Assembly (NCBI GenBank): GCA_947164965.1
Contig: CAMUYR010000009.1
Coordinates: 8,072 to 72,071, forward strand
From: an uncultured Prevotella sp.
GTDB lineage: Bacteria > Bacteroidota > Bacteroidia > Bacteroidales > Bacteroidaceae
Length of the DNA stretch: 64,000 bases
Direction of reading: 5' to 3'
Shown here: piece after piece, positions 1 through 64,000 of the stretch
Position numbering within the stretch: the stretch's first letter is position 1
Layout: every line of letters starts with the position of its first letter
Position numbers and translations under genes: made by a program
Notes under the pieces: model-generated
What the model was told of the DNA's origin: nothing
Seen by the model: the letters and a program-made list of their open reading frames with translations, nothing else
Database searches by the model: none

Positions 1-165
1 TTCCAGATAGACACTTTCTATACGCCTGTGAATAATCTCGTGTTGTTGGAGACAAAGGGCGTGGCAGAGCAGGAGAGCGTCAATTTCCCGCCTTTCATCA
101 AGGTTATTAAAGATGTGACGGGTAATCCTGAGTACTACAACTACAACATTGCGTTGAAGAGGTAA
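1..165 (+). CDS. 3' end of a CYTH-domain protein (partial, runs off the window)
   Basis: Frame 1 reads FQIDTFYTPVNNLVLLETKG...FPPFIKVIKDVTGNPEYYNYNIALKR*, resembling the CYTH C-terminus. Confidence 0.55.
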   Translation, partial: FQIDTFYTPVNNLVLLETKGVAEQESVNFPPFIKVIKDVTGNPEYYNYNIALKR

Positions 166-195
166 GATGGCTGATGTCTGATGGCTGATGTTTGA
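166..195. repeat. Heptamer array GATG(G/T)(C/T)T x4, intergenic
   Basis: GATGGCT GATGTCT GATGGCT GATGTTT directly after the stop codon. Confidence 0.85.
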
Positions 196-259
196 AGCCA
201 TTTTGCTGAATAAAACTAACCGTTCGCTGAAACCTTTCGGTGGACGGTTAAACTTTTCG

Positions 260-267
260 TACCTTTG
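260..267 (+). promoter_or_regulatory. Bacteroidota -7 promoter box TACCTTTG
   Basis: Matches TAnnTTTG upstream of the ATG at 336. Confidence 0.65.
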
Positions 268-335
268 TAACGTCAAAGAATCGAACATTAGAAAAAAACT
301 TCATTTAGTAATAAACAACTTAAAATTTAAAAGGT

Positions 336-842
336 ATGAAAAAGATTGTAATGACAATGGTAGCCCTGCTGACAATGACAGCAGCTGTAGCACAGGACAA
401 CGAGAACCGTCAGCGTCGAGAGTTCAAGAAGCCAACCCCCGAGGAGATGACCAACCGTATGGCTGAGAATCTGAAGTTGGATGACAAGCAGAAGTCAAAA
501 GTGCTTGAGCTGAACAAGGAATATGAAAATGTGCTGATGGGTGGTCCTGGCATGGGCAGAGGCTTTGGCAAAGGTATGGGCCGTGGTCCTCGTCCTGATG
601 GTGAGACAGGTGCCACAAAGGGTAACGATCAGCAGAAGCAGCGTCCTCAGCGTCCAGAACTGACTGACGAACAGAAGGCACAGATGAAGCAGCATATGGA
701 GAAACGCCAAGAGTACGACAAGAAGCTGAAGAAGATTCTTACCGACGAGCAGTATAAGAACTATCAGGAACAGCATCGTCGTCATGGACACGGTCCACGT
801 GGTCCTCGCGGTCACCGCGGTCCTCGTCCAGACATGCAGTAA
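336..842 (+). CDS. DUF4890-like (Spy/CpxP-like) exported helical protein
   Basis: Signal peptide ending AVA-Q; PEEMTNRMAENLKLDDKQK and LKKILTDEQYKNY motifs; G/R/P-rich low-complexity stretches. Confidence 0.7.
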   Translation: MKKIVMTMVALLTMTAAVAQDNENRQRREFKKPTPEEMTNRMAENLKLDDKQKSKVLELNKEYENVLMGGPGMGRGFGKGMGRGPRPDGETGATKGNDQQKQRPQRPELTDEQKAQMKQHMEKRQEYDKKLKKILTDEQYKNYQEQHRRHGHGPRGPRGHRGPRPDMQ

Positions 843-2932
843 ACCGTTTCCTTGTTGCTGTCGATGGGCAAGCGCTGGTTATCAATGACAAGCCAGCCTT
901 GCCCATCGCTGGCTTTTATCTTAATCTGTTCACGGTTCATCTCGATATGGATGAGTCCGTGTGGTGTAGGCACATCACCTTCCAGCCATTCCAGATCGCC
1001 CAGGTTAGGCCTTACTTCATATTCCTCATAGCCAGGCTTCGTAGGCTGTACGCCCAGATAATATTTGCCTAACAGATAGACGGGCGATGCTCCCCAGGCA
1101 TGACACAATGATTTGCCATAGGGACGTCCGTACATCGCCAGATGCTGGGTGCCGGATTCCGATGGGACGTATTTTTCCCAGAACGAGGTAGCACCCTCAC
1201 GTAGCATTCCACCCCAGTAGTCGCGCATTTCCTGAAGCACTTGGGTATGCAAGCCGTCAATGCAAAGCGTCTCCAGTTCGTAGAAACGCATGTATGGCGT
1301 CGTGATAGGATCGATATCAGGATTGAGCATCACACTTTGCATAATCTCCCGTCGCTCTTCTTCGTAGGCTAGTCCGTAGAGGATGGCAAACATATTGGGG
1401 AACTTGGTGATCTGTTTGTTCATCACACCTTCCTCAATGGCATGATAATATGCTTTCTGTTCGTAGCTCCAGAAGGTCTGCTTAATCTTATTGCGCAACT
1501 CTTCTGACTTCACACGATAGCCGTTCTTGATGCCTAGCAGTTTGGCACAGATAGCCATCGTCTCCATAGCCTTCATAAGCAGTATCTGCTCGAAGCACAG
1601 CGTGCCACGTTTGTGCATGGGGAAATCCACCCAATCTACGAAAATCCAGTCGTCAGGTTGTCCCTCGGCCATACCGTTTGCATTCAGACGCCCTTCTACA
1701 TAATCCATCAGCGTCACCATGCGTGGCCACATCTCACGTACAAAGTCAATATCAGCAGTATACTGGTAGTAGTCGAGGATAGACTTAAACCAGTAGAACG
1801 TATAGTCCATGATGGTATTGACATGAGCCGTCACAGGGTCCTTACCGCGTAGCTGACGGATGGTACGCTTCACGCACTCCGTATCGAATCGCAGGTAGTA
1901 GTTCATCAGATACGACTGGATGGCATCACCGCTCCACGTCCAACGGTCTCGTTTAATGCCATCCATGAAAAACTCACGGGTGGTGAGGTCCATGGTGTAG
2001 GCTGCCACATCCCAGATGCGGTTTATCTCGTCGTCAGAACAACGGAACGAACCACTATGCTGTGGATTATAAGGCGTGTATTCGTAGTCCATCAGCACCT
2101 CGTCGTAGCTGGCGTCGCCGTCCTTTTCGATATAGACAAATCGAAAGGCTTTGCTGCTACACACGGAGACAGTCCCCCTGTGCTGAATCGCACACGGGGA
2201 CAGTCCCCCTGTGCTAAGTCCCCCTGTGCTAAGAACGTCGAGCGTTTCGCAATGCTCTTTGTCAAGGGCTTCCTCGCGGCTCTCACCATAATAAATATGG
2301 ATGGTTCCGTGCAGGCCTTTTATCTTCAGATAGCCGAAGGTCTCTTTCCCGAAATCGTAGAGGGTGCCGTTGGTTGCGATGACATCGCTACTTATAGGGC
2401 AAAGCTCTTCGCGCTCCAGACGGTAGCTGGAGGGTGGGGTGTCAGGACTGTCGAAATGCCAGGAAGCAGCAGGCACGTAGATGCCAGAACCATGCGCCAC
2501 GCCGTTTTCGTCTATCCATAGCTTGTCTTCATACGTGGCGAGCCAGGTAGAGTCGGTATGGATGGTGCTGCCTTCTATGTAGAGGGCTGGTGGTGTGGCT
2601 TGATTCCATACTTTCAGGTTGAGCTTATGTTCTCCTGCAGGTATACGATAAGTAGATGCAGGAAACTGCAACTTACCATCGAGTGCAAAGTTATACTGTC
2701 CCTCGCAGGCAATGGTGATCGTCTCCTCCTGCTCAAGGGTAAAAGCCTTCGAGAATTCTACCGTCACATAGTGTGAATCCTGTTTCCAGAACGGTGGAAA
2801 CATAGCACCACGTTCCGTCCTGCGGTTATTGAAAATATTACCTAGCCATATCTCGAAGTCGCCAGGATACCATATCCAGGTAGCCTTTTGGCTGTTAGCC
2901 ATTAGCTGTTGGCTATTATTTGATGCCTGCAT
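812..2932 (-). CDS. Alpha-L-rhamnosidase, GH78 family (BT1001-like)
   Basis: FRCSDDEINRIW, DGIKRDRW.WSGD and SLCHAWGASP motifs; TWIWYPGDFEIWL N-terminus; no signal peptide. Confidence 0.85.
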   Translation of the reverse strand: MQASNNSQQLMANSQKATWIWYPGDFEIWLGNIFNNRRTERGAMFPPFWKQDSHYVTVEFSKAFTLEQEETITIACEGQYNFALDGKLQFPASTYRIPAGEHKLNLKVWNQATPPALYIEGSTIHTDSTWLATYEDKLWIDENGVAHGSGIYVPAASWHFDSPDTPPSSYRLEREELCPISSDVIATNGTLYDFGKETFGYLKIKGLHGTIHIYYGESREEALDKEHCETLDVLSTGGLSTGGLSPCAIQHRGTVSVCSSKAFRFVYIEKDGDASYDEVLMDYEYTPYNPQHSGSFRCSDDEINRIWDVAAYTMDLTTREFFMDGIKRDRWTWSGDAIQSYLMNYYLRFDTECVKRTIRQLRGKDPVTAHVNTIMDYTFYWFKSILDYYQYTADIDFVREMWPRMVTLMDYVEGRLNANGMAEGQPDDWIFVDWVDFPMHKRGTLCFEQILLMKAMETMAICAKLLGIKNGYRVKSEELRNKIKQTFWSYEQKAYYHAIEEGVMNKQITKFPNMFAILYGLAYEEERREIMQSVMLNPDIDPITTPYMRFYELETLCIDGLHTQVLQEMRDYWGGMLREGATSFWEKYVPSESGTQHLAMYGRPYGKSLCHAWGASPVYLLGKYYLGVQPTKPGYEEYEVRPNLGDLEWLEGDVPTPHGLIHIEMNREQIKIKASDGQGWLVIDNQRLPIDSNKETVYCMSGRGPR
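2160..2233. repeat. Palindromic GGGGACAGTCCCC element, about 2.5 copies, in frame in GH78
   Basis: cacacggagacagtccccctgtg / cacacggggacagtccccctgtg / gtccccctgtgctaag; encodes LSTGGLSTGGLSPCAIQHRGTVSV. Confidence 0.85.
2886..2917. repeat. Heptamer array (GCYAAYN family) forming the GH78 N-terminus
   Basis: TTTTGGC TGTTAGC CATTAGC TGTTGGC; encodes NSQQLMANSQK. Confidence 0.8.
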
Positions 2933-5900
2933 TGTTTTTGATTTGTTCGTTTACTTGTGGTCCGTTATTCTCCCAGATGTTGCCAGGACCATTGGCATTC
3001 TTCAGGAATTTCTCTGCTGGTGTCCAGTTGTCACGGATGGTGATGTTCGAAGATCCCTCGTCGGTATACAGATAGAACCAATGGTTGGGGGCGTGGACGT
3101 AGCTGGGTGTAGCAATGTCGCGTACCACATTCTCACTAATCAGCGTTCCTGGCTGATTTCCCAGCGTATAGATACCTGCACAGTCGTACATGTGTTGGGC
3201 GTAGTTGTAGATGAGATTTGCGTGCACCTTATTATCCTTCATACATACCAGGTCACGGTTCCAACCCCAACCCAGCGAGATACCCGTGTATGAGACATCG
3301 TGGATGGTGTTATGCTCGATATTGATGCCCGAAACATAGCCCGCACAGATGGCCACACAGCCCCAGTCTTCATTGGTGACGTTATAGAAGAGGCTCTGCT
3401 CCACCGTCTGGTTGGTACATACCTCCCGAAAGTCTGTGGGCTGATAGGGCAGGTGAGTCTCTAATCCTTCTGGCGAGAAGGAACCACACACATAGCCATT
3501 CATCGCGATATCCGTAAACGTACAATGTGTCGTCTTGCCACCACGACAGCCCACGACATAATCAAGACCAGAGCCACCCAAGTGTTCAAAGCGGCAATTC
3601 TCGAAATTGATGTTCTCCGTATGGCGTAGTTCCACAGCGGCATCAGCACGTCCCAACCATCCCTGATTGTCCAGTTTGTGATTGTTCGGACGGTCTATCT
3701 GTGGGCGCAGCTTATAAGCTTCCGTCAGATACATGCCAGCCTGCAAGGGCACATGACCTTTTTCCGATGGGCGCATCCAAGTCGTATGACTGAAGGTGAC
3801 ACCTTTTATCTCTATATTCCGCACAGGACGTTCTGCTGTACCTATTACCTCCACCAACGTTTCGAGAACAGGAACGACGGCAGTAAATTGTTCACTTTTC
3901 ACGTTTAACTTCTCACTTTCCCGTGGCATGTAGTATAGCTTGTGCTCACGGATGTCGTGATACCACTCGCCAGGTACATCCAGCAGCTCTTTGGCATTTG
4001 TCAGATAGAATGGTGACGGATGTCCTGTATTGGGTGTCATAGGCGAAGGCCAGGGATGCTCAAACTGCAGCTTAGCTTCCGGGTTGTGAAATCTCACAGC
4101 TACGGAATCGCCCTGTGCTGTCAGACTCTTGATGCGCAGGTTCGATGTGCACCACATCTCGTGCAGTACCATCTCAGCGTATGGCGCCTTCATGATTGTC
4201 TCCACCGCTTTCTTTGGTACCCACAGAATATGGTTCTTCTTGTCGTAGGTGCGTATGCGGTTCATCTCTTCAAAGTCCTGTATGTCACGTGCTCGGATGG
4301 CTTTCTCTCCGTTTACCCATAACTGCCTGAAATCCAGAGGTCGCCCGTTGAAGTCTGGCACATCTGCCACCATCAGTTTCCCTTGGCGCTTCCAGTTCTT
4401 AATCGCCACTCCTCCGCTGATTACCGCATTCTCTCCTTCTATGCGCAACCCGCTATCTTCCGGACGCAGACGGATAGGTTCGTAGAGCCAGTAGGTGCCA
4501 GCACCGAGATGGATGGTGACATCAGTGGCTTGTCCTAATCGGCGCATTTCGCGAGCCTTCCTGATGGCATCCGTCAGCGATGAGTCGGGTGTGATGTTGA
4601 TATCTGCAGCCTGGATGGGCAGATACGAGAAGAGGAAGAATAGCAATATGCCTACAAACTTCTTAAAGTGAATAGAAAGCATCGTCAGGTCGTCACTCTG
4701 TTCTGCCTCTCCTACAAATGTGTGTACAGCTTCAGTCATATTATCAATCAGTTGCTTGGGATCTCTGCTTGATGTCTCAGCCACCTCGTTGATGCGCTCC
4801 TCCTGGAACTGCTCGTGGTTGATATTCTCAGCCTCCGTCAGTCCGTCTGTATAGAGGAAGATGGTTGTCTGGTCGTCAATCTCTGTTTCCTGCAGCGTAA
4901 AGTCCCAACCACCCATCACACCTGCAGGCAGGTTCGGATCGCAGGGTAATAAGCCGATGCCTCGTTCACCTATCAAGAGTGGCGCATCGTGTCCCGCATT
5001 ACAATAGCTCATGTGTCCGGTCTTGAGGTCTAGCACACCCACAAACAGAGTTGCAAACATGTTCGAATCGTTGCCTTCAGCCATAGCGTCGTTGATGCGT
5101 CTGACTATCAGGTTGGGTGCTGTCTCATGCATTGAGATAGTACGGAACTGGGCCTGTGTCACAGCCATCACCAAGGCTGCAGGCACACCCTTTCCCGATA
5201 CGTCGCCAATACAGAAGAAGAGGTTGTTGTCGCGGAAATAGAAATCAAACAGGTCGCCACCTACCGCTTTGGCAGGTTTCAGTCGTCCGTAGATGTCCAC
5301 CTCTTGGTGATCGGGGAATGGCGAGAATGCCTTGGGCAACATCGACATCTGGATATCGCTGGCAATATGCAACTCACCTTCTATCATTGCCTTCGAGGCT
5401 GTTGTCTTTTGCAACTGGTCGATATATTGCGTCAGTGATATCTGCATGTTCTCAAACGAGTCGCGCAACTCGCGTATCTCGTCTTCTGTCTTAATATTCG
5501 GCAGTTCCGCATTAAAGTCGCCCTTTGCCACTTCCGATGCCGAATTTGCCAGAGTCTTCAGTGGGAACAGCTGCGAATGGATGACAGTCTTCAGCACCAC
5601 ACCTATCGTCAGCAAGAGCACAATGAGCAGAATCAGCATGTGCATTCGCAACCTGTTAGGCTGCTCCATCACTTTCTCTTCCGGGATAGTGAAGCAGACA
5701 GACCATTGTACTCTCGATACTGGTGCATAGAATACCAGCGAGGTTCCTTGTTTCTTTTTCGATGCGTTCGATGTGAATAGCGCCAGGTCGTTGATAGTGT
5801 CTACGCCCTTTTCCCATCTCAGCATCTTGTTGGCCAACAGCGATGCTTCATTGTCTTTTATCTTTCTCAGTTGTGTGACGGCATTAGCCGTTTGTATCCA

Positions 5901-6617
5901 TTGAATATCAGGATGGCACACAAACTGAGAGTCGCGCCCCAGGATGAACACCTCCGAATAGTCGTAAGGCTTGGCACCTTCCACAATCTGCTGCACCCAG
6001 CGCAGGTCTACGTCGGCACACAGAATGGCATAGGTCTCTCCCTGCTCGTCGTGTAAGGGTACAGAGTATGACACCATCGCACGTTTCGTCGACATCGAGT
6101 CGATATATGGCAAGCACCAGTAGCCTTTGTCCAGCTTGTTGGTGTATATCCAGTTGCTGTCCGTCTCCAGATAGCAGAAGTCGTTTTCCGGACCGCCTAT
6201 CTCGTCCTCAGTCAGTTCACCGGTCATGGGATCGCGCGAGATGGTTGGTGCATAGTAGCGTCCTTGATCGGGAAAATAGTCGGCTTTATACATCAGTGTC
6301 ACGGCGGCGATGTCTTCGTTGGCTTCTATCAGTCGTTGCAGTAGTGTGTTTGCCAGCATCTCGTGAGGCGCCATCATGTAGGCATAGCTGGCTGCTGTCT
6401 TGACTGCCGTCTCAACTGTCGACACACGGTTATCTATCACCTTGATGGCATTCTCCATCGAACGGCTAGCCTGACGGTGTGTCTCTTCAGCAACGATGCC
6501 GCGTGTGTAGTTCATCTGCCATAATCCTCCTACCAGCGTGATAATCGTCACAATACCCAGCACCATGATGGTAGTACGTATCGCAACCGATCTGTTCAGA
6601 ATCCCAGGAAGTTTCAT
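2916..6617 (-). CDS. Fusion: TM-Cache-TM-HAMP-SpoIIE/PP2C phosphatase + hydrophobic linker + GH141-like beta-helix glycosidase
   Basis: Single 1233-aa ORF. PP2C motifs VGGDLFDF, IGDVSGKG, NAGH, LYTDGLTEA, SDDLTML; then FVGILLFFLFSYLPIQA; then BT1002-like LDFRQLWVNG, HVPLQAGMY, DNQGWLGR, YLYTDEGSS, NANGPGN. Confidence 0.85.
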   Translation of the reverse strand: MKLPGILNRSVAIRTTIMVLGIVTIITLVGGLWQMNYTRGIVAEETHRQASRSMENAIKVIDNRVSTVETAVKTAASYAYMMAPHEMLANTLLQRLIEANEDIAAVTLMYKADYFPDQGRYYAPTISRDPMTGELTEDEIGGPENDFCYLETDSNWIYTNKLDKGYWCLPYIDSMSTKRAMVSYSVPLHDEQGETYAILCADVDLRWVQQIVEGAKPYDYSEVFILGRDSQFVCHPDIQWIQTANAVTQLRKIKDNEASLLANKMLRWEKGVDTINDLALFTSNASKKKQGTSLVFYAPVSRVQWSVCFTIPEEKVMEQPNRLRMHMLILLIVLLLTIGVVLKTVIHSQLFPLKTLANSASEVAKGDFNAELPNIKTEDEIRELRDSFENMQISLTQYIDQLQKTTASKAMIEGELHIASDIQMSMLPKAFSPFPDHQEVDIYGRLKPAKAVGGDLFDFYFRDNNLFFCIGDVSGKGVPAALVMAVTQAQFRTISMHETAPNLIVRRINDAMAEGNDSNMFATLFVGVLDLKTGHMSYCNAGHDAPLLIGERGIGLLPCDPNLPAGVMGGWDFTLQETEIDDQTTIFLYTDGLTEAENINHEQFQEERINEVAETSSRDPKQLIDNMTEAVHTFVGEAEQSDDLTMLSIHFKKFVGILLFFLFSYLPIQAADINITPDSSLTDAIRKAREMRRLGQATDVTIHLGAGTYWLYEPIRLRPEDSGLRIEGENAVISGGVAIKNWKRQGKLMVADVPDFNGRPLDFRQLWVNGEKAIRARDIQDFEEMNRIRTYDKKNHILWVPKKAVETIMKAPYAEMVLHEMWCTSNLRIKSLTAQGDSVAVRFHNPEAKLQFEHPWPSPMTPNTGHPSPFYLTNAKELLDVPGEWYHDIREHKLYYMPRESEKLNVKSEQFTAVVPVLETLVEVIGTAERPVRNIEIKGVTFSHTTWMRPSEKGHVPLQAGMYLTEAYKLRPQIDRPNNHKLDNQGWLGRADAAVELRHTENINFENCRFEHLGGSGLDYVVGCRGGKTTHCTFTDIAMNGYVCGSFSPEGLETHLPYQPTDFREVCTNQTVEQSLFYNVTNEDWGCVAICAGYVSGINIEHNTIHDVSYTGISLGWGWNRDLVCMKDNKVHANLIYNYAQHMYDCAGIYTLGNQPGTLISENVVRDIATPSYVHAPNHWFYLYTDEGSSNITIRDNWTPAEKFLKNANGPGNIWENNGPQVNEQIKNNAGIK
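3891..3918. repeat. Heptamer array (TCACTTT family), in frame in the GH141-like domain
   Basis: TTCACTT TTCACGT TTAACTT CTCACTT; encodes SEKLNVKSE. Confidence 0.7.
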
Positions 6618-6639
6618 GTTCTATCTCTGTTTCTCTTGC

Positions 6640-7899
6640 TTATTTCACATTCAGTTTAGCGTATGCTTCTCCCATCAGCAGCAGGTCTTCATGATGCAAA
6701 AGGCTCACCTCGACACCCTTCTGGAATATCATCACGATGTCGCTGCCGCCAAACTGGAAGAATCCCATCTCGTCGCCCTGCTTCAACTCTTGTCCTACGT
6801 GCAGCGATGGAATCCAGTTGACGCTGCATATCTGCGACATGCCCACAGGCAACATCGCCACGAGTCCGTAGTCCTTCGTTTCGATGATGGCACAGGCACG
6901 TGTCTCTACCATCTGGAATCCTAAGTTGTTCTGATAGTAGTACAGCTTCTGCTCGTCGTCCCACAGCGTATAGCCACCACCTGCTGCAACACCAGGAATG
7001 CGTCGCAGCTCCAGCAGTTTGCCGCTGACGGGGGCATGGTAGCGGTGATAGCAGTTGACGTCCAGGAAGGTATGTGTCAGCGTACCGCCGGCAAAGGCAT
7101 TCTTATAGGCTGAATCATCACCTATCAGCTGTGCGATGTCGCTGAGTTTGGCAGTCTTGATCTGCAGGTCGTCGTAAACCAGTTGGTTGTTGTCGTCGAT
7201 AGCCCATGTCTTCTTGGGCCATGAGTCGGCAGGTGCTATCACATCCGCATCAGCAATGGGTCGCATCTCAGGTGACGCCAGGCTGCGGGCAAAAAACTCG
7301 TTGAAGGTCTTCCATTGGTTGCCCTCGCCATACCATCCTTTCGTCAGTCCCCAGTCGGGGTCCGATGCCAACATCTCGTAGTATGTGTCGTTCCAACTCT
7401 CTTCGGTTTCCAGAAAATCGCCCCACGACTGCGCATAGGTGGTAAGCCACGATGCAAAGGGCTCCACGAATTCGACTGTAGGATAATAGAAGCCTCGGTC
7501 TTTGAGTGCCTCCAACGGCTGGTCTACCACAAACCAGAAGTAGCCGATACCCTGATCTACTCTTCCGTAGAGCGACTGCCCGTAAGTGCCTGGGGCAGGG
7601 TAGGGCATCACGTCCCAAGGCAGACAGCGTATGTTACGGTCTACGAAATCGCAGAACTCGTCGAAATTCTGTGCGGGATTATAGCGTCTGTCGGGATTGA
7701 TGACTGCTGCCTGGCTGATAGCCTGTTCCAACAATTGGCGCACCTCCGTGTTTTCGTTGCAGATGCGAATCAGTTCGTTGACAGCCTCCGTATGTTGTTT
7801 CTGTGGTGGTACTACGGGATTGTCTTCCACACTACACGAGGTGTAGAAGAAGCAGAGTAACGTGGTGAAGACCAGAAGCCTCAGTGTTTTCTTGTTCAT
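6640..7899 (-). CDS. Phosphatidylserine-decarboxylase-family (pyruvoyl) enzyme with a lipoprotein signal
   Basis: FNEFFARSL, PADS, YHRYHAP and FQFGGSD self-cleavage motifs; N-terminal hydrophobic stretch ending YTS-C. Confidence 0.75.
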   Translation of the reverse strand: MNKKTLRLLVFTTLLCFFYTSCSVEDNPVVPPQKQHTEAVNELIRICNENTEVRQLLEQAISQAAVINPDRRYNPAQNFDEFCDFVDRNIRCLPWDVMPYPAPGTYGQSLYGRVDQGIGYFWFVVDQPLEALKDRGFYYPTVEFVEPFASWLTTYAQSWGDFLETEESWNDTYYEMLASDPDWGLTKGWYGEGNQWKTFNEFFARSLASPEMRPIADADVIAPADSWPKKTWAIDDNNQLVYDDLQIKTAKLSDIAQLIGDDSAYKNAFAGGTLTHTFLDVNCYHRYHAPVSGKLLELRRIPGVAAGGGYTLWDDEQKLYYYQNNLGFQMVETRACAIIETKDYGLVAMLPVGMSQICSVNWIPSLHVGQELKQGDEMGFFQFGGSDIVMIFQKGVEVSLLHHEDLLLMGEAYAKLNVK

Positions 7900-8603
7900 T
7901 GGGGAATGCTTAATGTTAGTCCGACAACAAAGTAACCTTTTTGCGAGCAGGGATTACCTATCAGCTGTGCATAGATGGGCACTGAGAAGTGCTCGGTAAT
8001 CTTGATATCCTTGGTGGCTTTCACGCTGACGTTGGTCACCGCAAAGCCGTTGGTTTCATAATAGGTGGTGGCATAGGGTACAACGCCTACCGTTGCCTCC
8101 CAGTTGCAGGTAGCCAGTTTGAAGGGTGCTGTCACTTCAGCATACGACGAATAGGCGCGCTTGTCACTTTTGTTCACACCGTCGCCTCCTGCAAAGATCG
8201 TCTGCCACGAAGCAGTGAGAATGCCGAAGTCGTAGGCAATGAACCCTTCAAACGCATGATAGGTCGAGTGGGCATTGTAGTCGAAATATTTCGTGTCCGA
8301 GTATCCGCTCCAGTAGTCTACGACACCAAGCGTCAGTCCTCCTGTGGTGTACGATGCCGTCAGGTCAAACTCCCTGGCGTCTTCCGATGTTGTCAGACTC
8401 ATCGAACCCCATGCCGAGAGGCTAAATCCCTTCCAGCTGACGCCCAGATTCGGCTGCACACTGGCGTGACCTAATTCCATACCGCGCCAGATATACTGGC
8501 TGACAAAATCTGCGGAGAGGGTTGCTTCCACCTTCTCCTGAGCATTCACTGCAGACCATCCTGCAGATACTAAAAGCACTATGGCAAATAAATAGTTGCG
8601 CAT
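7896..8603 (-). CDS. Outer-membrane beta-barrel, TorF/Gcw_chp-like putative porin
   Basis: Signal peptide ending VNA-Q; ADFVSQYIWRG motif; alternating beta strands. Confidence 0.6.
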   Translation of the reverse strand: MRNYLFAIVLLVSAGWSAVNAQEKVEATLSADFVSQYIWRGMELGHASVQPNLGVSWKGFSLSAWGSMSLTTSEDAREFDLTASYTTGGLTLGVVDYWSGYSDTKYFDYNAHSTYHAFEGFIAYDFGILTASWQTIFAGGDGVNKSDKRAYSSYAEVTAPFKLATCNWEATVGVVPYATTYYETNGFAVTNVSVKATKDIKITEHFSVPIYAQLIGNPCSQKGYFVVGLTLSIPQ

Positions 8604-8694
8604 GGTTATATATAATATATCTTATATATAACGACGACGAAGCCCGGATATTGTCATCATTACAAAATAATATGTTGTTCGTCATACTAATACT

Positions 8695-9450
8695 ATGAAG
8701 GTAGCTATCATACAAAACTGTATTCGTACGAAGCAGCTGGACTGGACGCTCCAGTTTGCCACCGACCTGATTAATCAGCAGCCTGGTGCCGACCTCTACG
8801 TGTTGCCAGAGACTTTTGCCACAGGGTTTATGGTCGAAGGCACTACACAACAGGCACATGTGCAAGGTCCGCAGATCCTCCTTTGGATGCAGCAACAGGC
8901 CCGTCGCCTGAATGCCGCAGTAGCAGGCAGTATCGCCATTTTCGACGATGAAGGACTCTTGCGCAACCGCCTCTTCTTCGTCCGTCCTGATGGCAGCTAT
9001 GATTATTACGACAAGCACCATCTCTTCACCTATGCTGGCGAGACGAAGGATTATGTCGCAGGCCAGCGTCGCGTCGTGGTTGAATGGCGAGGCGTGCGGT
9101 TCCTGCTGCAGGTGTGCTACGATCTTCGTTTCCCTGTTTTCTCGCGCAATCGTGGCGACTACGATGCCGTTATCTATGTGGCCAATTGGCCGCTTAGCCG
9201 TAAGGATGTGTGGCATACGTTGCTCCGTGCACGCGCCTTGGAGAATCAGTGTTTTGTCATAGCGACTAATATCTCTGGCGACGATGCAGGCGTTTGTTAT
9301 CATGCGGGCGACTCTGCCATCATCGATGCCTATGGCCACACCCTTGCCGAGTGTATCACGGGTCGTGTCGAGTCAGCCTCCGCCGAGCTCGATATGGAGT
9401 CGCTGCAGCGCTTCCGCCAGAAGTTTCCCGTCCTCGCTGATGCCGATTGA
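8695..9450 (+). CDS. Nitrilase-superfamily amidohydrolase (YafV/omega-amidase-like)
   Basis: VLPETFATGF, YDKHHLF and VCYDLRFP (Glu-Lys-Cys triad). Confidence 0.85.
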   Translation: MKVAIIQNCIRTKQLDWTLQFATDLINQQPGADLYVLPETFATGFMVEGTTQQAHVQGPQILLWMQQQARRLNAAVAGSIAIFDDEGLLRNRLFFVRPDGSYDYYDKHHLFTYAGETKDYVAGQRRVVVEWRGVRFLLQVCYDLRFPVFSRNRGDYDAVIYVANWPLSRKDVWHTLLRARALENQCFVIATNISGDDAGVCYHAGDSAIIDAYGHTLAECITGRVESASAELDMESLQRFRQKFPVLADAD

Positions 9451-9590
9451 ATCACATACCGTTTTTTTGCCGAATGTCGCAGTTCATGGTATAAAAACGG
9501 GGATTCGTTGAAAAGATTTGGGGAAATGGCGATTTGTGTCTATCTTTGCGCCATGTTAACAAGCTACATGCTATAAAAAGGTAAAAGGAT

Positions 9591-11378
9591 ATGAAAAAGA
9601 TGACAATGGTGATGCTCATGGCATCGATGGTGGGCGCAACAGCCTGTTCGAGTGAAGACCCGATTAATGATTTGTATAACGAGATGGATAATTTCGGCGG
9701 TGGCGGCATGGCTGGCGGCATGGGTTCGGCTACGGCTGGCAGCGGCGAACTGACGACGTTTACGATTGCTCTGGACAAGACGACAGCTGAGCCCAGCAGT
9801 GTGGCAGATGAGTATTTCCCTGACGAGGAGGACTTGCTGGAGAACAACGAGTTTACGACGGAAGTGAACATCGACCTGTCGAACCCAACGGCATCGACGG
9901 AGAACGGTGTGGAGATTACCGTCAACGGCGGACACATCACAGCCAATCACGGATCGACGAAGAAGATATGCTACGTGGTGAGCGGCAAGACGGAGAACGG
10001 CTCGTTTACTGTTGTGGGCGACAAGAAATACGAGGTGAAGCTGAACGGCGTGGACATCACGAATCCGGACAGTGCCGCCCTGAATCTGCTGAGTGGCAAA
10101 CGGGCTTACATCGTGCTGGCTGACGGTACGACGAACAAGCTGGCGGATGGCACCACGTCGCAGAACAACCACAAGGGTGCGCTGTACTGCAAGGGTAAGC
10201 TGCTCTTCAACGGCAACGGGGCACTGGAGGTGTATGGCAACTACGCAAACGCCATTCATACGGCCGACTATATCGTGTTCCGCAAGGGTAATAACATCTA
10301 TGCCAACTCGACCATCAAGAACGGTATCAAGGCCAACGACGGCGTATTCATCAACGGCGGCATCATCAACGTAGAGGTATCGGCAGCAGGTGCCAAGGGT
10401 ATCAACTGCGAGGACGACATCATCATCAACGGAGGACGTACGACGGTGGTGGCCACAGGTAATGGCACTTGGGACTCTGACGATCAGGAGACCAAGGCGG
10501 CTGCCGGCATCAAGGCCGACTCGATCATCACTATCAATGCGGGTGAGGTATACCTGAAGGCTACAGGCAGCGGCGGCAAGGGTCTGAAGGCCGACTGGGA
10601 GGCTTACATCAACGGCGGTAAGCTGCGCGTCATCACGGAAGGCGGTCTCTATTACAGCAACGGATCGTCGGAAAACCACAACTATACGGGGAATACCGAT
10701 AATTTGAACGACGACTACACATCGTCGCCAAAGGGCATCAAGGTAGGTACGAAGAATGTACACGGCGTGCTGGACATCACGGGTGGCGACATCATGGTAC
10801 GCACAAAGGGCACCAACGGCGAGGGTATCGAGTCGAAGGGTACGCTGACCATCACGGACGGCAGAGTCATGGTGGCTGCCTACGACGATGCCATCAACTC
10901 CAGCAGCGACCTGACCATCAGCGGCGGCAACGTCGTGGCAGTAGGCATCAACAACGACGGTCTGGACACCAACGGCAACCTGTACATTAAGGGTGGCACG
11001 CTGATAGCCATGGGTGCTGGAGGTGCTGAGACGGGTATCGACATCGACGAGCAGCACAAGCTCTATATCACCGGTGGTAACATCTTCGGAATAGGTGGAC
11101 GCGTAGACGGCAGCATAGGAAGTACCTCACAGGGTATTGCCACCACCAGCGGATCGGTAGCTGCCAACGCCACAGTGACCGTCAGCAATGGCAGTACGAC
11201 ACTGGCCTCGTTTACCATGCCTCCATACTCTTACAATAACGGCACCATCATGGTGAGTGCGCCAGGCATGAGCAGCGGCAACAGCTATACGCTGAAGCTG
11301 GGCTCTACGTCGCAAAGCATCACAGCATCGAACAGCATCAACAGCTCGATGGGAGGCGGTCCTGGCGGACGCAGATAA
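9591..11378 (+). CDS. Carbohydrate-binding lipoprotein, DUF4353/Cthe_2159 family
   Basis: Lipobox ATA-C; repeated beta-helix motifs (GIKAND...INGG, DDAINS, DGLDTNGNLYIKGG); promoter TATCTTTG at 9541. Confidence 0.8.
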   Translation: MKKMTMVMLMASMVGATACSSEDPINDLYNEMDNFGGGGMAGGMGSATAGSGELTTFTIALDKTTAEPSSVADEYFPDEEDLLENNEFTTEVNIDLSNPTASTENGVEITVNGGHITANHGSTKKICYVVSGKTENGSFTVVGDKKYEVKLNGVDITNPDSAALNLLSGKRAYIVLADGTTNKLADGTTSQNNHKGALYCKGKLLFNGNGALEVYGNYANAIHTADYIVFRKGNNIYANSTIKNGIKANDGVFINGGIINVEVSAAGAKGINCEDDIIINGGRTTVVATGNGTWDSDDQETKAAAGIKADSIITINAGEVYLKATGSGGKGLKADWEAYINGGKLRVITEGGLYYSNGSSENHNYTGNTDNLNDDYTSSPKGIKVGTKNVHGVLDITGGDIMVRTKGTNGEGIESKGTLTITDGRVMVAAYDDAINSSSDLTISGGNVVAVGINNDGLDTNGNLYIKGGTLIAMGAGGAETGIDIDEQHKLYITGGNIFGIGGRVDGSIGSTSQGIATTSGSVAANATVTVSNGSTTLASFTMPPYSYNNGTIMVSAPGMSSGNSYTLKLGSTSQSITASNSINSSMGGGPGGRR

Positions 11379-11394
11379 AAAGCGAAGAAATAGC

Positions 11395-11433
11395 AAATAT
11401 CCGGGCTTACATTTGGTGAGTCCGGATATTTTT
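11395..11433 (+). terminator. Intrinsic terminator
   Basis: AAATATCCGGGCTTAC-loop-GTGAGTCCGGATATTTTT. Confidence 0.75.
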
Positions 11434-11480
11434 CTTATCTTTGCAGCACAATAACGAACAAACTTTATTCTACAAACGAT

Positions 11481-12920
11481 ATGAAACAGATTATAGCTAT
11501 TTTAAGTTTCCTGCTTATCCCGATGTGTGCGTCGGCTCAAACACCTGCAGAGCTTTTTACGAAAGGTTTATCTGCATTTAACACTAAGGATTATGACAAT
11601 GCGCTCAAACTATATGAGCAGGCAGCATTTCAAGGACACGCTGGTGCACAATGCAATCTCGGGTTTATGTATGCAAACGGCAAAGGCGTAAAGAGAGACT
11701 ATAAGAAGGCTATGGACTGGTATATGGAAGCTGCAAATCAAGGCAATACCATAGCCCAATTTAACCTTGCTACGATGTATAATACAGGCAAGGGATGCAA
11801 GGTGGATTATAGCCAAGCCTACCTGTGGTTTCTGAAGGCTGCACAGCAGGGACATGATGGCGCGCAGACGAATCTTGGATATATGTATGAGAAAGGACGT
11901 GGCGTCAACAAGAACCTGAGCAAATCACTGGAATGGTATATGAAAGCTGCAGCGCAGGGTAATGAGCAGGCAGCAAACTGCGTGACGATATTAAGGAACA
12001 AGAATCCCTATCTGAATGAAAACGCGAATGCTGCCAGTCAGCCTCAGGTGGCCTATGCACAGCAACAAGCCCCAGTTCAGAATGTCCAGCCGCAGGCTCC
12101 TGCACCTGTTACCCAGCCTGTTGCTCCGATGAAGAACAGGGATATCATCGACACTGAGATCCCAACTGTCAAGGACGTCAACAGCACTACCTTTGCCATC
12201 ATCATTGCCAACGAAGACTACCAGAAGGAAACAAAGGTCGACTATGCGCTGAACGACGGTGATATATTCAAGACCTATTGCCACAAGACCTTAGGTCTGC
12301 CTGAGAAGAATATCCATTATGTCCCCAATTCTACGCTCAACAATCTTATTGATGAACTAGAATGGCTCAGACAGGTATGCGAGGCTTTCAATGGCGAGGC
12401 AAGTTTGATATTCTATTATGCAGGTCATGGTGTACCCGACGAAAAGTCTGGCTCTGCTTATCTGCTGCCTACCGATGGTAACAGCCGCATCATGCGTACC
12501 TGTTTCAACATGAATGAGCTTTATGAGACCCTGGGAAAAATGCCTGCCAAGAAAGTGACGGTATTCATGGATGCCTGCTTCTCGGGCAGTCAGCGAAGCG
12601 GTGAGATGCTAGCAGCAGCCCGTGGTGTGGCTATCAAGGCTAAACCTGCCGCACCCAAGGGTAACATGGTGGTTTTGACAGCAGCACAAGGCGACGAGAC
12701 GGCCTATAAATACGAAAAAGGTCAGCATGGTCTGTTCACCTATTTCCTCCTGAAGAAACTGAAAGAAACCAAAGGAAATGTGACGTTCGGCGAATTGAGC
12801 GAATATATTGAAACTGAAGTGAAACGTTTCTCTATCGTAGAAAACGGCAAGAGCCAGACACCGAGTGTCATGACATCAGGTAATCTTTCCGATAATTGGA
12901 AGAACATCAAGTTTAATTAA
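11481..12920 (+). CDS. Secreted Sel1-repeat + caspase-like (peptidase C14) protein
   Basis: Signal peptide ASA-Q; about 4 Sel1 repeats; Q/P linker; YYAGHG and FMDACFSG dyad. Confidence 0.85.
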   Translation: MKQIIAILSFLLIPMCASAQTPAELFTKGLSAFNTKDYDNALKLYEQAAFQGHAGAQCNLGFMYANGKGVKRDYKKAMDWYMEAANQGNTIAQFNLATMYNTGKGCKVDYSQAYLWFLKAAQQGHDGAQTNLGYMYEKGRGVNKNLSKSLEWYMKAAAQGNEQAANCVTILRNKNPYLNENANAASQPQVAYAQQQAPVQNVQPQAPAPVTQPVAPMKNRDIIDTEIPTVKDVNSTTFAIIIANEDYQKETKVDYALNDGDIFKTYCHKTLGLPEKNIHYVPNSTLNNLIDELEWLRQVCEAFNGEASLIFYYAGHGVPDEKSGSAYLLPTDGNSRIMRTCFNMNELYETLGKMPAKKVTVFMDACFSGSQRSGEMLAAARGVAIKAKPAAPKGNMVVLTAAQGDETAYKYEKGQHGLFTYFLLKKLKETKGNVTFGELSEYIETEVKRFSIVENGKSQTPSVMTSGNLSDNWKNIKFN

Positions 12921-12943
12921 GTGGTTAGAAGCAATCCTGACTC

Positions 12944-13318
12944 ATGAAGCGGAAGGTGCTGTTCATTTTCGCTATCGTTGTGGTGATAGTCCTGGCTACA
13001 CTGGCTATGACGAAACCAGATAGGGCTGCTCATTATGAAGCAGTGAAGGCGATGGCGTTGAAAACGGTAGACCACGAACTGTCTAAGAATCCGCAGACCG
13101 CTGAATATGCGGCAATAGGTACGGCGAAAGCGCTGAACATGATAGACGAATATCTGCAGAGAAATCTTTTGGTATACGAGCATACATTTTATTCATCTGG
13201 AGTACTGATTTACAACGATAGGTTTATCCCCATCTCGGTTGGCGTCTTTAACAAGGTCTATCTCACCGTCGGTGAAGAGGACGTCAAGCGAGTGGTGGAA
13301 ATTCCGGATCCCTTTTAA
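12944..13318 (+). CDS. DUF4359-like membrane-anchored protein
   Basis: N-terminal TM followed by MTKPD..AHYEAV. Confidence 0.55.
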   Translation: MKRKVLFIFAIVVVIVLATLAMTKPDRAAHYEAVKAMALKTVDHELSKNPQTAEYAAIGTAKALNMIDEYLQRNLLVYEHTFYSSGVLIYNDRFIPISVGVFNKVYLTVGEEDVKRVVEIPDPF

Positions 13319-13357
13319 GCTTTTAATTAAGCTAGTTTTACTAAAAACTATCCGAAA

Positions 13358-13423
13358 ATGAAAACAAGACAATTATTCTTAATAGTGTTCCTTTCCATTT
13401 GGAAAATAACCTTGGGTTATTGA
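13358..13423 (+). other. Small hydrophobic ORF MKTRQLFLIVFLSIWKITLGY (peptide or gene remnant)
   Basis: ATG after an A-rich leader; signal-peptide-like 21 codons. Confidence 0.3.
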
Positions 13424-13463
13424 TTGATAAGCGGCACTTACTGAAAAATTTTATTTTTGCGAT

Positions 13464-13552
13464 TTATCTGCCATACTGCCACCAGCTCTCTGAATTGCTT
13501 TTGTACAAAGGGGTTGTCTGGTGGTGGCAGATTTGAAATTGATGGCAGATAA
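13464..13552. repeat. Nested inverted repeat
   Basis: TTATCTGCCAT/ATGGCAGATAA outer arms, CTGCCACCA/TGGTGGCAG inner arms, central TTTGTACAAA. Confidence 0.75.
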
Positions 13553-13726
13553 GGCTTCTTTTGGTGGTTTTAAAGGCTAATATGTGGTATTCTGAAGGCT
13601 ATTTTGCCTCGTTCTAAAGGCTGTTTTTGGTCATTTTGAAGGCTACTACGGGTTGTTCCAAAGCCTTCTTAGGGTCATTCTAAAGGTTTCTATGGGTCGT
13701 GCTAAAGGCTACGATGGGGCATAGAG
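13551..13726. repeat. Degenerate 22-bp tandem array (AAGGCT-anchored), 8 units
   Basis: AAG(G/C) anchors at 13551, 13573, 13595, 13617, 13639, 13661, 13683 and 13705. Confidence 0.85.
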
Positions 13727-13809
13727 AGCTTTACCATCAGGCAAAGGAAACTTCAGGATGAGGCATCATGTATGTTTATACACATATAGAAACGACGTAG
13801 CAAGCGGGG

Positions 13810-13875
13810 AGTTTGAAGTAAGCAAACTAGGAGTTTAGTTACGGCAAACTGCCAGTTTAGTGCCGGTAAACTCTG
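13810..13875. repeat. 22-bp palindromic-unit array AGTTT-N9-AAACT x3
   Basis: AGTTT at 13810, 13832 and 13854; same family as the array at 63386. Confidence 0.85.
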
Positions 13876-13930
13876 AAGGGGTAGAGAAATCGAGTATTTA
13901 TGCATTTCCTGCATGGATATGCAAGAGCGC

Positions 13931-14012
13931 AATGGAATTGCTTCCATCAATAGGTGCAATTGCTAGATTTAATGGTAACAATTGCTACCATTAATGGAAA
14001 CAATTATCAGAT
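13931..14012. repeat. 22-bp palindromic-unit array (AATGGTAACAATTGCTACCATT), about 3.5 units
   Basis: CAATT at 13957, 13979 and 14001. Confidence 0.75.
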
Positions 14013-14033
14013 TATCGAAAAAAGGCGCATTCG

Positions 14034-14315
14034 AAAATATCCCTCCCTTCCTCCCGTAACCCATCGCAAATGCCGATAAATAAAGGGATGAAGACACGGG
14101 AGGGATAAGCAATGCCCCTCCCGTCTCCCTCCCGTTTTTATCAAAACGGCCTCCCAGCAAAAAATGTCAACACTCGTTAGGAATAGCAGAAAAAGTGAGT
14201 GAATGAGACCTCAAAGGGAGGGTAACGGGAGGGTGAAAAGATATCCCTCCCGTGCTTTAAATGCCCTGTACATAAGGGGTTGAGGCCTGTGACGGGAGGA
14301 AGGGAGGGATGTTTT
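14034..14315. mobile_element. MITE-like non-coding element with 27-bp terminal inverted repeats
   Basis: AAAATATCCCTCCCTTCCTCCCGTAAC versus the reverse complement of the right end AAAACATCCCTCCCTTCCTCCCGTCAC; internal CCCTCCCGT/ACGGGAGGG pairs. Confidence 0.6.
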
Positions 14316-14323
14316 GAGAATCT

Positions 14324-14482
14324 CTATTTCTTGTAATTCAGCGCAGCACCAATGGCTGTACAGAACTCGACATGTTTGGGGATATGGAAATGGACACCGT
14401 ATAGTTTCTCCAACATGGGGTAGACGTCCTTGCACTGGGGAAGGAGCGTCAGGTTGCCAATGAGCACGAAGTCCTCAGCAAA
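14324..14482 (-). pseudogene. 3' remnant of a type II pantothenate kinase-like gene
   Basis: Reads FAEDFVLIGNLTLLPQCKDVYPMLEKLYGVHFHIPKHVEFCTAIGAALNYKK*; no own start; a GGGACAGTCC element sits at the breakpoint. Confidence 0.6.
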
Positions 14483-14515
14483 AGTGGACTGTCCCGCTGT
14501 GTCCGTTCGGTGGGC

Positions 14516-15007
14516 TCATTCTATCTCCATTTGTCCGTTATAGCTGATTGGTTCCCGCTCTCTGGCCATGACGTCGACACTCGTCTTGCCATTCGAGAAG
14601 ATGTCGAGGGTATAAGTCAGGATATCCTCTTCGTTGTCCACCTTGATAATCACCTGCGTACGGCCCTTGCTGTCCTTAGCAGCCTGATAGTCACGGATTG
14701 GTGCCGCGAAGTTTAGACCCTTACCGCCGCCATACGGCACGTTATAGGCTCTGCCGAAGTAGGGCAGGTAGGAAATAAGTGTGTCGCCCTTCACCTGCAC
14801 AGAGTAATCTGACGACACATGCACCGCTCTGCCCCGTCGCGGAAACATCATGTCTACGTTGATGGTGTACTGCCGTTCAGCCAGTGCCGTCTCCACTTTC
14901 TGTGCCAGTCTCGCCTCCCGTTCTGCCCGTTCTGCGCTCGACAGTGAGCTGCAGGCAGTAAAAAAGCCCACCATTGTGATCAGAGTTATTATTACCTTAT
15001 TTCTCAT
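14516..15007 (-). CDS. DUF4251 lipoprotein
   Basis: Lipobox FTA-C; SYLPYFGRAYNVPYGGGKGLNF. Confidence 0.8.
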   Translation of the reverse strand: MRNKVIITLITMVGFFTACSSLSSAERAEREARLAQKVETALAERQYTINVDMMFPRRGRAVHVSSDYSVQVKGDTLISYLPYFGRAYNVPYGGGKGLNFAAPIRDYQAAKDSKGRTQVIIKVDNEEDILTYTLDIFSNGKTSVDVMAREREPISYNGQMEIE

Positions 15008-15179
15008 ATTTAAATGCCAATGTCTTCATCTGACCGCTTAATTAACTTGATGCTGCAAAGATAAAAAAAATGACTGGACTCGCCAAATGTGGGTCCGACT
15101 TTTTTTGCTTTTCTTTTGGCGGTTTACAAATAATTCATTACTTTTGCGCCCGAAATGATGACCAAATGATTTAGAAACA

Positions 15180-15815
15180 ATGAAAAAGATTTTGACTTTG
15201 ATAATGGCTGCGGCTCTTGCCCTGCCAACATTCGCACAGTTTGAAAACACCGGTAAGCGCAACCGCTTTAACCATAACAATACTGAACAGTATTACGGAC
15301 TGAGGCTCGGTTTGAACATTGCCGCGCTGTCGAGCGACGCCGTAGAGCTGGACCTTGGCAGCCGCACGGGTATCAGCGTGGGTGCCGTGTATGGCATCCA
15401 GCTGGCTAATTCGGCTCCTGTATGGTTGGAGACTGGTCTGTTCTATTCGGAGAAGGGTGGTAAGGAGACGATCCAGGGCATCAAGTATAGCGCACGTCTG
15501 TCGTACTTCCAGGTGCCGGTAGTCTGCAAATACGCTATCGATATTGCCGACGACTTCTTTCTGACGCCGTTCTTTGGCGGCTATATGGCCTTGGGTGCGT
15601 TCGGAAAGATTAAGGACTACGGCCTGCGCACGTCGGAGAGCTCGTGGGACACCTTCAACCGCTTTGATGCCGGTCTGCGTCTGGGTTGCGGCTTCGAGTA
15701 CGATATGGTGTATGCTGAAATAGGTTACGATTGGGGTCTGACCAATATCAGCAAGAGCGATTTTGATGCTACCCACACTCGTAACCTATTTATCAACGTC
15801 GGCGTAAACTTCTAA
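15180..15815 (+). CDS. Outer-membrane beta-barrel (porin family)
   Basis: Signal TFA-Q; YYGLRLGLN, FQVPV, terminal GVNF. Confidence 0.8.
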   Translation: MKKILTLIMAAALALPTFAQFENTGKRNRFNHNNTEQYYGLRLGLNIAALSSDAVELDLGSRTGISVGAVYGIQLANSAPVWLETGLFYSEKGGKETIQGIKYSARLSYFQVPVVCKYAIDIADDFFLTPFFGGYMALGAFGKIKDYGLRTSESSWDTFNRFDAGLRLGCGFEYDMVYAEIGYDWGLTNISKSDFDATHTRNLFINVGVNF

Positions 15816-15825
15816 AAGAAACGGC

Positions 15826-17898
15826 TTATTGCCACAGCTTGATGACTCCTCCGACGACAAGCATGCGTCCGGGGGAGTAAAGGGCGTATTTGCGAGTAGA
15901 CGAGTCTATCCGCCTGTCGACCTTATCGAAGATGTTGTCGATACCGATGACGGGCTTGAACACAACCCATCGGCCACACTGGATGGTGTGGGTGGTATGC
16001 AGGTTCCAGACGCCGAAGCCCGGGGCATCCTCGTAGTCGGGATAGTAGGTCTTCGACTGCAGACGTCCGTTCAGATTGACATTCAGCGCATAGCGACCCC
16101 AAGAGTGATGATAGTTGGCGGCGATGGTGGCGGCATGACGGATGCTGCGCTCCAGTAGCGTCCACTCGTCGCCACTCTTGGTGCGGGCATAGGTGTAGAC
16201 GTAGTTGGCAGAGAGGTTGAAGCCTGGGAAGATGTTGGCTGACACATTGAGCTGCAGGCCTTTGACGTCGCCCTTGTCGCTGTTCTGATAGAGCGCATAG
16301 CTCACCATCTTGCTGGCCTGATCCTGCGTCATCTCAGGGAATTCTTGCATGAGCATCGTCCGGCTGGCATCGTCGATACTGATATTCTGTTTGATGACCA
16401 TATCGTTGATGCGGTTCAGATAGCCCGTCACGCTCACAGCGATCACCTCGTCGCGATATTCGGCGTTCAGCGAGAAGTAGTTGCTCTTCTCAGGTTTCAG
16501 ATTCTTATTGCCAAAACTGATTTGTGCCTTACCGCGATTCACGCTGAAGTAGTGATAGTATAACTCATCAAGACCTGGGGCGCGGAATCCGGCAGAGTAG
16601 GTGGCACGGAAACGGAAATTGCCTGGGGCATACATCAGCGTCACCTTAGGCGTCAGGTGGTTGTTGAACGTCTCGTGGTGCGTCAGACGGAGACCGAGGG
16701 TGGCTGTGAAGTCCTTGAACAGCTTCTGCTCGTGCTGGGCATAGGCTGCAAGCGAATAGACGTGCTGATTGATATTTCCGCTGGTTGCCGTCAGATAGTC
16801 CTTACGCCAGTCGGCACCAAAGATGGTGGTAGAATGGCCTGTCAGTCCGAGGATGGCCTTCAGTTCGCCGTCCATAGAGCGCTGCTTCTTCGACTGGACA
16901 TAATCGCCAATGGCATTGCTCTTAGTTTCTACATCGTATTCCTTGCCATAGCGGAAACGGTCGACGGTGAAGTCGGCCTGCAACGAATTCTTGCTGTTGA
17001 ATTTATAGATGCCGCCCAGGTTCCAGCGGAATCCCTTATAGCGCATCTCGTAGTCGGTACCGCCTGTGACGTCGTTTCTGGTCTCAGGGCGGTCGGTTAT
17101 CTTATATGAATAGTCTAAGCCTGCATTGAGTGCAATGTGTTGGTTGGGGGTATAGGTGAATTTCTGTCCGATAATGTTTGAACGATAGCCTGTAAAGAAA
17201 GGGGCTATGGTCTGTTGTGTCTCTGTGTCGGAGCCTTTCTTATACTCTAAATCGGTGGTCTGATAGCTGTCGGCACGGTCGTGGGTAAACGACGTGTAGG
17301 AGCCGAAGCCATTCTTATAGATGTCGAGCGTGACGGCCTCTGTCAGCACGCCGTGACCGCTCACCTTGGTGTCGCTGGTAACGCTGACGAGATTCTGTGT
17401 AGGCTGGTCGGTGATGATGTTGATGACACCCGCAATGGCATCCGATCCATAGAGCGATGACGCTGCCCCATCGAGCACCTCGATACGCTTGACGCGCGAC
17501 ATGTTGATGCGGTTGAGGTCGACATTGTTGGAGATGTCGCCAGTGAGTTTCTGACCATTGATCAGAATAAGGATATACTTGTTGCCCAATCCGTTCAGAC
17601 GCAGGAAGGTACCCATGGAGTTGGGCGCCATAGAGGCCTGTGGCATCATGCGTGTCAAGGCGGCATCGAAGGTTGCTATGCCCTGTTCGCTGATTTCCTG
17701 CGAAGAAAGTACACGGACGGGTGTGGCGGTCGACTTGAGACGCTGGTGATGGCCTGAGCCGGTGACTACCACTGGGTTGAGATTATACGTGCGACTGGTC
17801 ATCGACGAGTCGCGATGTTCCATTTGATGGATTTGGGAAAAAGCGGCACCCCCCGAGAGGAGTGCCACTGCTAATACAATTAGCTTTAAATAACGCAT
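15826..17898 (-). CDS. TonB-dependent receptor (second in the riboswitch operon)
   Basis: VVVTGS TonB-box region; RIEVLDGAASSLYGSDAIAGVINIIT plug; NLKPEKS. Confidence 0.9.
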   Translation of the reverse strand: MRYLKLIVLAVALLSGGAAFSQIHQMEHRDSSMTSRTYNLNPVVVTGSGHHQRLKSTATPVRVLSSQEISEQGIATFDAALTRMMPQASMAPNSMGTFLRLNGLGNKYILILINGQKLTGDISNNVDLNRINMSRVKRIEVLDGAASSLYGSDAIAGVINIITDQPTQNLVSVTSDTKVSGHGVLTEAVTLDIYKNGFGSYTSFTHDRADSYQTTDLEYKKGSDTETQQTIAPFFTGYRSNIIGQKFTYTPNQHIALNAGLDYSYKITDRPETRNDVTGGTDYEMRYKGFRWNLGGIYKFNSKNSLQADFTVDRFRYGKEYDVETKSNAIGDYVQSKKQRSMDGELKAILGLTGHSTTIFGADWRKDYLTATSGNINQHVYSLAAYAQHEQKLFKDFTATLGLRLTHHETFNNHLTPKVTLMYAPGNFRFRATYSAGFRAPGLDELYYHYFSVNRGKAQISFGNKNLKPEKSNYFSLNAEYRDEVIAVSVTGYLNRINDMVIKQNISIDDASRTMLMQEFPEMTQDQASKMVSYALYQNSDKGDVKGLQLNVSANIFPGFNLSANYVYTYARTKSGDEWTLLERSIRHAATIAANYHHSWGRYALNVNLNGRLQSKTYYPDYEDAPGFGVWNLHTTHTIQCGRWVVFKPVIGIDNIFDKVDRRIDSSTRKYALYSPGRMLVVGGVIKLWQ

Positions 17899-17907
17899 GA
17901 GAGAGGG

Positions 17908-19068
17908 TTATTCTTCAGGATTCTTTGAGTGGTAGTATTCAAGAGGAGCACCGTTGATGGCATCCTGGGTGTGGTTTATCCAGATCTGACGGATCTTAGG
18001 CAATTCGAGCAGACCGTACTCAATCATCGTCGAGTTGTCGCACTCGTAGCCCAGGTGATGGAAGTACATCTTCCAAGAAGTGTCCTCGACCTCGCCCTCT
18101 TCGTTAGGTGTGAAGCCTACGCCTTCCTGCCAGTTGTCGTCATCGTCGCCAGCCATATCGTTGTGACCGTGGTCGCCATCGATAGACATGAGCGGTGTGC
18201 AATATACCTTACCACTGGTGATGCCAGCAGCCACCATACGGGCATAGACATTGGTCTTGAAGTTGTCCATCATATCAACGGTTCCTACGAAGTAGTTCTT
18301 GCTGTACTTCTGCAGCTCGGTCTCCAGTTCGGTGTAGCGAACGTTAGCCTTATAGGTGTCGTACTCATCGGGGTTACCATGACCCATGAAAGCGACAACA
18401 GCATTGGCTGCCTTGTCACCATAGAGTGCATCGAGCTCCTTGGCAACAGATTTCACATCTTCCTCAGCATCCTGCAACAGGGGCACACCGAGCTTCAGGG
18501 TTACACCAGCCAGATAGGCATCGTCGAGGTCGCCATTGGCATTGTTGGCGAAGTCCTTGATGTAGTTGATAACGCGGGTGTACTCCTCGCCGGGAATCAC
18601 CTGCAGCGACTGGACAACAATCTCCTCATACTGCACACCCTCGGCAGCAAAGGCGTTGAGCCAGAAGGGAGGTGCATAGTAGTTGCGGGAAACACCGTTC
18701 TCACCGGCAGCGGCACGGTTGATACAGATGGCTGATGAGTAGCTCAGGAATACGTCGTAGCCGGCGAATGCATTCTTGTAGGCATCAATCGTTGTGTCGA
18801 ATGCATTGAAGCCCTGTTCCCATGTGCAACCGAAGGCAACGAGCAGAATAACCTTCTTGTTCTTCTTGTTAGCTTTCACGTGATCGGTAACAGCTTTCTG
18901 ATAGCGTGACCAGTTATTGTCCTGTGGCACTTCCACAACGACCTCTACTTCCGTCTCGACAGGAACTTCTACGATTTTCTCCACTTCTTTTTCCTTTTCG
19001 CAGGAAGCGAGACCCATGGTGAGGCAAACGGCTGCGAATGCCATCACGAAATACTTAATCTTCTTCAT
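17908..19068 (-). CDS. cbiK: CbiK-family chelatase lipoprotein
   Basis: Lipobox LAS-C with acidic residues after the Cys; ILLVAFG, MGHG and PLM..GDH..NDM motifs; start placed at MKKIKY. Confidence 0.8.
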   Translation of the reverse strand: MKKIKYFVMAFAAVCLTMGLASCEKEKEVEKIVEVPVETEVEVVVEVPQDNNWSRYQKAVTDHVKANKKNKKVILLVAFGCTWEQGFNAFDTTIDAYKNAFAGYDVFLSYSSAICINRAAAGENGVSRNYYAPPFWLNAFAAEGVQYEEIVVQSLQVIPGEEYTRVINYIKDFANNANGDLDDAYLAGVTLKLGVPLLQDAEEDVKSVAKELDALYGDKAANAVVAFMGHGNPDEYDTYKANVRYTELETELQKYSKNYFVGTVDMMDNFKTNVYARMVAAGITSGKVYCTPLMSIDGDHGHNDMAGDDDDNWQEGVGFTPNEEGEVEDTSWKMYFHHLGYECDNSTMIEYGLLELPKIRQIWINHTQDAINGAPLEYYHSKNPEE

Positions 19069-21208
19069 TGTTACTTGATTTAAAATTAGACTTATTGTTA
19101 GTAAACTTAAGTTTCTTGCCTTGTGCAAAGCGAATGGTCAGCGTGCCATAGACGGTGCGACCTGGGGTGGTAGTGCCCAAGTGCAGACCATGAGGCGTGC
19201 GGTCGACATAGTTGAAGATATTGTCGATGCCTGCCTCAAGACGGAACAGCCACTTCTTGCTGACGGGGAACTCGTGGTTGGTGGATATGCGCCACGTCTG
19301 ATAGCCCTTGCCATCGCCATTTATCTGATAATAGCGCTTCGACGACATGCGACCATAAAGACCAACACCCATGTGATAGGCCGACGAGAAGTCGTGGTTC
19401 CACGTGAGCAGCCAGCTGCCCTTATGGTGGGCCATACCATCGATGACGACATCGATAAGACGGTCGTGGTTGGTGTCGTACTTCTTGGCATCGGTATCCA
19501 GATAGCTATAGCTGGCACCCACCATCCACTCGCGGTTCAGACGATAGCGAATGCTGACGTCGATGCCCTTGGTCTCGGCTGTTTCCAGATTCTGATACTG
19601 GCGTGTCTTCCTGGGGTCGTACTTCACGATATACTCAGCGGGAGCCTGACTGTTGGGGATGGTGACAAGCGTAATCATATCCTTCACCTTGTTGATATAT
19701 CCCGTCACCGTGACGTTCAGTCCCTGCCAGTTGTATTCGCCACTCACCGCATAGTAGTTGGAGGTCTGAGGCTTCAGATTCTCGTTGCCCAGATAGAGAT
19801 AGGTGGCATTCATGTATTTCACATAGCGATAATACAATTCCTTGGGGGTAGGGGTCTTGAAACCCTGACTCCACGTGGCACGCAGACGGATATTGTCGCC
19901 CAGCGAGAGCATGCCGGATATCTTAGGCGAAAGGTTGGTGCCGAACTGTACGTTATGGTTCAGACGCAGACCGCCAGTGATGTTCATAGCGACCTTCGGA
20001 CTGAAGGTATAGCTGAACTCATCCTGCACGTAGGTAGCCTCGGTATTGTCTCTGGCTACACCGCCTTCCACACGCATGGGAGCCTCCAGATAGTCGTAAC
20101 GCCATTCTAAACCCGCACTCAGACGATTGTTGTAGGGTAGGGTGAAGATGCCCTTCATATGGGCCATCATACGGCGCTGATCGCTCTGCAGCTCTTCATC
20201 GCCAGGGAAGTAGGGATAGTAAGGGGTGAAGTTGCCATGAGGGTCATAACCATCAGTCAGTGTGGTATCCGTATAATTATAATAGTACGCGTGACGATCC
20301 CAGTTGACGTCGAGTGTCACCTGGTCGTTCTTGTTCAGTTTCCACTTACCACCAGCAGCCAGACTCTGATTGCGATAAGCCATATCGTAGGTCTTCACGT
20401 CGACGGCAGCATACTTACCGCTGGGGCGATAGATACGTTTCCAATACGTTGAGCCCTCGGCATAGAGTTCCAGACGCTTCGTGGGTTCGTAGGTGAGACG
20501 CTCGGACACTTGCCAACTGGTATGCCTATTGACCGTCATATTACGGGAGTCTTCTATCAGGAACTCCGTCTGCTTGGGGTCTTCCGTAGCGGTGTTCTGC
20601 CAACCATCGGAGTGCTGCAATTGGAAATTGGTATAGCTCTTCACCTTGCCAATGGCAATGCCTATGCCGTTGTGCTGGCGGATATCGCCGTAGCTGCCAC
20701 CACGTGTGCTGTTTTCGAAGAGCAGTCCCTCGTTGTGCTTTTTCGTGATGATGTTTACCACACCGGCAATGGCATCGGAGCCATAGAGGGCACTCGAGGC
20801 ACCCTTGACAATCTCAATCTTCTCAATGTTCTGGGGATCGATGAGCGAGAGGTCGTTCTGTCCACCCACATCGCCATGAATGCGCTTGCCGTCGATGAGC
20901 ACCAGGATATAGTCGTTCCCTAAGCCGTTCATCTGCATCTGCGAGCCCATGTCGTCCTGCGAGAAAGCAAACGACGCCGTAAGACCTGCGAGGATATCCT
21001 CCAGACTCTTACCACCATAGTTGCGCAGCATCTTCTGCGTGATGACCTCCGTTTGCACAGGGGCATTCTTCAGCAAGTGCTGGGTACCAGTACCCGTCAC
21101 CACTACTTCTTGCAAACTGTCGGAGCGCCAAATGTCGCTTTGTGCCTCGACAGACGCGACTGCACATAAAGCCAGCAATCCTACTGTCAGTAATCTTTTC
21201 ATTAGCAT
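19055..21208 (-). CDS. btuB: BtuB-like TonB-dependent receptor
   Basis: EVVVTGTGT; KIEIVKGASSALYGSDAIAG; first gene after the cobalamin riboswitch. Confidence 0.85.
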   Translation of the reverse strand: MLMKRLLTVGLLALCAVASVEAQSDIWRSDSLQEVVVTGTGTQHLLKNAPVQTEVITQKMLRNYGGKSLEDILAGLTASFAFSQDDMGSQMQMNGLGNDYILVLIDGKRIHGDVGGQNDLSLIDPQNIEKIEIVKGASSALYGSDAIAGVVNIITKKHNEGLLFENSTRGGSYGDIRQHNGIGIAIGKVKSYTNFQLQHSDGWQNTATEDPKQTEFLIEDSRNMTVNRHTSWQVSERLTYEPTKRLELYAEGSTYWKRIYRPSGKYAAVDVKTYDMAYRNQSLAAGGKWKLNKNDQVTLDVNWDRHAYYYNYTDTTLTDGYDPHGNFTPYYPYFPGDEELQSDQRRMMAHMKGIFTLPYNNRLSAGLEWRYDYLEAPMRVEGGVARDNTEATYVQDEFSYTFSPKVAMNITGGLRLNHNVQFGTNLSPKISGMLSLGDNIRLRATWSQGFKTPTPKELYYRYVKYMNATYLYLGNENLKPQTSNYYAVSGEYNWQGLNVTVTGYINKVKDMITLVTIPNSQAPAEYIVKYDPRKTRQYQNLETAETKGIDVSIRYRLNREWMVGASYSYLDTDAKKYDTNHDRLIDVVIDGMAHHKGSWLLTWNHDFSSAYHMGVGLYGRMSSKRYYQINGDGKGYQTWRISTNHEFPVSKKWLFRLEAGIDNIFNYVDRTPHGLHLGTTTPGRTVYGTLTIRFAQGKKLKFTNNKSNFKSSNNEED

Positions 21209-21257
21209 GTCTTGTCTTCCGCTACCGCATAATCCTGTACGGGCGTACTCATCGTTA

Positions 21258-21425
21258 TCAGGCAGGTATTCTGGCTCTCCCCAATCTGCTTTACCTTCCC
21301 GAGCTTGTGCTCAGTGGCGTTATACAAGCAGACCTTTCAAAGGGGGATTACAGCTGCAGGTACAGCTCCGGATTTGCACCGGATTCCCTTACATCATGGC
21401 GGCATCGGCCACCAGATTGCCATTT
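21258..21425 (-). ncRNA. Cobalamin (B12) riboswitch
   Basis: Minus strand reads AGGGAATCCGGTGCAAATCCGGAGCTGTACCTGCAGCTGTAA...GCCACTG...GGGAAGG...GAGCCAGAATACCTGCC; promoter TATCTTTG at 21441-21434. Confidence 0.9.
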
Positions 21426-21509
21426 TATTGCGGCAAAGATACAACTTTTTTCTGTTGATTGTGCATAATTAACGGATTTTTTTTAATTTTGCACAAAAAT
21501 CATCTCAAG

Positions 21510-22169
21510 ATGGCATCGAAAACAGCATTTCTGATAGCAGCACCAACCAGTGGCTCAGGCAAAACGACGATTGCCCGAGGACTGATGAAACTGTTGACGG
21601 ACAAGGGTTATCGGGTTCAGCCTTTCAAGTGTGGACCTGATTATATCGACACCAAATTCCACGAGGCAGTATGTGGACGCCCTTCTGTCAATCTCGATAC
21701 GTTTATGGCAACGCCAGAACATATCAGGGAATTGTTTCATCGCTATGGCGACGATGCTGACGTGTGTATCGTAGAAGGTATGATGGGACTCTACGATGGC
21801 TACGATCGTGAACGGGGCTCGTCGTACGAGATAGCCCGCGAGCTGGATATCCCCGTGGTGCTGGTGGTCGATGCGAAGTCTGCCGCCTATTCTATGGCAG
21901 CACTCATTGCCGGATTCGTCAATTACAGGAAAGACGTCCGCATCAGCGGTCTTATATTTAATAAGGTGGGGAGCGAGCGCCACTTCGCCATGCTGCAACA
22001 GGTATGCGACGATTTAGGTATAGCCTGTCTGGGCTATCTGCCGAAGCAGGCAGCGCTGGAACAAGGCTCGCGCTATCTGGGACTCGATTTTTCGCAGAGA
22101 CCTGAAACCCAGCAACTTGTAGAACGCTTAGAACAGAACGTAAGATGGGAGAAACTGCTAGAATTGTAA
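21510..22169 (+). CDS. cbiA: Cobyrinate a,c-diamide synthase, N-terminal synthetase half (gene split)
   Basis: SGSGKTT, FKCGPDYID, VEGMMGLYDG; stops before the GATase domain. Confidence 0.8.
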   Translation: MASKTAFLIAAPTSGSGKTTIARGLMKLLTDKGYRVQPFKCGPDYIDTKFHEAVCGRPSVNLDTFMATPEHIRELFHRYGDDADVCIVEGMMGLYDGYDRERGSSYEIARELDIPVVLVVDAKSAAYSMAALIAGFVNYRKDVRISGLIFNKVGSERHFAMLQQVCDDLGIACLGYLPKQAALEQGSRYLGLDFSQRPETQQLVERLEQNVRWEKLLEL

Positions 22170-22738
22170 TAGCCCGCAATGCGGAGGCGTTCTCCTTTAT
22201 CTATCAGGAGAATATCGACCGATTTGAGCATGTCTCGTTTTTCGATCCCGAGACGGATGTGCCTTGTCTTGACGATGCCGATCTGTTATACCTGCCTGGA
22301 GGCTACCCTGAGAAACATCTGGAGGCGCTGGTGGCTAACGAGGCTTGCCGCAAAACTATCAGGGACTATGCTGAGCGAGGTGGAAGGATTCAGGCTGAAT
22401 GCGGAGGTATGATGTATCTCTGCGAGAAGATAGTGACTGACGACGGTGAGTATCCGATGTGTGGCGTGCTGCCTTACGCTATTACGGCCCGCAAGGCTGA
22501 CAGGAAGCTGTCGCTGGGTTATCGCAGGTTTATGCTGGATGGTAGGGAATATCGTGGACATGAGTTTCATTATACGCAGTTCCTCACCCCACCCCTTGCC
22601 CATCCCCTTCAAGGGGAGGGGAATGGGGAGGGGTCAGTTACGCAGGTCTATAACGCCAAGGGCGAGCCTGTTGACACCCCTGTGTTGAAGTATAAGAATG
22701 TGCTGGCGAGCTATACGCATCTGTATATTATTGGATAA
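22145..22738 (+). CDS. cbiA: Cobyrinate a,c-diamide synthase, C-terminal glutamine amidotransferase half (-1 frame)
   Basis: ARNAEAFSFIY, YLPGGYPE, AECGGMMYL, RGHEFHY, ASYTHLY. Confidence 0.75.
   Translation: MGETARIVIARNAEAFSFIYQENIDRFEHVSFFDPETDVPCLDDADLLYLPGGYPEKHLEALVANEACRKTIRDYAERGGRIQAECGGMMYLCEKIVTDDGEYPMCGVLPYAITARKADRKLSLGYRRFMLDGREYRGHEFHYTQFLTPPLAHPLQGEGNGEGSVTQVYNAKGEPVDTPVLKYKNVLASYTHLYIIG
22582..22633. repeat. CCCCTCCCC/GGGGAGGGG-type palindromic element in frame in cbiA-C
   Basis: cctcaccccaccccttgcccatccccttcaaggggaggggaatggggagggg; encodes LTPPLAHPLQGEGNGEG. Confidence 0.75.
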
Positions 22739-22784
22739 TGGATAATTCTTTGACCTAAAGGTACAAAGCGACCAGAGGTCGAGC

Positions 22785-22812
22785 GGACAATGGACAATTG
22801 ATAATTGAGAAT
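22785..22812. repeat. Heptamer array just upstream of the cbiP ATG
   Basis: GGACAAT GGACAAT TGATAAT TGAGAAT. Confidence 0.75.
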
Positions 22813-22813
22813 T

Positions 22814-24247
22814 ATGAAGTTGCTTCATCCCATTATGCTGGCAGGTACAGGCAGTGACGTAGGAAAAAGCGTCATTGCAGCAGCATTGTGTCGTATCTTT
22901 AAGCAGGACGGCTATCATCCCGCTCCCTTCAAGGCCCAGAATATGGCACTCAACTCGTATGCCACACCCGAGGGTTTGGAGATAGGTCGTGCCCAAGCCG
23001 TGCAGGCAGAAGCCGCAGGAATTGCGTGCCATACGGATATGAATCCGCTGTTGCTGAAACCTCAGAGCGACCATATATCACAAGTGGTGCTGAACGGTAA
23101 ACCATTAGGCAATCGCGATGCCTATGATTACTGGAGACGAGGAACATCAGATATCGATTTCCGTAAGGAGGTATGTGATGCTTTCGATCGTTTGTTGGCA
23201 CGCTATAATCCCATCGTGATGGAGGGTGCTGGCAGCATTTCAGAAATCAATCTGAGGGATACGGATTTGGTGAATCTTCCGATGGCGCGACATGCCAAAG
23301 CCGATGTGATTCTGGTGGGCGATATTGATCGTGGCGGTGTGTTTGCTTCCGTCTATGGCAGCATCATGTTGCAGACGCCTGAAGACCGCCAACTCATCAA
23401 GGGTATCGTCATCAATAAGTTTCGTGGCGATATGCGGCTCTTCGACAAAGGGCGTAAGATGTTGGAGGATATCTGTGGTGTTCCCGTCTTGGGTGTCGTC
23501 CCTTATTACAAAGATATCTATATCGAAGAAGAAGATTCGGTGAGTCTTGAGAAAAAGCAGCGCGAGTTGGCAGAAGGCAAAGTAAACGTCGCTGTAGTGC
23601 TGTTGCGGCATATCTCTAACTTTACCGATTTCGATAGGCTGGAGCGCGACCCTCGCGTCAATTTGTTCTATACGAATAACGTCAGCGATATAAACCATGC
23701 AGATATTATCATCCTGCCTGGTACCAAAGCTACACTGGACGATCTGCTGGAGTTGCGTCGTAATGGTTGTGCACAGGCTATTATCCGTGCACATCGTGAC
23801 GGAAAGATGGTGATAGGAATCTGTGGTGGCTATCAGATGCTGGGACAGATGGTTAGCGACCCGGATGGCATCGAGGGCACTATTACCAGTTTGCCTGGTC
23901 TTGGCCTTCTTCCTATACAAACCACGATGACTCCTACGAAGACGACACGCCAAGTGACGTTCCAATTTGAAGGCGAGACTTGTCAGGGTTACGAGATACA
24001 CCAGGGCGTGAGCGATACTGATGAGGCTATCATACAGACAGACCATTGCTTGGGCACCTATATTCACGGTTTCCTGGATAATGCTCCCGTCATTGAACAC
24101 CTGCTAAAAGCTAAGAGCCAAAAGCCAATAGCCAATAGCATCAGCTATGCTGCCTTTAAAGAAGAACAATACGACAAGCTGGCAGCGCATGTGCGTCAGT
24201 ATGTAGACATTCCACAACTCTATCAGATTCTACAGAACCATGAATGA
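22814..24247 (+). CDS. cbiP: Cobyric acid synthase
   Basis: GTGSDVGKS, FKAQNMALNS, EGAGS, GICGGYQMLG, GTYIHG. Confidence 0.95.
   Translation: MKLLHPIMLAGTGSDVGKSVIAAALCRIFKQDGYHPAPFKAQNMALNSYATPEGLEIGRAQAVQAEAAGIACHTDMNPLLLKPQSDHISQVVLNGKPLGNRDAYDYWRRGTSDIDFRKEVCDAFDRLLARYNPIVMEGAGSISEINLRDTDLVNLPMARHAKADVILVGDIDRGGVFASVYGSIMLQTPEDRQLIKGIVINKFRGDMRLFDKGRKMLEDICGVPVLGVVPYYKDIYIEEEDSVSLEKKQRELAEGKVNVAVVLLRHISNFTDFDRLERDPRVNLFYTNNVSDINHADIIILPGTKATLDDLLELRRNGCAQAIIRAHRDGKMVIGICGGYQMLGQMVSDPDGIEGTITSLPGLGLLPIQTTMTPTKTTRQVTFQFEGETCQGYEIHQGVSDTDEAIIQTDHCLGTYIHGFLDNAPVIEHLLKAKSQKPIANSISYAAFKEEQYDKLAAHVRQYVDIPQLYQILQNHE
24103..24139. repeat. Heptamer array GCYAA(A/G/T)A x5, in frame in cbiP
   Basis: Encodes LKAKSQKPIANS. 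Confidence 0.85.
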
Positions 24248-25178
24248 ATGGTTGGTCATATTACCTTTGTTGTTAGGATGGTTGCTCGACCTGGTGTTGG
24301 GCGATCCCACGTGGCTTCCGCATCCCATTGTGTGGTTTGGCAAAGCTATTGCCTTCTGTGAGCATCATCTGAACAAGGGTCAGCACCGGAAAGTGAAAGG
24401 GGCTCTTGTGGCCATAGGACTCATCGCGATAACCTTCGCCATAGGATTAATTATCAATTGTCAATTATCAATTATCAATTTTGTAATAGTCTTCTTTTGT
24501 TTAGCAGGCACCACACTGATTAGGGAAGTAAGAGAGGTGTTCCGTGCCGTAGACCGTTCGCTGGAGGAGGGTAGGCGACAGGTGGCTCGCATTGTAGGTC
24601 GTGATACATCAGAGCTCTCTGCTCAGGAGATTCGCACAGCAGCACTGGAGACGTTGGCAGAGAATCTGAGTGACGGTGTGATAGCCCCCTTATTCTGGCT
24701 TGCTATACTGGGTGTTCCTGGCATGCTGGCATATAAGATGGTGAATACCCTCGACTCGATGATAGGCTATCGCACAGAACGCTATAAGGACTTTGGGTGT
24801 TGGGCAGCTCATATCGACGATATCGCTAATTATATTCCTGCCCGTCTCACGGCTCTGCTCATGATAATTGGCTATAGGCTATTAGCCATTAGCGATTGGC
24901 CAAAAGCCAAAAACCAAAAGCTAATAGCTTTCGTGTGGCGTTATGGTCGCAATCATGCTAGTCCTAATAGCGGATATCCTGAGGCGGCATTAGCAGGTAT
25001 TCTCAACTGTCGTTTTGGTGGTCCACACTATTACTTTGGCGAACTATTCGATAAACCGTATATCGGCGAGAATGATCGTGAACTGACGACTGACGACATG
25101 AAAAAAGCCGTTCTCATTAATCGAACGGCAGAAGTCATGATGGTAATACTGACAGGCTTGTGCCTGTGGTTTATCTGA
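24240..25178 (+). CDS. cbiB: Adenosylcobinamide-phosphate synthase
   Basis: GDP.WLPHPIVWFG, IVGRDT, ETLAENLSDG, SPNSGYPEAA. Confidence 0.95.
   Translation: MNEWLVILPLLLGWLLDLVLGDPTWLPHPIVWFGKAIAFCEHHLNKGQHRKVKGALVAIGLIAITFAIGLIINCQLSIINFVIVFFCLAGTTLIREVREVFRAVDRSLEEGRRQVARIVGRDTSELSAQEIRTAALETLAENLSDGVIAPLFWLAILGVPGMLAYKMVNTLDSMIGYRTERYKDFGCWAAHIDDIANYIPARLTALLMIIGYRLLAISDWPKAKNQKLIAFVWRYGRNHASPNSGYPEAALAGILNCRFGGPHYYFGELFDKPYIGENDRELTTDDMKKAVLINRTAEVMMVILTGLCLWFI
24447..24481. repeat. Heptamer array TCAATT(A/G) x5, in frame in cbiB
   Basis: Encodes LIINCQLSIINF. Confidence 0.85.
24867..24928. repeat. Head-to-head pair of heptamer arrays, in frame in cbiB
   Basis: ATT(A/G)GCN units followed by GCYAA(A/T)A units; encodes IGYRLLAISDWPKAKNQKLIA. 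Confidence 0.8.
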
Positions 25179-25956
25179 TAACAGCACAGACGACCAAGCA
25201 AACAGCTAACTCTACCAACAGACAGACGGCGCCACAACAGTCACCAGTATAGCCACGCAGCCGGTTCCATATCAGCAGATAGAGGAAATACATGACGATG
25301 CAAGGCAGGAAGATAACCATCTCCCAAGGCAGTCCTGTGTACCAGAGAAAGGCAGCCATCGGTAACAACCCCTGGATGGCAAGACTGACGCCTGCCTTCC
25401 AATCCATTTTCCGATAGACGGTCTTATTCTTGGCTGTTTCTTCTGTACGGGCATAGGGCATCATAAGAATCAGCTGACTAGCCACCATCTTGCTATAAGG
25501 GTCGGCAGCCAGAATAGTGAGTGCAGCCATTTCTGCCGACATCGAATAAAGGGTAGCTCCTAAAAGCAGTTCATACATGATAAGGCCCAACACACCATAA
25601 GTGCCGATATGCGAATCCTTCATAATGTCGAGGATGCGTTGGCGATCTTTACCACCACCTCCGAAGCCATCGAGGAAATCGGCTAATCCGTCTTCGTGAA
25701 GAGCTCCCGTAATAAGCAGGCGTACTACGATGGCAGCAACGACAACGACGGGGTATGAGATCACCATACTGCCGAAGTAAAGTGTGGCAGCCATTGCACC
25801 ACCCGTCAGCCATCCCGTCAAGGGCCAGTGTTCTACAACTGTTTTGTAACAATCCTTTGATGGTTCATGCAGTCGCCAGAAGGGCAGACGGGTGAAGAAG
25901 ATGAAGGCTGCCCATATACGGTCGTACCAGTGTGTCTGGTCTAATTTTATTTCCAT
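25171..25956 (-). CDS. cobS: Adenosylcobinamide-GDP ribazoletransferase
   Basis: FFTRLP, TGALHEDGLADFLDG, IMKDSHIGTYG, GYTGDCCGA. Confidence 0.95.
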   Translation of the reverse strand: MEIKLDQTHWYDRIWAAFIFFTRLPFWRLHEPSKDCYKTVVEHWPLTGWLTGGAMAATLYFGSMVISYPVVVVAAIVVRLLITGALHEDGLADFLDGFGGGGKDRQRILDIMKDSHIGTYGVLGLIMYELLLGATLYSMSAEMAALTILAADPYSKMVASQLILMMPYARTEETAKNKTVYRKMDWKAGVSLAIQGLLPMAAFLWYTGLPWEMVIFLPCIVMYFLYLLIWNRLRGYTGDCCGAVCLLVELAVCLVVCAVIR

Positions 25957-25959
25957 CGT

Positions 25960-27009
25960 TCAGAAGTATTTCGTGATGTTTGCATTATCGAAATTGTTCA
26001 TTTCATTGATCATACGGATAGCAGAGTCAATGATAGGATAAGCACAAAGCGCTCCTGTTCCCTCGCCAAGTCTTAATCCTAAGCTCAGCAACGGTTTGGC
26101 ATCAATAATATCCAGCATCTTCCGATGTCCACTCTCGTCGCCACAATGGGTGAAAATCATATAGTCTTGCGAGGCAGGATAAAGTTGGATAGCAGCGAGT
26201 GCACAAGCCGTCATGATAAAGCCGTCAACCAATATCACCAGATGGCATTCTGCAGCCCGCAACATAGCTCCGATAGCAGCAATCATCTCGAAACCGCCGA
26301 AGATTATTAGAGGTGAGAGAGGAGAGGTGAGAGGTGAGAGATATGATTGGTGGTGGGATAGCGCTCTGGAAAGAATCTCGTATTTATGTCTGATTCCGTC
26401 ATTGTTAAGTCCAGCTCCAGCACCAATACAATCTTTTAAAGGAATATTGCCAAACAGATGCATCCAGATGCTGGAGGGTGAGGTATTGCCAATACCCATC
26501 TCACCAATACACAGAATCTTGCAACCCTCGGCGATACAGTCGTCGACAAGTTGGACACCTGTTTCTATCGCCTTGTCGTACTCTTCTTCCGTCATCGCGG
26601 GTTCATAGAGAAAGTTCTTAGTGCCACGAGCAATCTTACGATTGATAATGCCATCGATATGACTCAAATCGTAATCCACTCCTACATCGACAATACGAAG
26701 TTTAAAACCATGCTGACGACAGAACATGTTCACGCCTCCACCACCATGGGTAAAGTTAATCATTTGTTGCCATGTCACTTCGCGTGGCGATATGCTGACA
26801 CCTTCACGTTCGATGCCATGATCTCCACCCAGCAACAGATGGCAAGGGTGGGATAATTCAGGGCTAAGCGTCTGCTGAATCAGACATATCTGCGTTGCCA
26901 GTTCTTCCAAACGTCCCAGTGAGCCTTTGGGCTTATTCAGATTGTCTATCTTCGTCTGAATGGCAGAGTGTAGTGTCCTGTCAGGTGTTTCTATCTTAAA
27001 CGTTCTCAT
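25960..27009 (-). CDS. cobT: Nicotinate-nucleotide--dimethylbenzimidazole phosphoribosyltransferase
   Basis: KPKGSLGRLEE, GEMGIGNTS, LRLGEGTGA. Confidence 0.95.
   Translation of the reverse strand: MRTFKIETPDRTLHSAIQTKIDNLNKPKGSLGRLEELATQICLIQQTLSPELSHPCHLLLGGDHGIEREGVSISPREVTWQQMINFTHGGGGVNMFCRQHGFKLRIVDVGVDYDLSHIDGIINRKIARGTKNFLYEPAMTEEEYDKAIETGVQLVDDCIAEGCKILCIGEMGIGNTSPSSIWMHLFGNIPLKDCIGAGAGLNNDGIRHKYEILSRALSHHQSYLSPLTSPLSPLIIFGGFEMIAAIGAMLRAAECHLVILVDGFIMTACALAAIQLYPASQDYMIFTHCGDESGHRKMLDIIDAKPLLSLGLRLGEGTGALCAYPIIDSAIRMINEMNNFDNANITKYF
26309..26343. repeat. Heptamer array AGAGGTG x5, in frame in cobT
   Basis: Encodes YLSPLTSPLS. Confidence 0.85.
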
Positions 27010-27039
27010 CACTTTTCACTTGTCACTTTTCACTTTCAC
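27009..27039. repeat. Heptamer array TCACTT(T/G) x4 spanning the cobU stop and cobT start
   Basis: Encodes VKVKSDK*. Confidence 0.85.
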
Positions 27040-27534
27040 AGCTATGCCACTAACCATGAGTATTACCTCATCGGCTTTTGAAGCGATATACTGATTCATC
27101 CAACCTTCAAGATCGGTGAATTTTCTTTGGATGGCGTTGTCGCTCACACCGCCACTGCCTATCTCGTTGGTTACGAAGATATAGGTGGCATCTTGAGCTG
27201 TGAAACGGTCGAACTCAGCTTTGACAGTTTCTAGTGTCTTCTCAACATCTGATGTCTCGAAAAAGAAATTAGTCAACCAGAGCGTCACACAATCAATGAC
27301 CACCACACGTCCTGTGAGGTCGTGTCTGCTCAAGTATTTCTCTTCTTCAATATTCGTCCATTGAGGGCCTCGCCGTTCCTGATGTTTTCGCACCCGTTCA
27401 CGAAACTCATCATCCCAGATATGTGCCGTAGCCACATAGACGGGATGGTCCGAAAGACTGAGCGCAAGATGCTCTGCCTGACTGCTCTTGCCTGAGCGTT
27501 GCCCACCTGTTATGAGAATGATTTTTCTCTCCAC
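27016..27534 (-). CDS. cobU: Adenosylcobinamide kinase/guanylyltransferase
   Basis: GGQRSGKSS, RVRKHQERR, IDCVTLWLTN, VTNEIGSG. Confidence 0.95.
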   Translation of the reverse strand: MERKIILITGGQRSGKSSQAEHLALSLSDHPVYVATAHIWDDEFRERVRKHQERRGPQWTNIEEEKYLSRHDLTGRVVVIDCVTLWLTNFFFETSDVEKTLETVKAEFDRFTAQDATYIFVTNEIGSGGVSDNAIQRKFTDLEGWMNQYIASKADEVILMVSGIAVKVKSDK

Positions 27535-27559
27535 TTTCGTTTTTTTATGATTTATGCTG

Positions 27560-27586
27560 CAAAGTTAATCATTTTTTGTAACTTTG
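27560..27586. promoter_or_regulatory. Back-to-back TAACTTTG promoter boxes (cobU-T-S and cbiH operons)
   Basis: CAAAGTTA at 27560-27567 and TAACTTTG at 27579-27586. Confidence 0.7.
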
Positions 27587-27594
27587 CAGCAGTT

Positions 27595-28995
27595 ATGAAG
27601 AAAATAATTGTTGCAGGCATAGGTCCAGGTAGTCGTGAGGATATCACACCTGCGGTTTTGGAAGCAGTCAAAGAGGCTGATGTGGTAGTAGGTTACAAGT
27701 ATTATTTCCAGTTTGTGGATCAATACCTGAGACCTGGCTGTGAGTGTGTGGATACGGGTATGAAGAAAGAACGCGAACGTGCAGAGCAGGCTTTCCTCTT
27801 AGCAGAGCAAGACAAAACTGTCGTTGTGATTTCTTCTGGCGATGCAGGCATCTACGGCATGGCGCCACTCATCTACGAGATGAAGCAGACACACCAATCG
27901 GATGTAGAGATAGTCACCCTACCAGGTATCTCCGCTTTTCAGAAAGCTGCCTCACTATTAGGCGCGCCTATTGGCCATGACCTGTGCATTATTTCTTTAT
28001 CCGATTTGATGACACCTTGGGAGGTGATAGAAAAGAGGATCAAGGCTGCTGCCGTTGGCGACTTCGTGACAGCTATCTATAATCCCAAGTCGCATGGTCG
28101 CTATTGGCAGTTATATCGTACGCAGGAGCTGTTCCTGAAGTATCGTTCTGCAGAAACACCTGTAGGCTATGTGCGACAGGCTGGACGCGAAGAACAAACT
28201 ATCAACATCACCACGCTGGAAACTTTCGATTCTGAAGATGTTGATATGTTCACCGTCATCCTTATTGGTAATTCGCAATCATACATAGCTGATGACAAGA
28301 TGATTACCCCCAGAGGGTATTATCGTGAAGAGAACGAGGAGGCCGTCAAGCCTGGACAGCAGATTATGATGAATTCTTTCCGTACGATAGAAAGCGAGTT
28401 GCGTAATAAGGATATTCCGTTAGGACGCAAGTGGGCTCTGCTGCATGCCATCCATACAACTGCTGATTTTGATATGGAACGCATTCTCTATACGGACGAC
28501 AATGCTGTAGAAACGTTATATCAAAAGGTGTGCGATGGCAGCCTGAAGACTATTATCACTGATGTGACGATGGTAACCAGTGGTATTCGCAAGGGCGCAC
28601 TCCAACGTCTGGGCATAGAGGCAAAATGCTACTTGGGCGATGCTCGTGTGGCAGAATTTGCCTCCGCCAATAATATCACTCGTACACAGGCAGGCATCCG
28701 CTTGGCTGTCGAGGAACATCCTGATGCCCTCTTCGCCTTTGGCAATGCACCAACGGCACTGATGGAACTCTGCGATCTGATTCGTAAGGGGAAAGCTCAT
28801 CCTGCAGGTATCATAGCTGCTCCTGTAGGTTTTGTGCATGTTCGTGAATCGAAGCATATGGTGAAACCCTTCAGAGATATTCCAAAGATCATCATTGAGG
28901 GCCGTAAGGGAGGTAGCAATCTGGCTGCTACACTTTGTAATGCCATCATGACTTTCGATGATGCTGCTCAACTTAAACCTGGACGCGACCTTTAG
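27595..28995 (+). CDS. cbiH: CbiH (precorrin-3B C17-methyltransferase) fused to CbiC (precorrin-8X methylmutase)
   Basis: GIGPG, SSGDAGIYGM, YNPKS; then IHTTADFD, GNAPTAL, GRKGGSNLAA. Confidence 0.9.
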   Translation: MKKIIVAGIGPGSREDITPAVLEAVKEADVVVGYKYYFQFVDQYLRPGCECVDTGMKKERERAEQAFLLAEQDKTVVVISSGDAGIYGMAPLIYEMKQTHQSDVEIVTLPGISAFQKAASLLGAPIGHDLCIISLSDLMTPWEVIEKRIKAAAVGDFVTAIYNPKSHGRYWQLYRTQELFLKYRSAETPVGYVRQAGREEQTINITTLETFDSEDVDMFTVILIGNSQSYIADDKMITPRGYYREENEEAVKPGQQIMMNSFRTIESELRNKDIPLGRKWALLHAIHTTADFDMERILYTDDNAVETLYQKVCDGSLKTIITDVTMVTSGIRKGALQRLGIEAKCYLGDARVAEFASANNITRTQAGIRLAVEEHPDALFAFGNAPTALMELCDLIRKGKAHPAGIIAAPVGFVHVRESKHMVKPFRDIPKIIIEGRKGGSNLAATLCNAIMTFDDAAQLKPGRDL

Positions 28996-28996
28996 G

Positions 28997-29026
28997 TAAT
29001 TGATAATTGACAATTGAAAATTGATA
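28997..29026. repeat. Heptamer array (T/C/A)AATTGA x4 forming the whole intergenic spacer
   Basis: TAATTGA TAATTGA CAATTGA AAATTGA, then ATG at 29027. Confidence 0.85.
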
Positions 29027-30253
29027 ATGAGATTTATCGTAATAGGTATCACAGACCATCCACAACCTTGGTTCCCACCAGAAGTGATGGAAATCATCAG
29101 GCAGGGTAGAGTGTTCTCAGGAGGCAAGCGCCACCATGAGATTGTAGCATCCTTACTGCCAGAGAATGCAGAGTGGATAGATATCACTGTTCCACTTGAT
29201 GCTGTCTTTGAACAGTATCAGCTAATAGCCAACAGCCAACAGCCAAAAGCCTCACTCATCGTCTTCGCCTCTGGCGATCCGTTGTTCTTTGGCTTTGCCA
29301 ATACCATCAAGCGTAAGATGCCTGAGGCAGAAATCGTCGTCTATCCGACATTTAATTCTTTACAGATGCTGGCCCATCGGCTTGTGATGCCTTATCACGA
29401 TATGCGTATTGTATCGTTGACAGGACGCCCTTGGGCTGAGTTTGATAGATCCCTTATAGAGAGAGCAGAGAAGATAGGTGTTCTTACAGATAAGGAACAC
29501 ACGCCAGCTGCTATTGCCCAGCGAATGATAGACTTTGGTTATACCCATTATCAGATGTGCGTAGGCGAACATCTGGGTAATCCTTCTCACGAAAAAGTGA
29601 CGACGCTTACCCTCGACGAAGCAGCGCATCGAAATTTCTCAATGCCCAATTGCGTGATAGTAGAAGCCAATAGCCAACAGCCAATAGCCAACAGCCAATA
29701 CGGTATTCCTGACAGCGAGTTTACACTACTCGATGGTCGCGAGAAGATGATTACCAAGATGCCCATCCGATTGCTGGCGCTGCAAGCGCTTCATCTTCCT
29801 AAGAAAAAAGTGCTTTGGGATATCGGATTTTGTACAGGCAGCATCTCTATCGAGGCTCGTCTCCAGTTCCCTCATCTGCAGATTGAAGCCTTCGAGATTC
29901 GTCCTGAATGTGAAGCAATCATCCACGAGAATGCTCGCAAGTTTAGGGCTCCAGGCATCAACATCCACATGGGTGATTTTCTTTCAGTATGCTGCGATAC
30001 TATAGCTGCTCCTGATGCTGTATTCATAGGAGGGCATGGTGGTCACCTGAAGGAAATCATGGGAAAGGTATTACGATATCTTGCTCCTGATGGCTGTATC
30101 GTGATGAACAGCGTAAAGGCTCCCAAGGTGCTTACTGATAGCCATCAGCTATGGGATGAGGCCTGTTTGGAATTAAGCCTTCAGCAGGAGCCCTCTCTCA
30201 GAATCCAACTCAACGATTATCATCCAATAGAAATACTTAAAGCTTACAAATGA
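29027..30253 (+). CDS. cbiE: Bifunctional CbiE/CbiT precorrin-6Y methyltransferase/decarboxylase
   Basis: ASGDPLFFG, MITKMPIR, LWDIGFCTGSISIE, AVFIGG. Confidence 0.9.
   Translation: MRFIVIGITDHPQPWFPPEVMEIIRQGRVFSGGKRHHEIVASLLPENAEWIDITVPLDAVFEQYQLIANSQQPKASLIVFASGDPLFFGFANTIKRKMPEAEIVVYPTFNSLQMLAHRLVMPYHDMRIVSLTGRPWAEFDRSLIERAEKIGVLTDKEHTPAAIAQRMIDFGYTHYQMCVGEHLGNPSHEKVTTLTLDEAAHRNFSMPNCVIVEANSQQPIANSQYGIPDSEFTLLDGREKMITKMPIRLLALQALHLPKKKVLWDIGFCTGSISIEARLQFPHLQIEAFEIRPECEAIIHENARKFRAPGINIHMGDFLSVCCDTIAAPDAVFIGGHGGHLKEIMGKVLRYLAPDGCIVMNSVKAPKVLTDSHQLWDEACLELSLQQEPSLRIQLNDYHPIEILKAYK
29221..29250. repeat. Heptamer array GCYAANA x4, in frame in cbiET
   Basis: Encodes LIANSQQPKA. Confidence 0.85.
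29666..29700. repeat. Heptamer array GCCAA(T/C)A x5 (strictly alternating), in frame in cbiET
   Basis: Encodes ANSQQPIANSQY. Confidence 0.9.
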
Positions 30254-30254
30254 T

Positions 30255-30527
30255 ATGAAAACAAAACATGTACAGTATGAAACAAAGGGCACGTGCTCAA
30301 AACTGATTGACGTGACAGCTGATGAGAATAATGTTATTCAGCAGGTATTCTTCCTTGGTGGTTGCAATGGTAACCTTCAGGGTGTTAGTCAGTTAGTACG
30401 CGGACAACACATCGACGATGTCATCAAGCGTCTCGATGGTATTCGCTGTGGCACTAAAGTGACTTCGTGTCCAGACCAGTTGTGTAGGGCATTGGAACAG
30501 TTGAAACAGGCTCCGATTGACGATTAA
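30255..30527 (+). CDS. TIGR03905/TSCPD-domain protein
   Basis: KGTCSK, GGCNGNL, GIRCG.K.TSCPDQL. Confidence 0.8.
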   Translation: MKTKHVQYETKGTCSKLIDVTADENNVIQQVFFLGGCNGNLQGVSQLVRGQHIDDVIKRLDGIRCGTKVTSCPDQLCRALEQLKQAPIDD

Positions 30528-30542
30528 TAACGACAGAAGAAG

Positions 30543-32327
30543 ATGAATATTGCCATCATACAAATCAGTGAGACAGGTAAGGATATTGCCATTTTACTAC
30601 AGCAGGAACTCGGCGCTACTATCATTAAACGTAGCAATGTCGGGATACAATGGAAAAAATATGATGCCTTTGTGTTTATAGGTGCTATGGGCATCTGCGT
30701 GCGTACTATTGCTCCTTATGTGAATGACAAACACGAAGACCCTGCAGTGGTGTGTGTTGATAGTATGGGGCTGAATGCTATCTCTGTACTATCTGGACAT
30801 ATCGGAGGTGCGAACAATCTGGCTCACGAGGTAGCTGCTCTCATAGGGGCACGAGAGGTGATTACCACTCAAAGTGACAATGCAGGATTATGGGCACTCG
30901 ACACTTTTGCAGAGCGATTCCATTGGAATATCGCCAGCGATGACGATATGAACGAATGTATCTTTGCATTTGTCAGTTGCAAGCCGACAGCCCTGTTGAT
31001 GGATATCTGCGACGAGGGTACTGACTATCTGGAGAAGACATTGCCAGAACACGTGACAATCGTCAAGAGTCTTGAAGAGGTAGACCCTGAGAAATTCAGT
31101 CTGTTCATCATGGTGACGCCATACAATCTTTGTGCTCCCTATGGTGTGCTTGAGTTGCATTTCGTACCTATGATAGCCTCGTTAGGTTTTGGTTTAGCCC
31201 ATCATCCTGATGACTATGAGTACATCTACGATGAGATTGACGAGGCGATGAGTCAGATAGGTGTTTTGCCTTGCTACAAGCGCTATTGTACTATTGATGT
31301 GAAGCAAGACGAGGAGTTCTGTGAGATGCTCGTTGATGATTTAGGTGAAGAACTAGTATTCTACACAGCAGAGCAATTGGCTAAGGTTGAAGTGCCTAAT
31401 CCCAGTACGACAGTAGAGAAGCATGTTGGCACACCAAGCGTATGTGAGGCTGCAGCAATTCTGGGTTCCAATAATGGTAAATTGATTGTACCCAAGATGA
31501 AGGGGAAAAATTGGACTGCAGCTTTGGCCATTCCCTATGAGAACCTGAGGGAGAGAACTGGTCATATCGAGATTGTTGGTGCTGGTCCTGGAGACCCTGA
31601 TCTGGTTAGCGTGCGAGGTCGCAAGATGTTGGAACGTGCAGACCTGATTCTTTATGCAGGTTCTTTGGTTCCTAAGACGCTCACAGAGTGTCATAAGCCA
31701 GGAGCCGTCGTGCGTTCTTCTGCTGATATGAATCTTGAGGAACAGTGTGCGCTGATGAAGCAGTTCTACGACCAGGGAAAGTATATCGTCCGTCTGCATA
31801 CAGGCGACCCTTGTATCTTTGGTGCCATACAGGAGCAGATGGCATTTTTCGATCAGAACGGCATGCACTATCACATTACGCCAGGCATCTCGTCGTTTCT
31901 CGCTGCAGCCGCTGAATTGCAGAGTCAGTTTACGATTCCAGAGCGTTGTCAGACTATTATCCTGACACGAGGTGAAGGTCGTACGCCGATGCCTGAGAAA
32001 GAACAGTTGCATCTGTTGGCTAAGAGCCAGAGTACGATGTGTATCTTCCTCTCAGCCTCCATTGTCGATGACGTTCAAAAAGAATTGTTGATGGAATATC
32101 CAGAGGATACTCCCGTAGCTGCCTGTTACCATTTGACGTGGCCTGATCAGAAGATCTATCGCGGAAAGCTTAAAGACCTCGCCAAGATAGTTCACGACAA
32201 TCATCTCACCCTTACCACAATGCTGGTGGTGGGCGAAGCTATTGACAACCGCCAAGGCTTGAGCGAACTCTATTCGAAGCATTTCACTCATCTCTTCCGT
32301 CAAGGTGACGATGAGCAGGCTTCTTAA
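30543..32327 (+). CDS. cbiF: CbiG fused to CbiF (precorrin-4 C11-methyltransferase)
   Basis: DPAVV..D, LSGHIGGAN, SVCEAAA; then VGAGPGDPDL, RLHTGDP. Confidence 0.9.
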   Translation: MNIAIIQISETGKDIAILLQQELGATIIKRSNVGIQWKKYDAFVFIGAMGICVRTIAPYVNDKHEDPAVVCVDSMGLNAISVLSGHIGGANNLAHEVAALIGAREVITTQSDNAGLWALDTFAERFHWNIASDDDMNECIFAFVSCKPTALLMDICDEGTDYLEKTLPEHVTIVKSLEEVDPEKFSLFIMVTPYNLCAPYGVLELHFVPMIASLGFGLAHHPDDYEYIYDEIDEAMSQIGVLPCYKRYCTIDVKQDEEFCEMLVDDLGEELVFYTAEQLAKVEVPNPSTTVEKHVGTPSVCEAAAILGSNNGKLIVPKMKGKNWTAALAIPYENLRERTGHIEIVGAGPGDPDLVSVRGRKMLERADLILYAGSLVPKTLTECHKPGAVVRSSADMNLEEQCALMKQFYDQGKYIVRLHTGDPCIFGAIQEQMAFFDQNGMHYHITPGISSFLAAAAELQSQFTIPERCQTIILTRGEGRTPMPEKEQLHLLAKSQSTMCIFLSASIVDDVQKELLMEYPEDTPVAACYHLTWPDQKIYRGKLKDLAKIVHDNHLTLTTMLVVGEAIDNRQGLSELYSKHFTHLFRQGDDEQAS

Positions 32328-32352
32328 TCATATGATATTTGTATAGAACGAT

Positions 32353-34062
32353 ATGATGCTGATGAAAACGAAATTAATACTGGCTATTTGTCTGCTGATG
32401 ACAATAGGAGGATATGCGGAGAATATAGATTCTACGCAGTGGAGGATTGACTCGTTGGAACGTGAGTTACGTGACATGCAAGCCAAGGAACTCGTGCTGA
32501 GAACAAAACTGGAGGAGTCAGGGCGTAGTTTGCTGGAGGATTCCATCGAGGCTGCCAATCAGAAGCAGCGTATCGATTCGTTGCGACGTATCGTTCCAGG
32601 AGTACCTGTGGTGGTCGAGGAGGATACCTTGTTTAATATCTATGCCAGCATAGGTGGCGAGGATGCTACTCACAGAGCAGCAGAACTGCAGCGACGCATC
32701 ACGCAGATTGGTAAGAGCCTGAAGCTGACGACAGACACGATGCATATCTTCGAGAGTGACTTTACAGCGGATATCATGTGTGGCGAACTGGTCATTATGC
32801 GAGTGAGCGATTTGGATGGCCTATGGAATGGTATGACGAGAGACGAGTTAGCTAAGAGTCATTTGAAGGTGATATCCGCAGAGATAGAGAAGCTGCACAA
32901 CGAATACGGCCTCACAGCGAAACTTCAAGGCTTTGGTTGGGCAGTATTCCTGATCGTCGTGCAGATTGTGTTCTTTGTGTTGACGGTTCGTTTCATCCGC
33001 CATCTGCGCAGAAAGGTGATTGACGGATTCAGTGGCAAGCTGCATCCCTTGGTCATCAAAGGCTACGAGATATTAAATCTGCATCAGCTGAAGCGTATCT
33101 TCCTGTTTCTCACTCGTGTGCTGCAAGTGTTGTTGGTCATTGCCCAGCTCCTCGTCTCGTTGCCCCTTCTCTTCTCCATCTTCCCTGAGACTGAGAAGTT
33201 TACCTGGAACATGATTAACTTTGTGTGGGAACCCTTGCGCGACATTATGGTGTCGTTTGTCAAATTCTTCCCCAATCTGGTTAAGATTATTGTGATACTC
33301 ATAGTAGTACGCTGGTTGCTACGAGGCATCCGTCATGTGACAGACGAGATAGGGGCTGGAAGACTGAAGATAGAGAAATTCTATCAGGACTGGGCTCAGC
33401 CTACCTATCACATTATCCGTATCTTCGTCATAGCCTTTACGTTGATTGTGATATGGCCCTTGTTGCCAGGCAGTGAGTCAGGTGTCTTCAAGGGTGTCAG
33501 TATCTTCGTTGCAGCTATCTTCTCGTTGGGTTCTACCACCACTATCGGCAACTTGATATCAGGTATCATCATCACCTATATGCGCCCATTCCTGGTAGGC
33601 GACTTTGTACGCATTGGCGATAGCGAGGGAACGGTGGTAGAGAAGAATGCATTTGTGACGCGTCTGCGTGACATCAAGGACAATCTGGTGACGGTACCCA
33701 ATAATTCGATACTCTCCATGCAGACTGTCAACTACACCTCGGCAGCAAGAGACTACGGCGGAAGTATCGTACATAGCGACTTTACGTTTACCTATAAGGT
33801 ACCTCGCAGCACCATCGAGTCTTATCTTTTAGAGGCTGCGGCTCGTTCGACGCTGTTGTTGAAAGAGCCAGCTCCCTTTGTGCTGGTTACGCAGCTGGAG
33901 GATTTTTATACGCGCTATCAGATTAATGCCTATACGTTAGAGACCAATCGCCTGTTCGATGTGTATAGCGAGATGCATAAGAATATTCTCGACGTATTCC
34001 GTGAACATGACCTTGATCCTACCTCGTCGCACTTTGTGGCTGTTAAGGAAAATAAATCATGA
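32353..34062 (+). CDS. MscS-family mechanosensitive channel with a large N-terminal extension
   Basis: NLISGIIITYMRPFLVGDFVRIG, VTVPNNSI; several TMs. Confidence 0.85.
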   Translation: MMLMKTKLILAICLLMTIGGYAENIDSTQWRIDSLERELRDMQAKELVLRTKLEESGRSLLEDSIEAANQKQRIDSLRRIVPGVPVVVEEDTLFNIYASIGGEDATHRAAELQRRITQIGKSLKLTTDTMHIFESDFTADIMCGELVIMRVSDLDGLWNGMTRDELAKSHLKVISAEIEKLHNEYGLTAKLQGFGWAVFLIVVQIVFFVLTVRFIRHLRRKVIDGFSGKLHPLVIKGYEILNLHQLKRIFLFLTRVLQVLLVIAQLLVSLPLLFSIFPETEKFTWNMINFVWEPLRDIMVSFVKFFPNLVKIIVILIVVRWLLRGIRHVTDEIGAGRLKIEKFYQDWAQPTYHIIRIFVIAFTLIVIWPLLPGSESGVFKGVSIFVAAIFSLGSTTTIGNLISGIIITYMRPFLVGDFVRIGDSEGTVVEKNAFVTRLRDIKDNLVTVPNNSILSMQTVNYTSAARDYGGSIVHSDFTFTYKVPRSTIESYLLEAAARSTLLLKEPAPFVLVTQLEDFYTRYQINAYTLETNRLFDVYSEMHKNILDVFREHDLDPTSSHFVAVKENKS

Positions 34063-35786
34063 TACTGGTATTCGGAGGAACGACGGAAGGTCGCCAAGCA
34101 GCAGAGGTGTTGGAGGAGGCGGGTAGTGCCTATTACTACAGCACCAAGACGGGTGAGCAGGACATCACGCTGCATCACGGACAACGCATTGATGGTGCAC
34201 TCGATGCTGGGGCGATGCTAGCTTTTTGTAAAGCGCATAGCATCCGTCTGATTGTTGATGCCGCTCATCCCTTCGCTTCGCAACTCCACCAGGCCATTGC
34301 CCACGTGTCGGAGGCGCTAGGTATCCCTGCTGTTCGTTATGAACGCATTTTTCCGCCTCGCGATAAAGAGATTACGTGGATAGACGATTACAGCCAGATA
34401 CCTCGTGACATCCACAGCTTGTTGGCTACCACAGGTGTTCAAAGTATTGCCAAACTGAAACCCTTAGAGTCAGAAGGCATCAGTATCTATTATCGCATAC
34501 TCAATAGGGAGTCGTCGATAGCCCTTGCCCAAAAGCAAGGGGCTGCTCTTGAACAACTATGCTATTATAATGATCCAAAAGATATTCCCATCAAGACAGA
34601 TGCCATCCTGTTGAAGGAGAGTGGCATTTCTGGTGGTTTCCTGGAGAAAGTAGAGGCTGCCAAAGCACACGGTATGAGAATCATAGCCCTGAAGCGCCCC
34701 CAATTATCAATTATCCATTGTCAATTATTCATTGTCAACGGTCCTTACGGCTTGCGTCGTGCCATTGAAAAGCTGTTGACTGAATTCTACCCCTTGCATA
34801 GCGGACTAACCACTGGCACTTGTGCTACGGCAGCGGCTGTGGCTGAAACACTAAGAATGACGAAAGGTGAGATGCCTCACGAAGTGCCTGTCGTCCTACC
34901 CAATGGCGAAACAATCAGCGTGTCTGTGACTTATGGCAAAGGCTATGCTTCTGTGTTTAAGGAAGCTGGTGACGACCCCGATGTGACCAATGGACTGGAG
35001 ATTCGTGCTACAGTAGAACCTGCAGCGACCTTCGAGATACTTGGTGGCGAGGGTGTGGGTACTTTCACCCTTCCTGGTTTCGACTATCCCCCTGGCTCTC
35101 CCGCTATCAACAAGGCACCACGTGAGATGCTTCGCAATAATATCAAGGAGAACGTAAGAATTACCATTTCTGTGCCTCAGGGTGCAGAGATAGCCCGTCG
35201 CACCTTCAATCCTCGCTTGGGTATCGAGGGCGGCATCTCGATTATTGGTGTCTCAGGCATTGTCAAGCCCTTCTCTGAGGAAGCCTTTATTAAGAGCATC
35301 CGCAAGTGTATGACGGTGGCAAAGGCCAGTGGCAGCAAGCGGGTGGTGATTAACAGCGGAGGCAAGAGTGAGCGTTTCGTCAAGGCACTCTATCCAGACC
35401 TGCCCCAACAGGCGTTTGTGGAGTATGGCAACTATATTGGTGAGACATTGAAGATAGCCAATGAATTGGAAATTGAACATGTTACGCTGGGTGTGATGCT
35501 AGGCAAGGCGGTTAAGTTAGCTGCAGGCCATCTCGACACCCATAGCCGTAAGGCGGTGATGGACAAGACTTTCATCGAACAGCTGTTACACGAGTCAGGC
35601 ATCTCGATAGACATCAGCGATATGACACTGGCCAGAGAGCTTTTGGAGCGAATTCCTGAAAACCAACTCGCGGCTTTTGCCCATACCGTCATCCGTCATT
35701 GTGCGGCATACTGCAATCCTGTTCTCCCCAATGGAAATCTGACGATATTACTGATTGATGATAATGGCAAAATATATGAAGTATAA
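34059..35786 (+). CDS. cbiD: CbiJ (precorrin-6x reductase) fused to CbiD
   Basis: VFGGTTEG, VDAAHPFA, LKESG; then SGLTTGTCATAAA, AGDDPDVT, GGISIIG, GKAVKLAAG. Confidence 0.9.
   Translation: MILVFGGTTEGRQAAEVLEEAGSAYYYSTKTGEQDITLHHGQRIDGALDAGAMLAFCKAHSIRLIVDAAHPFASQLHQAIAHVSEALGIPAVRYERIFPPRDKEITWIDDYSQIPRDIHSLLATTGVQSIAKLKPLESEGISIYYRILNRESSIALAQKQGAALEQLCYYNDPKDIPIKTDAILLKESGISGGFLEKVEAAKAHGMRIIALKRPQLSIIHCQLFIVNGPYGLRRAIEKLLTEFYPLHSGLTTGTCATAAAVAETLRMTKGEMPHEVPVVLPNGETISVSVTYGKGYASVFKEAGDDPDVTNGLEIRATVEPAATFEILGGEGVGTFTLPGFDYPPGSPAINKAPREMLRNNIKENVRITISVPQGAEIARRTFNPRLGIEGGISIIGVSGIVKPFSEEAFIKSIRKCMTVAKASGSKRVVINSGGKSERFVKALYPDLPQQAFVEYGNYIGETLKIANELEIEHVTLGVMLGKAVKLAAGHLDTHSRKAVMDKTFIEQLLHESGISIDISDMTLARELLERIPENQLAAFAHTVIRHCAAYCNPVLPNGNLTILLIDDNGKIYEV
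34701..34738. repeat. Heptamer array CAATTAT/CCATTGT x5, in frame near the CbiJ-CbiD junction
   Basis: Encodes QLSIIHCQLFIVN. Confidence 0.85.
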
Positions 35787-36504
35787 AGACCTGTTTCTCG
35801 ATTTCGACGACACGTTGTACGACACCCACGGCAATGCCGTGATAGCACTGAAGGAAACGTTTGATGCATTTCACCTAGAGCGTTATTTCTCTGACCCACA
35901 GGTATTCTACGATGCCTATTGGTGGACTAATATCGACCTTTGGACTCGCTATTCGAAAGGTGAGATAACGCGCGACTATCTTATTGTTGAACGCTTCCGT
36001 CGTCCCCTTATGGTCAGCGAAAAGTTCAAAGCGGAAGCCTCTCATCTCTCACCTCTTACCTCTTACATCTTAAACATGAGCGACCGCTTTCTCGACTTCT
36101 GCTCTTCGAAGCCTGGCGTGATAGAAGGGGCGCACGAACTCATGGACTATCTCAAGGGCAAGGGCTATCGTATGCACATGACGAGTAATGGGTTCCACGA
36201 GGTGCAGTATAAGAAGTTGGCAGCCTGTGGCTTGCACGACTATTTCGATACCATCATTCTCAGCGAAGATGCAGGTGTCAACAAGCCGTCGTCCCTTTAT
36301 TTCGATTATGCGCTTAAGACGTCTGGTGCCCATCGCGACAGTACCCTGATGATTGGCGATAATCTGCAGACTGACATCATGGGAGCTCTCTCGTCAGGTA
36401 TCGACGCAATGCTCTTCAACCGTTGGGATGTAAAGACCGACGATTGCCCACAGCAGCCCACATTCATTGTGAACAGCCTGAAGGATATTATCAGTATTCT
36501 GTGA
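35776..36504 (+). CDS. YjjG-like HAD pyrimidine nucleotidase
   Basis: FLDFDDTLYD, TSNG, GVNKP, MIGDNLQTDI. Confidence 0.85.
   Translation: MKYKDLFLDFDDTLYDTHGNAVIALKETFDAFHLERYFSDPQVFYDAYWWTNIDLWTRYSKGEITRDYLIVERFRRPLMVSEKFKAEASHLSPLTSYILNMSDRFLDFCSSKPGVIEGAHELMDYLKGKGYRMHMTSNGFHEVQYKKLAACGLHDYFDTIILSEDAGVNKPSSLYFDYALKTSGAHRDSTLMIGDNLQTDIMGALSSGIDAMLFNRWDVKTDDCPQQPTFIVNSLKDIISIL
36039..36070. repeat. Heptamer array CTCT(C/T)A(C/T) x4, in frame in the HAD gene
   Basis: Encodes SHLSPLTSYI. Confidence 0.85.
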
Positions 36505-37539
36505 TTACTCACCCACTTCGTTCTTCCTGCGTCCGAAGATAACGGCAGCAATAACAGGCGCACCAACAAGTGCTGTGACACTATTAACGGGTAGTGCGCC
36601 CTCGAAGCCAGGCATACGGGCTATCAGGTTGCAAACCAGTGCCAATGCAGCACCACATAATGCTGTTGCAGGCATGAGCACGCGGTGGTCGCTGGTACGG
36701 AAAATAGCTCGTGCCAGATGGGGAACGGCCAGACCTATAAACATGATAGGACCACAGTAGGCTGTGACGATAGCCACCAGCACACCAGAACTGATGATGA
36801 CTAGCATACGGGCCTGCTTGACGTTCAGTCCCAGGTTCGATGCATAACGGTCGCCCAACAGCAGGATGTTCATAGGTTTCACCAACAGACAGGCCAGCGG
36901 CAACAGGATGCACATCAGCACCACGAAGAGTATCATCTCGTCGCCCGATACCCTTGAGAACGAGCCCAATCCCCACACCACGAAGGCCTTTACGTCCTCC
37001 TCTGGCGACAGGAATTTCAGCACGCCGATAATGGCATTGGCCAGATAGCCTATCATCACACCAATAATCAGCAGGGTGACATTACCCTTCACCTTCTGTG
37101 CTATCCATACGATCAGCATCATCACTGCCAATGCGCCGATGATGGCTGCTACACTCATGGCAGCATCGCCCAGATAGCCTAGTCGGCTCAGAGCCACACC
37201 GCCTATTTTGCCTGACAGCAACACCACGAAAGCCACGCCCAGTGCCGAACCGTTAGAGATACCCAGCACAGAGGGACCTGCCAACGGATTGCGGAATACC
37301 GTCTGCATCTGCAGTCCGCTTACTGCCAGACCAGCGCCTGCTACGATAGCCGTCAGTGCCTGAGGCAGTCGTGACTTCCAGATAATGTTCTGCCATATTT
37401 CTGATTCTGACTCGTCACCCGTAAGGATGCGGCAGACATCCTTCAGAGGAATACCGACAGAGCCCAGCAGCAGGTTGACAACCGCCAGCACGACGATTGC
37501 CACTATCAGGATGATGATGATCGGGAGCGTCCGTCTCAT
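36505..37539 (-). CDS. btuC: BtuC/FecCD-family ABC permease
   Basis: SRLPQALTA, QTVFRNPLAGPSVLG, CGPIMFIGLAVPH. Confidence 0.85.
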   Translation of the reverse strand: MRRTLPIIIILIVAIVVLAVVNLLLGSVGIPLKDVCRILTGDESESEIWQNIIWKSRLPQALTAIVAGAGLAVSGLQMQTVFRNPLAGPSVLGISNGSALGVAFVVLLSGKIGGVALSRLGYLGDAAMSVAAIIGALAVMMLIVWIAQKVKGNVTLLIIGVMIGYLANAIIGVLKFLSPEEDVKAFVVWGLGSFSRVSGDEMILFVVLMCILLPLACLLVKPMNILLLGDRYASNLGLNVKQARMLVIISSGVLVAIVTAYCGPIMFIGLAVPHLARAIFRTSDHRVLMPATALCGAALALVCNLIARMPGFEGALPVNSVTALVGAPVIAAVIFGRRKNEVGE

Positions 37540-37540
37540 G

Positions 37541-38653
37541 TTATTTCAGCAGATAATAGAATGTTGGCTGATAGTCTTTTTCCACCAGTTCCGGATGGAA
37601 GATAGCCACGAAATCCTTCAGCAGTACGTCAGGCTCTACAGGCGATATCTCGTAGTACGGTGTCTGCTTCATGTTGCAGTAAATGACTTTCTTCTCCTTA
37701 TAGGCCTTGAAGAGCTCGTTGCGAGGCTCCGATGCCTTCAGTGCTTCATACGAGAAGTCGTCAGGATAGCTGTTCAGGATGCGCCAGTAGTCGGCATTGG
37801 CAGCCAGCGAATACATCTTCTCAAACTCCAGGTCCTCACCGCCTGTCTCTTCGTCGTTGATGACGTATTCGGCTCCAGCGTCGCGGAATATCTGTGCCAG
37901 ATAGTTCTTGCCGCCTACCGCATGCCAGTTGCCGTAGTGCATCTCACCGCTCAGCACCGTGGGGCGCTCTTCGGGTTTGAGGTTTGAGGTTTGAGATTTG
38001 AGGTTTTGATATCGGCTCTCAATGCCTGCAAAAAGCTCATTGGCTTCCTTCTCCTTGCCAATAAACAACCCTACAAACTTAATCCACTCAGCCTGACCCA
38101 GCGGATCGAGTTCCTGATATCCCAAGTGGGGCACCAATGTGATACCCGTCTCCTTGATGGCATCGTAGCCACCACGTTTCGATGGCGATATGAAGATGAC
38201 GTCAGGATTAGCTGCCAGCACCATCTCAGTATCGAAATTTCCCTCCATGCCTATTTTGACAATGCGTCCGTCCTTTACTCTTGCCAGGATATCCTTGTTG
38301 TAGAGGTTCTTCGTACCCGTGATACCTTTCACCACGTCGTGAGCGTCCAGAATGGTGAAGTTCGACAGCTGCAGCGCCGTCATACAGATGGTGTTCTTAA
38401 TGGGAACGCGTACTTTCGTATAGCCATCAGGCACATCCACCTCATCATCATTTGTAACCAATGCGAAGTGGTAGCCCTTACCCACGTCTACTAGTCGCAC
38501 GCCATTGCTGTCTCTCACCTCATAGCCCGTTGCGTACTTGGGGTTCATCGCAGAGTCGGCCTCTGCCTGTCCCGTTGCTGTTGTCTTTCCCTTGTTGCTG
38601 CACGAAAAGCATAAGCACAATCCAATCATGCATATGGCATATATCTTCTTCAT
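37541..38653 (-). CDS. btuF: BtuF-like ABC substrate-binding lipoprotein
   Basis: Lipobox CFS-C; YQELDPLGQAEWIK, EPDVLLKDF. Confidence 0.8.
   Translation of the reverse strand: MKKIYAICMIGLCLCFSCSNKGKTTATGQAEADSAMNPKYATGYEVRDSNGVRLVDVGKGYHFALVTNDDEVDVPDGYTKVRVPIKNTICMTALQLSNFTILDAHDVVKGITGTKNLYNKDILARVKDGRIVKIGMEGNFDTEMVLAANPDVIFISPSKRGGYDAIKETGITLVPHLGYQELDPLGQAEWIKFVGLFIGKEKEANELFAGIESRYQNLKSQTSNLKPEERPTVLSGEMHYGNWHAVGGKNYLAQIFRDAGAEYVINDEETGGEDLEFEKMYSLAANADYWRILNSYPDDFSYEALKASEPRNELFKAYKEKKVIYCNMKQTPYYEISPVEPDVLLKDFVAIFHPELVEKDYQPTFYYLLK
37974..38008. repeat. Heptamer array GGTTTGA x5, in frame in btuF
   Basis: Encodes QNLKSQTSNLKP. Confidence 0.85.
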
Positions 38654-38666
38654 AATTCTCTTCCTG

Positions 38667-40691
38667 TTATTTAATGATTGCCGTCCATCCGCCACCACTG
38701 CTCAGTCGGATGGTTAGATGGTCTTTCGCACTGACTGTTTGGCGCGTGTGCTGATAGTCGGTAGCCTCTTTCGTGGCATTCTTGCCATCAGCGAAGATAT
38801 CAGCCTGATGCTGTCCTGCACTGAGGAACGAGAGGTCGACGGTCAGCTCGCGTGACGTCCAGTCGGTCATTGCTGCCAGATACCAGGTGTCGCCCTTCCT
38901 GCGGGCTATCAGCGTATAGGCTCCCAGCTGTCCGTCGAGTGCTATTGTCTCGTCAAACGTGGTGGGAATCTGGGCGATGAAGTCTGTACACTCCTGATTC
39001 TGCATGTACTTTGTGGGGCTGTCTGCCAACATCTGCAGCGGCGCCTCGAAGGTTGTATACATCGCCATCTGGTGTACGCGCGTGCCCTGACTCATGGGGT
39101 GGTTGTTGTTTCCGAAGAAACTGTCTTTCATAGCGTTCGACATAGCACCAGGCGTATAGTCCATAGGACCTGCCAGCATGCGCAGATAGGGTGCCGTCAC
39201 ATCGTAGTGGGGCTGGTCGTGCAATGGTCCGTCGCCTATGCGTGGCTCCCACTTCGAATTCTCCAGACCCTTCACACCCTCGAAGTTGAAGATGTTGGGG
39301 TAGGCGCGCTGGATGCCGAAAGGCTTCAGTCCGTGATAGTCGAGCACCAGATGATGGCGTGCAGCACATGCTGCCAACTCGTAGGCTGAGGCTATCACCT
39401 GTTGGTCGTCACGATCAAAGAAGTCTACCTTGAATCCCTTGATCCCCATCTCGGCATAGTGCTTCATCACCTGTTCGCTGACGGTGTTGTCGCCCAGCGG
39501 GTCGCTGCCTATCAGATTGCGCCAGCTCGACCATAGGATGATGCCCACACCCTTCTTCTGTCCGTAGGCTATCAGCTGCTTCAGGTCTATCTCTGGATTC
39601 AGGTCGCTCATCAGCGACTCCTTGCCGCTCCATCCTTCGTCTATAATGATGTATTCCAGATGGTTCTTAGCCGCAAAGTCGATGTAGTATTGATAGGTCT
39701 TGGTGTTCATGCCCGATGCGAAGTCGACACCAGTAATATTGGTGTTGTTCCACCAGTCCCAAGCCACCTTGCCAGGATGTATCCACGACGTGTCGCTGAT
39801 GCGGCATGCTGGAGCCAGTCGCTGTGCCATATCGCAGTTCAGGATGTCGGCATCGTGCTCTGTGATGACAACAACTCGCCAGGGGAGTGCCTGTCGTCCG
39901 TTCATCTTGGCGATATAGTCAGCACGCTTGGTGGGTACCAAATTCAGACGGTCGTAACCGCCAATCACCTGTTCCAAAGGGTAGGGGGCAAACTCCGCAA
40001 CTAAGGCATTTCTCTGACCTCTTACCTCTGACCTCTTACCTCTAATAAACATGCCAGGGTAGTTTTCGACGCTAGCATCCATGACGATGCATTTCATGTC
40101 GTGAGGCAGACAAACGGCTAGCGGTGTGATAGCCAGCGAGTCGCTGAACATCTTCGACAGAGGCTGCTCGTCGTAGTACGACTCAAACGAGTAGCAGTAG
40201 CGCTCGCCACCTCGATTGTCGTTCACGTAGGGCATGAATGCCTGATAGTCTTTCTCGAAGCAGTATTCCACCGTCTCGTTCTTCACTAGCGTCGGCTTCG
40301 TGTGCCCGCTGATGAGGCGGTAGGCAGCACCGTCGTTGTAGGCACGTACCTCGATGGTTATCTTCTGGTTGGTATACATCAGCAGCTGTCCGTAGTCGTC
40401 TCTGATGGTTGCCCGCTTGTAGAAGGGGTTCTCGAAACTGCTCTCTATCTGCTTCTTGGCCACCTTGCCTATCTTGCCCAGCCCCAGCGTCTTGCTGCCC
40501 TGTTGCAACTGTATGTTGATCTCTGAAGGCAGCAGCACTGTCTTCCCGTCGTAGGTCACCGACCATCTGACGGCATCGTCAGCAGTCACCGTTACTTTCA
40601 CCTTTCCGTTAGGCGAACTCACCTCGTAATTGGCTGCCGACAGGCTCATGGCCATCAGGCAGAACAGACTCATGATTAGTTTTTTCATCAT
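38667..40691 (-). CDS. Glycoside hydrolase family 97
   Basis: PGKVAWDWW, YIIIDEGW, GFKVDFFDRDDQ, NFEGVKGLE, GPMDYTPG. Confidence 0.9.
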   Translation of the reverse strand: MMKKLIMSLFCLMAMSLSAANYEVSSPNGKVKVTVTADDAVRWSVTYDGKTVLLPSEINIQLQQGSKTLGLGKIGKVAKKQIESSFENPFYKRATIRDDYGQLLMYTNQKITIEVRAYNDGAAYRLISGHTKPTLVKNETVEYCFEKDYQAFMPYVNDNRGGERYCYSFESYYDEQPLSKMFSDSLAITPLAVCLPHDMKCIVMDASVENYPGMFIRGKRSEVRGQRNALVAEFAPYPLEQVIGGYDRLNLVPTKRADYIAKMNGRQALPWRVVVITEHDADILNCDMAQRLAPACRISDTSWIHPGKVAWDWWNNTNITGVDFASGMNTKTYQYYIDFAAKNHLEYIIIDEGWSGKESLMSDLNPEIDLKQLIAYGQKKGVGIILWSSWRNLIGSDPLGDNTVSEQVMKHYAEMGIKGFKVDFFDRDDQQVIASAYELAACAARHHLVLDYHGLKPFGIQRAYPNIFNFEGVKGLENSKWEPRIGDGPLHDQPHYDVTAPYLRMLAGPMDYTPGAMSNAMKDSFFGNNNHPMSQGTRVHQMAMYTTFEAPLQMLADSPTKYMQNQECTDFIAQIPTTFDETIALDGQLGAYTLIARRKGDTWYLAAMTDWTSRELTVDLSFLSAGQHQADIFADGKNATKEATDYQHTRQTVSAKDHLTIRLSSGGGWTAIIK
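40012..40043. repeat. Heptamer array CTCT(G/T)AC x4.5, in frame in GH97
   Basis: Encodes RGKRSEVRGQR. Confidence 0.85.
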
Positions 40692-40770
40692 CCCTTTGAA
40701 GAATTATTTTTGCAAAGATACGAATAATTGGGGGATTTTCGCTAAATTTGCATCGATTTTTAAATAGTTT

Positions 40771-42390
40771 ATGAAGAAAAGTAGTATTTTTTCAGCCTTG
40801 CTCATCGCGATGATGCTGGTTTCACCCGCTTCTTTGAGGGCCGACAACAAGTCTTCGCAGCTACAGCCCCTGATGATTCTTGGTGGCGAGTTAAGCAATT
40901 CGGCAGCGACGTCGGTAGCTGATATCGACGAGGTGTTGCCACGCATGAAGTCGTTAGGACTCAACACCGTGCTGGTGCCTGTCTATTGGGAACTCATGGA
41001 GCCCGTCGAGGGTCAGTTCGATTTCACCCTTGTCGACCGCACCATCGATGTTGCCCGTCAGCAGCAATTGAAGATAGTGCCCTTGTGGTTCGGTGCCTGG
41101 AAGAATTCTATGTCGTGCTATGCGCCAGCATGGTTCAAGCGCGATGTCAAGCGTTTTCCTCGTGCAGTGACCAAGGAAGGCAAGCCTCTGGAGATAGCCT
41201 CCTGCTTTAGCAACAATGTGCTGCAGGCCGATCTGAAGGCCTTCTCAGCCCTTATGCAGCATATCGCCGAACGCGATCCTCAGCGCCAGGTGGTCATCAT
41301 GATGCAGATTGAGAATGAGATAGGTATGCTTGAGTCTGCTCGCGACCATTCGCCACTTGCTGAAAAAGCCTACAAGTCAGAGTACTGGGCTGAGCGCTAT
41401 GGTACTGACGACTATGCCGACGAGAAGTTTATGGCCCTCTATTATGCTCGCTATGTCGAGCATCTCGCCAAAGCAGCCCGTCGCATCCACGATATGCCGC
41501 TCTACGTCAATGCCGCTATGAACAGTCGTGGGCGCAAGCCTGGCGAATATCCCTCCGCAGGACCGTTGGCCCATCTCGTCGACTTCTGGCAGCAGGGTGC
41601 CCCCAGCATCGACATTCTCGCTCCCGATATCTACGATACAGGCTTCAAGTCGTGGGCATCACAATACGCCATGCCCCTCCGACCACAGGATAGTGGCAAA
41701 GTGAAGAACCGTCTGTTTATTCCTGAGAGCCGTTGCTGCGAGAACAGTGGCGTGCGAGCCCTCTATGCCTTTGGCGAGCATCAGGCCCTCGGCTTCTCGC
41801 CCTTCGCCATCGACCAGGCATCGCCCAAAGAGACGGAATCAGTCACCCAGGCATACAGCCTCTTGCACCAGATCAATTCTCTCACCTCTTACCACCCACC
41901 TCTTACCTCTTATGGCCTTCTGTTCGATCAGCAGGATCGTGAGCGTGTTATCGACGATGAAGGTGTCATCATGACCTGCCGCCATTACTTCACGCTGCCT
42001 TGGGACCCTCGCGCCACCGACGGCTCTACATGGCTTGAAGGTGGTGCTATGCTCATCCGTTTGGGCAAGTACGATTACCTGTTGGCAGGTAGTGGTGTCG
42101 TTGTCGATTTCAAGACGCGCACTGAGAAACAACAGGAGCAGCAGAAGAAGCTGGGTGAAGACGGCTTTGCAGAAGCAGGCAACGAACCTTCAACCCTCAA
42201 CCCTCAACCCTCAACCTTCAAAGGCTCCCGTCTCGGCCTCCTCTCCGTCGACGAGGTAACCATCGATGCCCAAGGTCAGATGCACTACCTGCGTCGTCAT
42301 AATGGCGACCAGAGTCATCAGGGACGTCATGCCCGCATCAGCATTGGCGAGTGGAAGATGTTGCACATTCGTCTCTACGAATACAAATAA
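40771..42390 (+). CDS. GH35-like beta-galactosidase with a DUF5597-type C-terminus
   Basis: GGELSNS, WFGAWKNSMS, MQIENEIG, FIPE, GFSPFAID. Confidence 0.8.
   Translation: MKKSSIFSALLIAMMLVSPASLRADNKSSQLQPLMILGGELSNSAATSVADIDEVLPRMKSLGLNTVLVPVYWELMEPVEGQFDFTLVDRTIDVARQQQLKIVPLWFGAWKNSMSCYAPAWFKRDVKRFPRAVTKEGKPLEIASCFSNNVLQADLKAFSALMQHIAERDPQRQVVIMMQIENEIGMLESARDHSPLAEKAYKSEYWAERYGTDDYADEKFMALYYARYVEHLAKAARRIHDMPLYVNAAMNSRGRKPGEYPSAGPLAHLVDFWQQGAPSIDILAPDIYDTGFKSWASQYAMPLRPQDSGKVKNRLFIPESRCCENSGVRALYAFGEHQALGFSPFAIDQASPKETESVTQAYSLLHQINSLTSYHPPLTSYGLLFDQQDRERVIDDEGVIMTCRHYFTLPWDPRATDGSTWLEGGAMLIRLGKYDYLLAGSGVVVDFKTRTEKQQEQQKKLGEDGFAEAGNEPSTLNPQPSTFKGSRLGLLSVDEVTIDAQGQMHYLRRHNGDQSHQGRHARISIGEWKMLHIRLYEYK
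41879..41913. repeat. Heptamer array CTCT(C/T)AC x5, in frame
   Basis: Encodes SLTSYHPPLTSY. Confidence 0.85.
42185..42221. repeat. Heptamer array AACC(C/T)TC x5, in frame
   Basis: Encodes EPSTLNPQPSTF. Confidence 0.9.
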
Positions 42391-42402
42391 GTGGGGGTGT
42401 AG

Positions 42403-43221
42403 TTACTGATTTTTCTTGTAGCTCCAGATGGCCCAGCTACCAGCCGCAAGGGCAAAGATACTCAGACGAAGGAAGTAAGGAACCAGTTCACTGGCAGAGC
42501 TGCCTTTAATGTAGATCATTCGCATGGGCTCGATAAAGAAGCGCAGGGGATTGATCTCCGTGATAATCTGCGCCCAGCGTGGCATGCTAGCAACGGGTGT
42601 TAGCAAACCTGACAGCAACAGGAAGATAACGAGGAAGAAGAACATGACAAGTGCTGCCTGCTGAATCGTGTTGGAGTAGTTGCTTACCACGAGAGCCAGC
42701 GAAGAGATGAGCAACAGATAGATGGTGGTGAGGGCTAGGATAGTGCCTATGGAACCGGCAGGTGCGATGCCATGAATGGCGCGCCCCATCGCCATGCCGA
42801 GGAAAAGGATGAAGATACCAACCACCCAATAAGGTACCAACTTGGAGAGAATGAACTCCATACGCGAGATGGGGGTAACATTGATTTGTTCGATGGTGCC
42901 TTTTTCTTTCTCCATCACAATGTTCAGCGCAGGCAGGAAGCCGATGAGCAGTGTCAGAATCATAGCAATGATGGCAGGAATCATGTAGACCTTGTAGTCA
43001 AGATTCAAGTTGTAGAGATAGCGAGGACTGATGGTGACAGCCCCATTATTTTGTGCAGCTCCCGACTCTGAAACCATCTCAAGGGCAAAGTCCTGGATAA
43101 TCTGAGTGATATAGGCTGAGCCAAGACCTGATTTTGTGCCGTTAGTGGCATTGGCTGACACTTGGACATCAGCCACATGGTCGCTCACGAGATGACGTTC
43201 AAAATCAGGTTCTATCTCGAT
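42403..43221 (-). pseudogene. 5'-truncated ABC-2 permease (YbhR/YbhS-like)
   Basis: YLYNLNL, EKEKGTIEQINVTP, LSGLLTPV, NPLRFF; similarity begins abruptly at IEIEPDFERHL with no N-terminal TM; 261-aa ORF from GTG 43188. Confidence 0.6.
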
Positions 43222-43396
43222 ATTGTAAAAGATGCAAACTTTTTCCTGTTTTTTTGCTATGTTTTGTCAACTCAAGGTGGCAAAATATAGGTGCCTAATT
43301 AAAAAATAGTACGCGCGCGTTGATATAAATCAAGAAACGTATGGATTTTCTATAAAAATGCTTGCAGCATATACGAAAAGTTCCTACCTTTGCAGC

Positions 43397-43532
43397 AGAA
43401 AGGTTAAAAACCCTGTTAAGAAAGTAGAGAATTTAACAGAAAAGAGATATTTTTTTGATTTGTTTTAGTAGATTAGTTTTTAAGTAGTTTGTTTAAAAAA
43501 CCGTTCGTCGTGATGACGAACAGTTTTTTTTT
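43397..43532 (+). ncRNA. Candidate sRNA (promoter-to-terminator unit with no ORF)
   Basis: TACCTTTG at 43385-43392 with a TTG about 20 nt upstream; hairpin GTTCGTC/GACGAAC plus T9 at 43501-43532. Confidence 0.45.
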
Positions 43533-43547
43533 CGTATATTTGCACCC

Positions 43548-45518
43548 ATGAAACAGATAATCGTAGTCATTTTCATGCTGTTATCACTCTGTGCGACAGC
43601 CCAAGACAAGGATGCTAGGCGCCCGCAGGTGCAGTTTGCGATAAATGGTGTCGTGCTGCAGCAGCCATCGCAGGCCATGCGGCGCTTCGAGGCAGGTGTG
43701 CATAGCTATTCTGTGCGCCACGAGCGGTGGGGTAACGATGCTATGGTGCACGTCAAAGAGGTGGAGGGTGTCGACGACGAGAGTGTCGTGTGGCGTTTTC
43801 TACTTGTGGGTTTCCGCGATGGCGTACAGCTGGAAACGGTGGTGGGTGCAACGGATAAACCCCAGCAGCGACTGACGCAGAAGGCTACGGACTTGGCCTA
43901 TGTGATGTACGACGGCAAGGCGTTCAAGACGCTTGGGACGGAGCAGGGTGATGCGCTGTTTGCTGATTACGAACAGGCCATGCGGGAGGTGACCGACGCT
44001 GTGACGCTCCGTACGCCAGACGATTTTGTCAACACGCTAGGGGGACTGGTGGCGATGACGCTGAAGGAGGAACAAGAAATGTATGTCAAAAATGTATCAG
44101 TCGACCTACCTCAACCGATACTTGCTCATCATCAGCATGCCAAGCGCAACGAGCTTCAGAACGACTTCAGAAAATGGATGAAAACGACAGACTTCATGGC
44201 TCCGACAGACGAGCTGCCGACGCTGTGGGCTGCGCTAAAAAAATATCTGGCGTGGGAGAAACAATGCTTTGACGCTGACGGCGACCATCTTTACGATGCC
44301 TTTTACTGCTGGAACTATGGCCACGACACGCTGTGCTATCAGGGTGGGGCAGTGACCTACAGTTCGGCTGCGAACTACGAGCTGAACCGATGGGCTGCAC
44401 AACTGGCACCGCTGATGGGCGAATCAGCACAACCCTACGAACAGGAGGCTGCAGCCATCAGACAGGCGATGAACAGTCGGCTATGGCTAGTTGATAAGGG
44501 CCACTGGGCTGAGCGACAGGATACAGCAGGACTGCGCAGACAGCACGAATATGCCGCCCTATGGACGGTGTGCGAGACGATAGACGCAGAGATAGGTACA
44601 CCCCAGCAGAATTTACTGACGACACGATATCTGGACGCTGAGTTGCCGCAGATGTTGAAGGGCGGACGCGAGGCTCAGAAAGGTTTATGGGCCGCGTTGG
44701 CATATATGAAGGCAGGACGACAGGAGAAAGGCTACGAGCTGATGCTGCGCTATGCAAGGGAGAATACGGACAGACGGCTGCTGAGCCGCGTGCTGCTTGA
44801 GGGACTGTTTGGCATCAGACCGCAAACCATGCAGGGAGAACTGTGCCTGCAGCCATCATTCCCTGAGACTTGGGATTCGGCAACAGTGCACACGCCTTAT
44901 ATAGACTACAGCTTCCGCCGGCTGGGTAGAGTAGTGGAATACGACATCACGCAACATCTGGAAAAACCTATGCAGGTCATCGTACGTCTGCCGATAGGAC
45001 ATGGACAATACCAAGAGGTGAGGGGCAACAGCAACGCTTATCAGACCATCCGACTGAAGACACCTCTGAAGCTACCAGAGGTGCACTGGATGGAAGCCTA
45101 CGTTGCTGAGCCTGCCATGCAGCATGCGGATACCATCGACCTTCAGCGGGGTAAACCCAAGGTATTGAATCTTCGCAAGCTGATGAACGGTGACGGCATC
45201 ATCCTGACATCGCTAGCCGACAACTATCCCGACTCCGTCTCGATACCTGTGGGCACATATGCCTCGAAGGCCCTGCTGCTGATGGACGGTACGACCAACG
45301 TGATGGAGATGCGAATAGCCAACGGCGAAGTAGTGGCACACTATAAGGACGGCACGCAGGACACGCTGCAGTTGGTGAACCCAACGAACTGGAAACCGAC
45401 AGGACAGCCGCTGACACTCTGCATGCCGTTGGACAGGCAGAAGAAGCTGCAGACCATCATGCTGCGGGCGCTGAGCAACGGCGTGCTGATAGGACTGAAG
45501 GGCATTACACTGCAATAG
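43548..45518 (+). CDS. DUF4450-like exported six-hairpin glycosidase-type protein
   Basis: Signal ATA-Q; WEKQCFDADGDHLYDA, RLWLVDKGHWAE, LLEGLFGIRP. Confidence 0.6.
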   Translation: MKQIIVVIFMLLSLCATAQDKDARRPQVQFAINGVVLQQPSQAMRRFEAGVHSYSVRHERWGNDAMVHVKEVEGVDDESVVWRFLLVGFRDGVQLETVVGATDKPQQRLTQKATDLAYVMYDGKAFKTLGTEQGDALFADYEQAMREVTDAVTLRTPDDFVNTLGGLVAMTLKEEQEMYVKNVSVDLPQPILAHHQHAKRNELQNDFRKWMKTTDFMAPTDELPTLWAALKKYLAWEKQCFDADGDHLYDAFYCWNYGHDTLCYQGGAVTYSSAANYELNRWAAQLAPLMGESAQPYEQEAAAIRQAMNSRLWLVDKGHWAERQDTAGLRRQHEYAALWTVCETIDAEIGTPQQNLLTTRYLDAELPQMLKGGREAQKGLWAALAYMKAGRQEKGYELMLRYARENTDRRLLSRVLLEGLFGIRPQTMQGELCLQPSFPETWDSATVHTPYIDYSFRRLGRVVEYDITQHLEKPMQVIVRLPIGHGQYQEVRGNSNAYQTIRLKTPLKLPEVHWMEAYVAEPAMQHADTIDLQRGKPKVLNLRKLMNGDGIILTSLADNYPDSVSIPVGTYASKALLLMDGTTNVMEMRIANGEVVAHYKDGTQDTLQLVNPTNWKPTGQPLTLCMPLDRQKKLQTIMLRALSNGVLIGLKGITLQ

Positions 45519-45648
45519 CTGCACGCGTACATTAATATATATTTAAAATATTTGCAAGAAATAACATAAAAAAGTGTTGTCGTTACAAATTTTTTTTGTA
45601 CCTTTGCACTCGTCATTGACTAAACATTACTTTATATAACATTAATTT

Positions 45649-47145
45649 ATGAACAACGTACCTAAAATTAAAGTCGGAATCGTCGCTGTATCGCGCGACT
45701 GTTTTCCTGAGTCACTGGCTGTTAACCGCCGCAAGGCCGTGATCGCCGAGTATGAAAAGAAGTTCGATAAGGCCGACATCTATGAGTGCCCCATCTGCAT
45801 CGTTGAGAGTGAGATTCACGCTCAGCAGGCTTTGGCTGATGTGCAGAAAGCTGGATGTAACGCCCTCGTTGTATATCTTGGCAACTTCGGTCCTGAGATT
45901 TCAGAGACCATGATTGCTGACTGGTTCCAGGGACCAACCATGTTCTGTGCTGCTGCTGAGGAGACTCAGAACAACCTGATTGACGGTCGTGGCGATGCTT
46001 ACTGCGGTATGCTGAACGCCAGCCAGGCTCTGTCGCTGCGTAAGACTCGCGCTTACATCCCAGAGGAGCCCGTAGGCGATGCTGCCCAGTGCGCTGAGAT
46101 GATTCACGAGTTCCTGCCTATCGCACGTGCTATCGTAGGTCTGCAGAACCTGAAGATCATCAGCTTCGGTCCACGTCCTAACAACTTCCTGGCTTGTAAC
46201 GCTCCTATCCGTGCACTGTATGACCTCGACGTTGAGATTGAGGAGAACTCAGAGCTCGACCTCTTTGAGGCTTTCAAGAAGCACGAGGGCGACCCACGCA
46301 TCGACGATGTTGTGAAGGATATGGCTGCTGAGCTCGGCACTGGTAACAAGATTCCTCAGGTACTGCCTAAGCTCGCACAGTATGAGCTCACGCTGACCGA
46401 CTGGATCGAGGCTCACAAGGGTAGCCGTCAGTTCGTAGCTATGGCTAACAAGTGCTGGCCCGCATTCCAGACTCAGTTCGGTTTCGTTCCCTGCTATGTG
46501 AACAGCCGTCTGACCAGCCGCGGTATCCCCGTAGCTTGCGAGGTTGATATCTATGGCGCTCTCAGTGAGTTCATCGGTACCTGCATCACTCAGGATGCCG
46601 TTACGCTGCTCGACATCAACAACTCTGTACCTCGCGACATGTACGAGGAGAGCATCAAGGGCAAGAAGTTCGAGTGCGACAGCTATACCGATAAGGAGAT
46701 CTTCATGGGCTTCCACTGCGGTAACACCGCTTCTTCAAAGGTTTGCAACTGCCAGATGTGCTTCCAGCGTATTATGGCTCGCGCTTTGCCTGTTGAGGTT
46801 ACAAACGGTACACTGGAGGGTGACCTGAAGCCAGGTAAGGCTACTGTATATCGTCTACAGTCTACCGCTGATACCAAGCTCCGCGCTTATATTGCTCAGG
46901 GTGAGATTCTGCCAGTAGCTACACGCTCATTCGGCAGCATCGGTACCTTCGGTATCAAGAACATGAGCCGCTTCTATCGTCACGTCCTGATTGAGAAGCA
47001 CTACCCACACCATGCTGCCGTTATGTTCGAGCATGCAGGTAAGTACATGTGGGAGGTTCTGAAGTATATGGGTATCCCCGTTGAGGAAATCGACTACAAC
47101 TTCCCGAAGGGTGACTACTATCCCACAGAGAATCCATTCGCATAA
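45649..47145 (+). CDS. L-fucose/L-arabinose isomerase family protein
   Basis: VYLGNFGPE, GDAYCGMLN, ACEVDIYG, FHCGN, HYPHH. Confidence 0.8.
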   Translation: MNNVPKIKVGIVAVSRDCFPESLAVNRRKAVIAEYEKKFDKADIYECPICIVESEIHAQQALADVQKAGCNALVVYLGNFGPEISETMIADWFQGPTMFCAAAEETQNNLIDGRGDAYCGMLNASQALSLRKTRAYIPEEPVGDAAQCAEMIHEFLPIARAIVGLQNLKIISFGPRPNNFLACNAPIRALYDLDVEIEENSELDLFEAFKKHEGDPRIDDVVKDMAAELGTGNKIPQVLPKLAQYELTLTDWIEAHKGSRQFVAMANKCWPAFQTQFGFVPCYVNSRLTSRGIPVACEVDIYGALSEFIGTCITQDAVTLLDINNSVPRDMYEESIKGKKFECDSYTDKEIFMGFHCGNTASSKVCNCQMCFQRIMARALPVEVTNGTLEGDLKPGKATVYRLQSTADTKLRAYIAQGEILPVATRSFGSIGTFGIKNMSRFYRHVLIEKHYPHHAAVMFEHAGKYMWEVLKYMGIPVEEIDYNFPKGDYYPTENPFA

Positions 47146-47170
47146 TAAGCGGAAGGCAATAATAAAGAAT

Positions 47171-47198
47171 GAGGCTGTAATTAATACAGCCTCTTTTT
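47171..47198. terminator. Terminator between convergent genes
   Basis: GAGGCTGTA-ATTAA-TACAGCCTC-TTTTT. Confidence 0.75.
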
Positions 47199-48491
47199 CT
47201 TTTCGAAGTTATTGATTTTTTGCATATAGTATCGACGGAAATCGCGCCAGTGGTAATAGGGCGCACAATCAGTGGGGATAGGCAGACGGGCCTCCTGCTC
47301 GTTGAGCAGCACCTTGAAGAGGATATCCTTGTCGTTCTGATGGCTGCGATAGAAGATAAACTGCAGGTTGGAGGCCATAGGGAAGATGTCGGAACACCAC
47401 CAGCCCTTGCCCTCGATCTCTTCAAGATTGCTGGTCTGCAGGTCGTAGCCATTGATGCCTAGCAGGCAGACCAATGGCAACAGAACGGTCTCGTGGCCAA
47501 AGCGCAACTGGACACCGTGACGCGCCAAGTGGATGCAGCTGTCGGCATCGTTGATGATCTTGCGCAGCAAGTGGCGCTGCACGTAGGGATAATCTCCATT
47601 ATTGTTGAGTTTGTAGTGGGCATATTGCGCAAACCATAGGGCATTGTCAATCTGCCACAAGCGATAGAGCTCTTCAGGTTCGAAGATATCGATGAGAAAC
47701 GTGTTCTGATAGAGGTGGGTATTCAGCTGGAAAAGTCCCATCTTCATGAGGTAATAGTTGAAGTCGGTCTCGTCGACAGTCTCCTTCACAATATCCGGAT
47801 TCTTGAAAATCATCTCCATCAGACGGCTGTTGCCCAAGCGGGTGGAGATATACTTGTCGTAGGCTTTCTGTGCCTCAGGCGACAGCTTGGCACGTTTCAG
47901 CACAGGGTCTTGGTGATTCATATACCACATGTGCTGATTGGAGGCCTCTTGGGTTATTTCCAGATTGGGATTGCCCTGTGTCAGTTCTATGAGCTCGGCA
48001 CCCATCGACACGATGCAACGAGGCACAACGGTGCTGCGAGCCTGTATCCAGGCGTTGCCCTCGAATACCTCAGGAAACTGCTGCATCATGTGGCGGGCTA
48101 TCCATTGGTGCTGCATGCGCCCGTATTCAGCCAGCTCACCCCAGCGGTTTTCTGAACTGTTCAGAATGGTTGTCATCTCTCTGAGAACCTTCTTTCCCAT
48201 TGGTGTCAGCTCGTCGATGCGCTCAGCTTGAATCATCATGGCATAGGGAATGTTATAGCCCTTAGGACTGTTGATATAGCGCGAACCGTGACGTCCGTAG
48301 TGGGAGATATAGAAGGGATGCTTGCCCTTAGGAGCAGGCGTCAGCTTGTAGAGACTGTCAGAATAGGTATTGTAGTTGCAGGCTGCAAAGGCAGGATGCT
48401 GCTTGATAATCTCCAAGACAGGCTGAGCATCCAGATGCAGGAAACAGGAGGTGAGAAGGAAGAGGAAAAGATATCTTGTTTTCATCATCAT
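47181..48491 (-). CDS. Exported histidine acid phosphatase (branch 2, MINPP/phytase-like)
   Basis: FYISHYGRHGSR and LRFGHET catalytic motifs; signal peptide. Confidence 0.9.
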   Translation of the reverse strand: MMMKTRYLFLFLLTSCFLHLDAQPVLEIIKQHPAFAACNYNTYSDSLYKLTPAPKGKHPFYISHYGRHGSRYINSPKGYNIPYAMMIQAERIDELTPMGKKVLREMTTILNSSENRWGELAEYGRMQHQWIARHMMQQFPEVFEGNAWIQARSTVVPRCIVSMGAELIELTQGNPNLEITQEASNQHMWYMNHQDPVLKRAKLSPEAQKAYDKYISTRLGNSRLMEMIFKNPDIVKETVDETDFNYYLMKMGLFQLNTHLYQNTFLIDIFEPEELYRLWQIDNALWFAQYAHYKLNNNGDYPYVQRHLLRKIINDADSCIHLARHGVQLRFGHETVLLPLVCLLGINGYDLQTSNLEEIEGKGWWCSDIFPMASNLQFIFYRSHQNDKDILFKVLLNEQEARLPIPTDCAPYYHWRDFRRYYMQKINNFEKKKRLY

Positions 48492-48500
48492 AGGCGTTGG

Positions 48501-49841
48501 TTATTTCTTCTGTTTCTTGGTCTCGTTTTCGTATTTCAGCCGTTCGTAGGCATAGAGCTTACGCAGATAGTAGCGCTTGGCGTCCTGCCAATGGTAATAG
48601 GGGGCACAGTCGGACTCGATAGGCAGACGCGTCTCCTTGCCGTTGAGCAGCACCTTGATGAGGATGTCGTCGTCGTCCATATCCTTACGATAGTGGATGA
48701 CCTGAACGCTGGCACCAAAGGGGGCGATACGGTAGTCGGCCCATCCCTGCTTGTCGAGCTGGTCGAGATCGGCAGTGACGAGTCCGTAGCCATTGAGCTC
48801 CATCAGACAGATGAGCGATGTCAGCATGCCTCGGGTGGTATAGCGCAGATGAACCACAGGATGTCCGATGTTCTTAACGCTGTCGCCCATATGCAGCAGG
48901 TTCCAGAGTGGGGCACGCTGCGAGTAGGCCTGATAGGTACCGTTCAAGGCGAACCGTCCGTAACTGATATAGGTTCTGGCATTGTGGATGCGCCAGTGAC
49001 GATAGATCTCATCAGGCGTGAAGAGGTCGTAAAGTGTCACTTGATCAGCCAACGGCGTGTCCTGAATAGTGTTTGCAACCACGAAGAGCTGGTCACTCAG
49101 TATGATGGGATCGACATGCTTCTTGACATAGTCGGCATCGGTAAATAGCAGGTTCATCAGTCGATCGTCGTCCTTATTGGCCATCCGGAAAGCCTGATAG
49201 CTGGCTTCCGTCTCTTCGTTGTAGCGATCGGCTTCCAGATCCTTATCTCTCACGTACATCCATGCGTCGTTGCTATGTGACGACTTGATGCGCAGGTCCA
49301 TAGGAGTACAGGCTCTTGAGATTTGTATCATGGCTTCCTGCATAGACAGGATGTTGTGATTGCGCACAATGCTGCGGCCATCGACAATGCTGCCTTTGAC
49401 GAAGACTTCAGGAAAGCGGTCGACCATCTGCTGTGCCAGCTGTCGCATCTGCTGGGCACCCTTCTCCGTCAGTTCGCCAACTTTGAGCTTGGCATCCTTG
49501 TAGATTAACTCCAGACGGTGCAGCACGTCCTGACCCAGAGGCGTCAGCTTGTCGAGACTGTCGGCCTTAGCCATTGTCGAAAGAGGACCTGTATAGTCTT
49601 TGGTATTGTCCAGATAGTAGGCTGCCGAGCTGCCGTAATGGGAAATATAAAAGGGCTTCTTGCCATCAGGGACTGGCGTGTCTGTCAGCTGCTCATTAGT
49701 GGGCAGCGAATAGCGTATGCCTGCTGAGCGCTGGGGAATAAGCTCTATTTCCTCCCTTATGCTTTGAGCCGTTGCCGACATACAAATAGCCAGCAACAGA
49801 GGCATTGTCCATTGTCGTATATGTCTTGTTACGTGCATCAT
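48501..49841 (-). CDS. Histidine-phosphatase paralogue lacking the catalytic motifs
   Basis: FYISHYGSSAAY replaces RHGSR; LRYTTRG replaces LRFGHE; shared C-terminal ILIKVLLNGKE...APYYHW. Confidence 0.8.
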   Translation of the reverse strand: MMHVTRHIRQWTMPLLLAICMSATAQSIREEIELIPQRSAGIRYSLPTNEQLTDTPVPDGKKPFYISHYGSSAAYYLDNTKDYTGPLSTMAKADSLDKLTPLGQDVLHRLELIYKDAKLKVGELTEKGAQQMRQLAQQMVDRFPEVFVKGSIVDGRSIVRNHNILSMQEAMIQISRACTPMDLRIKSSHSNDAWMYVRDKDLEADRYNEETEASYQAFRMANKDDDRLMNLLFTDADYVKKHVDPIILSDQLFVVANTIQDTPLADQVTLYDLFTPDEIYRHWRIHNARTYISYGRFALNGTYQAYSQRAPLWNLLHMGDSVKNIGHPVVHLRYTTRGMLTSLICLMELNGYGLVTADLDQLDKQGWADYRIAPFGASVQVIHYRKDMDDDDILIKVLLNGKETRLPIESDCAPYYHWQDAKRYYLRKLYAYERLKYENETKKQKK

Positions 49842-49962
49842 ACGTATTACAATTTGTCTGCAAAGATAATAATAAGTATTCAAAATTCCAAATATAATTG
49901 ACGCTTTGTTTGGCTTTTTATTCGTTTTTTCATACCTTTGCAGCCGAAATCTAAAAAAGACA

Positions 49963-51504
49963 ATGCAGAAATTAGTTGAGTTATATCGTCAATGGAATGG
50001 TGAAGAACCACAGAATGTGCAACAGTTGACAGCTGGTGGCAGCAATCGTGAATATTACCGTATGACCTCGAAGGAGGGGAAGAGTGTGGTAGGTTGCGTG
50101 GGCACCAGTCGTGATGAGAATCATGCCTTTATCTATCTGGCTAAGCATTTTACAGATTGTCAGTTGCCTGTGCCTACGATACTTGCTGTCAGCAACGATG
50201 AATTGCGATACATACAGACAGACTTGGGCTCTGTGTCGCTGTTTGATGCCATACGTGGCGGACGAGAGGCTGGCGGCCGTTATACGCTGAAAGAGCAGGA
50301 GTTGCTGCGTCGTACCATCCGTGAGCTGCCCAGAATCCAGATAGCTGGTGCTGATGGGTTAGACTTTGCCAACTGCTATCCGCAGCCTGCCTTCGACAGC
50401 GATTCTGTGCTCTTCGACCTCAACTATTTCAAATACTGCTTCCTGAAGGCAACGGAGATAGACTTCCATGAGTTGAAGCTTGAGGCTGACTTCCGCTTGC
50501 TGGCGAAAGACCTGACGAATGCCGACGATGCACAGGGGTTCCTCTATCGCGACTTTCAGGCACGCAACGTGATGCTGAATAGCGAGGGTCGTCCGTTCTT
50601 TATTGATTTCCAAGGTGGACGTAAGGGTCCGTACTATTACGACCTGGCGTCGTTCCTCTGGCAGGCGTCAGCCAAGTATCCCTATAAGGTACGTCGAGAA
50701 TTGGTCTATGAATACTATAATGCCATGAAGCAGTTTGCGGAGGTGCCTTCGCCCCATCATTTCGTTGACCGTCTGTCGCTCTTTGTGCTGTTCCGTCAGT
50801 TGCAGGTGTTGGGTGCTTATGGTTTTAGAGGCTATTTCGAACGCAAGCTCCACTTTATCGAGAGTATCCCACCCGCCATGCAGAATATACGTGAGTTGCT
50901 GGACGAGCGCAACTTCCCATATCCTTATCTGACCAGTATTCTGCGCCAGCTGACGGAGATGCCTCGTTTCCAACAGGTTCAGACCACCGTCAGTCGTGCC
51001 GACGGCTATAAGACGACAGATAAGAACCCATATAAGCAACACCCGCAAGATGGACCTGCTACGTTCTCGAAATATGACGCACAGGGTCCGCTGGTGGTCC
51101 GCGTCTTCAGCTTCTCGTTTACGAAGGGTATCCCTGAGGATGAGAGTGGTAATGGTGGTGGTTACGTGTTCGACTGCCGCTCAACCCATAACCCAGGTCG
51201 TTACGAACCATATAAGAAACTGACGGGATTGGACGAGCCTGTTATCCGCTTCTTAGAGGATGACGGAGAGATTCTGACTTTCCTAGACAGCGTCTATAAA
51301 CTGGCTGATGCCCACGTACGCCGCTACATTCAGCGTGGCTTTACCTCACTCATGTTCTGCTTTGGCTGTACGGGTGGGCAGCATCGCTCCGTATATAGCG
51401 CCCAGCATTTGGCAGAGCATATCCACGAGAAATTCGACATTGAGGTGCGTATATGCCATCGTGAACAGAATATTACCCAGACATTAATTCCCCAAAACAA
51501 ATAA
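49963..51504 (+). CDS. APH/AmgK-like sugar phosphotransferase fused to a RapZ C-terminal domain
   Basis: GSNREYYR, RDFQARN, IDFQGGR; then FDCRS..NPG, FGCTGGQHRSV. Confidence 0.85.
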   Translation: MQKLVELYRQWNGEEPQNVQQLTAGGSNREYYRMTSKEGKSVVGCVGTSRDENHAFIYLAKHFTDCQLPVPTILAVSNDELRYIQTDLGSVSLFDAIRGGREAGGRYTLKEQELLRRTIRELPRIQIAGADGLDFANCYPQPAFDSDSVLFDLNYFKYCFLKATEIDFHELKLEADFRLLAKDLTNADDAQGFLYRDFQARNVMLNSEGRPFFIDFQGGRKGPYYYDLASFLWQASAKYPYKVRRELVYEYYNAMKQFAEVPSPHHFVDRLSLFVLFRQLQVLGAYGFRGYFERKLHFIESIPPAMQNIRELLDERNFPYPYLTSILRQLTEMPRFQQVQTTVSRADGYKTTDKNPYKQHPQDGPATFSKYDAQGPLVVRVFSFSFTKGIPEDESGNGGGYVFDCRSTHNPGRYEPYKKLTGLDEPVIRFLEDDGEILTFLDSVYKLADAHVRRYIQRGFTSLMFCFGCTGGQHRSVYSAQHLAEHIHEKFDIEVRICHREQNITQTLIPQNK

Positions 51505-51509
51505 ATATT

Positions 51510-51755
51510 ATGACTCAAGACGAACGCTGGCATTGGCATTATGATCAGATTATGTTCTTCATGCGAAAGAATCGTCGTTGCCCCTCTAAGTATTACGCAG
51601 AGGATATTGCTATGCACAACTGGATAAAATATAATAAGAAGGTATATCATAAAGGACTGCTTCCTGCAGACAGAGTAAAGAAATTTGAAACTCTGCTGAA
51701 GAAAGCAGCCCAGTATCGTCGAATTAATCAGTTCCAGTATTTAGAGGAACAGTAA
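51510..51755 (+). CDS. Stand-alone helicase-associated (HA) domain protein
   Basis: W...Y..I..F.....R.PS ... NW.KYNK ... L..DRVK.F..L pattern. Confidence 0.6.
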   Translation: MTQDERWHWHYDQIMFFMRKNRRCPSKYYAEDIAMHNWIKYNKKVYHKGLLPADRVKKFETLLKKAAQYRRINQFQYLEEQ

Positions 51756-51765
51756 GGCGTGGTGA

Positions 51766-54234
51766 TTATTTCACCAGCACCTTCTGTGACTGTCCATTAT
51801 CGTAAACAATGATGTTTACGCCCTTTTGCAGTGCCTTCTGCTGAACACCCTGCAGGTTGTAGATAGCTTTGACATTCTGTCCTTCAACAAACATCTCTTT
51901 GATGCCTGATGATACACCAACGATGGGGCTGATTGCTAACTGCTTGCAGTTGGGCATATCCAGAGTTAGGGTAGCACCAGTCTCCTCGCTTTCTGAACCG
52001 TCCTTCACAATCTTCCAGCCCTTTACTTCCTGGCCTTCCTCAGCAACACCACTCAGTTGGATGCTGCGGCCTGCGAAGAATTTACCGTCGAAAGTGTTCT
52101 TTGACAACTTGATGTCGTTGAAGGTGATAGCTACATTCTGATTCTCCTTATTGATGGTCAGAGGAATGGCGGTGCCGAGTTTCCACTGATTGCCAATGAA
52201 ATTGTAGAAGTAATCTGTGCGAGATTTGTAGGTGGTACTTTGGCCCCAGCCTTGTTCGGTATATCCTGTGAGCCATTTCTTGGCATTTTCGAATTTGTCC
52301 TCAATGTCCTTACGGTTATCGGGCTTACCCCACCATCCACCACCGCTATTGTACTTGTCGCGATGAGCAACGAATTCCTCCATAGCTTCTGCCTTGATGA
52401 GGTCTATTATCTCGCCAGTACCTTTTCCGTTCATGAAGTCACCCATGAAGATACAGCTCTTATCAAGGAACATATCCAACAGGTCCTTGTCTTCCAGCAT
52501 GTTCTTGAGCAGACGGGTTGCAGGCTCGGTGAAGGCCCAGTTGTCATTAGGATATTTGTTGGGATTGTAAAGCAGATCGATTGTATTGTAGTCGGACTTT
52601 CTGCCATAGAGTCCAAGTCCGAAGTCAGTATCCTTCACGATAACGCGCCAGATCTTGGGCAGGCCTGAATCCTTGTCGTCATCGTTGGGACGCCAGAATA
52701 CGGTGTTGTTACCAGGCCAGTCGATATTGCCATAAAAGAGATTCATGACTACGATGTTCATATATTCGTTGACATCCATCCACTTCTCGTATTCAGCTTT
52801 GGTGTGGCCCTTTTCGCTGTAGAAAGCCTTGAAGTCATTATAGAATTTATCGTCGCCTTCTTTCAGCTCCTCTTCAAACAGATTGACGCCATTGACTTGC
52901 TCGTGTCCGATCTCAATCATGTCGAGATCCTCAAGACCATTGTAGTTGCTGTAGATGTTGTCTTCGTTGGAACGCTCGCGAATGTTAAGCATACCCATAT
53001 ATTCACCATTGATATAGAGAACTGCTGAGTGGCCTGCCTGCCAGTCGAGGTCTGCGTGGCCTGCCATTGTGCGCTGGATGATGAGATCGCGAAAGTAGAG
53101 ATCGCCGAAGTCGTTACCACCATCGCGCAGGGAGAATGACTTGAACTCTGTTATGCCAGGCTTCTGGTCTGGGAAGAACTCGTAAGAGAAACGCTTGTGG
53201 TCAGGGTCAAAGCGCTTGTTGGCATAGAATACCATCGACTTCAGGGCATTCGCACGCGATGCTCCCCCCTGAATACGTGTCTCACCAAGCTGGTTGAAGG
53301 CACTTTCTGCACCCTCAGTGGGGAAGAACTCAATGTTGACAGGACGACGCCAGTCGTGAGTCTTCTTGTCTTCCTTGCTATGATTGTTGGCGAAAAGACC
53401 AATCGATTTGTCGTTCAGATACTTGTCGTTGGTCTGAACAGAGAAGATGGGGAGCGTCATCGTTCTTGGGTGGAAGATATACGACTGAGCAGTAGATACG
53501 GGCGACAGATAGCCGTCGCAGAATACCTTAGCGCGAATCACCGTTGTCTTGTTGATACTGATGGCGCTTGTGTATTTTTTGCTGTCAGTTGTAGGCTCGC
53601 TACCATCGGTGGTATAGGCGATATAGGCACCCTCAGGGGCACCCTCTGGCAGACTCAGTTCGAGGTTGAGCGCTGTATTGCCCACGCGACCCTTCTCGCT
53701 GAATACGGGAGCACCCAGAATGTTCTTTGTGGTCTTGCCGCAGTTCGCCTTACCTGGTGTTGGGGTGAGCTGATAGCCCCATTTGTCTTCACCATCCGTC
53801 TTACGACCGTAGGCGATATCAGGAGCTGGCATCTTCTTCAGAGCTTCATTCAGACTGTCGACGGGCTCCTTGTCATTGCCTTTGAACAGATACACCTGAC
53901 ATCCCTTGCCTGACTCCAAACGGAAATTGGCATGGAGACGATTGTCCTCCTTACCTTCCTTGTCGCAGTAGATGATGGCATAGCCACCAGCAGGAACAGT
54001 CTGGTCTGGCAATTGCCAAGCCTTGCTGGCTTTGTTCTTGTTGCTGATTTTGTAGTCCTTCAGATTGACGCTTTCTGAACCACCATTGTAGAGCTCTACC
54101 CAAGAATCGGGGAATTCTTTGATGTCATCCATGATGCACTCTACATTAGACTGCATGATTTCGTTAATTTTCAGCGTTTGTGCTGATGCGGTTCCACCTA
54201 ACATGGTGGCTACTAAAATTGTGAATAGTTTCAT
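51766..54234 (-). CDS. Secreted CotH-kinase-family protein (LTD + FN3-like + CotH + T9SS-type CTD)
   Basis: INEIM/DSWVELYN, YTTDGSEP, RIQGG.SR, NIDWPGNN, DTDFG, IYNLQG...KGVNII. Confidence 0.85.
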   Translation of the reverse strand: MKLFTILVATMLGGTASAQTLKINEIMQSNVECIMDDIKEFPDSWVELYNGGSESVNLKDYKISNKNKASKAWQLPDQTVPAGGYAIIYCDKEGKEDNRLHANFRLESGKGCQVYLFKGNDKEPVDSLNEALKKMPAPDIAYGRKTDGEDKWGYQLTPTPGKANCGKTTKNILGAPVFSEKGRVGNTALNLELSLPEGAPEGAYIAYTTDGSEPTTDSKKYTSAISINKTTVIRAKVFCDGYLSPVSTAQSYIFHPRTMTLPIFSVQTNDKYLNDKSIGLFANNHSKEDKKTHDWRRPVNIEFFPTEGAESAFNQLGETRIQGGASRANALKSMVFYANKRFDPDHKRFSYEFFPDQKPGITEFKSFSLRDGGNDFGDLYFRDLIIQRTMAGHADLDWQAGHSAVLYINGEYMGMLNIRERSNEDNIYSNYNGLEDLDMIEIGHEQVNGVNLFEEELKEGDDKFYNDFKAFYSEKGHTKAEYEKWMDVNEYMNIVVMNLFYGNIDWPGNNTVFWRPNDDDKDSGLPKIWRVIVKDTDFGLGLYGRKSDYNTIDLLYNPNKYPNDNWAFTEPATRLLKNMLEDKDLLDMFLDKSCIFMGDFMNGKGTGEIIDLIKAEAMEEFVAHRDKYNSGGGWWGKPDNRKDIEDKFENAKKWLTGYTEQGWGQSTTYKSRTDYFYNFIGNQWKLGTAIPLTINKENQNVAITFNDIKLSKNTFDGKFFAGRSIQLSGVAEEGQEVKGWKIVKDGSESEETGATLTLDMPNCKQLAISPIVGVSSGIKEMFVEGQNVKAIYNLQGVQQKALQKGVNIIVYDNGQSQKVLVK

Positions 54235-54342
54235 TTGTTTGGTTATGATTTTGGATTTCTGGCTGCAAAGATATAAAATAATTACGATAGACTATTGATT
54301 ATTGATAAATAATTCGTAACTTTGCAACCCAGAATAAAGAGT

Positions 54343-55101
54343 ATGAAACAAACAATGATATTGGCAGCGGGTCTTGGAACTCGTTTGAAACCACTCACTG
54401 ACACTATGCCTAAAGCGCTGGTGCCTGTTTCTGGAACGCCTTTGCTCGATTTAAACATCCGCAGACTGCAGTCACAGGGGTACGACAGGTTCGTGGTCAA
54501 TATCCACCACTTTGCCCAACAGATTGTCGACTATGTGGCTCAGCAGGACTATGCTCCTCTGGTGCATTTCAGCGACGAGACCACCCAGTTGTTGGAGACG
54601 GGTGGGGGACTGAAGAAGGCACAGCATCTGTTTCGTGACGATGAGCCTATCCTGATTCATAATGTCGATATCTTGGATAATGTCGACTATGCATGGTTCT
54701 CTCGCCAGCATCAGCCAGACGAGGATGCTGTGCTGCTGGTTTCCCGTCGTCAGACCAAGCGATATCTGCTCTTCGACAATGCCATGCATCTCATGGGATG
54801 GAAGAATATAGAGACAGGCGAGATTAAGTCGCCTTTCGAATATGTTCGTCGTACGGGTCTTTCGCAACACGGTGAAGCGCTGAACATGTTTGCGTTCTCT
54901 GGTATCCACAGCTTCTCGCCTCGTCTGTTTCCTCTGATGGATCGTTTTCCTGACAAGTTTAGCATCATCGACTTCTATCTCTCCGTGTGCCATCGCTCGC
55001 ATATCGTAGGATTGGTGAAAGACGATCTCCGTCTGATGGATGTTGGCAAGCTTGATACGCTTCATGAGGCAGAAGATTTTCTGAAATTGATCAATCAATA
55101 A
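54343..55101 (+). CDS. MurU-like sugar-phosphate nucleotidyltransferase
   Basis: ILAAGLGTRLKPLTDTMPKAL, LETGGGLK, DVGK. Confidence 0.85.
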   Translation: MKQTMILAAGLGTRLKPLTDTMPKALVPVSGTPLLDLNIRRLQSQGYDRFVVNIHHFAQQIVDYVAQQDYAPLVHFSDETTQLLETGGGLKKAQHLFRDDEPILIHNVDILDNVDYAWFSRQHQPDEDAVLLVSRRQTKRYLLFDNAMHLMGWKNIETGEIKSPFEYVRRTGLSQHGEALNMFAFSGIHSFSPRLFPLMDRFPDKFSIIDFYLSVCHRSHIVGLVKDDLRLMDVGKLDTLHEAEDFLKLINQ

Positions 55102-55119
55102 ATAAGTAATAGTATTAAG

Positions 55120-56685
55120 ATGCAAAAGATTATTATTCTCGATTTTGGTTCGCAGACTACACAGCTCATAGGCCGTCGTGTTCGCGAGCTCGACACCTTT
55201 TGCGAGATTATGCCCTACAACAAATTCCCCAAGGATGATCCTGAGGTCATTGGTGTCATTCTGAGTGGTTCGCCCTACTCGGTACACGATCCAGAGGCCT
55301 TTCAGGTAGACCTCTCGCAGTTTGTAGGCAAGATTCCCGTATTGGGCATCTGTTATGGCGCTCAGTTTATCTCGCACACTCTGGGAGGAAAGGTGGAAAA
55401 GGCTGACTCTCGCGAGTATGGTCGTGCCAACCTTCAGACAGTTGATACGACGAATCCTCTCTTTAAGGGCTTTGACCAGAACTCGCAGGTGTGGATGTCA
55501 CATGGTGATACCATTACTGCTATTCCCGAAGGCTTTGAGACAATCGCTTCTACGAAAGATGTGAAGCAGGCTGCCTATTGGTCTCCATCTCCCCTTGGAG
55601 AGGGTCGGGGTGAGGCTCCCATTTGGGCTGTTCAGTTTCATCCTGAGGTGTTCCACTCTTTGCAAGGAAAGACCTTGCTGCAGAACTTTGTGGTCGATAT
55701 CTGTGGTTCTCGTCAGGAGTGGAGTGCGGCTTCATTCGTTGACAGCACAGTAGCAGAGTTGAAGGCTCAGCTGGGACAGGATCGCGTCATCCTTGGTCTC
55801 TCAGGAGGTGTTGATTCGTCTGTTGCCGCTGTGTTGCTGAATCGCGCCATTGGTGATCGCCTGACCTGTATCTTCGTCGATCATGGTATGTTGCGTAAGA
55901 ATGAGTTTACGCAGGTGATGGACGACTATCGTTGTCTGGGTTTGAATGTGATTGGTGTCGATGCCTCAGAGAAGTTCTTTGCTGATTTGGCTGGTGTGTC
56001 GGAACCTGAACAGAAGCGTAAGATCATAGGTCGCGACTTTGTGGAGGTGTTTAATGCTGAAGCCAAGAAGATTACTGATGCCAAGTGGCTTGCTCAAGGT
56101 ACTATCTATCCGGACCGTATCGAGTCGCTGAATATTACAGGTAAGGTTATCAAGAGTCACCATAATGTGGGTGGTCTGCCTAAGGAGATGAATCTGCAAC
56201 TCTGTGAACCGCTCAAGTGGTTGTTCAAGGATGAAGTTCGTCGTGTGGGACGTCAGTTGGGTATGCCCGAACACCTCATTACCCGTCATCCGTTCCCAGG
56301 ACCAGGACTGGCTGTCCGTATTCTTGGCGACATCACGCCTGAGAAGGTACGCATCTTGCAGGATGCTGATGATATTTACATTCGTGGCCTTCGTGAGTAC
56401 GTCGACACTGATGGTGAGACATTATATAATAAGGTGTGGCAGGCTGGTGTCGTTTTGCTTTCTACGGTTCGCAGCGTAGGTGTGATGGGCGATGAGCGTA
56501 CTTACGAACATCCTGTGGCCCTGCGTGCTGTGACAAGTACCGATGCTATGACGGCCGACTGGGCACATCTGCCTTATGACTTTATGGCTAAGGTGTCTAA
56601 TGAGATTATTAATAAGGTGCGTGGTGTCAATCGCGTCTGCTACGACATTTCTTCAAAACCACCCGCAACGATTGAGTGGGAATGA
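55120..56685 (+). CDS. guaA: GMP synthase (glutamine-hydrolysing)
   Basis: [43 protein letters not shown]. Confidence 0.98.
55583..55616. repeat. CCCTCTCCC/GGGAGAGGG-type palindromic element in frame in guaA
   Basis: ctccatctccccttggagagggtcggggtgaggc; encodes [12 protein letters not shown]. Confidence 0.75.
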
Positions 56686-56699
56686 TAAACAATTGTGTT

Positions 56700-57338
56700 A
56701 TGACCCCTACAGAACTTAGAAATGAACGGTTGGGCCAGAAGATGGTGAAGCTCATGGAGCGTCGCCACTTCGAGGCTTTTTATTGTGCGACGGCTGAAGA
56801 AGCCAAGCGTAAGGTGAATGAACTGATTGTTGATGGCAGCAGTGTCACCTGGGGTGGTACTATGACTGTTCGCGACTTAGGTATCCCTGAGATGCTAAAG
56901 CAGCGTGGCACCCTGCAGGTGTGGGATCGTGATCTCGTGACCACACCAGAAGAGAAGGAAGAGATGTATCAGCGTGCCTTCCGTGCTGACTACTACCTCT
57001 CGTCAGCCAATGCTGTTACAGAGGATGGCGTCATCGTCAACATTGACGGCAATGGTAATCGTGTGGCTGCTATCACATGGGGACCTAAGCATGTGATTTT
57101 TGTGATAGGTATGAATAAGGTAGCGCAGGATGCTGAGGCTGCTCTCAAGCGTGCTCGTAGCACGGCATCGCCCATCAACGCTGCCCGCTTCGACATTCAG
57201 ACACCTTGTCAGTTGGACGGTCAGTGCCATAATTGTAATTCGCCTCAGAGCATCTGTAACTTCATTCATTTCCTACGTAATTCCAGCAAACCTGATCGTA
57301 TCAAGGTTGTGCTTGTAGGAGAATCTTTGGGATATTAA
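56700..57338 (+). CDS. LUD-domain (lactate utilisation) protein
   Basis: SVTWGGTMT, ADYYLSSANA, NIDGNGNRVAA, VIGMNK. Confidence 0.8.
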   Translation: MTPTELRNERLGQKMVKLMERRHFEAFYCATAEEAKRKVNELIVDGSSVTWGGTMTVRDLGIPEMLKQRGTLQVWDRDLVTTPEEKEEMYQRAFRADYYLSSANAVTEDGVIVNIDGNGNRVAAITWGPKHVIFVIGMNKVAQDAEAALKRARSTASPINAARFDIQTPCQLDGQCHNCNSPQSICNFIHFLRNSSKPDRIKVVLVGESLGY

Positions 57339-57374
57339 AATGAAAAAGCCTCGCATTTGCGGGGCTTCTTCATT
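57339..57374. terminator. Bidirectional terminator
   Basis: aatgaaaaagcctcgc-attt-gcggggcttcttcatt. Confidence 0.75.
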
Positions 57375-58842
57375 ATTCTAGTGTTCCTAATGCCTTTTGC
57401 AGTTCAACCTGACTCAGCTTCACTTCTATTTCTGCGTCAATCCTCTGCGATTGTGCCTTCAGCCAGGCTGTCTGAGCCTCCATAATGGTTGTGGCAGAAA
57501 TGACACCTTCCTTAAAACCTAAGTTGGCTGTACGCAGGTTTTCTTCTGCATGTTCGATATTCGACTGTGCCATTGCCAGCTTCTTGTTGGCTTCATTCAC
57601 CATAAATGCCTTTTGGTTCACCTGAAGTTCTATTTTTTCGCGAGCCTCGTCAAGTTCCAGACTGGCAATAGTGGTGGCACCTTTTGCTGCACGTACCTTA
57701 TATCTTACGTCACCCCAGTTCCAGATGGGTACTCGCATGAGTACGCCCACATTCCAGAAACCGGCAAACTTCTTTTCGAAACCGTTGAAGACGTTGGGAT
57801 TGCTTACTGCATAACCACCTGTCAACAGCACCTGAGGCAGATTACCAGCCTTCAGCAAGTTGGTAGCTTGACGCGACAGGTCGACGGTATTTTGTAACAT
57901 CTTCAGTTCCGGACGATGCAGCGTTGCCATCTCAACATCAGGTTGGGCATTCATGTCCATCACAGCAATATTGTCTGATTCCTCGTCAGCCAATTTTACC
58001 TGTTCACTGACGGGGAGTCCGCAGAGTTGGCAGAGAAGCATTTTTGAAAGTACCAGTCCGTCGGTAACCTTTTGGAGTGACATTTGTGCCTCGTTGACCT
58101 TGACGCTCACGCTTAGCTTGTCGCTCCTCGTAGCCACGCCTTCGTTTACCATCTTCTGCACATCGCTTTCCAGTTTCTTCACCAGTTCGACGTAGCTTTC
58201 AGCCAACTTCTCCTTATGGCGAAGAGATACTACTTGCCAATAGGCCTGATCGATGCTGAACAGGGTGTTCTGACGCATGGATTCCAGTGAGTTTTCGGCC
58301 ATGTGTTCGCTAATGTCTGCCATCTTGTTCAAAGCAATAATGGCACCACCCATGAATACAGGCTGTGTCACCATGATAGCACCAGCAAACGTGTTACGAG
58401 TATCTGTTCTAAAGGCATTTACTACGCCTGCTCCAGTCTGATTCAGAGCACCGGCAAACTGCGCCATATTTTGAGCCAGCTGTGCTTGGGCAGCAGCAGG
58501 AAGCAATGAAATGATGCCTCCCAGTCTGTCTTGCAGACCAGTCACAGCCGTCGTACCAAGATTGTTCAGTCCTGATTTCTGGTCATCGTTCAGGATTGAT
58601 GCCTCTTTGCTCATCCACATATATCCACCTACTGCACTGACATGAGGAAGATACTTTGTGCGAGCTGAACGGCGCATATTGGCAGCGACGTCCTGCTTAG
58701 CTTTAGAGACGCTGATCTGTTTGTTGTTTCTCAGCGCCATCGCCCTACAGCTGTCGAGTGTCAGCAGTCGTTGCGCATTGGTGCTCAACGGCAGCAGGGA
58801 GAGCAGAATGAGTATTTTATTTATTTTTACTTTCAGTCCCAT
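57373..58842 (-). CDS. TolC-family outer-membrane efflux protein
   Basis: LTLDSCRAMALRNN, QPVFMGG, PIWNWG. Confidence 0.9.
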   Translation of the reverse strand: MGLKVKINKILILLSLLPLSTNAQRLLTLDSCRAMALRNNKQISVSKAKQDVAANMRRSARTKYLPHVSAVGGYMWMSKEASILNDDQKSGLNNLGTTAVTGLQDRLGGIISLLPAAAQAQLAQNMAQFAGALNQTGAGVVNAFRTDTRNTFAGAIMVTQPVFMGGAIIALNKMADISEHMAENSLESMRQNTLFSIDQAYWQVVSLRHKEKLAESYVELVKKLESDVQKMVNEGVATRSDKLSVSVKVNEAQMSLQKVTDGLVLSKMLLCQLCGLPVSEQVKLADEESDNIAVMDMNAQPDVEMATLHRPELKMLQNTVDLSRQATNLLKAGNLPQVLLTGGYAVSNPNVFNGFEKKFAGFWNVGVLMRVPIWNWGDVRYKVRAAKGATTIASLELDEAREKIELQVNQKAFMVNEANKKLAMAQSNIEHAEENLRTANLGFKEGVISATTIMEAQTAWLKAQSQRIDAEIEVKLSQVELQKALGTLE

Positions 58843-58944
58843 GATTCTTTGTTTTTATCATCAGTCTGCAAAAGTAGGAAAAATACAGCGCAAAACGTCG
58901 ATAGTCACGATAAATATATGTTTTGTTTAGCTTCTTTAATAAAT

Positions 58945-60672
58945 TTACACAGTCATGTTACTAACGATTTCATTTGCACGGGCAAGAGCAAGGTCGATAT
59001 GGTTACAGATGTTCTTCTCGCCAACCAATTGCTGGAAATTATTGCGGATAAGCACATCTTCAACCTTGGAATTGACACCAGAAAGAACAATGGTGATGCC
59101 CTCCTTCTGACTCATCAGCACCATGTTTTCAAGATTGTGCAGACCTGTAGAGTCGATGAATGGTACTTTACGCATGCGGATGATGCGAACACGAGGACGA
59201 CGACCGCCATAACGTGCCATAATATCCTCGAAACGGTTACCGGCGCCAAAGAAGTAAGGACCATTGATTTCATAGACCTCAACACCCTCAGGGATGGTCA
59301 GGTGTTCCAAGTTGCCAGCCTGCATATCGGCATCTTCATTGAGATCTATCTCGTTGAGCACAGCATGAACCTCCGTCGTCTCAGCCATACGGCGCATAAA
59401 GAGCAGACAGGCACAGATGAGTCCGAACTCGATAGCAACGGTGAGGTCGAAGATGATGGTCAGGAAGAACGTGAGCAGCAGGACTGTGACATCGCTTTTG
59501 GGATTACGCATCATAGCTAGGAAAGAGCGCCAGCCACTCATACCGTAGCTGACGATGACCAATACACCAGCCAGACAGGCCATGGGGATATACTGAGCCA
59601 GAGGCATGAGAAACAGGAAGATGAGCAGTAGGACGACCGCATGTATGATGCCGGCAATAGGTGTGCGTCCGCCATTGTTGATATTAGTCATCGTGCGGGC
59701 AATAGCTCCTGTGGCAGGGATACCACCGAACAGGGGCGATGCAATATTGGCAATACCCTGTCCAATCAGCTCTGTGTTAGAATTATGGTGGTCGCCTATC
59801 ACACCGTCAGCCACTGTAGCAGAGAGCAGACTCTCGATGGCTCCTAATACGGCTATAGTGACAGCGGGACCGACGAGTCCTTTGATCACTTCCCATGAGA
59901 GTGCAGGAACTGTGGCACCAGGCAGTGTGGAGTTGATGCTAAAGCGATCGCCTATGGTTTCGACGCTTGTAACACCAGCATACTGCTTGAGCAGCAACAC
60001 ACCAATAGTCATGATGATGATGGCCACAAGTGAACCGGGAATCTTCTTAAGAATAGATAAATATGAATTGATGAACGAGTTCTTGGTGAGTGAAGGCCAT
60101 AAGCCGATGAGTGCTACACTAAGGATACCCACTAAAGCGCTCCACAGGTCGATGGAACCCAAGTGTTGGATATAGGCAATCCACTTCTCTATGAAATCGC
60201 TGGGCACATGGTCCATCGTCAGTCCAAGCAAATCCTTAATCTGCGTCGTAAAGATAGTGACGGCAATACCAGAGGTGAAACCAACCACAATGGGGTAGGG
60301 GATATACTTAATGATAGTGCCTAAACGCAAGACACCTAATAGAATAAGGAAAACACCCGCCATGAGGGTTGCTACAGTAAGTCCCTGCATGCCATACTGC
60401 TGGATAATGCCGTAGACAATGACGATAAAGGCACCTGTAGGACCACCTATTTGCACCTTTGAACCACCAAAGAGTGAAATCATAAGTCCTGCGACGATGG
60501 CTGTGATAATACCCTTCTCGGGCGATACACCGCTGGCAATACCGAAGGCTATGGCCAAGGGTAATGCTACGATTCCTACAATGATTCCGGCCATGAGGTC
60601 GGCCATAAATGTCTGTTTGTTGTAATTCTTAATGGCCGAAAAGAACTTCGGCTTAAAATCTAAAGTCTTCAT
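58945..60672 (-). CDS. SulP/SLC26 anion permease with STAS domain
   Basis: DLMAGIIVGIVALPLAIAF, GGPTGAF, GAIARTMTN, INGPYFFGA, DSTG. Confidence 0.92.
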   Translation of the reverse strand: MKTLDFKPKFFSAIKNYNKQTFMADLMAGIIVGIVALPLAIAFGIASGVSPEKGIITAIVAGLMISLFGGSKVQIGGPTGAFIVIVYGIIQQYGMQGLTVATLMAGVFLILLGVLRLGTIIKYIPYPIVVGFTSGIAVTIFTTQIKDLLGLTMDHVPSDFIEKWIAYIQHLGSIDLWSALVGILSVALIGLWPSLTKNSFINSYLSILKKIPGSLVAIIIMTIGVLLLKQYAGVTSVETIGDRFSINSTLPGATVPALSWEVIKGLVGPAVTIAVLGAIESLLSATVADGVIGDHHNSNTELIGQGIANIASPLFGGIPATGAIARTMTNINNGGRTPIAGIIHAVVLLLIFLFLMPLAQYIPMACLAGVLVIVSYGMSGWRSFLAMMRNPKSDVTVLLLTFFLTIIFDLTVAIEFGLICACLLFMRRMAETTEVHAVLNEIDLNEDADMQAGNLEHLTIPEGVEVYEINGPYFFGAGNRFEDIMARYGGRRPRVRIIRMRKVPFIDSTGLHNLENMVLMSQKEGITIVLSGVNSKVEDVLIRNNFQQLVGEKNICNHIDLALARANEIVSNMTV

Positions 60673-60792
60673 TTGCAATTCTTGCTATCCTTAAAATTCA
60701 TTTTCGATTTTCAGTGTGCAAAGATATACAAAAAATATAAGGTGGCAAAAAGTTACCACCTTATATTATTAATAAGAAGCGATTTTCTTGAT

Positions 60793-61215
60793 TTACTTCG
60801 TCTTCAGCAAGTCGCGAATCTCAGCAAGCAGCTCTTCCTGAGTGGGACCCTTTGGAGCCTCTGGCTCTGCTGGCTTTTCCTTCTTCAACTTGTTCATAGC
60901 CTTGATCATCAGGAAGATACAGAAGGCGATGATGAGGAAATCGAGGATGTTCTGAATGAACTGGCCATAGGCAAAGACGGAAGCACCAGCCTCTGTAGCT
61001 TCTTCAAGTGTCTTATACTTTGTGTCATCGCTGAGGTTGACAAAGAGGTCGACAAAACTAACGCCACCAGTTGCTACACTGATGAGAGGCATGATGATGT
61101 CGCTAACCAGACTCGACACAATTTTACCAAAGGCACCGCCGATGATTACACCGACAGCCATGTCCATCACGTTGCCCTTCATGGCAAACTCTTTGAATTC
61201 TTTAATAAATCCCAT
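60793..61215 (-). CDS. mscL: Large-conductance mechanosensitive channel
   Basis: [23 protein letters not shown]; [11 protein letters not shown]. Confidence 0.97.
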
Positions 61216-61219
61216 AACC

Positions 61220-61268
61220 TTTAATCTTTAATGTTTAATGTTTAATGTATTATGTTTAATCTTTAATG
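61220..61268. repeat. Heptamer array TTTAAT(G/C) x7 in the mscL leader
   Basis: Seven units ending 4 nt before the mscL ATG. Confidence 0.85.
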
Positions 61269-61320
61269 TAAAAATTGCAATCTGCGTTTAGCAATCTTGG
61301 ATATTCTTCCTTGATTTATC

Positions 61321-61355
61321 TCACTTTTCGCACCGTTGTTCTCACTTTTCACTTT
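61321..61355. repeat. Interrupted TCACTTT heptamer array
   Basis: TCACTTT at 61321, 61342 and 61349 (in 7-bp phase). Confidence 0.5.
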
Positions 61356-61495
61356 AATTAAGACTGAAATCAGATGCAAATATAGATATTTTTTTGTAAC
61401 TTTGCGCTCGAAAACAAGAAAAAGTGTCCAAAAGGCATAAAAATCTTGTAAAAGTTGGATTTTTTTTAAACCATTTAATAAAAAGTTTAGTAATT

Positions 61496-62521
61496 ATGAC
61501 AAAAGTAGCAATTAACGGTTTTGGCCGTATTGGTCGTCTCGCATTCCGTCAGATGTTCGAGGCTGAAGGTTATGAAGTAGTAGCAATCAACGACTTGACC
61601 AGCCCGAAGATGCTGGCTCATCTGCTGAAGTATGACACCGCTCAGGGTGGTTTCTGTGGCAAGTTCGGTGAGAACAAGCACACTGTAGAGGCTGGTGAGG
61701 ACTACATCGTTGTTGATGGCAAGAAGATCACTATCTACGCTATTCCTAACGCTGCTGAGCTTCCTTGGGGTAAGCTGGATGTAGACGTTGTTCTGGAGTG
61801 CACAGGTTTCTACACATCTAAGGAGAAGGCTTCTGCTCACCTGACAGCTGGTGCTAAGAAGGTTGTTATCTCTGCTCCTGCCGGCAACGACCTGCCTACT
61901 ATCGTTTACAATGTAAACCACAAGACTCTGACTCCTGCTGACACTGTTATCTCAGCTGCTTCTTGTACAACAAACTGCTTGGCTCCTATGACCAAGGCTC
62001 TGAACGATTTCGCTCCTATCCAGAGCGGTATCATGACAACTGTTCACGCTTACACTGGCGACCAGATGATTCTCGACGGTCCTCAGCGCAAGGGTGATGT
62101 TCAGCGTGCTCGTGCTGGTGCTCAGAACATCGTTCCTAACTCAACTGGTGCTGCTAAGGCTATCGGTCTCGTTATTCCTGAGTTGAATGGTAAGCTGATC
62201 GGTGCTGCTCAGCGCGTTCCAACTCCTACAGGTTCTACCACTATCCTGCACGCTGTTGTTAAGGGTGAGGTAACTGTTGAGGGTATCAACGCTGCTATGA
62301 AGGCTGCTACCAACGAGAGCTTCGGTTACACTGAGGAGAAGCTCGTTTCTAGCGACATCATCGGTATGAAGTTCGGTTCACTGTTCGACGCTAACCAGAC
62401 TATGGTTTCTAAGATCGGTGATGGCAACTCTCTCGTACAGGTTGTTGCTTGGTACGACAATGAGAACTCTTACACTTCTCAGATGGTTCGCACCATTAAG
62501 TACCTCGCTGAGCTCAAATAA
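61496..62521 (+). CDS. gap: Type I glyceraldehyde-3-phosphate dehydrogenase
   Basis: [24 protein letters not shown]. Confidence 0.98.
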
Positions 62522-62546
62522 GCTATAAGCATTTAACAAATAAAAT

Positions 62547-62577
62547 AGCCACTCGATTCTATCGGGTGGCTTTTTTT
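62547..62577 (+). terminator. Intrinsic terminator
   Basis: AGCCACTCGAT-TCT-ATCGGGTGGCT-TTTTTT. Confidence 0.85.
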
Positions 62578-62601
62578 CTGTGTTCCAAGGATGTTTGAAC
62601 C

Positions 62602-63207
62602 TTAGTCACCCTCACCAGGTTCATCACCATTGTTGGTGGGTGTAGAACTTTGGCTTGAGCCGCTGCCGCTACCGCTTCCGTTGGTGCCTGCTGGCGACAG
62701 GATGAAGCTGATGGGCGTCTTGTTCTGGAATCGCTTCTCCTTACCGTCTACGGTTTGCTTGATGCTCTCCACCACATAGCCGGCATCGAACACACATGCG
62801 TCCTTCAAGGCTCGCGAGGTCAGCTTCTCACCCTTGGTGTTCTCGGGGGTGAAGTTCATGTGAACACCCTCAATCAGGTTGACCAATCCGGTCTCCATAG
62901 CTGCCTGCACCGAATTGGCACCACCCTTCACTCCCTCGATGGAAGGGCCGAAGGTGCCCAAGCCTTCCAGCTTGACAGGCTGACCTTGGAGCACCAGCTC
63001 CTTCATGCACTCCACCACCTGCTGCACCACCAGCACAACCATCTGATAGTCGGCCAGCTTGCCGTGTTCCGTCATGTGGGCGCAGAATCCCTTCAGGTCC
63101 AGAGGCTTCTTCTCGTCCACCTCAGGATACCACTTACCGAAGTAAGTAGACGTCTCATTCTTGTTCTGTCGCAGATTCACGACCATTGCAATTTTTCTTA
63201 CTGCCAT
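62602..63207 (-). CDS. HU-related DNA-binding protein (Bacteroidota HU_rel type) with a G/S tail
   Basis: KELVLQGQPVKLEGLGTFGPSI; F.PE; low-complexity tail; promoter TAACTTTG near 63300. Confidence 0.8.
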   Translation of the reverse strand: MAVRKIAMVVNLRQNKNETSTYFGKWYPEVDEKKPLDLKGFCAHMTEHGKLADYQMVVLVVQQVVECMKELVLQGQPVKLEGLGTFGPSIEGVKGGANSVQAAMETGLVNLIEGVHMNFTPENTKGEKLTSRALKDACVFDAGYVVESIKQTVDGKEKRFQNKTPISFILSPAGTNGSGSGSGSSQSSTPTNNGDEPGEGD

Positions 63208-63385
63208 AATCTTAGTCTGGTATTACATTATTAAGGCGAACTTGTCAGTCGGGCCGCCTCTTTCCGACATCTTTATCATCTCTTGATTGATGCTACAAAG
63301 TTACGAAATATTTCTGAATTATCCAAACATTTTCGCAATTATTTTTCAAAAAATCATTCTTTTTTATACTTACCTGCGACCAATG

Positions 63386-63451
63386 AGTTTAGTTAGGGTA
63401 AACTCCGAGTTTAGTTAGGGTAAACTGGGAGTTTAGTAGGGGTAAACTGCA
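63386..63451. repeat. 22-bp palindromic-unit array AGTTTA-N7-TAAACT x3
   Basis: Units start at 63386, 63408 and 63430. Confidence 0.9.
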
Positions 63452-63538
63452 AAGGGAATGTAGACAAGTCTGCACCCCAAATACAGTCTGGGGGTTACTG
63501 AGGTTTCCGACACTTACGCCCCGCAATCAGACTCTTTT

Positions 63539-63587
63539 GTCCAACCATCCAAAACACTACATAAAGTAGCGTTTTGGATGGTTGGAC
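63539..63587. repeat. Long inverted repeat (17-bp perfect arms)
   Basis: GTCCAACCATCCAAAAC-actacataaagtagc-GTTTTGGATGGTTGGAC. Confidence 0.85.
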
Positions 63588-63594
63588 TATTAAG

Positions 63595-64000
63595 TCAGGC
63601 TGTAGGCTCGTTTTGGCTCTCTGAGGGCGAGAGACAAACCTTACCGTCAACCATTCTGAGCTCAGATTTCAAACACATTCGGATAATCTCTTGAACAGTA
63701 CTATCGCCCAGTTCCAGTTTTGCCATCAGCTTCTGTTTCAGTTCATCACGAGTGATACTACCTCCGTTGTTACGTACTATCTGGACGGCAGCATCCTTAC
63801 GCTTACGCTCGCGCTTTTCCTTCTCAGCTTGTTGGCGTTCCTTCTGACTCATCTGTTTTAGGAGCTTTTCCTTCTGGGCTTGTTCGTCAGCATCAACGAT
63901 ACAATCATCGTCATATCTGACACTCCAGTCAGGCATCGGGGCATGTCGCGCCTCAGAGTTCTTAGCCGTGATGGTTCCGTTGTTACTCTTCACGCACTGA
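63595..64000 (-). CDS. C-terminal part of an unknown protein (open to the window edge); possible winged-helix tail of an AAA/RepA-like ATPase
   Basis: Frame is open to the end of the window; ARHAPMPDWS.RYDD, charged coiled region, wHTH-like end. Confidence 0.4.
   Translation of the reverse strand, partial: QCVKSNNGTITAKNSEARHAPMPDWSVRYDDDCIVDADEQAQKEKLLKQMSQKERQQAEKEKRERKRKDAAVQIVRNNGGSITRDELKQKLMAKLELGDSTVQEIIRMCLKSELRMVDGKVCLSPSESQNEPTA

Follow-up and report, generated by a model that had tools for sequence, protein, structure and literature searches.

Heptanucleotide arrays of the cobalamin region

The window, i.e., the whole 64,000-nucleotide stretch of DNA analysed, comes from a Xylanibacter ruminicola-like Prevotella of the rumen and not from a cyanobacterium. 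A sequence-only reading had counted about 20 short tandem arrays within it, and TRF recovered 18-19 of these 20 with coordinates agreeing to a few bases; the coordinates that follow are those of TRF, except for the array preceding cobQ and the last array of the window. At the left end, a GATGKCT array of 4.3 units (166..195; no strand assigned) lies outside the called open reading frames (ORFs). An array of GCTGTTAGCCATTA with a period of 14, or 2 x 7 (2891..2918, minus strand), occupies the region where a GH141-like ORF ends and a 706-aa ORF starts, and it would encode NNSQQLMANS if the 706-aa ORF uses its long start. The TCACTTT-type array at 3891..3919 (minus strand) is translated in frame as residues 900-909 (ESEKLNVKSE) of the ORF with the GH141 domain.

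Upstream of the cobQ ATG (22814), an AATTGAY-type array on the plus strand (22732..22813) is divided into halves, 22732-22746 and 22786-22813, by a 39-bp double-hairpin cassette (22747-22785); the array listed at 22785 by the sequence-only reading is the right half. An AAAAGCC/AATAGCC array (24106..24139, plus strand) is in frame in the C-terminal tail of CobQ (aa 431-442, LKAKSQKPIANS), where orthologues have unrelated sequence of comparable length. Two in-frame arrays of the plus strand are found in CbiB: a 32-bp AATTATC array (24449..24480) in a loop (aa 70-81, LIINCQLSIINF), and a composite of ATTAGCC and GCCAAAA arrays (24881/24899; 24881..24921) at aa 214-228, which gives the protein approximately 11 aa more than orthologues commonly have. 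On the minus strand, a 32-bp CTCTCAC array (26309..26340) is in frame in CobT (aa 224-234, LSPLTSPLSPL), within a helix-helix connector, adding just 4 aa relative to the solved structure 1WX1, and a TCACTTT array (27009..27036) crosses the junction of the cobU stop and cobT start, comprising the last residues of CobU (VKVKSDK and the stop), the intervening spacer, and the sequence around the cobT ATG.

On the plus strand, an AATTGAY array (28997..29028) fills the spacer separating the stop of the preceding ORF (27499-28995) from the cbiE-T ATG at 29027. Two in-frame GCCAAYA arrays follow, one in a CbiE loop (29219..29251, plus strand; aa 65-75, QLIANSQQPKA) that has 18 aa here compared to 9 aa in its base state, the other, with perfect 14-bp alternation, in the CbiE-CbiT interdomain linker (29665..29700, plus strand; aa 213-225). 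The CbiJ-CbiD interdomain linker carries an in-frame CAATTAT array (34701..34738, plus strand; aa 215-227, QLSIIHCQLFIVN). Also in frame are a CTCTYAC array in a HAD hydrolase (36038..36072, plus strand; aa 88-99), a GGTTTGA (TCAAACC) array in a BtuF-like periplasmic binding protein (37974..38006, minus strand; aa 216-227, QNLKSQTSNLKP; net gain of 2 aa), a CTCTGAC/CTCTTAC array in a GH97 N-terminal domain (40012..40043, minus strand; aa 217-227, RGKRSEVRGQR), and two arrays on the plus strand in the DUF5597 domain of a GH35/42-like protein, of CTCTYAC (41879..41912; aa 370-381) and AACCYTC (42185..42221; aa 472-484, EPSTLNPQPSTFK), respectively. Toward the right end lie an intergenic TTTAATS array of 7.1 units (61220..61269; no strand assigned), of a family that usually abuts start codons, and weak TCACTTT copies interrupted by non-repeat sequence (61321..61355; no strand assigned), which TRF did not report. 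Altogether, 13 in-frame arrays without stops lie fully within 10 Pfam-confirmed enzymes, and with the two that overlap gene ends (2891 and 27009) they make up the 15 of 20 that had been claimed as translated.

Abundance, form, and genomic niches

The host genome contains approximately 280 short period-7 blocks, many of them translated in frame as extra enzyme loops. At TRF scores of at least 30, 40, and 50, period 7 accounted for 427, 235, and 137 arrays, respectively, compared to 66, 0, and 0 in an order-5 Markov simulation, and the corresponding values were 13, 2, and 0 for period 5, 104, 3, and 2 for period 6, and 234, 77, and 36 for period 8. The excess of period 7 claimed from the window is thereby borne out against both neighboring periods and the Markov null. 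That the period is always 7, however, proved incorrect; a smaller set of period-8 modules is present, with a median of 30 bp and the same total length as the period-7 arrays. Four TCA triplets at 7-nt spacing occur at 83 loci of the genome (one in the simulation), at 6-nt spacing at four, and at 8-nt spacing at 15. The TCA core is found in 52% of the units of the host genome and 68% of those of relatives against a background of 25%, and the shared core proposed earlier therefore stands as an enrichment but not as a universal rule.

A typical array has approximately 32 bp and 4.6 units, and the distribution of lengths in the genome is non-monotonic with a distinct mode at 32 bp. The 235 arrays represent 51 canonical units, the ten largest families making up about 70%, and end phase is fixed within each unit family. 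In the largest family, ATTAAAS (equivalent to TTTAATS), all 30 loci have the same C/G alternation, and at 8-9 loci (GTGAARA)n is followed by an identical 12-mer, ATTTGCTACCGC, and then by ATG. Folding of CTCTCAC and ATTAAAS arrays yielded 0 kcal/mol and no hairpin or palindromic structure; two hairpins form only in the 39-bp cassette, a separate element.

By position, 79 arrays are internal to ORFs, 110 are at ORF boundaries, and 76 are intergenic. Among non-internal arrays near an ORF start, 103 of 158 lie within -30 to +10 nt of it. This placement is circular in part, since each ORF was started after its first upstream stop and stops occur in many arrays. In the AATTGAY and ATTAAAS families, 0-6 nt separate the end of the array from an ATG downstream, and GTGAAAA arrays occupy the spacers beside TAnnTTTG -7 boxes, including those of tRNA promoters. 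Three niches are shown: the sequence immediately ahead of start codons, the spacers adjoining promoter -7 boxes, and, with the reading frame kept, the loops and linkers of enzymes. The clustering noted in the window is likewise real, as the cobalamin region is the densest 20-kb window for arrays in the genome; C9:30001-50000 (approximately 21.9-41.9 kb of the window) holds 13 arrays, whereas 20 kb of the genome contain 1.48 on average (Poisson 6.5e-9, uncorrected for the 522 overlapping windows).

Turnover at orthologous sites

Comparison of orthologous sites across 160 related loci revealed that the same loops hold arrays of differing units, short seeds, hairpin cassettes, or nothing. The CobT and CbiE loops in relatives present at least eight unit families in differing phases; among their states are a 1.6-unit seed in the CbiE loop and a step from 12 to 19 aa that is exactly 21 nt. 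The HAD hydrolase array is present in only 2 of 34 orthologues, where it adds 7 aa relative to the other 32, and the second CbiB array (24881..24921) is missing from most orthologues, in agreement with the earlier claim of lineage-specific insertions. All 34 length differences between array and non-array states in coding sequence are multiples of 3, as a check of orthologues proposed with that claim had anticipated, and no broken reading frames were found at arrays in the 160 related loci. The arrays had been said to add peptides without breaking the frame, of which the second part is upheld; simple addition is not, since arrays often overwrite loop segments that were variable already, and length then changes little on balance (median of 32 bp for arrays and 31 bp for non-array alleles). 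Insertions with a net length of 24 or 27 bp, neither a multiple of 7, were also seen in coding sequence.

Between related loci, arrays outside genes differ by one or two units, 7 or 14 bp in either direction, and for those inside genes the only step is 21 bp; steps of 7 and 21 bp can be explained by local slippage alone. The other changes are gains or replacements of a whole module. Clean gains beside seeds include a TGAGGTT array of 44 bp where a TGAGATT already stood, a CTTTAAA array of 39 bp with CTTT at its flanks, and a 36-bp array adjoining the B12 box of a riboswitch. In most cases of apparent replacement the compared genomes are just 92% or so identical, and these cases could hence represent several successive events or imports by homologous recombination. 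At the cobU-cobT junction, an array is retained in many species with a differing unit. Arrays were identical in six of six comparisons between relatives of at least 99% identity and in 11 of 23 at 97-99%; turnover is modest, and the arrays are fairly stable passengers.

Sharing of units between loci was assessed with non-orthologous arrays more than 1 kb apart. A unit family was common to 21.7% of pairs within a genome and 9.9% between genomes, and the exact unit to 8.3 and 2.5%, respectively (Fisher 1e-7 to 1e-5, with pair counts that are not fully independent); without filtering, family sharing was 22.9 and 10.0%, a value reached by none of 500 label permutations. Such sharing within genomes could reflect a lineage-specific mutational or selective preference. 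The 39-bp double-hairpin cassette has four copies in the genome, three AATTGAY arrays carry an identical cassette of 38 bp, and cassettes within arrays are inserted at TC^A in 9 of 13 cases.

Related repeats and the origin of the arrays

The arrays are a variant of the heptanucleotide repeats of the LSSR/STRR type; among the papers searched, none reports such arrays from Prevotella. The STRR of heterocystous cyanobacteria, to which the sequence-only reading had likened them, reportedly are dispersed tandem heptamers with several families per genome and are described as mainly intergenic. The likeness is correct in kind, the Prevotella arrays also forming several dispersed families of tandem heptamers per genome, but they occur in a different phylum with different units, and STRR1-3 (CCCCAGT, TTGGTCA, and CAACAGT) matched none of the 51 canonical host units. 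The SDR of Nostoc are said to be dispersed inserts of 21-27 nt in hairpin-forming contexts, with different families reportedly at the same position in different strains. Prevotella sites similarly interchange arrays and 39-bp hairpin cassettes; SDR differ in that they are not described as tandem heptamers. Rickettsia palindromic elements (RPE), reportedly of 100-150 bp, are said to lie in frame in working genes and to be translated as surface loops. Like RPE, the Prevotella arrays are dispersed, in frame in unrelated genes (the 13 in 10 enzymes of the window), and absent from orthologues; unlike these palindromes, they are 32-bp direct repeats devoid of secondary structure.

As summarized in PMC4679880, the LSSR of prokaryotes are tandem units of 5-11 nt, heptamers being the commonest class, that occur far above chance and with phylogenetic scatter, avoid coding sequence where the unit is not divisible by 3, and have slippage as their proposed cause (Mrazek, Guo and Shah, 2007). 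Measured against that summary, the Prevotella arrays are alike in being head-to-tail heptamers far in excess of the order-5 Markov genome (235 vs. 0 at scores of at least 40) with unit numbers that vary between related loci by 7, 14, or 21 bp; they differ in being short, of near-constant length (approximately 32 bp), of few dispersed families, and in about 28% of cases translated in frame within enzymes. In Beggiatoaceae, Cyanobacteria, and some Bacteroidetes, direct repeats of TAACTGA lie a few bases upstream of start codons; the forward orientation brings stops into each of the three frames, the reverse one at times contributes residues to the edges of proteins, and horizontal or mobile spread is suspected without a known mechanism (MacGregor, 2015; PMC4679880). 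The Prevotella arrays share the position just upstream of starts, with the partial circularity of the start calls noted above. In contrast to the one dominant TAACTGA unit, the Prevotella genome has about 10 families, TAACTGA was not found among its 51 canonical units, and coding copies are numerous and located in internal loops of conserved enzymes.

The evidence points to the arrays behaving as tiny copied DNA modules, not as on/off switches. With moderate confidence, we view them as modules of the heptanucleotide LSSR/STRR kind that are seeded, extended on a template, and filtered by selection. An array would arise at a short local match to the unit, a seed of 4-11 nt, and would grow as replication or repair synthesis slips or switches template, with other arrays of the same genome probably serving as templates. 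Copying between loci is suggested because unit families are shared within the genome and some arrays have conserved non-repeat tails; arrays templating one another would explain both features together with the module length. The active deposition proposed earlier is supported to the extent that placement goes beyond chance slippage. Selection would then sort the outcome: arrays in an orientation with stops, three heptamers of which close all three frames, would survive only outside genes, and stop-free arrays of net length divisible by 3 only in tolerant loops.

Purely local replication slippage is a rather unlikely alternative, whereby any heptamer would grow in place and families would result only from selection within each niche, which would tolerate peptides that lack stops and suit loops in genes, and leaders that are AT-rich and without structure ahead of starts. 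It accommodates the unit-number steps, the seeds at insertion sites and the 1.6-unit CbiE state, the period-8 arrays, and the presence of TCA-phased heptamer arrays across many phyla, as would fit the general polymerase property suggested for LSSR (Mrazek, 2007, as summarized in PMC4679880). It does not account for the shared alternation of ATTAAAC/G at 30 loci, the recurrence at several loci of arrays joined to identical non-repeat tails and cassettes, the two- to three-fold higher sharing of families within genomes, the length mode at 32 bp, or the coding insertions of 24 or 27 bp.

Alternatively, a dedicated enzyme would insert ready-made modules, the smallest non-autonomous mobile elements, by machinery common to the 39-bp hairpin cassettes, an HUH/Y1 transposase (IS200-like or RAYT-like) or a reverse transcriptase being the candidates; we judge this unlikely. 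The defined module length and end phase, the composite copies whose tails are conserved, the interchange of arrays and cassettes in the same loops, and the insertion of cassettes at TC^A, TCA being the enriched unit core, all favor such an enzyme, and the genome encodes one IS200-like protein with a Y1_Tnp domain (Pfam E 1.1e-10). The latter is a weak lead, however, and the arrays lack terminal inverted repeats, show no consistent target duplication, vary continuously in unit and length, and have a period of either 7 or 8. Only with some boldness could a single copy-and-paste system of rumen Prevotella, and perhaps of other phyla, be envisaged that writes modules of approximately 32 bp into seeds anywhere, generating both the arrays and the TC^A-inserted cassettes; this is also rather improbable, but if true, no mobile elements smaller than these would be known, and they would constantly be reshaping the loops of enzymes and riboswitches as well as gene leaders and the spacers of promoters.

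It is doubtful that the arrays are selected cis-acting elements with coding copies as spill-over. They could serve to bind proteins or ribosomes, to lead translation in a phylum that lacks Shine-Dalgarno sequences, to block all frames with stops between the genes of an operon, or to space promoters, and approximately 37% of arrays do adjoin ORF starts in a consistent orientation. The GTGAAAA arrays beside -7 boxes, the persistence of an array at the cobU-cobT junction despite its changing unit, and the like position of TAACTGA repeats (PMC4679880) also agree with such roles. On the other hand, units at one site differ freely among species, many orthologous sites have no array, the 79 arrays within proteins have no apparent cis role, and no binding protein for the arrays is known. 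The earlier suggestion of frameshift switches, i.e., phase-variable contingency loci that toggle genes as units are gained or lost, draws on 7 not being a multiple of 3 and on arrays lying in and before genes, but it is extremely improbable given the 21-bp steps inside genes, the 34 of 34 differences that are multiples of 3, the intact frames, and the identity of arrays in six of six comparisons at 99% or above.

Among the long simple repeats of bacteria, those of seven nucleotides are the commonest, and the question of their origin dates from the 1990s. With hundreds of related genomes, rumen Prevotella provide an unusually rich natural experiment: one loop can be followed across them as empty, seed, array, or cassette, so that the birth, swapping, and decay of arrays are directly readable. 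For annotation, arrays account for many odd peptides of low complexity, and many starts called wrongly, in Prevotella proteins, and for protein engineering they would be useful as natural markers of insertion-tolerant sites. Because they lie ahead of start codons, and the phylum lacks Shine-Dalgarno sequences, a role in translation can be put to the test. If the seeded and templated modules favored here are indeed copied between loci, they would constitute a new type of very small selfish DNA and a steady supply of new loop sequence for enzymes.

Excess and anatomy of period-7 arrays

The genome under study, that of an uncultured Prevotella sp., comprises 3.80 Mb in 81 contigs at 47.7% G+C, and the window corresponds to C9:8072-72071. 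Genes of the window form a cobalamin operon or encode glycoside hydrolases and the like, and its nearest related loci belong to rumen Prevotella in the group of Xylanibacter ruminicola. The sequence-only reading had listed 20 arrays of 7-base tandem units there, and its positions agree with the period-7 arrays found by TRF at 166, 2891 (as period 14), 3891, 24106, 24449, 24881/24899, 26309, 27009, 28997, 29219, 29665, 34701, 36038, 37974, 40012, 41879, 42185, and 61220. The array listed at 22785 is real but is only the right half of one of AATTGAY type, split by a hairpin cassette at 22747-22785, and the entry at 61321 amounts to no more than two TCACTTT copies, weak and interrupted. The overall interpretation was right in part; the observation itself is real and statistically solid. 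A cyanobacterial origin was ruled out, the genes and relatives being those of rumen Prevotella, as was an assembly artefact, like arrays occurring in 160 independent loci of isolates and MAGs.

Period-7 arrays are in excess genome-wide. At TRF scores of at least 30, 40, and 50, they number 427, 235, and 137, against 66, 0, and 0 in an order-5 Markov genome; the counts for the other periods, taken from the real genome alone, are 13, 2, and 0 (period 5), 104, 3, and 2 (period 6), and 234, 77, and 36 (period 8). Four TCA at 7-nt spacing occur at 83 loci versus 1 in the null, with 4 loci at spacing 6 and 15 at spacing 8. By a separate mismatch-tolerant scan, the lengths of other periods fall off steadily, whereas the period-7 distribution is non-monotonic, dipping at about 21-24 bp and peaking at 32 bp. 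The arrays take a module form (median 32 bp, interquartile range 29-35). Arrays of period 8 match them in total length, with a median of 30 bp at 3.9 copies, and module length is therefore steadier than copy number. A universal rule of four units plus 4 nt fails, lengths modulo 7 not being concentrated on one residue. The clustering remarked upon in the window proved to be the genome maximum: the 20 kb at C9:30001-50000 (on the contig containing the window) contain 13 arrays where the mean is 1.48 (Poisson 6.5e-9, uncorrected for the 522 overlapping windows), and of the 79 intragenic arrays 11 are located there.

Among the 235 strong arrays there are 51 canonical units, the top ten families accounting for about 70%; the main ones are AATTGAC/T (35 arrays in two listings), ATTAAAC/G (30), CTCTCAC/CTCTTAC (27), GTGAAAA (26), and TTAAGAA/G (23). 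Within a family, both array ends are phase-fixed and two variant units alternate, the same pair throughout, which explains the period of 14 seen earlier. The proposed TCA core is enriched but is no rule: the share of units with TCA/TGA is 52% in this genome and 68% in relatives, compared to 25% for background heptamers. Secondary structure is absent from most arrays.

The arrays are a variant of a heptanucleotide repeat class that is already known and unexplained. Of known classes, the heptanucleotide LSSR described in Mrazek 2007 comes closest, as far as the account of it in PMC4679880 goes. The arrays also stand close to the TAACTGA repeats of Beggiatoaceae, cyanobacteria and some Bacteroidetes, which likewise sit immediately before start codons and, on occasion, undergo translation in reverse orientation (PMC4679880). 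The parallel drawn with cyanobacterial STRR holds as to kind; unit and host differ. That small inserts replace one another at a single position is reminiscent of what is reportedly seen with Elhai's SDR, and in-frame colonization of genes recalls the Rickettsia RPE. When 185,579 species genomes were scanned for six TCA-phased heptamers, a search that speaks to breadth and not to frequency, among the matches listed were Cyanobacteria, many Bacteroidota, Acidobacteriota, Planctomycetota, Verrucomicrobiota, a Parabeggiatoa and others; TCA-phased heptamer arrays are therefore widespread in kind. The literature searched held no paper linking Prevotella with heptanucleotide tandem repeats.

Two other kinds of repeat were encountered. 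Tandem units of 22 bp (at most 3.6 copies, by TRF at period 22), which the sequence-only reading described as palindromic AGTTT-N9-AAACT sites, lie 50 kb apart at window positions 13589-14005 and 63385-63450, and with 105 period-22 and 67 period-21 rows in the genome-wide TRF output they constitute a separate repeat class. Inverted pairs of period-8 arrays surround cores of about 100 bp at C2:142252-142470, C3:44208-44393, C35:18698-18905, and C22:38571-38725, each pair together forming a long imperfect intergenic palindrome; with one exception, the four cores are extremely AT-rich and TATA-like.

Niches at gene starts and in protein loops

By our own greedy ORF calls, 79 of 281 arrays lie inside long ORFs, 110 across an ORF boundary, and 76 between genes. 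Among the 158 non-internal arrays near an ORF start, 103 fall within -30 to +10 nt of it, a count that is partly circular because many arrays carry stops and so influence the start calls. In the array listings, ATTAAAS and AATTGAY arrays finish 0-6 nt upstream of ATG, and GTGAAAA arrays occupy the spacer adjoining the Bacteroidetes -7 box (TAnnTTTG), at tRNA promoters and back-to-back divergent promoters as well.

Fifteen window arrays had been thought to be translated: 13 lie wholly in Pfam-confirmed enzymes, in frame and without stops, and 2 more overlap gene ends. The 13 are found in CobQ, CobT, CbiJ-CbiD, a HAD hydrolase, a BtuF-like binding protein, GH97, and a GH141-domain ORF (one each), and in CbiB, CbiE-CbiT, and a GH35/42-like protein with DUF5597 (two each); two of them sit exactly in interdomain linkers. 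At cobU, a gene-end array encodes the final seven CobU residues and the stop, and continues into the start of cobT.

Two further features of the window were recorded. A cobalamin riboswitch (Rfam RF00174, 88.5 bits) at 21244-21431 (-) faces a 717-aa ORF at 19055-21208 (-) and lies back to back with the cob operon starting at about 21459 (+). In the 1233-aa ORF at 2919-6617 (-), a dCache-HAMP-SpoIIE phosphatase sensor (aa 91-651) is followed by a GH141 domain and beta-helix (aa 746-1041); the ORF represents a fusion of unusual type or else the read-through of two genes.

Gain, loss, and swap among relatives

For relatives, the surroundings of cobT were covered by 80 genome loci and those of the operon by 80 metagenome contigs; over a total of 1.57 Mb these contain 268 period-7 arrays, or about one per 6 kb. 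The CobT loop holds, depending on the species, CTCTCAC, CTCTCAA (10.6 units), ACTCCAC, CACCCAA, CCATCAC, ACTATTC, TCAGACA, or other units, and in some species non-repeat sequence; its segment of 42, 49, or 56 aa changes in 7-aa steps. Alignment to the sequence of the solved Thermus CobT (1WX1), used in place of an AlphaFold model set aside at pLDDT 55, puts the array in a helix-helix connector, with only 4 residues added.

The CbiE loop is the clearest series of array states. Its base state has 9 aa (EQYHDEVVV); shorter forms of 10-13 aa include a seed of 1.6 units, ATATCTCTCACCTCTGAC, and a 19-aa state of 4.6 units is exactly 21 nt longer. The 15-19-aa states comprise at least eight unit families whose phases relative to the flanks differ; because TCA phase, assessed by eye, varies by family, concerted evolution in place of one ancestral array is unlikely. 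Elsewhere the loop carries GC-rich hairpin inserts, or arrays or seeds with an inserted 39-bp cassette. The GC-rich inserts (type CCCCTCTC..GAGAGGGG) are translated in frame where the loops of other species hold heptamer arrays, both in CbiE (L080, L170, L097, L055, L127) and in the CobQ tail (L169, L150).

Arrays within genes preserve the frame. All 34 differences between array and non-array alleles in open frames are multiples of 3, ranging from -42 to +57. In the window, the HAD array (in 2 of 34 orthologues) adds 7 aa and the BtuF-like array a net 2 aa. Median lengths are 32 bp for array and 31 bp for non-array alleles in these 34 comparisons, so the earlier view that arrays add peptides is to be amended: mostly they overwrite already variable segments and do not simply lengthen them. 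Steps between relatives are of 7 or 14 bp either way in non-coding DNA and 21 bp in coding DNA, alongside gains or swaps of whole modules. Clean gains at partial unit matches include a 44-bp TGAGGTT array where the start codon already had TGAGATT, and a 39-bp CTTTAAA array with CTTT at its bounds. Turnover is modest: arrays were unchanged in all 6 comparisons at 99% identity or above and in 11 of 23 at 97-99%. A suggestion of fast turnover from swaps between L100 and L103 was withdrawn, these genomes being just 91.7% identical.

Proposed copying between loci and possible origin of arrays

Unit families are shared within a genome. Among non-orthologous arrays more than 1 kb apart, a family (one unit mismatch or fewer) is common to 21.7% of pairs in the same genome versus 9.9% between genomes, and the exact unit to 8.3% versus 2.5% (Fisher, 1e-7 to 1e-5, pair counts not being fully independent); dropping the distance filter gives 22.9% versus 10.0%, the former not being attained in any of 500 label permutations. 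For orthologous sites compared between genomes, the family agrees in just 24.8% of pairs. At 8-9 loci of the genome (e.g., on C4, C14, C18, C25, and C57), (GTGAARA)n is followed by the non-repeat 12-mer ATTTGCTACCGC, in most copies with an ATG 0-13 nt beyond; the same tail occurs in two relatives (L015, L171). The 12-mer is not an enriched motif genome-wide (17 versus 12 in simulation) and is relevant only as this tail. From its sequence, (GTGAARA)n-ATTTGCTACCGC looks like a putative copied 5' leader module.

The reading to which we give even odds is that arrays seed locally, extend by slippage or template switching with arrays as templates, and are then sorted by selection. They would nucleate at short seeds and lengthen as replication or repair synthesis slips or switches template, the templates probably being other arrays of the same genome; such templating would account for the shared families, module length and tails. 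Selection would leave stop-bearing orientations outside genes, and stop-free, in-frame versions would persist in tolerant loops. Three copies of a stop-containing heptamer close all three frames, as observed for TAACTGA (PMC4679880). Purely local slippage with selective filtering is appreciably less probable; local slippage cannot create the shared non-repeat tails.

Slightly less probable again is a dedicated enzyme inserting ready-made modules, to which the hairpin cassettes are pertinent. These 38-39-bp double hairpins (CGCTCGACC..GGTCG plus CTTTG..CAAAG, the hairpin versions being interchangeable) behave as separate mini-inserts, seen as 39-bp in-frame indels between close relatives. They occur at window 22747-22785, on contigs C10, C14, and C17, and in L015 (where one is nested inside another), L017, L019, L095, L105, L107, L135, L152, and L171; an identical 38-bp cassette lies in the same phase in three AATTGAY arrays. 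The leads toward such an enzyme are insertion at TC^A within heptamer arrays, in 9 of 13 clear copies, and an IS200-like Y1_Tnp (RAYT-like) domain at C4:189999-190280 (-) (Pfam PF01797, E 1.1e-10), a candidate only; weaker look-alikes lie on C21 and C1. The C4 gene is a candidate mobilizer of the cassettes. That the arrays are selected cis-elements is improbable, and that they are frameshift switches is very improbable indeed.

In L158, at about 1329-1365, a 36-bp AATTGAC array was cleanly gained relative to L135, beside a partial unit match and directly after a GCCACTG box, in what was read by eye as a putative cobalamin riboswitch. If this locus is a true riboswitch, the arrays also colonize the variable loops of structured RNAs.

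Follow-up and report, generated by a model that had tools for sequence, protein, structure and literature searches.

An in-frame fusion of a membrane PP2C sensor phosphatase and a BT1002-type GH141 glycosidase in a Prevotella-like species

The founding member of glycoside hydrolase family GH141 is BT1002 from Bacteroides thetaiotaomicron, which is encoded beside the GH78 enzyme BT1001. SiaA from P. aeruginosa (PDB 6K4E) exemplifies the RsbU/SpoIIE/SiaA-type membrane phosphatases, in which a transmembrane segment (TM) is followed by a periplasmic sensor, a second TM, a HAMP domain and a PP2C domain. The hybrid two-component systems (HTCS) of Bacteroides, which commonly serve as the sensors of glycan loci, are single membrane proteins with a sensor on the periplasmic side and an output on the cytoplasmic side, encoded next to glycosidases. 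A precedent for an exported protein encoded in one ORF behind a membrane protein is the cytochrome b-c1 polyprotein FbcH from Bradyrhizobium japonicum, which is reportedly processed at the internal signal peptide of cytochrome c1.

Here we describe a gene from a 64 kb stretch of DNA (the window) belonging to a metagenome-assembled genome of a Prevotella-like species. Its first half has the domain order of the RsbU/SpoIIE/SiaA-type phosphatases and the general layout of an HTCS, but it carries a dCache sensor instead of the HTCS periplasmic domain, and HisKA, HATPase_c, REC and AraC domains were all absent from the chain in a Pfam search; it is thus not a member of the HTCS. The second half shares with BT1002 an end-to-end alignment, the GH141_M insertion and the beta-helix, and is likewise followed directly by a GH78-type gene. 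Unlike BT1002, whose likeness to it is one of sequence, this enzyme is a pre-protein lying in frame behind the C-terminus of a membrane phosphatase, with an internal signal peptide and without its start codon, in a region of 64 kb that holds no SusC/D or HTCS gene. As in FbcH, an N-terminal membrane or cytoplasm-facing protein shares one ORF with a periplasmic protein whose intact signal peptide follows it; unlike in FbcH, cleavage is predicted, the two halves do not serve as subunits of a common complex and the fusion is restricted to one species.

Domains of the fused protein

The gene is a single uninterrupted ORF of 1233 codons on the minus strand, encoding 1233 aa in the order TM, dCache, TM, HAMP, SpoIIE/PP2C, an 18-residue signal-peptide-like segment and a BT1002-type GH141 enzyme (Table 1). 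An earlier note, made from the DNA alone and giving no strand, had read this stretch as a TM-Cache-like-TM-HAMP-SpoIIE chain continuing into a GH141-like beta-helix, and ORF analysis, Pfam and hydropathy bear this out. Pfam places MCP-like_PDC_1/dCache_1 matches at residues 91-308 and a SpoIIE match (PF07228, 160.2 bits against a cut-off of 25) at residues 463-651, covering profile positions 2-191 of 192; in the second half it finds GH141_M (PF21231, 218.4 bits against a cut-off of 27, residues 746-899) and Beta_helix (PF13229, 31.3 bits). The Kyte-Doolittle profile displays three hydrophobic peaks, at about residues 10-36, 321-351 and 644-675, and the AF2 secondary structure assigns the last PP2C beta-strand to residues 644-651 (LTMLSIHF). 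The Asp residues of the PP2C metal-binding motifs (GGD455, GD472VSGKG, TD591GL and SD642D643) occupy columns that are invariant across 35 homologues, in agreement with the previous description of these motifs as intact. PDB matches of the phosphatase half include Rv1364c, RssB, SpoIIE and SiaA, and with the SiaA equivalog model NF038263 (NCBIfam) it scores 76.9 bits, below the cut-off of 700.

In a phmmer comparison the GH141 half matched BT_1002 (PDB 5MQP chain A) with E = 1.7e-239 and 800 bits, 557 residues (676-1232, that is, residues 31-587 of the 588-aa C-terminal part) being aligned with chain positions 43-615. This full-length similarity and the GH141_M score confirm the assignment as a GH141-like glycosidase. 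D523 and D564 of BT1002 are critical by mutagenesis (PMC10154630), and both are conserved in the alignment with 5MQP, using an inferred offset of 5 between chain and native numbering.

Table 1. Position of the fused gene, its parts and its neighbours in the window
Feature	Coordinates	Strand	Basis or remark
235-aa ORF, no family match	7896..8603	-	4-nt overlap with decarboxylase-like gene; heads four-gene block
PS_Dcarbxylase-fold (PsiD-like) gene, upstream	6640..7899	-	22 nt from fusion; conserved neighbour of the phosphatase
Fused 1233-aa ORF	2916..6617	-	stop codon at 2916-2918
TM1, about residues 12-34	6516..6584	-	Kyte-Doolittle peak
Periplasmic PDC/dCache sensor, residues 91-308	5694..6347	-	Pfam PF22673, PF02743
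TM2, about residues 325-347	5577..5645	-	Kyte-Doolittle peak; long helix in AF2 model
HAMP domain, residues 352-396	5430..5564	-	Pfam PF00672
SpoIIE/PP2C phosphatase domain, residues 463-651	4665..5231	-	Pfam; invariant metal motifs; AF2 secondary structure
M646 ATG, possible internal start inside last PP2C strand	4680..4682	-	poor start context
K652, last residue of stand-alone phosphatases (...IKYK, then stop)	4662..4664	-	comparison with unfused relatives
Retained GH141 signal peptide, residues 653-670 (KFVGILLFFLFSYLPIQA)	4608..4661	-	18 residues, same length in 4/4 unfused relatives
Predicted signal-peptidase I site A670 / A671 (IQA/ADI)	4605..4610	-	motif shared with stand-alone orthologues; cleavage inferred
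Mature GH141 enzyme, residues 671-1233	2919..4607	-	PDB 5MQP match; Pfam
D1145 (HMYD), equivalent of BT1002 nucleophile D523	3183..3185	-	alignment; roles from PMC10154630
Codon 1176 GCC (Ala), window allele only	3090..3092	-	GAC (Asp) in other alleles and homologues
D1186 (YTDEG), equivalent of BT1002 acid/base D564	3060..3062	-	alignment; roles from PMC10154630
GH78-type alpha-L-rhamnosidase gene, downstream	812..2932	-	overlaps fusion by 17 nt

The junction in unfused relatives and in conspecific alleles

In five related lineages these are two distinct genes, neighbours on one strand with 2-11 nt between them (11 nt in L014, 3 nt in L028, 2 nt in L042/L043 and 3 nt in genome G165). The nearest stand-alone phosphatases have 652 aa, are 82-86% identical to the fused half and end in ...AIKYK directly before the stop; the nearest stand-alone GH141s have 575-600 aa and 83-88% identity. 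Compared with four unfused relatives, the distance from DDLTM to A / ADI in the window is shorter by 5, 6, 12 and 14 nt, and codon 653 of the fusion, AAG (Lys), stands where the relatives have the ATG start of GH141. Only the stop and the spacer are missing and the ATG has become AAG, so the ORF encodes a complete phosphatase joined directly to a complete GH141 pre-protein. A hidden 1-nt frameshift at the junction was ruled out, the other two frames having no start or stop pattern there. A chimeric contig join was also discarded: the order PSD-like gene, phosphatase, GH141 recurs in the unfused relatives.

A search for a second protein combining SpoIIE and GH141, which the earlier note had suggested, found none among 1.84 billion representatives or 400 genomes of the genus, and the fusion is confined to one species among everything searched. 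The same note had considered that relatives might all have two genes while a single strain had lost a stop; at species level the relatives are indeed unfused, but the stop was lost across a species, in which the fusion may be fixed, and not in one strain. Fusions between other neighbours of the packed GH31-SSF-GH127-GH141-GH78 cluster exist in other lineages, namely GH127-GH141 (P0003, P0008 and P0009) and GH141-GH78 (P0002). Like the present one they join adjacent genes in one ORF, but they pose no topological problem since both partners are periplasmic, whereas here a cytoplasmic output domain is joined to a secreted enzyme. In this species the ancestral cluster is split, GH141'-GH31-SSF-GH127 now lying on another contig.

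The window comes from a draft genome (81 contigs, 93% completeness), which could suggest an assembly or sequencing artefact. However, metagenomes from seven samples gave seven more contigs with the identical junction (L020-L025 and L046), in assemblies that include MEGAHIT k141 contigs, other scaffold assemblies and a JGI assembly (L022), and these contigs differ by 4-70 nucleotides elsewhere in the gene. A junction shared by contigs from seven samples shows that the fusion is not an assembly artefact, an explanation we regard as extremely improbable. The eight contigs with the junction, the window included, represent seven haplotypes. Among conspecific alleles, drawn from 40 of the 105 cluster members, dS reaches 0.14 in the phosphatase half (dN/dS 0.05-0.16) and 0.059 in the GH141 half (dN/dS 0.10-0.22), which shows that both halves are under purifying selection. 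The AAG in place of the old GH141 ATG is present in all alleles, and across eight alleles the linker peptide shows two synonymous and no amino-acid changes. The fusion is genuine and is maintained in many strains of one Prevotella-like species.

Possibly damaging private changes were seen in three of nine conspecific alleles or records. The window allele carries D1176A beside the catalytic Asp residues of GH141, at an otherwise near-invariant position (GAC in 6/6 of the other conspecific alleles compared, L046 being left out, and Asp in 140/141 homologues with the YVHxPNHW motif). L022 has an in-frame deletion of 101 codons that takes out part of TM1 and of the Cache domain, and L046, the same allele as protein P0373, has a frameshifting deletion of 10 nt. 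These lesions may reflect a degree of relaxed selection or errors of assembly. Together with the split of the ancestral cluster they could be taken to mean that the join disabled one half, by misplacing GH141 or crippling the phosphatase, and that the gene is heading for loss. We find this improbable given the low dN/dS of both halves (0.05-0.22, at dS up to 0.14) and the intact catalytic and metal residues. In L046, too, the segment beyond the deletion stays at or below a dN/dS of 0.12 when read in the old frame, implying that this lesion is recent or an assembly error.

The locus offers a clean, datable natural case of how a new multidomain membrane protein can arise, here by the disappearance of some 5 nt that separated two translationally coupled genes. 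A cytoplasmic signalling domain thereby became attached to a secreted enzyme, with the signal peptide of that enzyme as the connection, and both halves are kept by selection.

The linker as a probable internal signal peptide

The linker reads KK / FVGILLFFLFSYL / P-I-Q-A / A-D. Judged by the rules for type-I Sec signals, it has a positive n-region, a hydrophobic core of about 13 residues (within the range of 7-15), a helix breaker and small or neutral residues at -3 and -1, and its c-region type and length (18) are those of the N-terminal signals of four unfused orthologues. The motif x-[QHN]-A / A-[DE]-I also occurs at the N-termini of stand-alone GH141 orthologues. AF2 modelling of residues 317-700 places the end of the PP2C fold at F651 and assigns the linker a pLDDT below 50, so the model gives no structural support for the linker as a TM helix.

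With a probability of roughly 0.6, we favour a species-specific in-frame fusion of two neighbouring operon genes in which an internal signal would export GH141 and be cleaved, the fusion being tolerated and bringing no new sensory device. The ancestral genes, a TM-dCache-TM-HAMP-PP2C sensor phosphatase and a secreted BT1002-type GH141, would have been tightly spaced in one operon and would have lost the stop codon and a short spacer, 5 nt in all when set against their nearest unfused relatives. On translation, the 18-residue signal peptide would emerge behind the cytoplasmic PP2C domain, insert N-in/C-out via Sec and carry the GH141 domain into the periplasm. The short core and the intact -3/-1 site suggest that signal peptidase I probably cuts the linker, and signal-peptide rules (short core, Pro at -4, Ile at -3, Ala at -1) make export and cleavage at IQA / AD probable; cleavage at IQA, an alternative in the earlier note, is most likely the correct outcome. 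Processing would set free an ordinary mature GH141, the phosphatase retaining an additional membrane tail at its C-terminus, and both parts would keep their ancestral roles at a fixed 1:1 ratio. One point speaks against this scheme. The hydrophobic segment lies just two residues (KK) beyond the last PP2C strand, and its insertion would hold the phosphatase domain against the membrane and might hamper it. If internal-signal cleavage does occur, the protein would be a natural polyprotein of Bacteroidota processed by signal peptidase, useful for studying how Sec handles internal signals.

GH141 could instead be made mainly by internal initiation at M646, the GH141 of the full-length chain being a by-product. 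M646 is the Met of the DDLTML motif, and with the following 24 residues (MLSIHFKK...IQA; residues 646-670, MLSIHFKKFVGILLFFLFSYLPIQA) it does form a plausible Sec signal, as had been proposed. Bacteroidota need no Shine-Dalgarno sequence, and in L046 the 10-nt deletion breaks the upstream frame while the remainder still looks conserved. M646 lies, however, within the conserved last PP2C strand, so the phosphatase accounts for the presence of this Met. The 20 nt before M646 (-20 to -1) are 45% A+T and contain 7 A. Neighbouring starts have 60-85% A+T there, with 12 A for the start of the fusion itself and 14 for GH78; the unfused relatives also have an A-rich leader. The coding strand within the phosphatase part has no TAnnTTTG promoter motif, termination-reinitiation coupling is lost, and the AAG that replaces the original ATG in all alleles would be unexpected if GH141 depended on a start of its own. 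An ORF yielding two products is thus an unlikely arrangement.

Sensing and the partners of the phosphatase

The earlier note proposed the linker as a third TM that couples product release to phosphatase signalling. Such an uncleaved three-TM sensor-enzyme, in which a stable third TM tethers GH141 in the periplasm beside dCache and the phosphatase responds to the binding or hydrolysis of glycan, would agree with the persistence of the fused state in seven haplotypes under purifying selection on both halves, with the unchanged linker peptide, with a KK n-region compatible with the N-in/C-out orientation, and with the adjacency of phosphatase and GH141 in at least five lineages at 68-86% identity. 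It is rather unlikely, however, considering that the fusion occurs in one species only and that the core of about 13 residues is followed by an intact signal-peptidase motif of the type found in stand-alone orthologues. In most other genus members examined, GH127 and not the phosphatase lies directly upstream of GH141. The coupling itself is unsupported, the other lineages being unfused and the phosphatase's invariant partner being a PsiD-like decarboxylase. Quite improbable, too, is an uncleaved three-TM receptor with an active GH141 by dCache, in which pectin fragments of the RG-II type, bound or released by the enzyme, would tune a PP2C partner-switching output; if real, it would represent a kind of glycan sensor separate from the HTCS and SusR/ECF systems and created by a 5-nt deletion. 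The fusion looks like a tolerated accident rather than a new sensing device.

Apart from the fusion, the 64 kb contain no ORF above 822 aa, hence no SusC-sized or HTCS-sized gene, as already noted from the DNA. A scan for sigma-70 promoters and terminators, which does not cover Bacteroidota promoters, gave signal at shuffle level. A literature search on PP2C partner-switching in Bacteroides glycan loci returned nothing relevant. The phosphatase is one of at least 17 paralogous matches in the genome. Possible partners, for which the earlier note had suggested looking elsewhere in the genome, are present (seven STAS matches and at least four strong HATPase_c_2 matches, that is, RsbW-like kinases), and three of these form phosphatase-kinase-STAS triads at other loci. 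No STAS or kinase gene adjoins the fused gene, and within the window STAS is matched only by the C-terminus of a 577-aa ORF, at a distance of about 52 kb. In this the locus differs from RsbU/SiaA-type systems, its conserved neighbour being the PsiD-like decarboxylase gene.

This upstream gene is the constant partner of the phosphatase across the lineages examined, and the pair is also found beside Suf genes and purD-type genes with no glycosidase nearby; a link to glycan sensing is therefore not supported. The case calls for caution in guilt-by-fusion (Rosetta-stone) prediction, as the fusion suggests such a link and the gene-neighbourhood evidence does not support it. The broader biological lead is the conserved pairing of a sensor phosphatase with a PsiD-like decarboxylase.

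Anatomy of the fused reading frame

The earlier note described a sensor phosphatase and a GH141 glycosidase encoded as one protein, and this architecture was confirmed by a single ORF of 1233 codons without interruption, by its Pfam domains and by a hydropathy profile with three peaks. Judged by sequence, the N-terminal half belongs to the SpoIIE/PP2C family and has a Cache-HAMP input. Its layout is similar to that of SiaA/RsbU, but with 76.9 bits it falls far short of the 700-bit cut-off for a SiaA equivalog, nor is it a member of the HTCS. The PP2C metal motifs, said in the note to be intact, indeed fall in alignment columns that are invariant in 35 homologues. The last 563 residues can be aligned over their whole length with BT_1002 (PDB 5MQP; E = 1.7e-239), and this half is a GH141 member closely homologous to BT1002. 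The equivalents of BT1002 D523 and D564, which are critical by mutagenesis (PMC10154630), are both retained. At its 3′ end the fusion is overlapped by 17 nt by the GH78-type gene, and, as the note had it for SusCD and HTCS genes, no ORF of SusC or HTCS size occurs in the whole 64 kb.

Coordinates of the fused gene, its neighbours and the loci compared
Feature	Position	Basis or detail
Fused ORF	window 2916-6617 (-)	
PDC/dCache sensor	residues 91-308	Pfam
HAMP	residues 352-396	Pfam
SpoIIE/PP2C	residues 463-651	Pfam, 160 bits, profile positions 2-191 of 192
GH141 insertion domain	residues 746-899	Pfam, 218 bits
Beta-helix	C-terminal part of fusion	Pfam
Hydropathy peaks	residues ~10-36, 321-351, 644-675	
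String quoted in the earlier note	residues 646-670	M646 = Met of PP2C motif DDLTM
Equivalents of BT1002 D523 and D564	D1145, D1186	
GH78-type gene	window 812-2932 (-)	
Decarboxylase-like gene	window 6640-7899 (-)	PS_Dcarbxylase fold, 419-430 aa in its family
235-aa ORF	window 7896-8603 (-)	
Codon 1176	window 3090-3092	GCC (Ala) in window allele
Shortened fused allele	L022:5950-9348	JGI 3300041004
Frameshifted fused allele	L046:2125-5816	ERZ1667814 scaffold_80337
GH141 paralogue cluster	C7:106000-124500 (L045)	contig of the window's genome

Origin of the fusion and selection on its alleles

Separate searches with the two halves gave stand-alone proteins as the nearest relatives: for the phosphatase, proteins of 652-654 aa (82-86% identity) ending in DDLTM[LM]AIKYK and a stop, and for the glycosidase, proteins of 575-600 aa (83-88% identity) with usual N-terminal signal peptides. 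In five related lineages the two genes are adjacent, co-directional and separate, with stop-to-ATG spacers of 2 nt (L042/L043), 3 nt (L028), 3 nt in the same frame with one TAA (genome G165) and 11 nt (L014). All four unfused junction types encode a signal peptide of 18 residues ending in x-[QHN]-A↓A-D-I. In the window the phosphatase is complete to its last residue, K652, and is followed by exactly 18 residues (K653-A670) ending in P-I-Q-A↓A-D-I, with AAG at codon 653 where the relatives have ATG. The distance from DDLTM to A↓ADI is 5 nt shorter than in L042/L043, which exactly suffices to put a GH141 gene lying in the +2 frame into frame. Assuming such an ancestral spacer, the simplest history would be the loss of the TAA and the 2-nt spacer, with the change of ATG to AAG occurring afterwards or together with it.

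The window protein belongs to a cluster of 105 members, which also holds other 1233-aa proteins, one of 1115 aa and one 518-aa fragment. The identical junction was found in seven further contigs (L020, L021, L022, L023, L024, L025 and L046), from seven samples and several assemblers, all of them with the genes arranged as 235-aa ORF, PS-decarboxylase-like gene, fusion and GH78. The source samples are ERZ28019071, ERZ28654336, ERZ27234819, ERZ1667815, ERZ1667814, ERZ28654615 and JGI 3300041004. If the window is counted too, one junction is thus carried by eight contigs representing seven haplotypes, and an assembly artefact is excluded for practical purposes. Given this recurrence in independent assemblies and the pairwise dN/dS values among conspecific alleles, the fusion is real, has existed long enough to diversify, and both of its halves have been retained by selection since its origin.

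Pairwise Nei-Gojobori estimates among conspecific fused alleles
Region	Maximum dS	dN/dS	Polymorphic codons, synonymous-only / amino-acid-changing
Phosphatase half	0.14	0.05-0.16	73 / 22
Linker, 26 codons	0.12 (two changes, L046 only)	0	2 / 0
GH141 half	0.059	0.10-0.22	30 / 15

Three private lesions could be taken to mean that the fusion is decaying. The first is D1176A in the window allele: the six other conspecific alleles compared (L046 left out) all have GAC (Asp), and Asp also occupies this site in 140 of the 141 GH141 homologues that contain the YVHxPNHW motif, BT1002 included. This codon lies ten residues N-terminal of the acid/base Asp, and the change may weaken the enzyme in the window's strain or represent a consensus error. 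The second is an in-frame loss of 101 codons in L022 (residues 26-126, by which the remainder of TM1 and the beginning of the Cache domain are lost). The third is a 10-nt deletion at codons 513-516 of L046, a scaffold with an N-run within its decarboxylase-like gene, which splits the gene into ORFs of 518 and 714 aa. The low dN/dS values speak against decay, and the L046 sequence beyond the lesion still evolves as coding, its dN/dS in the old frame being at most 0.12, which would make this deletion recent or an assembly error.

Proposed processing of the fused protein

Translation of the phosphatase would necessarily continue into the GH141 half, and a full-length chain should therefore be made. 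Internal initiation at M646, which would yield a separate glycosidase, is possible but less likely: this methionine belongs to an invariant PP2C strand, the original GH141 ATG is gone in all alleles, and no TAnnTTTG motif lies upstream of M646 on the coding strand. Moreover, the 20 nt before it are 45% A+T, against 60-85% at neighbouring starts, and are unlike the A-rich leader of the unfused relatives.

Purifying selection on the GH141 half, the signal peptides present in all GH141 orthologues and the role of BT1002, whose substrate is RG-II fragments (PMC10154630), imply that the glycosidase still gets to the periplasm. The linker is built like a cleavable Sec signal rather than a stable anchor: two Lys precede a hydrophobic core of 13 residues, positions -4, -3 and -1 are occupied by Pro, Ile and Ala, and both length and c-region type are those of the orthologues' signals. 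In an AF2 model the PP2C fold terminates with strand 644-651, and KK alone stands between this strand and the hydrophobic stretch, the linker itself being modelled with low confidence. Placed after a cytoplasmic PP2C domain, the linker would insert N-in/C-out, with probable cleavage by signal peptidase I at A670↓A671. The products would be mature GH141 of the normal form and a phosphatase that carries an additional C-terminal membrane tail. The FbcH cytochrome b-c1 polyprotein is a precedent for such internal signal-peptide processing.

The earlier note had favoured a tethered, uncleaved sensor-enzyme. Nothing in the sequence forbids it, but we consider it improbable given the short hydrophobic core and intact cleavage motif of the linker, the presence of the fusion in a single species and the pairing of the phosphatase with a decarboxylase. 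Were the protein uncleaved and glycan-responsive, its significance would increase sharply.

Distribution and genomic history

The note had set recurrence of the fusion as a check, and no second SpoIIE+GH141 protein was found, either by a junction-spanning search of 5.8 billion clusters covering proteins of 678-2158 aa, or by phmmer with residues 440-900 against 1.84 billion 50%-identity representatives, where the best 150 matches each cover one half only; cluster representatives may conceal fused members, as they do for the window's species, and very distant fusions would score below those listed. When 400 genomes from the genus were searched in six frames, the fused form was found only in the window's genome and contiguous halves with a stop between them only in G165. 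Twelve GH141 orthologue loci of genus representatives were examined, eleven drawn from this search and one from G015; 11 of the 12 have no phosphatase upstream, mostly GH127 being there instead. We found neither a description nor a second instance of the combined architecture. We regard the fusion as a variant that arose through a trivial event, comparable to the joining of GH127 with GH141 and of GH141 with GH78 in relatives, and its sole unusual feature beside these is that the join crosses the membrane. Those fusions, in-frame and between neighbours of the same glycosidase cluster, comprise P0002 (GH141-GH78, 1273 aa, 344 member sequences) and P0003, P0008 and P0009 (GH127-GH141, 1216-1253 aa, with as many as 1618 member sequences).

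The constant companion of the phosphatase is the upstream decarboxylase-like gene (window, L014, L026-L030, L042 and L044), whose best matches among solved structures are PsiD-like tryptophan decarboxylases. In L014, L028 and G165 the pair stands between GH127 and GH141; its neighbours are Suf genes in L026/L027 and a purD-type gene in L029/L030, both settings with no glycosidase near. From these varied contexts it looks like a mobile two-gene unit that, in one sub-lineage, entered a GH31-SSF-GH127-GH141-GH78 cluster. This cluster was later split in the window's species, between GH127 and the decarboxylase-like gene, as its parts lie on different contigs: C7 carries a GH141 paralogue, GH31, an SSF symporter and GH127, ending at groEL, and the window contig keeps the decarboxylase-like gene, fusion and GH78. 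This distribution speaks for history, and not for a deep functional link, as the source of the adjacency of phosphatase and GH141, and is compatible with a lineage-specific link. The phosphatase dCache keeps W-x-Y and the Asp of the amino-acid/amine motif, the carboxylate-binding Arg being apparently absent; together with the constant neighbour, this motif state raises the idea that the sensor may read the amine product of the decarboxylase.

The window's genome gave 17 matches to the fusion query, mostly to the Cache-HAMP-SpoIIE half and at least 2 to a GH141 paralogue, together with 7 STAS and several RsbW-like matches, three of which form phosphatase-kinase-STAS triads at other loci. These many paralogues and potential partners make a partner-switching role of the phosphatase plausible. 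Several phosphatases on contigs C27, C1 and C10 carry a fused RsbW-like HATPase_c_2 domain and have a STAS gene behind them, so that phosphatase, kinase and STAS make up a triad. Four 657-aa relatives (P0126-P0129) have a sensor and HAMP nearly identical to those of the window protein and a PP2C domain that by eye resembles that of another paralogue (like P0109); such a combination suggests that paralogous phosphatases have recombined at the level of domains.

Follow-up and report, generated by a model that had tools for sequence, protein, structure and literature searches.

Two soluble fungal enzymes have so far represented the PsiD/Ao-ADC1 branch of the phosphatidylserine-decarboxylase (PSD) fold. 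Ao-ADC1 of Aspergillus oryzae (PDB 9JER/9JF5/9JFN) is a pyruvoyl-dependent arginine decarboxylase and does not act as a PSD (PMC12904898). PsiD of Psilocybe cubensis (PDB 8X4Q/8ZIA), which belongs to the secondary-metabolite cluster for psilocybin biosynthesis, decarboxylates L-tryptophan and inhibits itself by putting Trp27 of its N terminus into the pocket (PMC11929908). In the literature consulted, Ao-ADC1 is not described as a lipoprotein, and neither a sensor nor a channel partner is described for it; our literature searches found no characterised bacterial member of the branch. In the Sus paradigm of Bacteroidota, a surface lipoprotein enzyme acts first, its product passes through an outer-membrane barrel encoded by a neighbouring gene, and a periplasmic sensor responds. 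Finally, the amine-type dCache sensor domains have lost the carboxylate-binding Arg of amino-acid sensors and kept the Asp, and SpoIIE phosphatases are among the proteins that carry them (PMC10589655).

We analyzed a 64,000-nucleotide stretch of DNA from an uncultured rumen Prevotella sp. (the window), in which a barrel gene (P0001), a PSD-like gene (P0002) and a sensor gene (P0003) follow one another on the minus strand. Table 1 shows the features of the locus. The original prediction had described a 4-nt overlap between the porin and PSD-like genes, a 22-nt distance to the SpoIIE-GH141 gene, and a lipobox and an FGGS motif in the PSD-like protein, and all of these were found in the window. 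The ATG of P0002 overlaps the stop codon of P0001 in ATGA (7899-7896), and the spacer between P0002 and the sensor gene leaves no room for both a terminator and a promoter; a search of it for terminator-like sites found none. No exact Bacteroidota -7 box (TAnnTTTG) occurs in the divergent intergenic region or on the minus strand of 2693-15056, and the promoter and terminator scans gave nothing above shuffled expectation. We rejected a connection with the C-N hydrolase gene that diverges from the unit (8695-9450), since none of the related loci yielded a homologue of it.

TABLE 1 Features of the barrel-decarboxylase-sensor locus, in coordinates of the window
Feature	Coordinates	Strand	Description
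P0001 (gene A)	7896..8603	minus	235 aa; signal peptide ends in VNA, followed by QE; outer-membrane beta-barrel, putative small channel
P0002 (gene B)	6640..7899	minus	419 aa; lipoprotein proenzyme, predicted PsiD/Ao-ADC1-type pyruvoyl-dependent decarboxylase
P0002, predicted chains			beta, Cys22-Gly385; alpha, Ser386-Lys419 (34 aa)
P0002, signal peptide and lipobox	7834..7899	minus	residues 1-22, Cys22 at 7836-7834; then SVEDN
P0002, FGGS	6742..6753	minus	residues 383-386; predicted self-cleavage/pyruvoyl site between Gly385 and Ser386
P0002, His285	7045..7047	minus	first His of YHRYH; predicted self-cleavage base
P0002, Asp225	7225-7227	minus	third residue of the predicted triad
P0003, sensor half	4653..6617	minus	residues 1-655: TM, double-PDC/dCache, TM, HAMP, PP2C (SpoIIE) (Pfam)
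P0003, predicted ligand pocket	6012..6173	minus	membrane-distal PDC module: Tyr149, Ser154, Trp156, Tyr171, Asp202 (alignment to Mlp24, 6iop)
P0003, GH141 half	2916-4652	minus	fused after the sensor half
Spacer, P0002 to sensor gene	6618..6639	minus	22 nt
Divergent intergenic region	8604..8694	.	91 nt; expected promoter site of the barrel-decarboxylase-sensor unit

The N terminus of P0002, MNKKTLRLLVFTTLLCFFYTSC, and the fold model described below indicate that the protein is an exported, lipid-anchored proenzyme and a second PSD-fold copy. All 10 orthologues that were aligned have Cys22, and a lipobox Cys is present in nearly all of 52 genome loci. The SVEDN stretch after Cys22 is acidic, like the lipoprotein export signal of Bacteroidota. 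According to the rule for that signal, the lipobox Cys is followed by S/K/Q-A and at least two D/E at +3/+4, and the CS(D/E)2 form is needed for surface exposure of SusG (PMC6222051). The orthologues of P0002 have C-[STAQR]-(D/E)2-3 after the lipobox, most of them as C-[ST]-D-[DE]-D-like runs. Since P0002 itself has C-S-V-E-D, with the acidic residues at +4/+5 and not at +3/+4, surface exposure is less certain for P0002 than for its orthologues.

PF02666 covers residues 199-412 of P0002 (E 7.7e-36), and the residues for self-cleavage are well conserved. In a family alignment of 25 sequences of 28-77% identity, Gly385-Ser386 and His285 are invariant, and at least 90% of the sequences have Asp225. 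FGGS, which matches the PsiD self-cleavage motif GGSS, aligns with the junctions G402-S403 of PsiD and G441-S442 of Ao-ADC1; His285 aligns with His296 of PsiD and His332 of Ao-ADC1, and Asp225 with Glu242 of PsiD. The database name for proteins of this type is "phosphatidylserine decarboxylase." We found 1824 database relatives at E<=0.001, and the matches in the ESM Atlas were all of P0002's own kind, labelled putative phosphatidylserine decarboxylase.

The AF2 model of P0002 (pLDDT 88.9) would place the protein in the PsiD/Ao-ADC1 branch, as its whole mature chain superposes on both fungal enzymes. Using VIA-align, we obtained a Z of 25.9 over 323 residues with Ao-ADC1 (9jer; model 35-385, chain 61-441) and of 25.2 with PsiD (8zia; model 34-385, chain 55-402), and both superpositions stop exactly at the cleavage Gly of P0002. 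With E. coli PSD, only the C-terminal half could be superposed (~230 residues, model 134-384), at a Z of about 17. The Foldseek TM scores with PsiD/Ao-ADC1-type enzymes were 0.66-0.69. When the PDB was searched by sequence, Ao-ADC1 was the best match (2.9e-13), followed by PsiD (1.8e-12) and E. coli PSD (9.4e-8). The family profile of the catalytic domain scored PsiD (6.5e-28), E. coli PSD (1.5e-25) and Ao-ADC1 (3.5e-25) about equally, and because of this the placement of P0002 rests on the full-length structural match. The match of PF12588 (PSDC, PsiD-like) to residues 1-200 of P0002 was below threshold (E 0.055; 14 bits, cut-off 23.4). Among 25 family members, 5 matched PF12588 at E<=0.1, and P0282 matched it with an E of 5e-4.

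P0002 thus resembles Ao-ADC1 in its helical N-terminal region followed by PF02666, its Gly-Ser cleavage site and its catalytic His, and PsiD in its two-part fold. However, identity with Ao-ADC1 is 18%, the His motif is CYHRYH in place of SYHCWN, and both known enzymes are fungal while P0002 is a predicted bacterial lipoprotein. With PsiD and Ao-ADC1 as its nearest solved relatives and a canonical psd elsewhere in the genome, the earlier view of an exported second PSD-fold protein akin to non-lipid decarboxylases was supported. Other relatives of P0002 are fused with NRPS condensation domains or a nucleoside hydrolase, which indicates small-molecule chemistry. Pocket residues were also tried as a guide to the substrate and were rejected: the contact residues of PsiD that could be mapped (F289/L290, Y338, T374 and R351) correspond to F278/L279, Y321, S355 and R334 of P0002, and all of these are conserved family-wide and do not discriminate.

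We then considered the barrel protein P0001, which has 4112 database relatives at E<=0.001. Its AF2 model (pLDDT 82) is all-beta with 14 strands, and Foldseek matched it with probability 1.00 to outer-membrane barrels, the best TM scores being those with NanC (0.53/0.60), PcoB and KdgM. The signal peptide and the closed antiparallel beta-barrel in the AF2 and Foldseek results mark P0001 as an outer-membrane barrel. The proposal that it is TorF-like found weak support. The putative porins of the Gcw_chp/TorF family (PF09694), like P0001, combine a signal peptide with a small, ~210-residue beta-barrel, and PF09694 matches 4 of 23 homologues of P0001 (best E 3.6e-6), but P0001 itself has no PF09694 match even at E<=10 and no Pfam match at all. 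What sets the Prevotellaceae family of P0001 apart from Gcw_chp/TorF is its linkage to amtB. A second copy of P0001 (57% identity) lies directly after amtB on contig C2 of the same genome, and amtB was found within 1.5 kb of a barrel of this family in 23 of 29 loci of other species. Sequence comparison identifies P0001 as a paralogue of these amtB-linked barrels, which may be distant relatives of Gcw_chp/TorF. Nothing usable on an amtB-linked porin family and TorF was found in the literature; the barrels that accompany amtB in Prevotellaceae are a candidate route for ammonium or small amines across the outer membrane.

The decarboxylase-linked barrels form a clade of their own (18 of 20; support 100/93), which makes a dedicated porin, as originally predicted, plausible; the gene is nevertheless absent from most loci, as shown below. 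A specialised pore lining was rejected, as just one column (W57 against Y) separates decarboxylase-linked from amtB-linked barrels at 80% conservation. Complex prediction for the barrel and the mature decarboxylase gave a score of 0.00, which counts neither for nor against binding.

The third gene encodes the Cache-HAMP-SpoIIE::GH141 protein P0003 (1233 aa, 6617..2916, minus strand), whose predicted ligand-binding domain spans roughly residues 35-325. Pfam dCache_1 matched it below threshold (37.6 against a cut-off of 45). In a weak alignment to 6iop (E 6e-4), Ser154 takes the position of the carboxylate-binding Arg of amino-acid sensors. The five predicted pocket residues are invariant in 34 adjacent sensor orthologues, in which the segment FCYLETDSNW[IV]Y...LPYxDS...CADV is near-invariant, while it differs in 6 non-adjacent paralogues. 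Like the dCache_1AM amine sensors PctD, PacA and McpX (PMC10589655), P0003 is predicted to have a double-PDC domain which has kept the Asp and the aromatic residues and lost the Arg; unlike them, sensors of the P0003 type have Ile or Val at the position equivalent to Tyr129. The alignment, which covered the conserved pocket residues, suggests an amine-type pocket and makes P0003 a candidate member of the class, whose published motif also includes an Arg-Asp pair (R103/D133 of PctD) on a helical insertion over the pocket. Most orthologous sensors carry an RsbW-like kinase domain and have a STAS gene after them (18 loci with the long sensor), and their output would therefore be partner switching.

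To delineate the partners of the decarboxylase, we compared related loci, which were found with an alignment of closer relatives; the loci counted come from Prevotellaceae of the rumen that are related to one another, and they cannot be treated as independent. Among the carriers is a cultured strain, Prevotella sp. MA2016 (L026). In 30 of the 45 loci that could be evaluated, the gene immediately downstream of the decarboxylase encodes an orthologue of the dCache-HAMP-PP2C sensor. The barrel is also present in 18 of these 30, or about 40% of all 45 (18/45), and no barrel was found without the sensor (0/45). Since it occurs in just 18 of 45 loci, the barrel is an optional part. The remaining 15 of the 45 loci have the decarboxylase in varied contexts with neither sensor nor barrel, and for this reason the enzyme appears also to work alone. 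Of 80 genomes drawn from the family, a single one had the sensor orthologue; it was also the only one with a decarboxylase orthologue, and there the two were adjacent. The adjacency, with short gaps, is kept down to 56% identity, as in locus L103, whose decarboxylase, 56% identical to P0002, is paired with a sensor that shares the pocket motif and is preceded by an SNF-family symporter gene upstream. In contrast, GH141 is adjacent only in the window and in three to four other loci, L070, L067 and L010 among them. The conserved partner of the decarboxylase is the dCache-HAMP-PP2C sensor and not the pectin enzymes, and the link to pectin enzymes that had been proposed was not supported beyond this local setting.

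These results led us to propose a convert-then-sense module, in which the exported decarboxylase would make an amine that is read by the adjacent sensor; on the sequences and models, we consider the chances that this is correct to be about even. In the proposed order of events, the P0002 proenzyme would cleave itself between Gly385 and Ser386, and Ser386 would become the pyruvoyl group. Through a Schiff base between this pyruvoyl group and the free alpha-amino group of a small substrate, the carboxylate would be removed to give the amine and CO2. The acidic stretch that follows the lipidated Cys suggests that P0002 would be found at the cell surface or on vesicles of the outer membrane, where it would convert an external amino acid to its amine. 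The amine would then pass the outer membrane through the barrel, a small, negatively charged protein in ~40% of the loci that was probably duplicated from the amtB-linked barrel. Binding of the amine to the periplasmic dCache domain would switch the phosphatase. An amine is the expected ligand because the pocket keeps the amino-binding Asp and the aromatic residues and has Ser and acidic residues in place of the carboxylate-binding Arg. Our leading guess for the substrate of P0002 is a basic amino acid.

The order of events proposed for P0002 is analogous to the polysaccharide-utilisation (PUL) logic of Bacteroidota. However, the P0002 module lacks a SusC/SusD pair, a glycan and a hybrid two-component system; it has a small, 12-14-stranded barrel and a predicted PP2C/STAS partner-switching output. 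It is possible, although we would doubt it more than we would believe it, that the surface pyruvoyl decarboxylase, the paralogue of the amtB-linked barrel, the amine-type dCache sensor and the PP2C/RsbW-kinase/STAS switch together make up a non-glycan counterpart of a PUL, which would generate its own periplasmic signal from an outside nutrient. If the convert-then-sense reading is true, an abundant rumen genus has a cofactor-independent amino-acid decarboxylase outside the cytoplasm, which is relevant to biogenic amines in the gut, and vesicles that carry the enzyme would supply such amines in the rumen from a source so far unrecognised. It would also provide a concrete, testable case of a sensor ligand made by a dedicated exported enzyme, and it would correct an annotation error that is widespread among Bacteroidota of the rumen and gut.

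On the other hand, P0002 may be a stand-alone extracellular or periplasmic catabolic decarboxylase, producing amines, CO2 or pH buffering, while the sensor merely controls expression of the enzyme, or responds to the substrate or to some other compound, and does not read the product. The barrel would then take in the amino acid on which the enzyme acts, as in the original prediction. The 15 loci that have the enzyme without either partner point in this direction, as do the homologues in one spirochaete and one firmicute, which have no sensor or barrel partners. The SNF-family symporter upstream in L103 and speA upstream in one lineage would likewise fit amino-acid or polyamine metabolism. However, the sensor orthologue was never seen apart from the enzyme gene, its pocket lacks the carboxylate-binding Arg expected for a sensor of the amino-acid substrate, and the PP2C/STAS output offers no obvious route to the regulation of a single operon. 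We therefore regard catabolism alone as rather unlikely. As a clue to the substrate, the speA adjacency was rejected: it is real in 5 loci, but since the speA genes are at least 98% identical, it represents one lineage and one event.

A third reading would make P0002 a head-group decarboxylase for outer-membrane lipids, acting on phosphatidylserine or another serine or amino-acid lipid in envelope remodelling, with the sensor tracking the state of the envelope. P0002 shares the PF02666 domain with the housekeeping Psd of E. coli (PDB 6L06/7CNW), and both have the Asp-His-Ser self-cleavage residues and pyruvoyl chemistry (predicted for P0002). The fold and the complete triad thus agree with a lipid substrate, but the whole chain of P0002, including its N-terminal helical domain, fits the soluble amino-acid decarboxylases (Z 25-26), while the match to E. 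coli PSD is confined to 134-384. Although the family profile gives the catalytic domain of E. coli PSD as good a score as PsiD, Ao-ADC1 of the same branch lacks PSD activity (PMC12904898), and the fusion partners of the relatives include no lipid enzymes. The lipid anchor would place P0002 at the membrane; the genome, however, has a canonical psd for 229 aa followed by pssA on a separate contig (C4), and P0002 is not its only psd. That psd scores 273.7 with NF003678 (cut-off, 225) and the pssA gene 108.7 with TIGR00473 (cut-off, 107), whereas all five matches of P0002 to NCBIfam Psd equivalogs fall far below their cut-offs (best NF001941, 80.8 bits against 371), and pairwise BLAST between P0002 and the Psd of its own genome found no similarity. 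P0002 also differs in having another N-terminal domain, in being predicted as an exported lipoprotein and not an inner-membrane enzyme, and in having no adjoining pssA. P0002 is distinct from the housekeeping Psd, and we consider a lipid substrate improbable.

Extracytoplasmic lipoproteins are sensor partners in other bacterial systems, and P0002 could similarly be a non-catalytic accessory pseudoenzyme that binds the ligand or the periplasmic domain of the sensor, or its adjacency could be meaningless, but this is very improbable given that all residues for self-cleavage and the pyruvoyl group are invariant or nearly so across 28-77% identity, that the short-gap adjacency persists down to 56% identity, and that the linked barrels form their own clade.

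With the convert-then-sense module as the preferred reading, the locus in the window is a modified version. This lineage alone has GH141 and GH78 as neighbours of the module, and the GH141 half of P0003 is a secondary fusion. In this genome the sensor has no kinase tail and no STAS neighbour and is fused to GH141, and since the kinase tail and the STAS gene have been lost and GH141 has been added, signalling through P0003 may be altered.

Four genes on the minus strand of the window lie head to tail in the order outer-membrane barrel (P0001), PSD-fold lipoprotein (P0002, the decarboxylase), sensor-glycosidase fusion (P0003, with the sensor as its N-terminal half) and GH78 rhamnosidase. The stop codon of P0001 overlaps the start codon of P0002 by 4 nt (ATGA), and 22 nt separate P0002 from P0003. 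The original prediction had described this layout together with a lipobox and an FGGS site in P0002, and it was correct in every detail. Because of the 4-nt overlap and the 22-nt gap, co-transcription of the barrel, decarboxylase and sensor genes is implied, and a terminator scan found no terminator-like site in either junction. Across a 91-nt gap from the barrel gene, a divergently transcribed gene encodes a C-N hydrolase, a YafV-like amidohydrolase (NF007757, 244.3 bits, below the cut-off of 249). Since no homologue of this hydrolase was found in any related locus examined, it is probably unrelated to the module formed by the decarboxylase, the sensor and, in some loci, the barrel.

Features of the window and of the loci compared with it, in the coordinates of each sequence
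Sequence	Feature	Coordinates	Strand	Remarks
Window	P0001, outer-membrane barrel	8603..7896	minus	235 aa
Window	P0002, PSD-fold lipoprotein	7899..6640	minus	419 aa; N-terminus MNKKTLRLLVFTTLLCFFYTSC-SVEDN; FGGS = residues 383-386
Window	P0003, sensor-glycosidase fusion	6617..2916	minus	1233 aa; MCP-like PDC/dCache, HAMP, SpoIIE, then GH141 (Pfam)
Window	GH78 rhamnosidase	2932..812	minus	
Window	C-N hydrolase	8695-9450	plus	
Contig C2, same genome	amtB-linked barrel	23963-25957		L019, L020
L026	speA	6062-7954		
L057	STAS-phosphotransferase fusion	6722-7918		398 aa
L067	GH127, decarboxylase, GH141	8001-11417		
L070	GH127, decarboxylase, GH141	5905-12955		
L103, metagenomic	symporter, decarboxylase, sensor	1788-6304		

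To follow the module beyond the window, homologues of the window genes were located in 52 species-level loci, rumen Prevotellaceae almost throughout, of which 45 could be evaluated on both sides. An orthologous dCache-HAMP-PP2C sensor (PP2C being the SpoIIE-type phosphatase domain) starts within 400 nt downstream of the decarboxylase in 30 of the 45 loci, and 18 of these 30 also carry the barrel, directly upstream in 16 and after the sensor in 2. Neither partner is present in 15 loci, and in no case does the barrel occur where the sensor is missing. In one draw of 80 genomes of the bacterial family, an orthologue of the sensor ligand-binding domain (59% identity) was found only in G112, the remaining matches reaching at most 32% identity. 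G112 is also the sole genome of the draw with a decarboxylase orthologue (73% identity), which adjoins the sensor, with the barrel alongside; with few positives in related genomes, this co-occurrence is supportive rather than statistical. The metagenomic locus L103 has an SNF-family symporter, a decarboxylase (56% identity) and a dCache-HAMP-SpoIIE sensor with the same pocket motif, in that order; the SNF family is of the sodium:neurotransmitter/amino-acid type. The decarboxylase and the sensor are inherited together, joined by the barrel in some members of the family. The 15 loci without partners support an alternative in which P0002 is a stand-alone catabolic decarboxylase that its neighbour merely regulates.

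The typical orthologous sensor is about 800 aa long and ends in a HATPase_c_2 domain, an RsbW-like kinase (for example in L007, L026 and L029), and a 100-aa STAS gene follows it immediately in 18 loci. By domain content, the long sensor with STAS has the make-up of a partner-switching module. The window sensor and its nearest relatives (606-667 aa) are a short form with neither kinase tail nor STAS neighbour; the PP2C domain of the window sensor continues directly into the GH141 signal peptide, and six STAS paralogues lie elsewhere in the genome. In L057, a fusion of STAS with an APH/choline-kinase-like phosphotransferase is encoded directly upstream of the decarboxylase, and the usual STAS gene also follows the sensor.

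The original prediction had also proposed co-expression with pectin enzymes. This link proved to be local, because GH141 adjoins the decarboxylase only in the window and in three loci, L010, L067 and L070. In those three, the decarboxylase is flanked by GH127 and GH141, and GH78 is close by, which makes a BT1001-1003-like set; the nearest sensor in L010 and L067 is a 41%-identical paralogue on the opposite strand. The glycosidase surroundings recur within a single sub-lineage, whether or not the orthologous sensor is present. In five other loci (L026, L029, L031, L033 and L034), the decarboxylase is immediately preceded by speA, which encodes the PLP-dependent enzyme of biosynthetic arginine decarboxylation; the gene order is topA-aroK-speA-decarboxylase-sensor-STAS. 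These speA genes share at least 98% identity and hence count as one lineage.

We compared P0002 with housekeeping Psd. A profile search of the whole genome found two PF02666 genes, P0002 and a 229-aa protein on contig C4. The latter exceeds the cut-off of NCBIfam equivalog NF003678 (273.7 against 225 bits) and has pssA as its downstream neighbour, so the separate canonical psd is present. P0002 falls far under all NCBIfam Psd equivalog cut-offs (best 80.8 against 371), and pairwise BLAST detected no similarity between the two proteins. P0002 is an additional copy, distinct from the housekeeping gene.

PF02666 is the sole Pfam match of P0002 (residues 199-412, E 7.7e-36). Among solved structures, P0002 is closest in sequence to Aspergillus oryzae Ao-ADC1 (E 2.9e-13) and to PsiD (E 1.8e-12), while E. 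coli PSD is more distant (E 9.4e-8). Ao-ADC1 decarboxylates arginine by means of a pyruvoyl group and shows no activity as a PSD (PMC12904898). PsiD acts on tryptophan in the psilocybin pathway; it is cleaved at a GGSS site and has His296 and Glu242 as catalytic residues (PMC11929908). An AlphaFold model of P0002 built on 25 relatives (mean pLDDT 88.9) was superposed with VIA-align on Ao-ADC1 (Z 25.9; model 35-385, chain 61-441) and PsiD (Z 25.2; model 34-385, chain 55-402), the superposed stretch starting in both cases just past the lipid anchor and ending precisely at the cleavage Gly. E. coli PSD covered only model residues 134-384, with Z about 17, and Foldseek was concordant. In the alignment, G385|S386, H285 and D225 of P0002 are the counterparts of the PsiD cleavage site, His296 and Glu242; among 25 sequences of 28-77% identity, H285, G385 and S386 are invariant and D225 occurs in at least 90%. 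Model and alignment together show a predicted PsiD/Ao-ADC1 fold with the catalytic residues intact. In the catalytic domain, a family profile gave PsiD, E. coli PSD and Ao-ADC1 similar scores, and the match of the N-terminal part to PF12588 stayed below threshold; P0002 is therefore placed by its fold over the full length and by the GGS motif rather than by a tree.

These results disfavour a role for P0002 as an outer-membrane lipid head-group decarboxylase, as its full-length match is to soluble amino-acid enzymes and the genome has a canonical psd-pssA. That the catalytic residues are invariant and the synteny is conserved likewise speaks against a pseudoenzyme or a meaningless gene adjacency. 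The chemistry and fold of P0002 are already known; its predicted cellular location and its proposed wiring to a sensor and a channel are new. An incomplete literature search yielded no description of a PsiD-type decarboxylase from bacteria. Among relatives at 38-44% identity (P0246, P0247, P0259, P0275, P0285 and P0244), an NRPS condensation domain is fused at the N-terminus or, in one, an inosine-uridine nucleoside hydrolase at the C-terminus; both fusion types suggest that other members of the PsiD-like branch have small-molecule functions.

Cys22 of P0002 is invariant among close orthologues, and the lipobox Cys is followed by an acidic run (CSDDD, CTDDDE, CQKDDD, CSNDD) in nearly all 49 Prevotellaceae loci. 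In Bacteroides, CS(D/E)2 is the export signal that places SusG on the surface and in vesicles (PMC6222051). As judged from its lipobox, P0002 carries a predicted export signal; its own post-Cys motif is the variant CSVED. Surface exposure is likely for the family and, because CSVED is shifted, somewhat less certain for the window protein.

The P0001 model is an all-beta barrel of 14 strands (pLDDT 82), with the small outer-membrane channels NanC, PcoB and KdgM as its best structural matches; PF09694 is touched by 4 of 23 P0001 homologues. The barrel family is matched in 52 of 81 genomes of the bacterial family. Outside this species, 29 loci (L074-L102) were compared; amtB lies within 1.5 kb of the barrel in 23 of them, and several metagenomic contigs have the order glnB-amtB-barrel. 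Both barrel kinds occur in the window's genome, the amtB-linked copy being 57% identical to P0001. A maximum-likelihood tree placed 18 of 20 decarboxylase-linked barrels in one clade (support 100/93) and all 20 on one side of a weakly supported branch. Net charge is negative in both groups (about -5.5 and -6.4). We read P0001 as the product of an old duplication of a small cation- or ammonium-type channel, which has accompanied the decarboxylase and sensor ever since. The Prevotellaceae barrels immediately adjacent to amtB, about 230 aa long and without a Pfam family of their own, may give ammonium or small amines a way across the outer membrane; an incomplete literature search turned up nothing on an amtB-linked barrel in Bacteroidota.

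The sensor periplasmic domain aligns weakly with amino-acid-binding dCache receptors (Mlp24, 6iop, E 6e-4; PctA, E 0.16). On this weak alignment, the published amino-acid motif tracks onto Tyr149, Ser154, Trp156, Tyr171 and Asp202, with Ser154 at the position of the carboxylate-binding Arg. The pocket sequence FCYLETDSNW[IV]Y...LPYxDS...CADV is nearly invariant in 34 of 34 decarboxylase-adjacent sensors and different in six paralogues. Amine-binding dCache domains, which occur in SpoIIE phosphatases, retain the Asp and aromatics and lose the Arg (PMC10589655). On this reading, the pocket would suit an amine, and Glu151 and Asp153 suggest that it may be a di-cation.

In the mechanism we propose, P0002 would cleave itself at G385|S386 to yield a lipidated beta chain (22-385) and an alpha chain of 34 residues carrying the pyruvoyl group at its N-terminus. 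On the cell surface or on vesicles, it would decarboxylate a substrate bearing a free alpha-amino acid group; the product amine would cross via the barrel, and its binding to the dCache domain would switch PP2C activity. There are weak hints that the substrate is a basic amino acid: the top sequence match is an arginine decarboxylase, the sensor pocket has acidic residues, the channel ancestry is cation-type, and speA lies upstream in one lineage.

Within the genus to which the window belongs, 24 species were sampled and the decarboxylase gene was found in none. Homologues of 42-47% identity occur in gut or rumen members of other phyla (L068 and L069, Bullifex porci, Spirochaetota; L071, a Solobacterium MAG), which suggests transfer of the gene among inhabitants of the same habitat. 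The lipobox is present in the spirochaete homologue and absent from the firmicute one.
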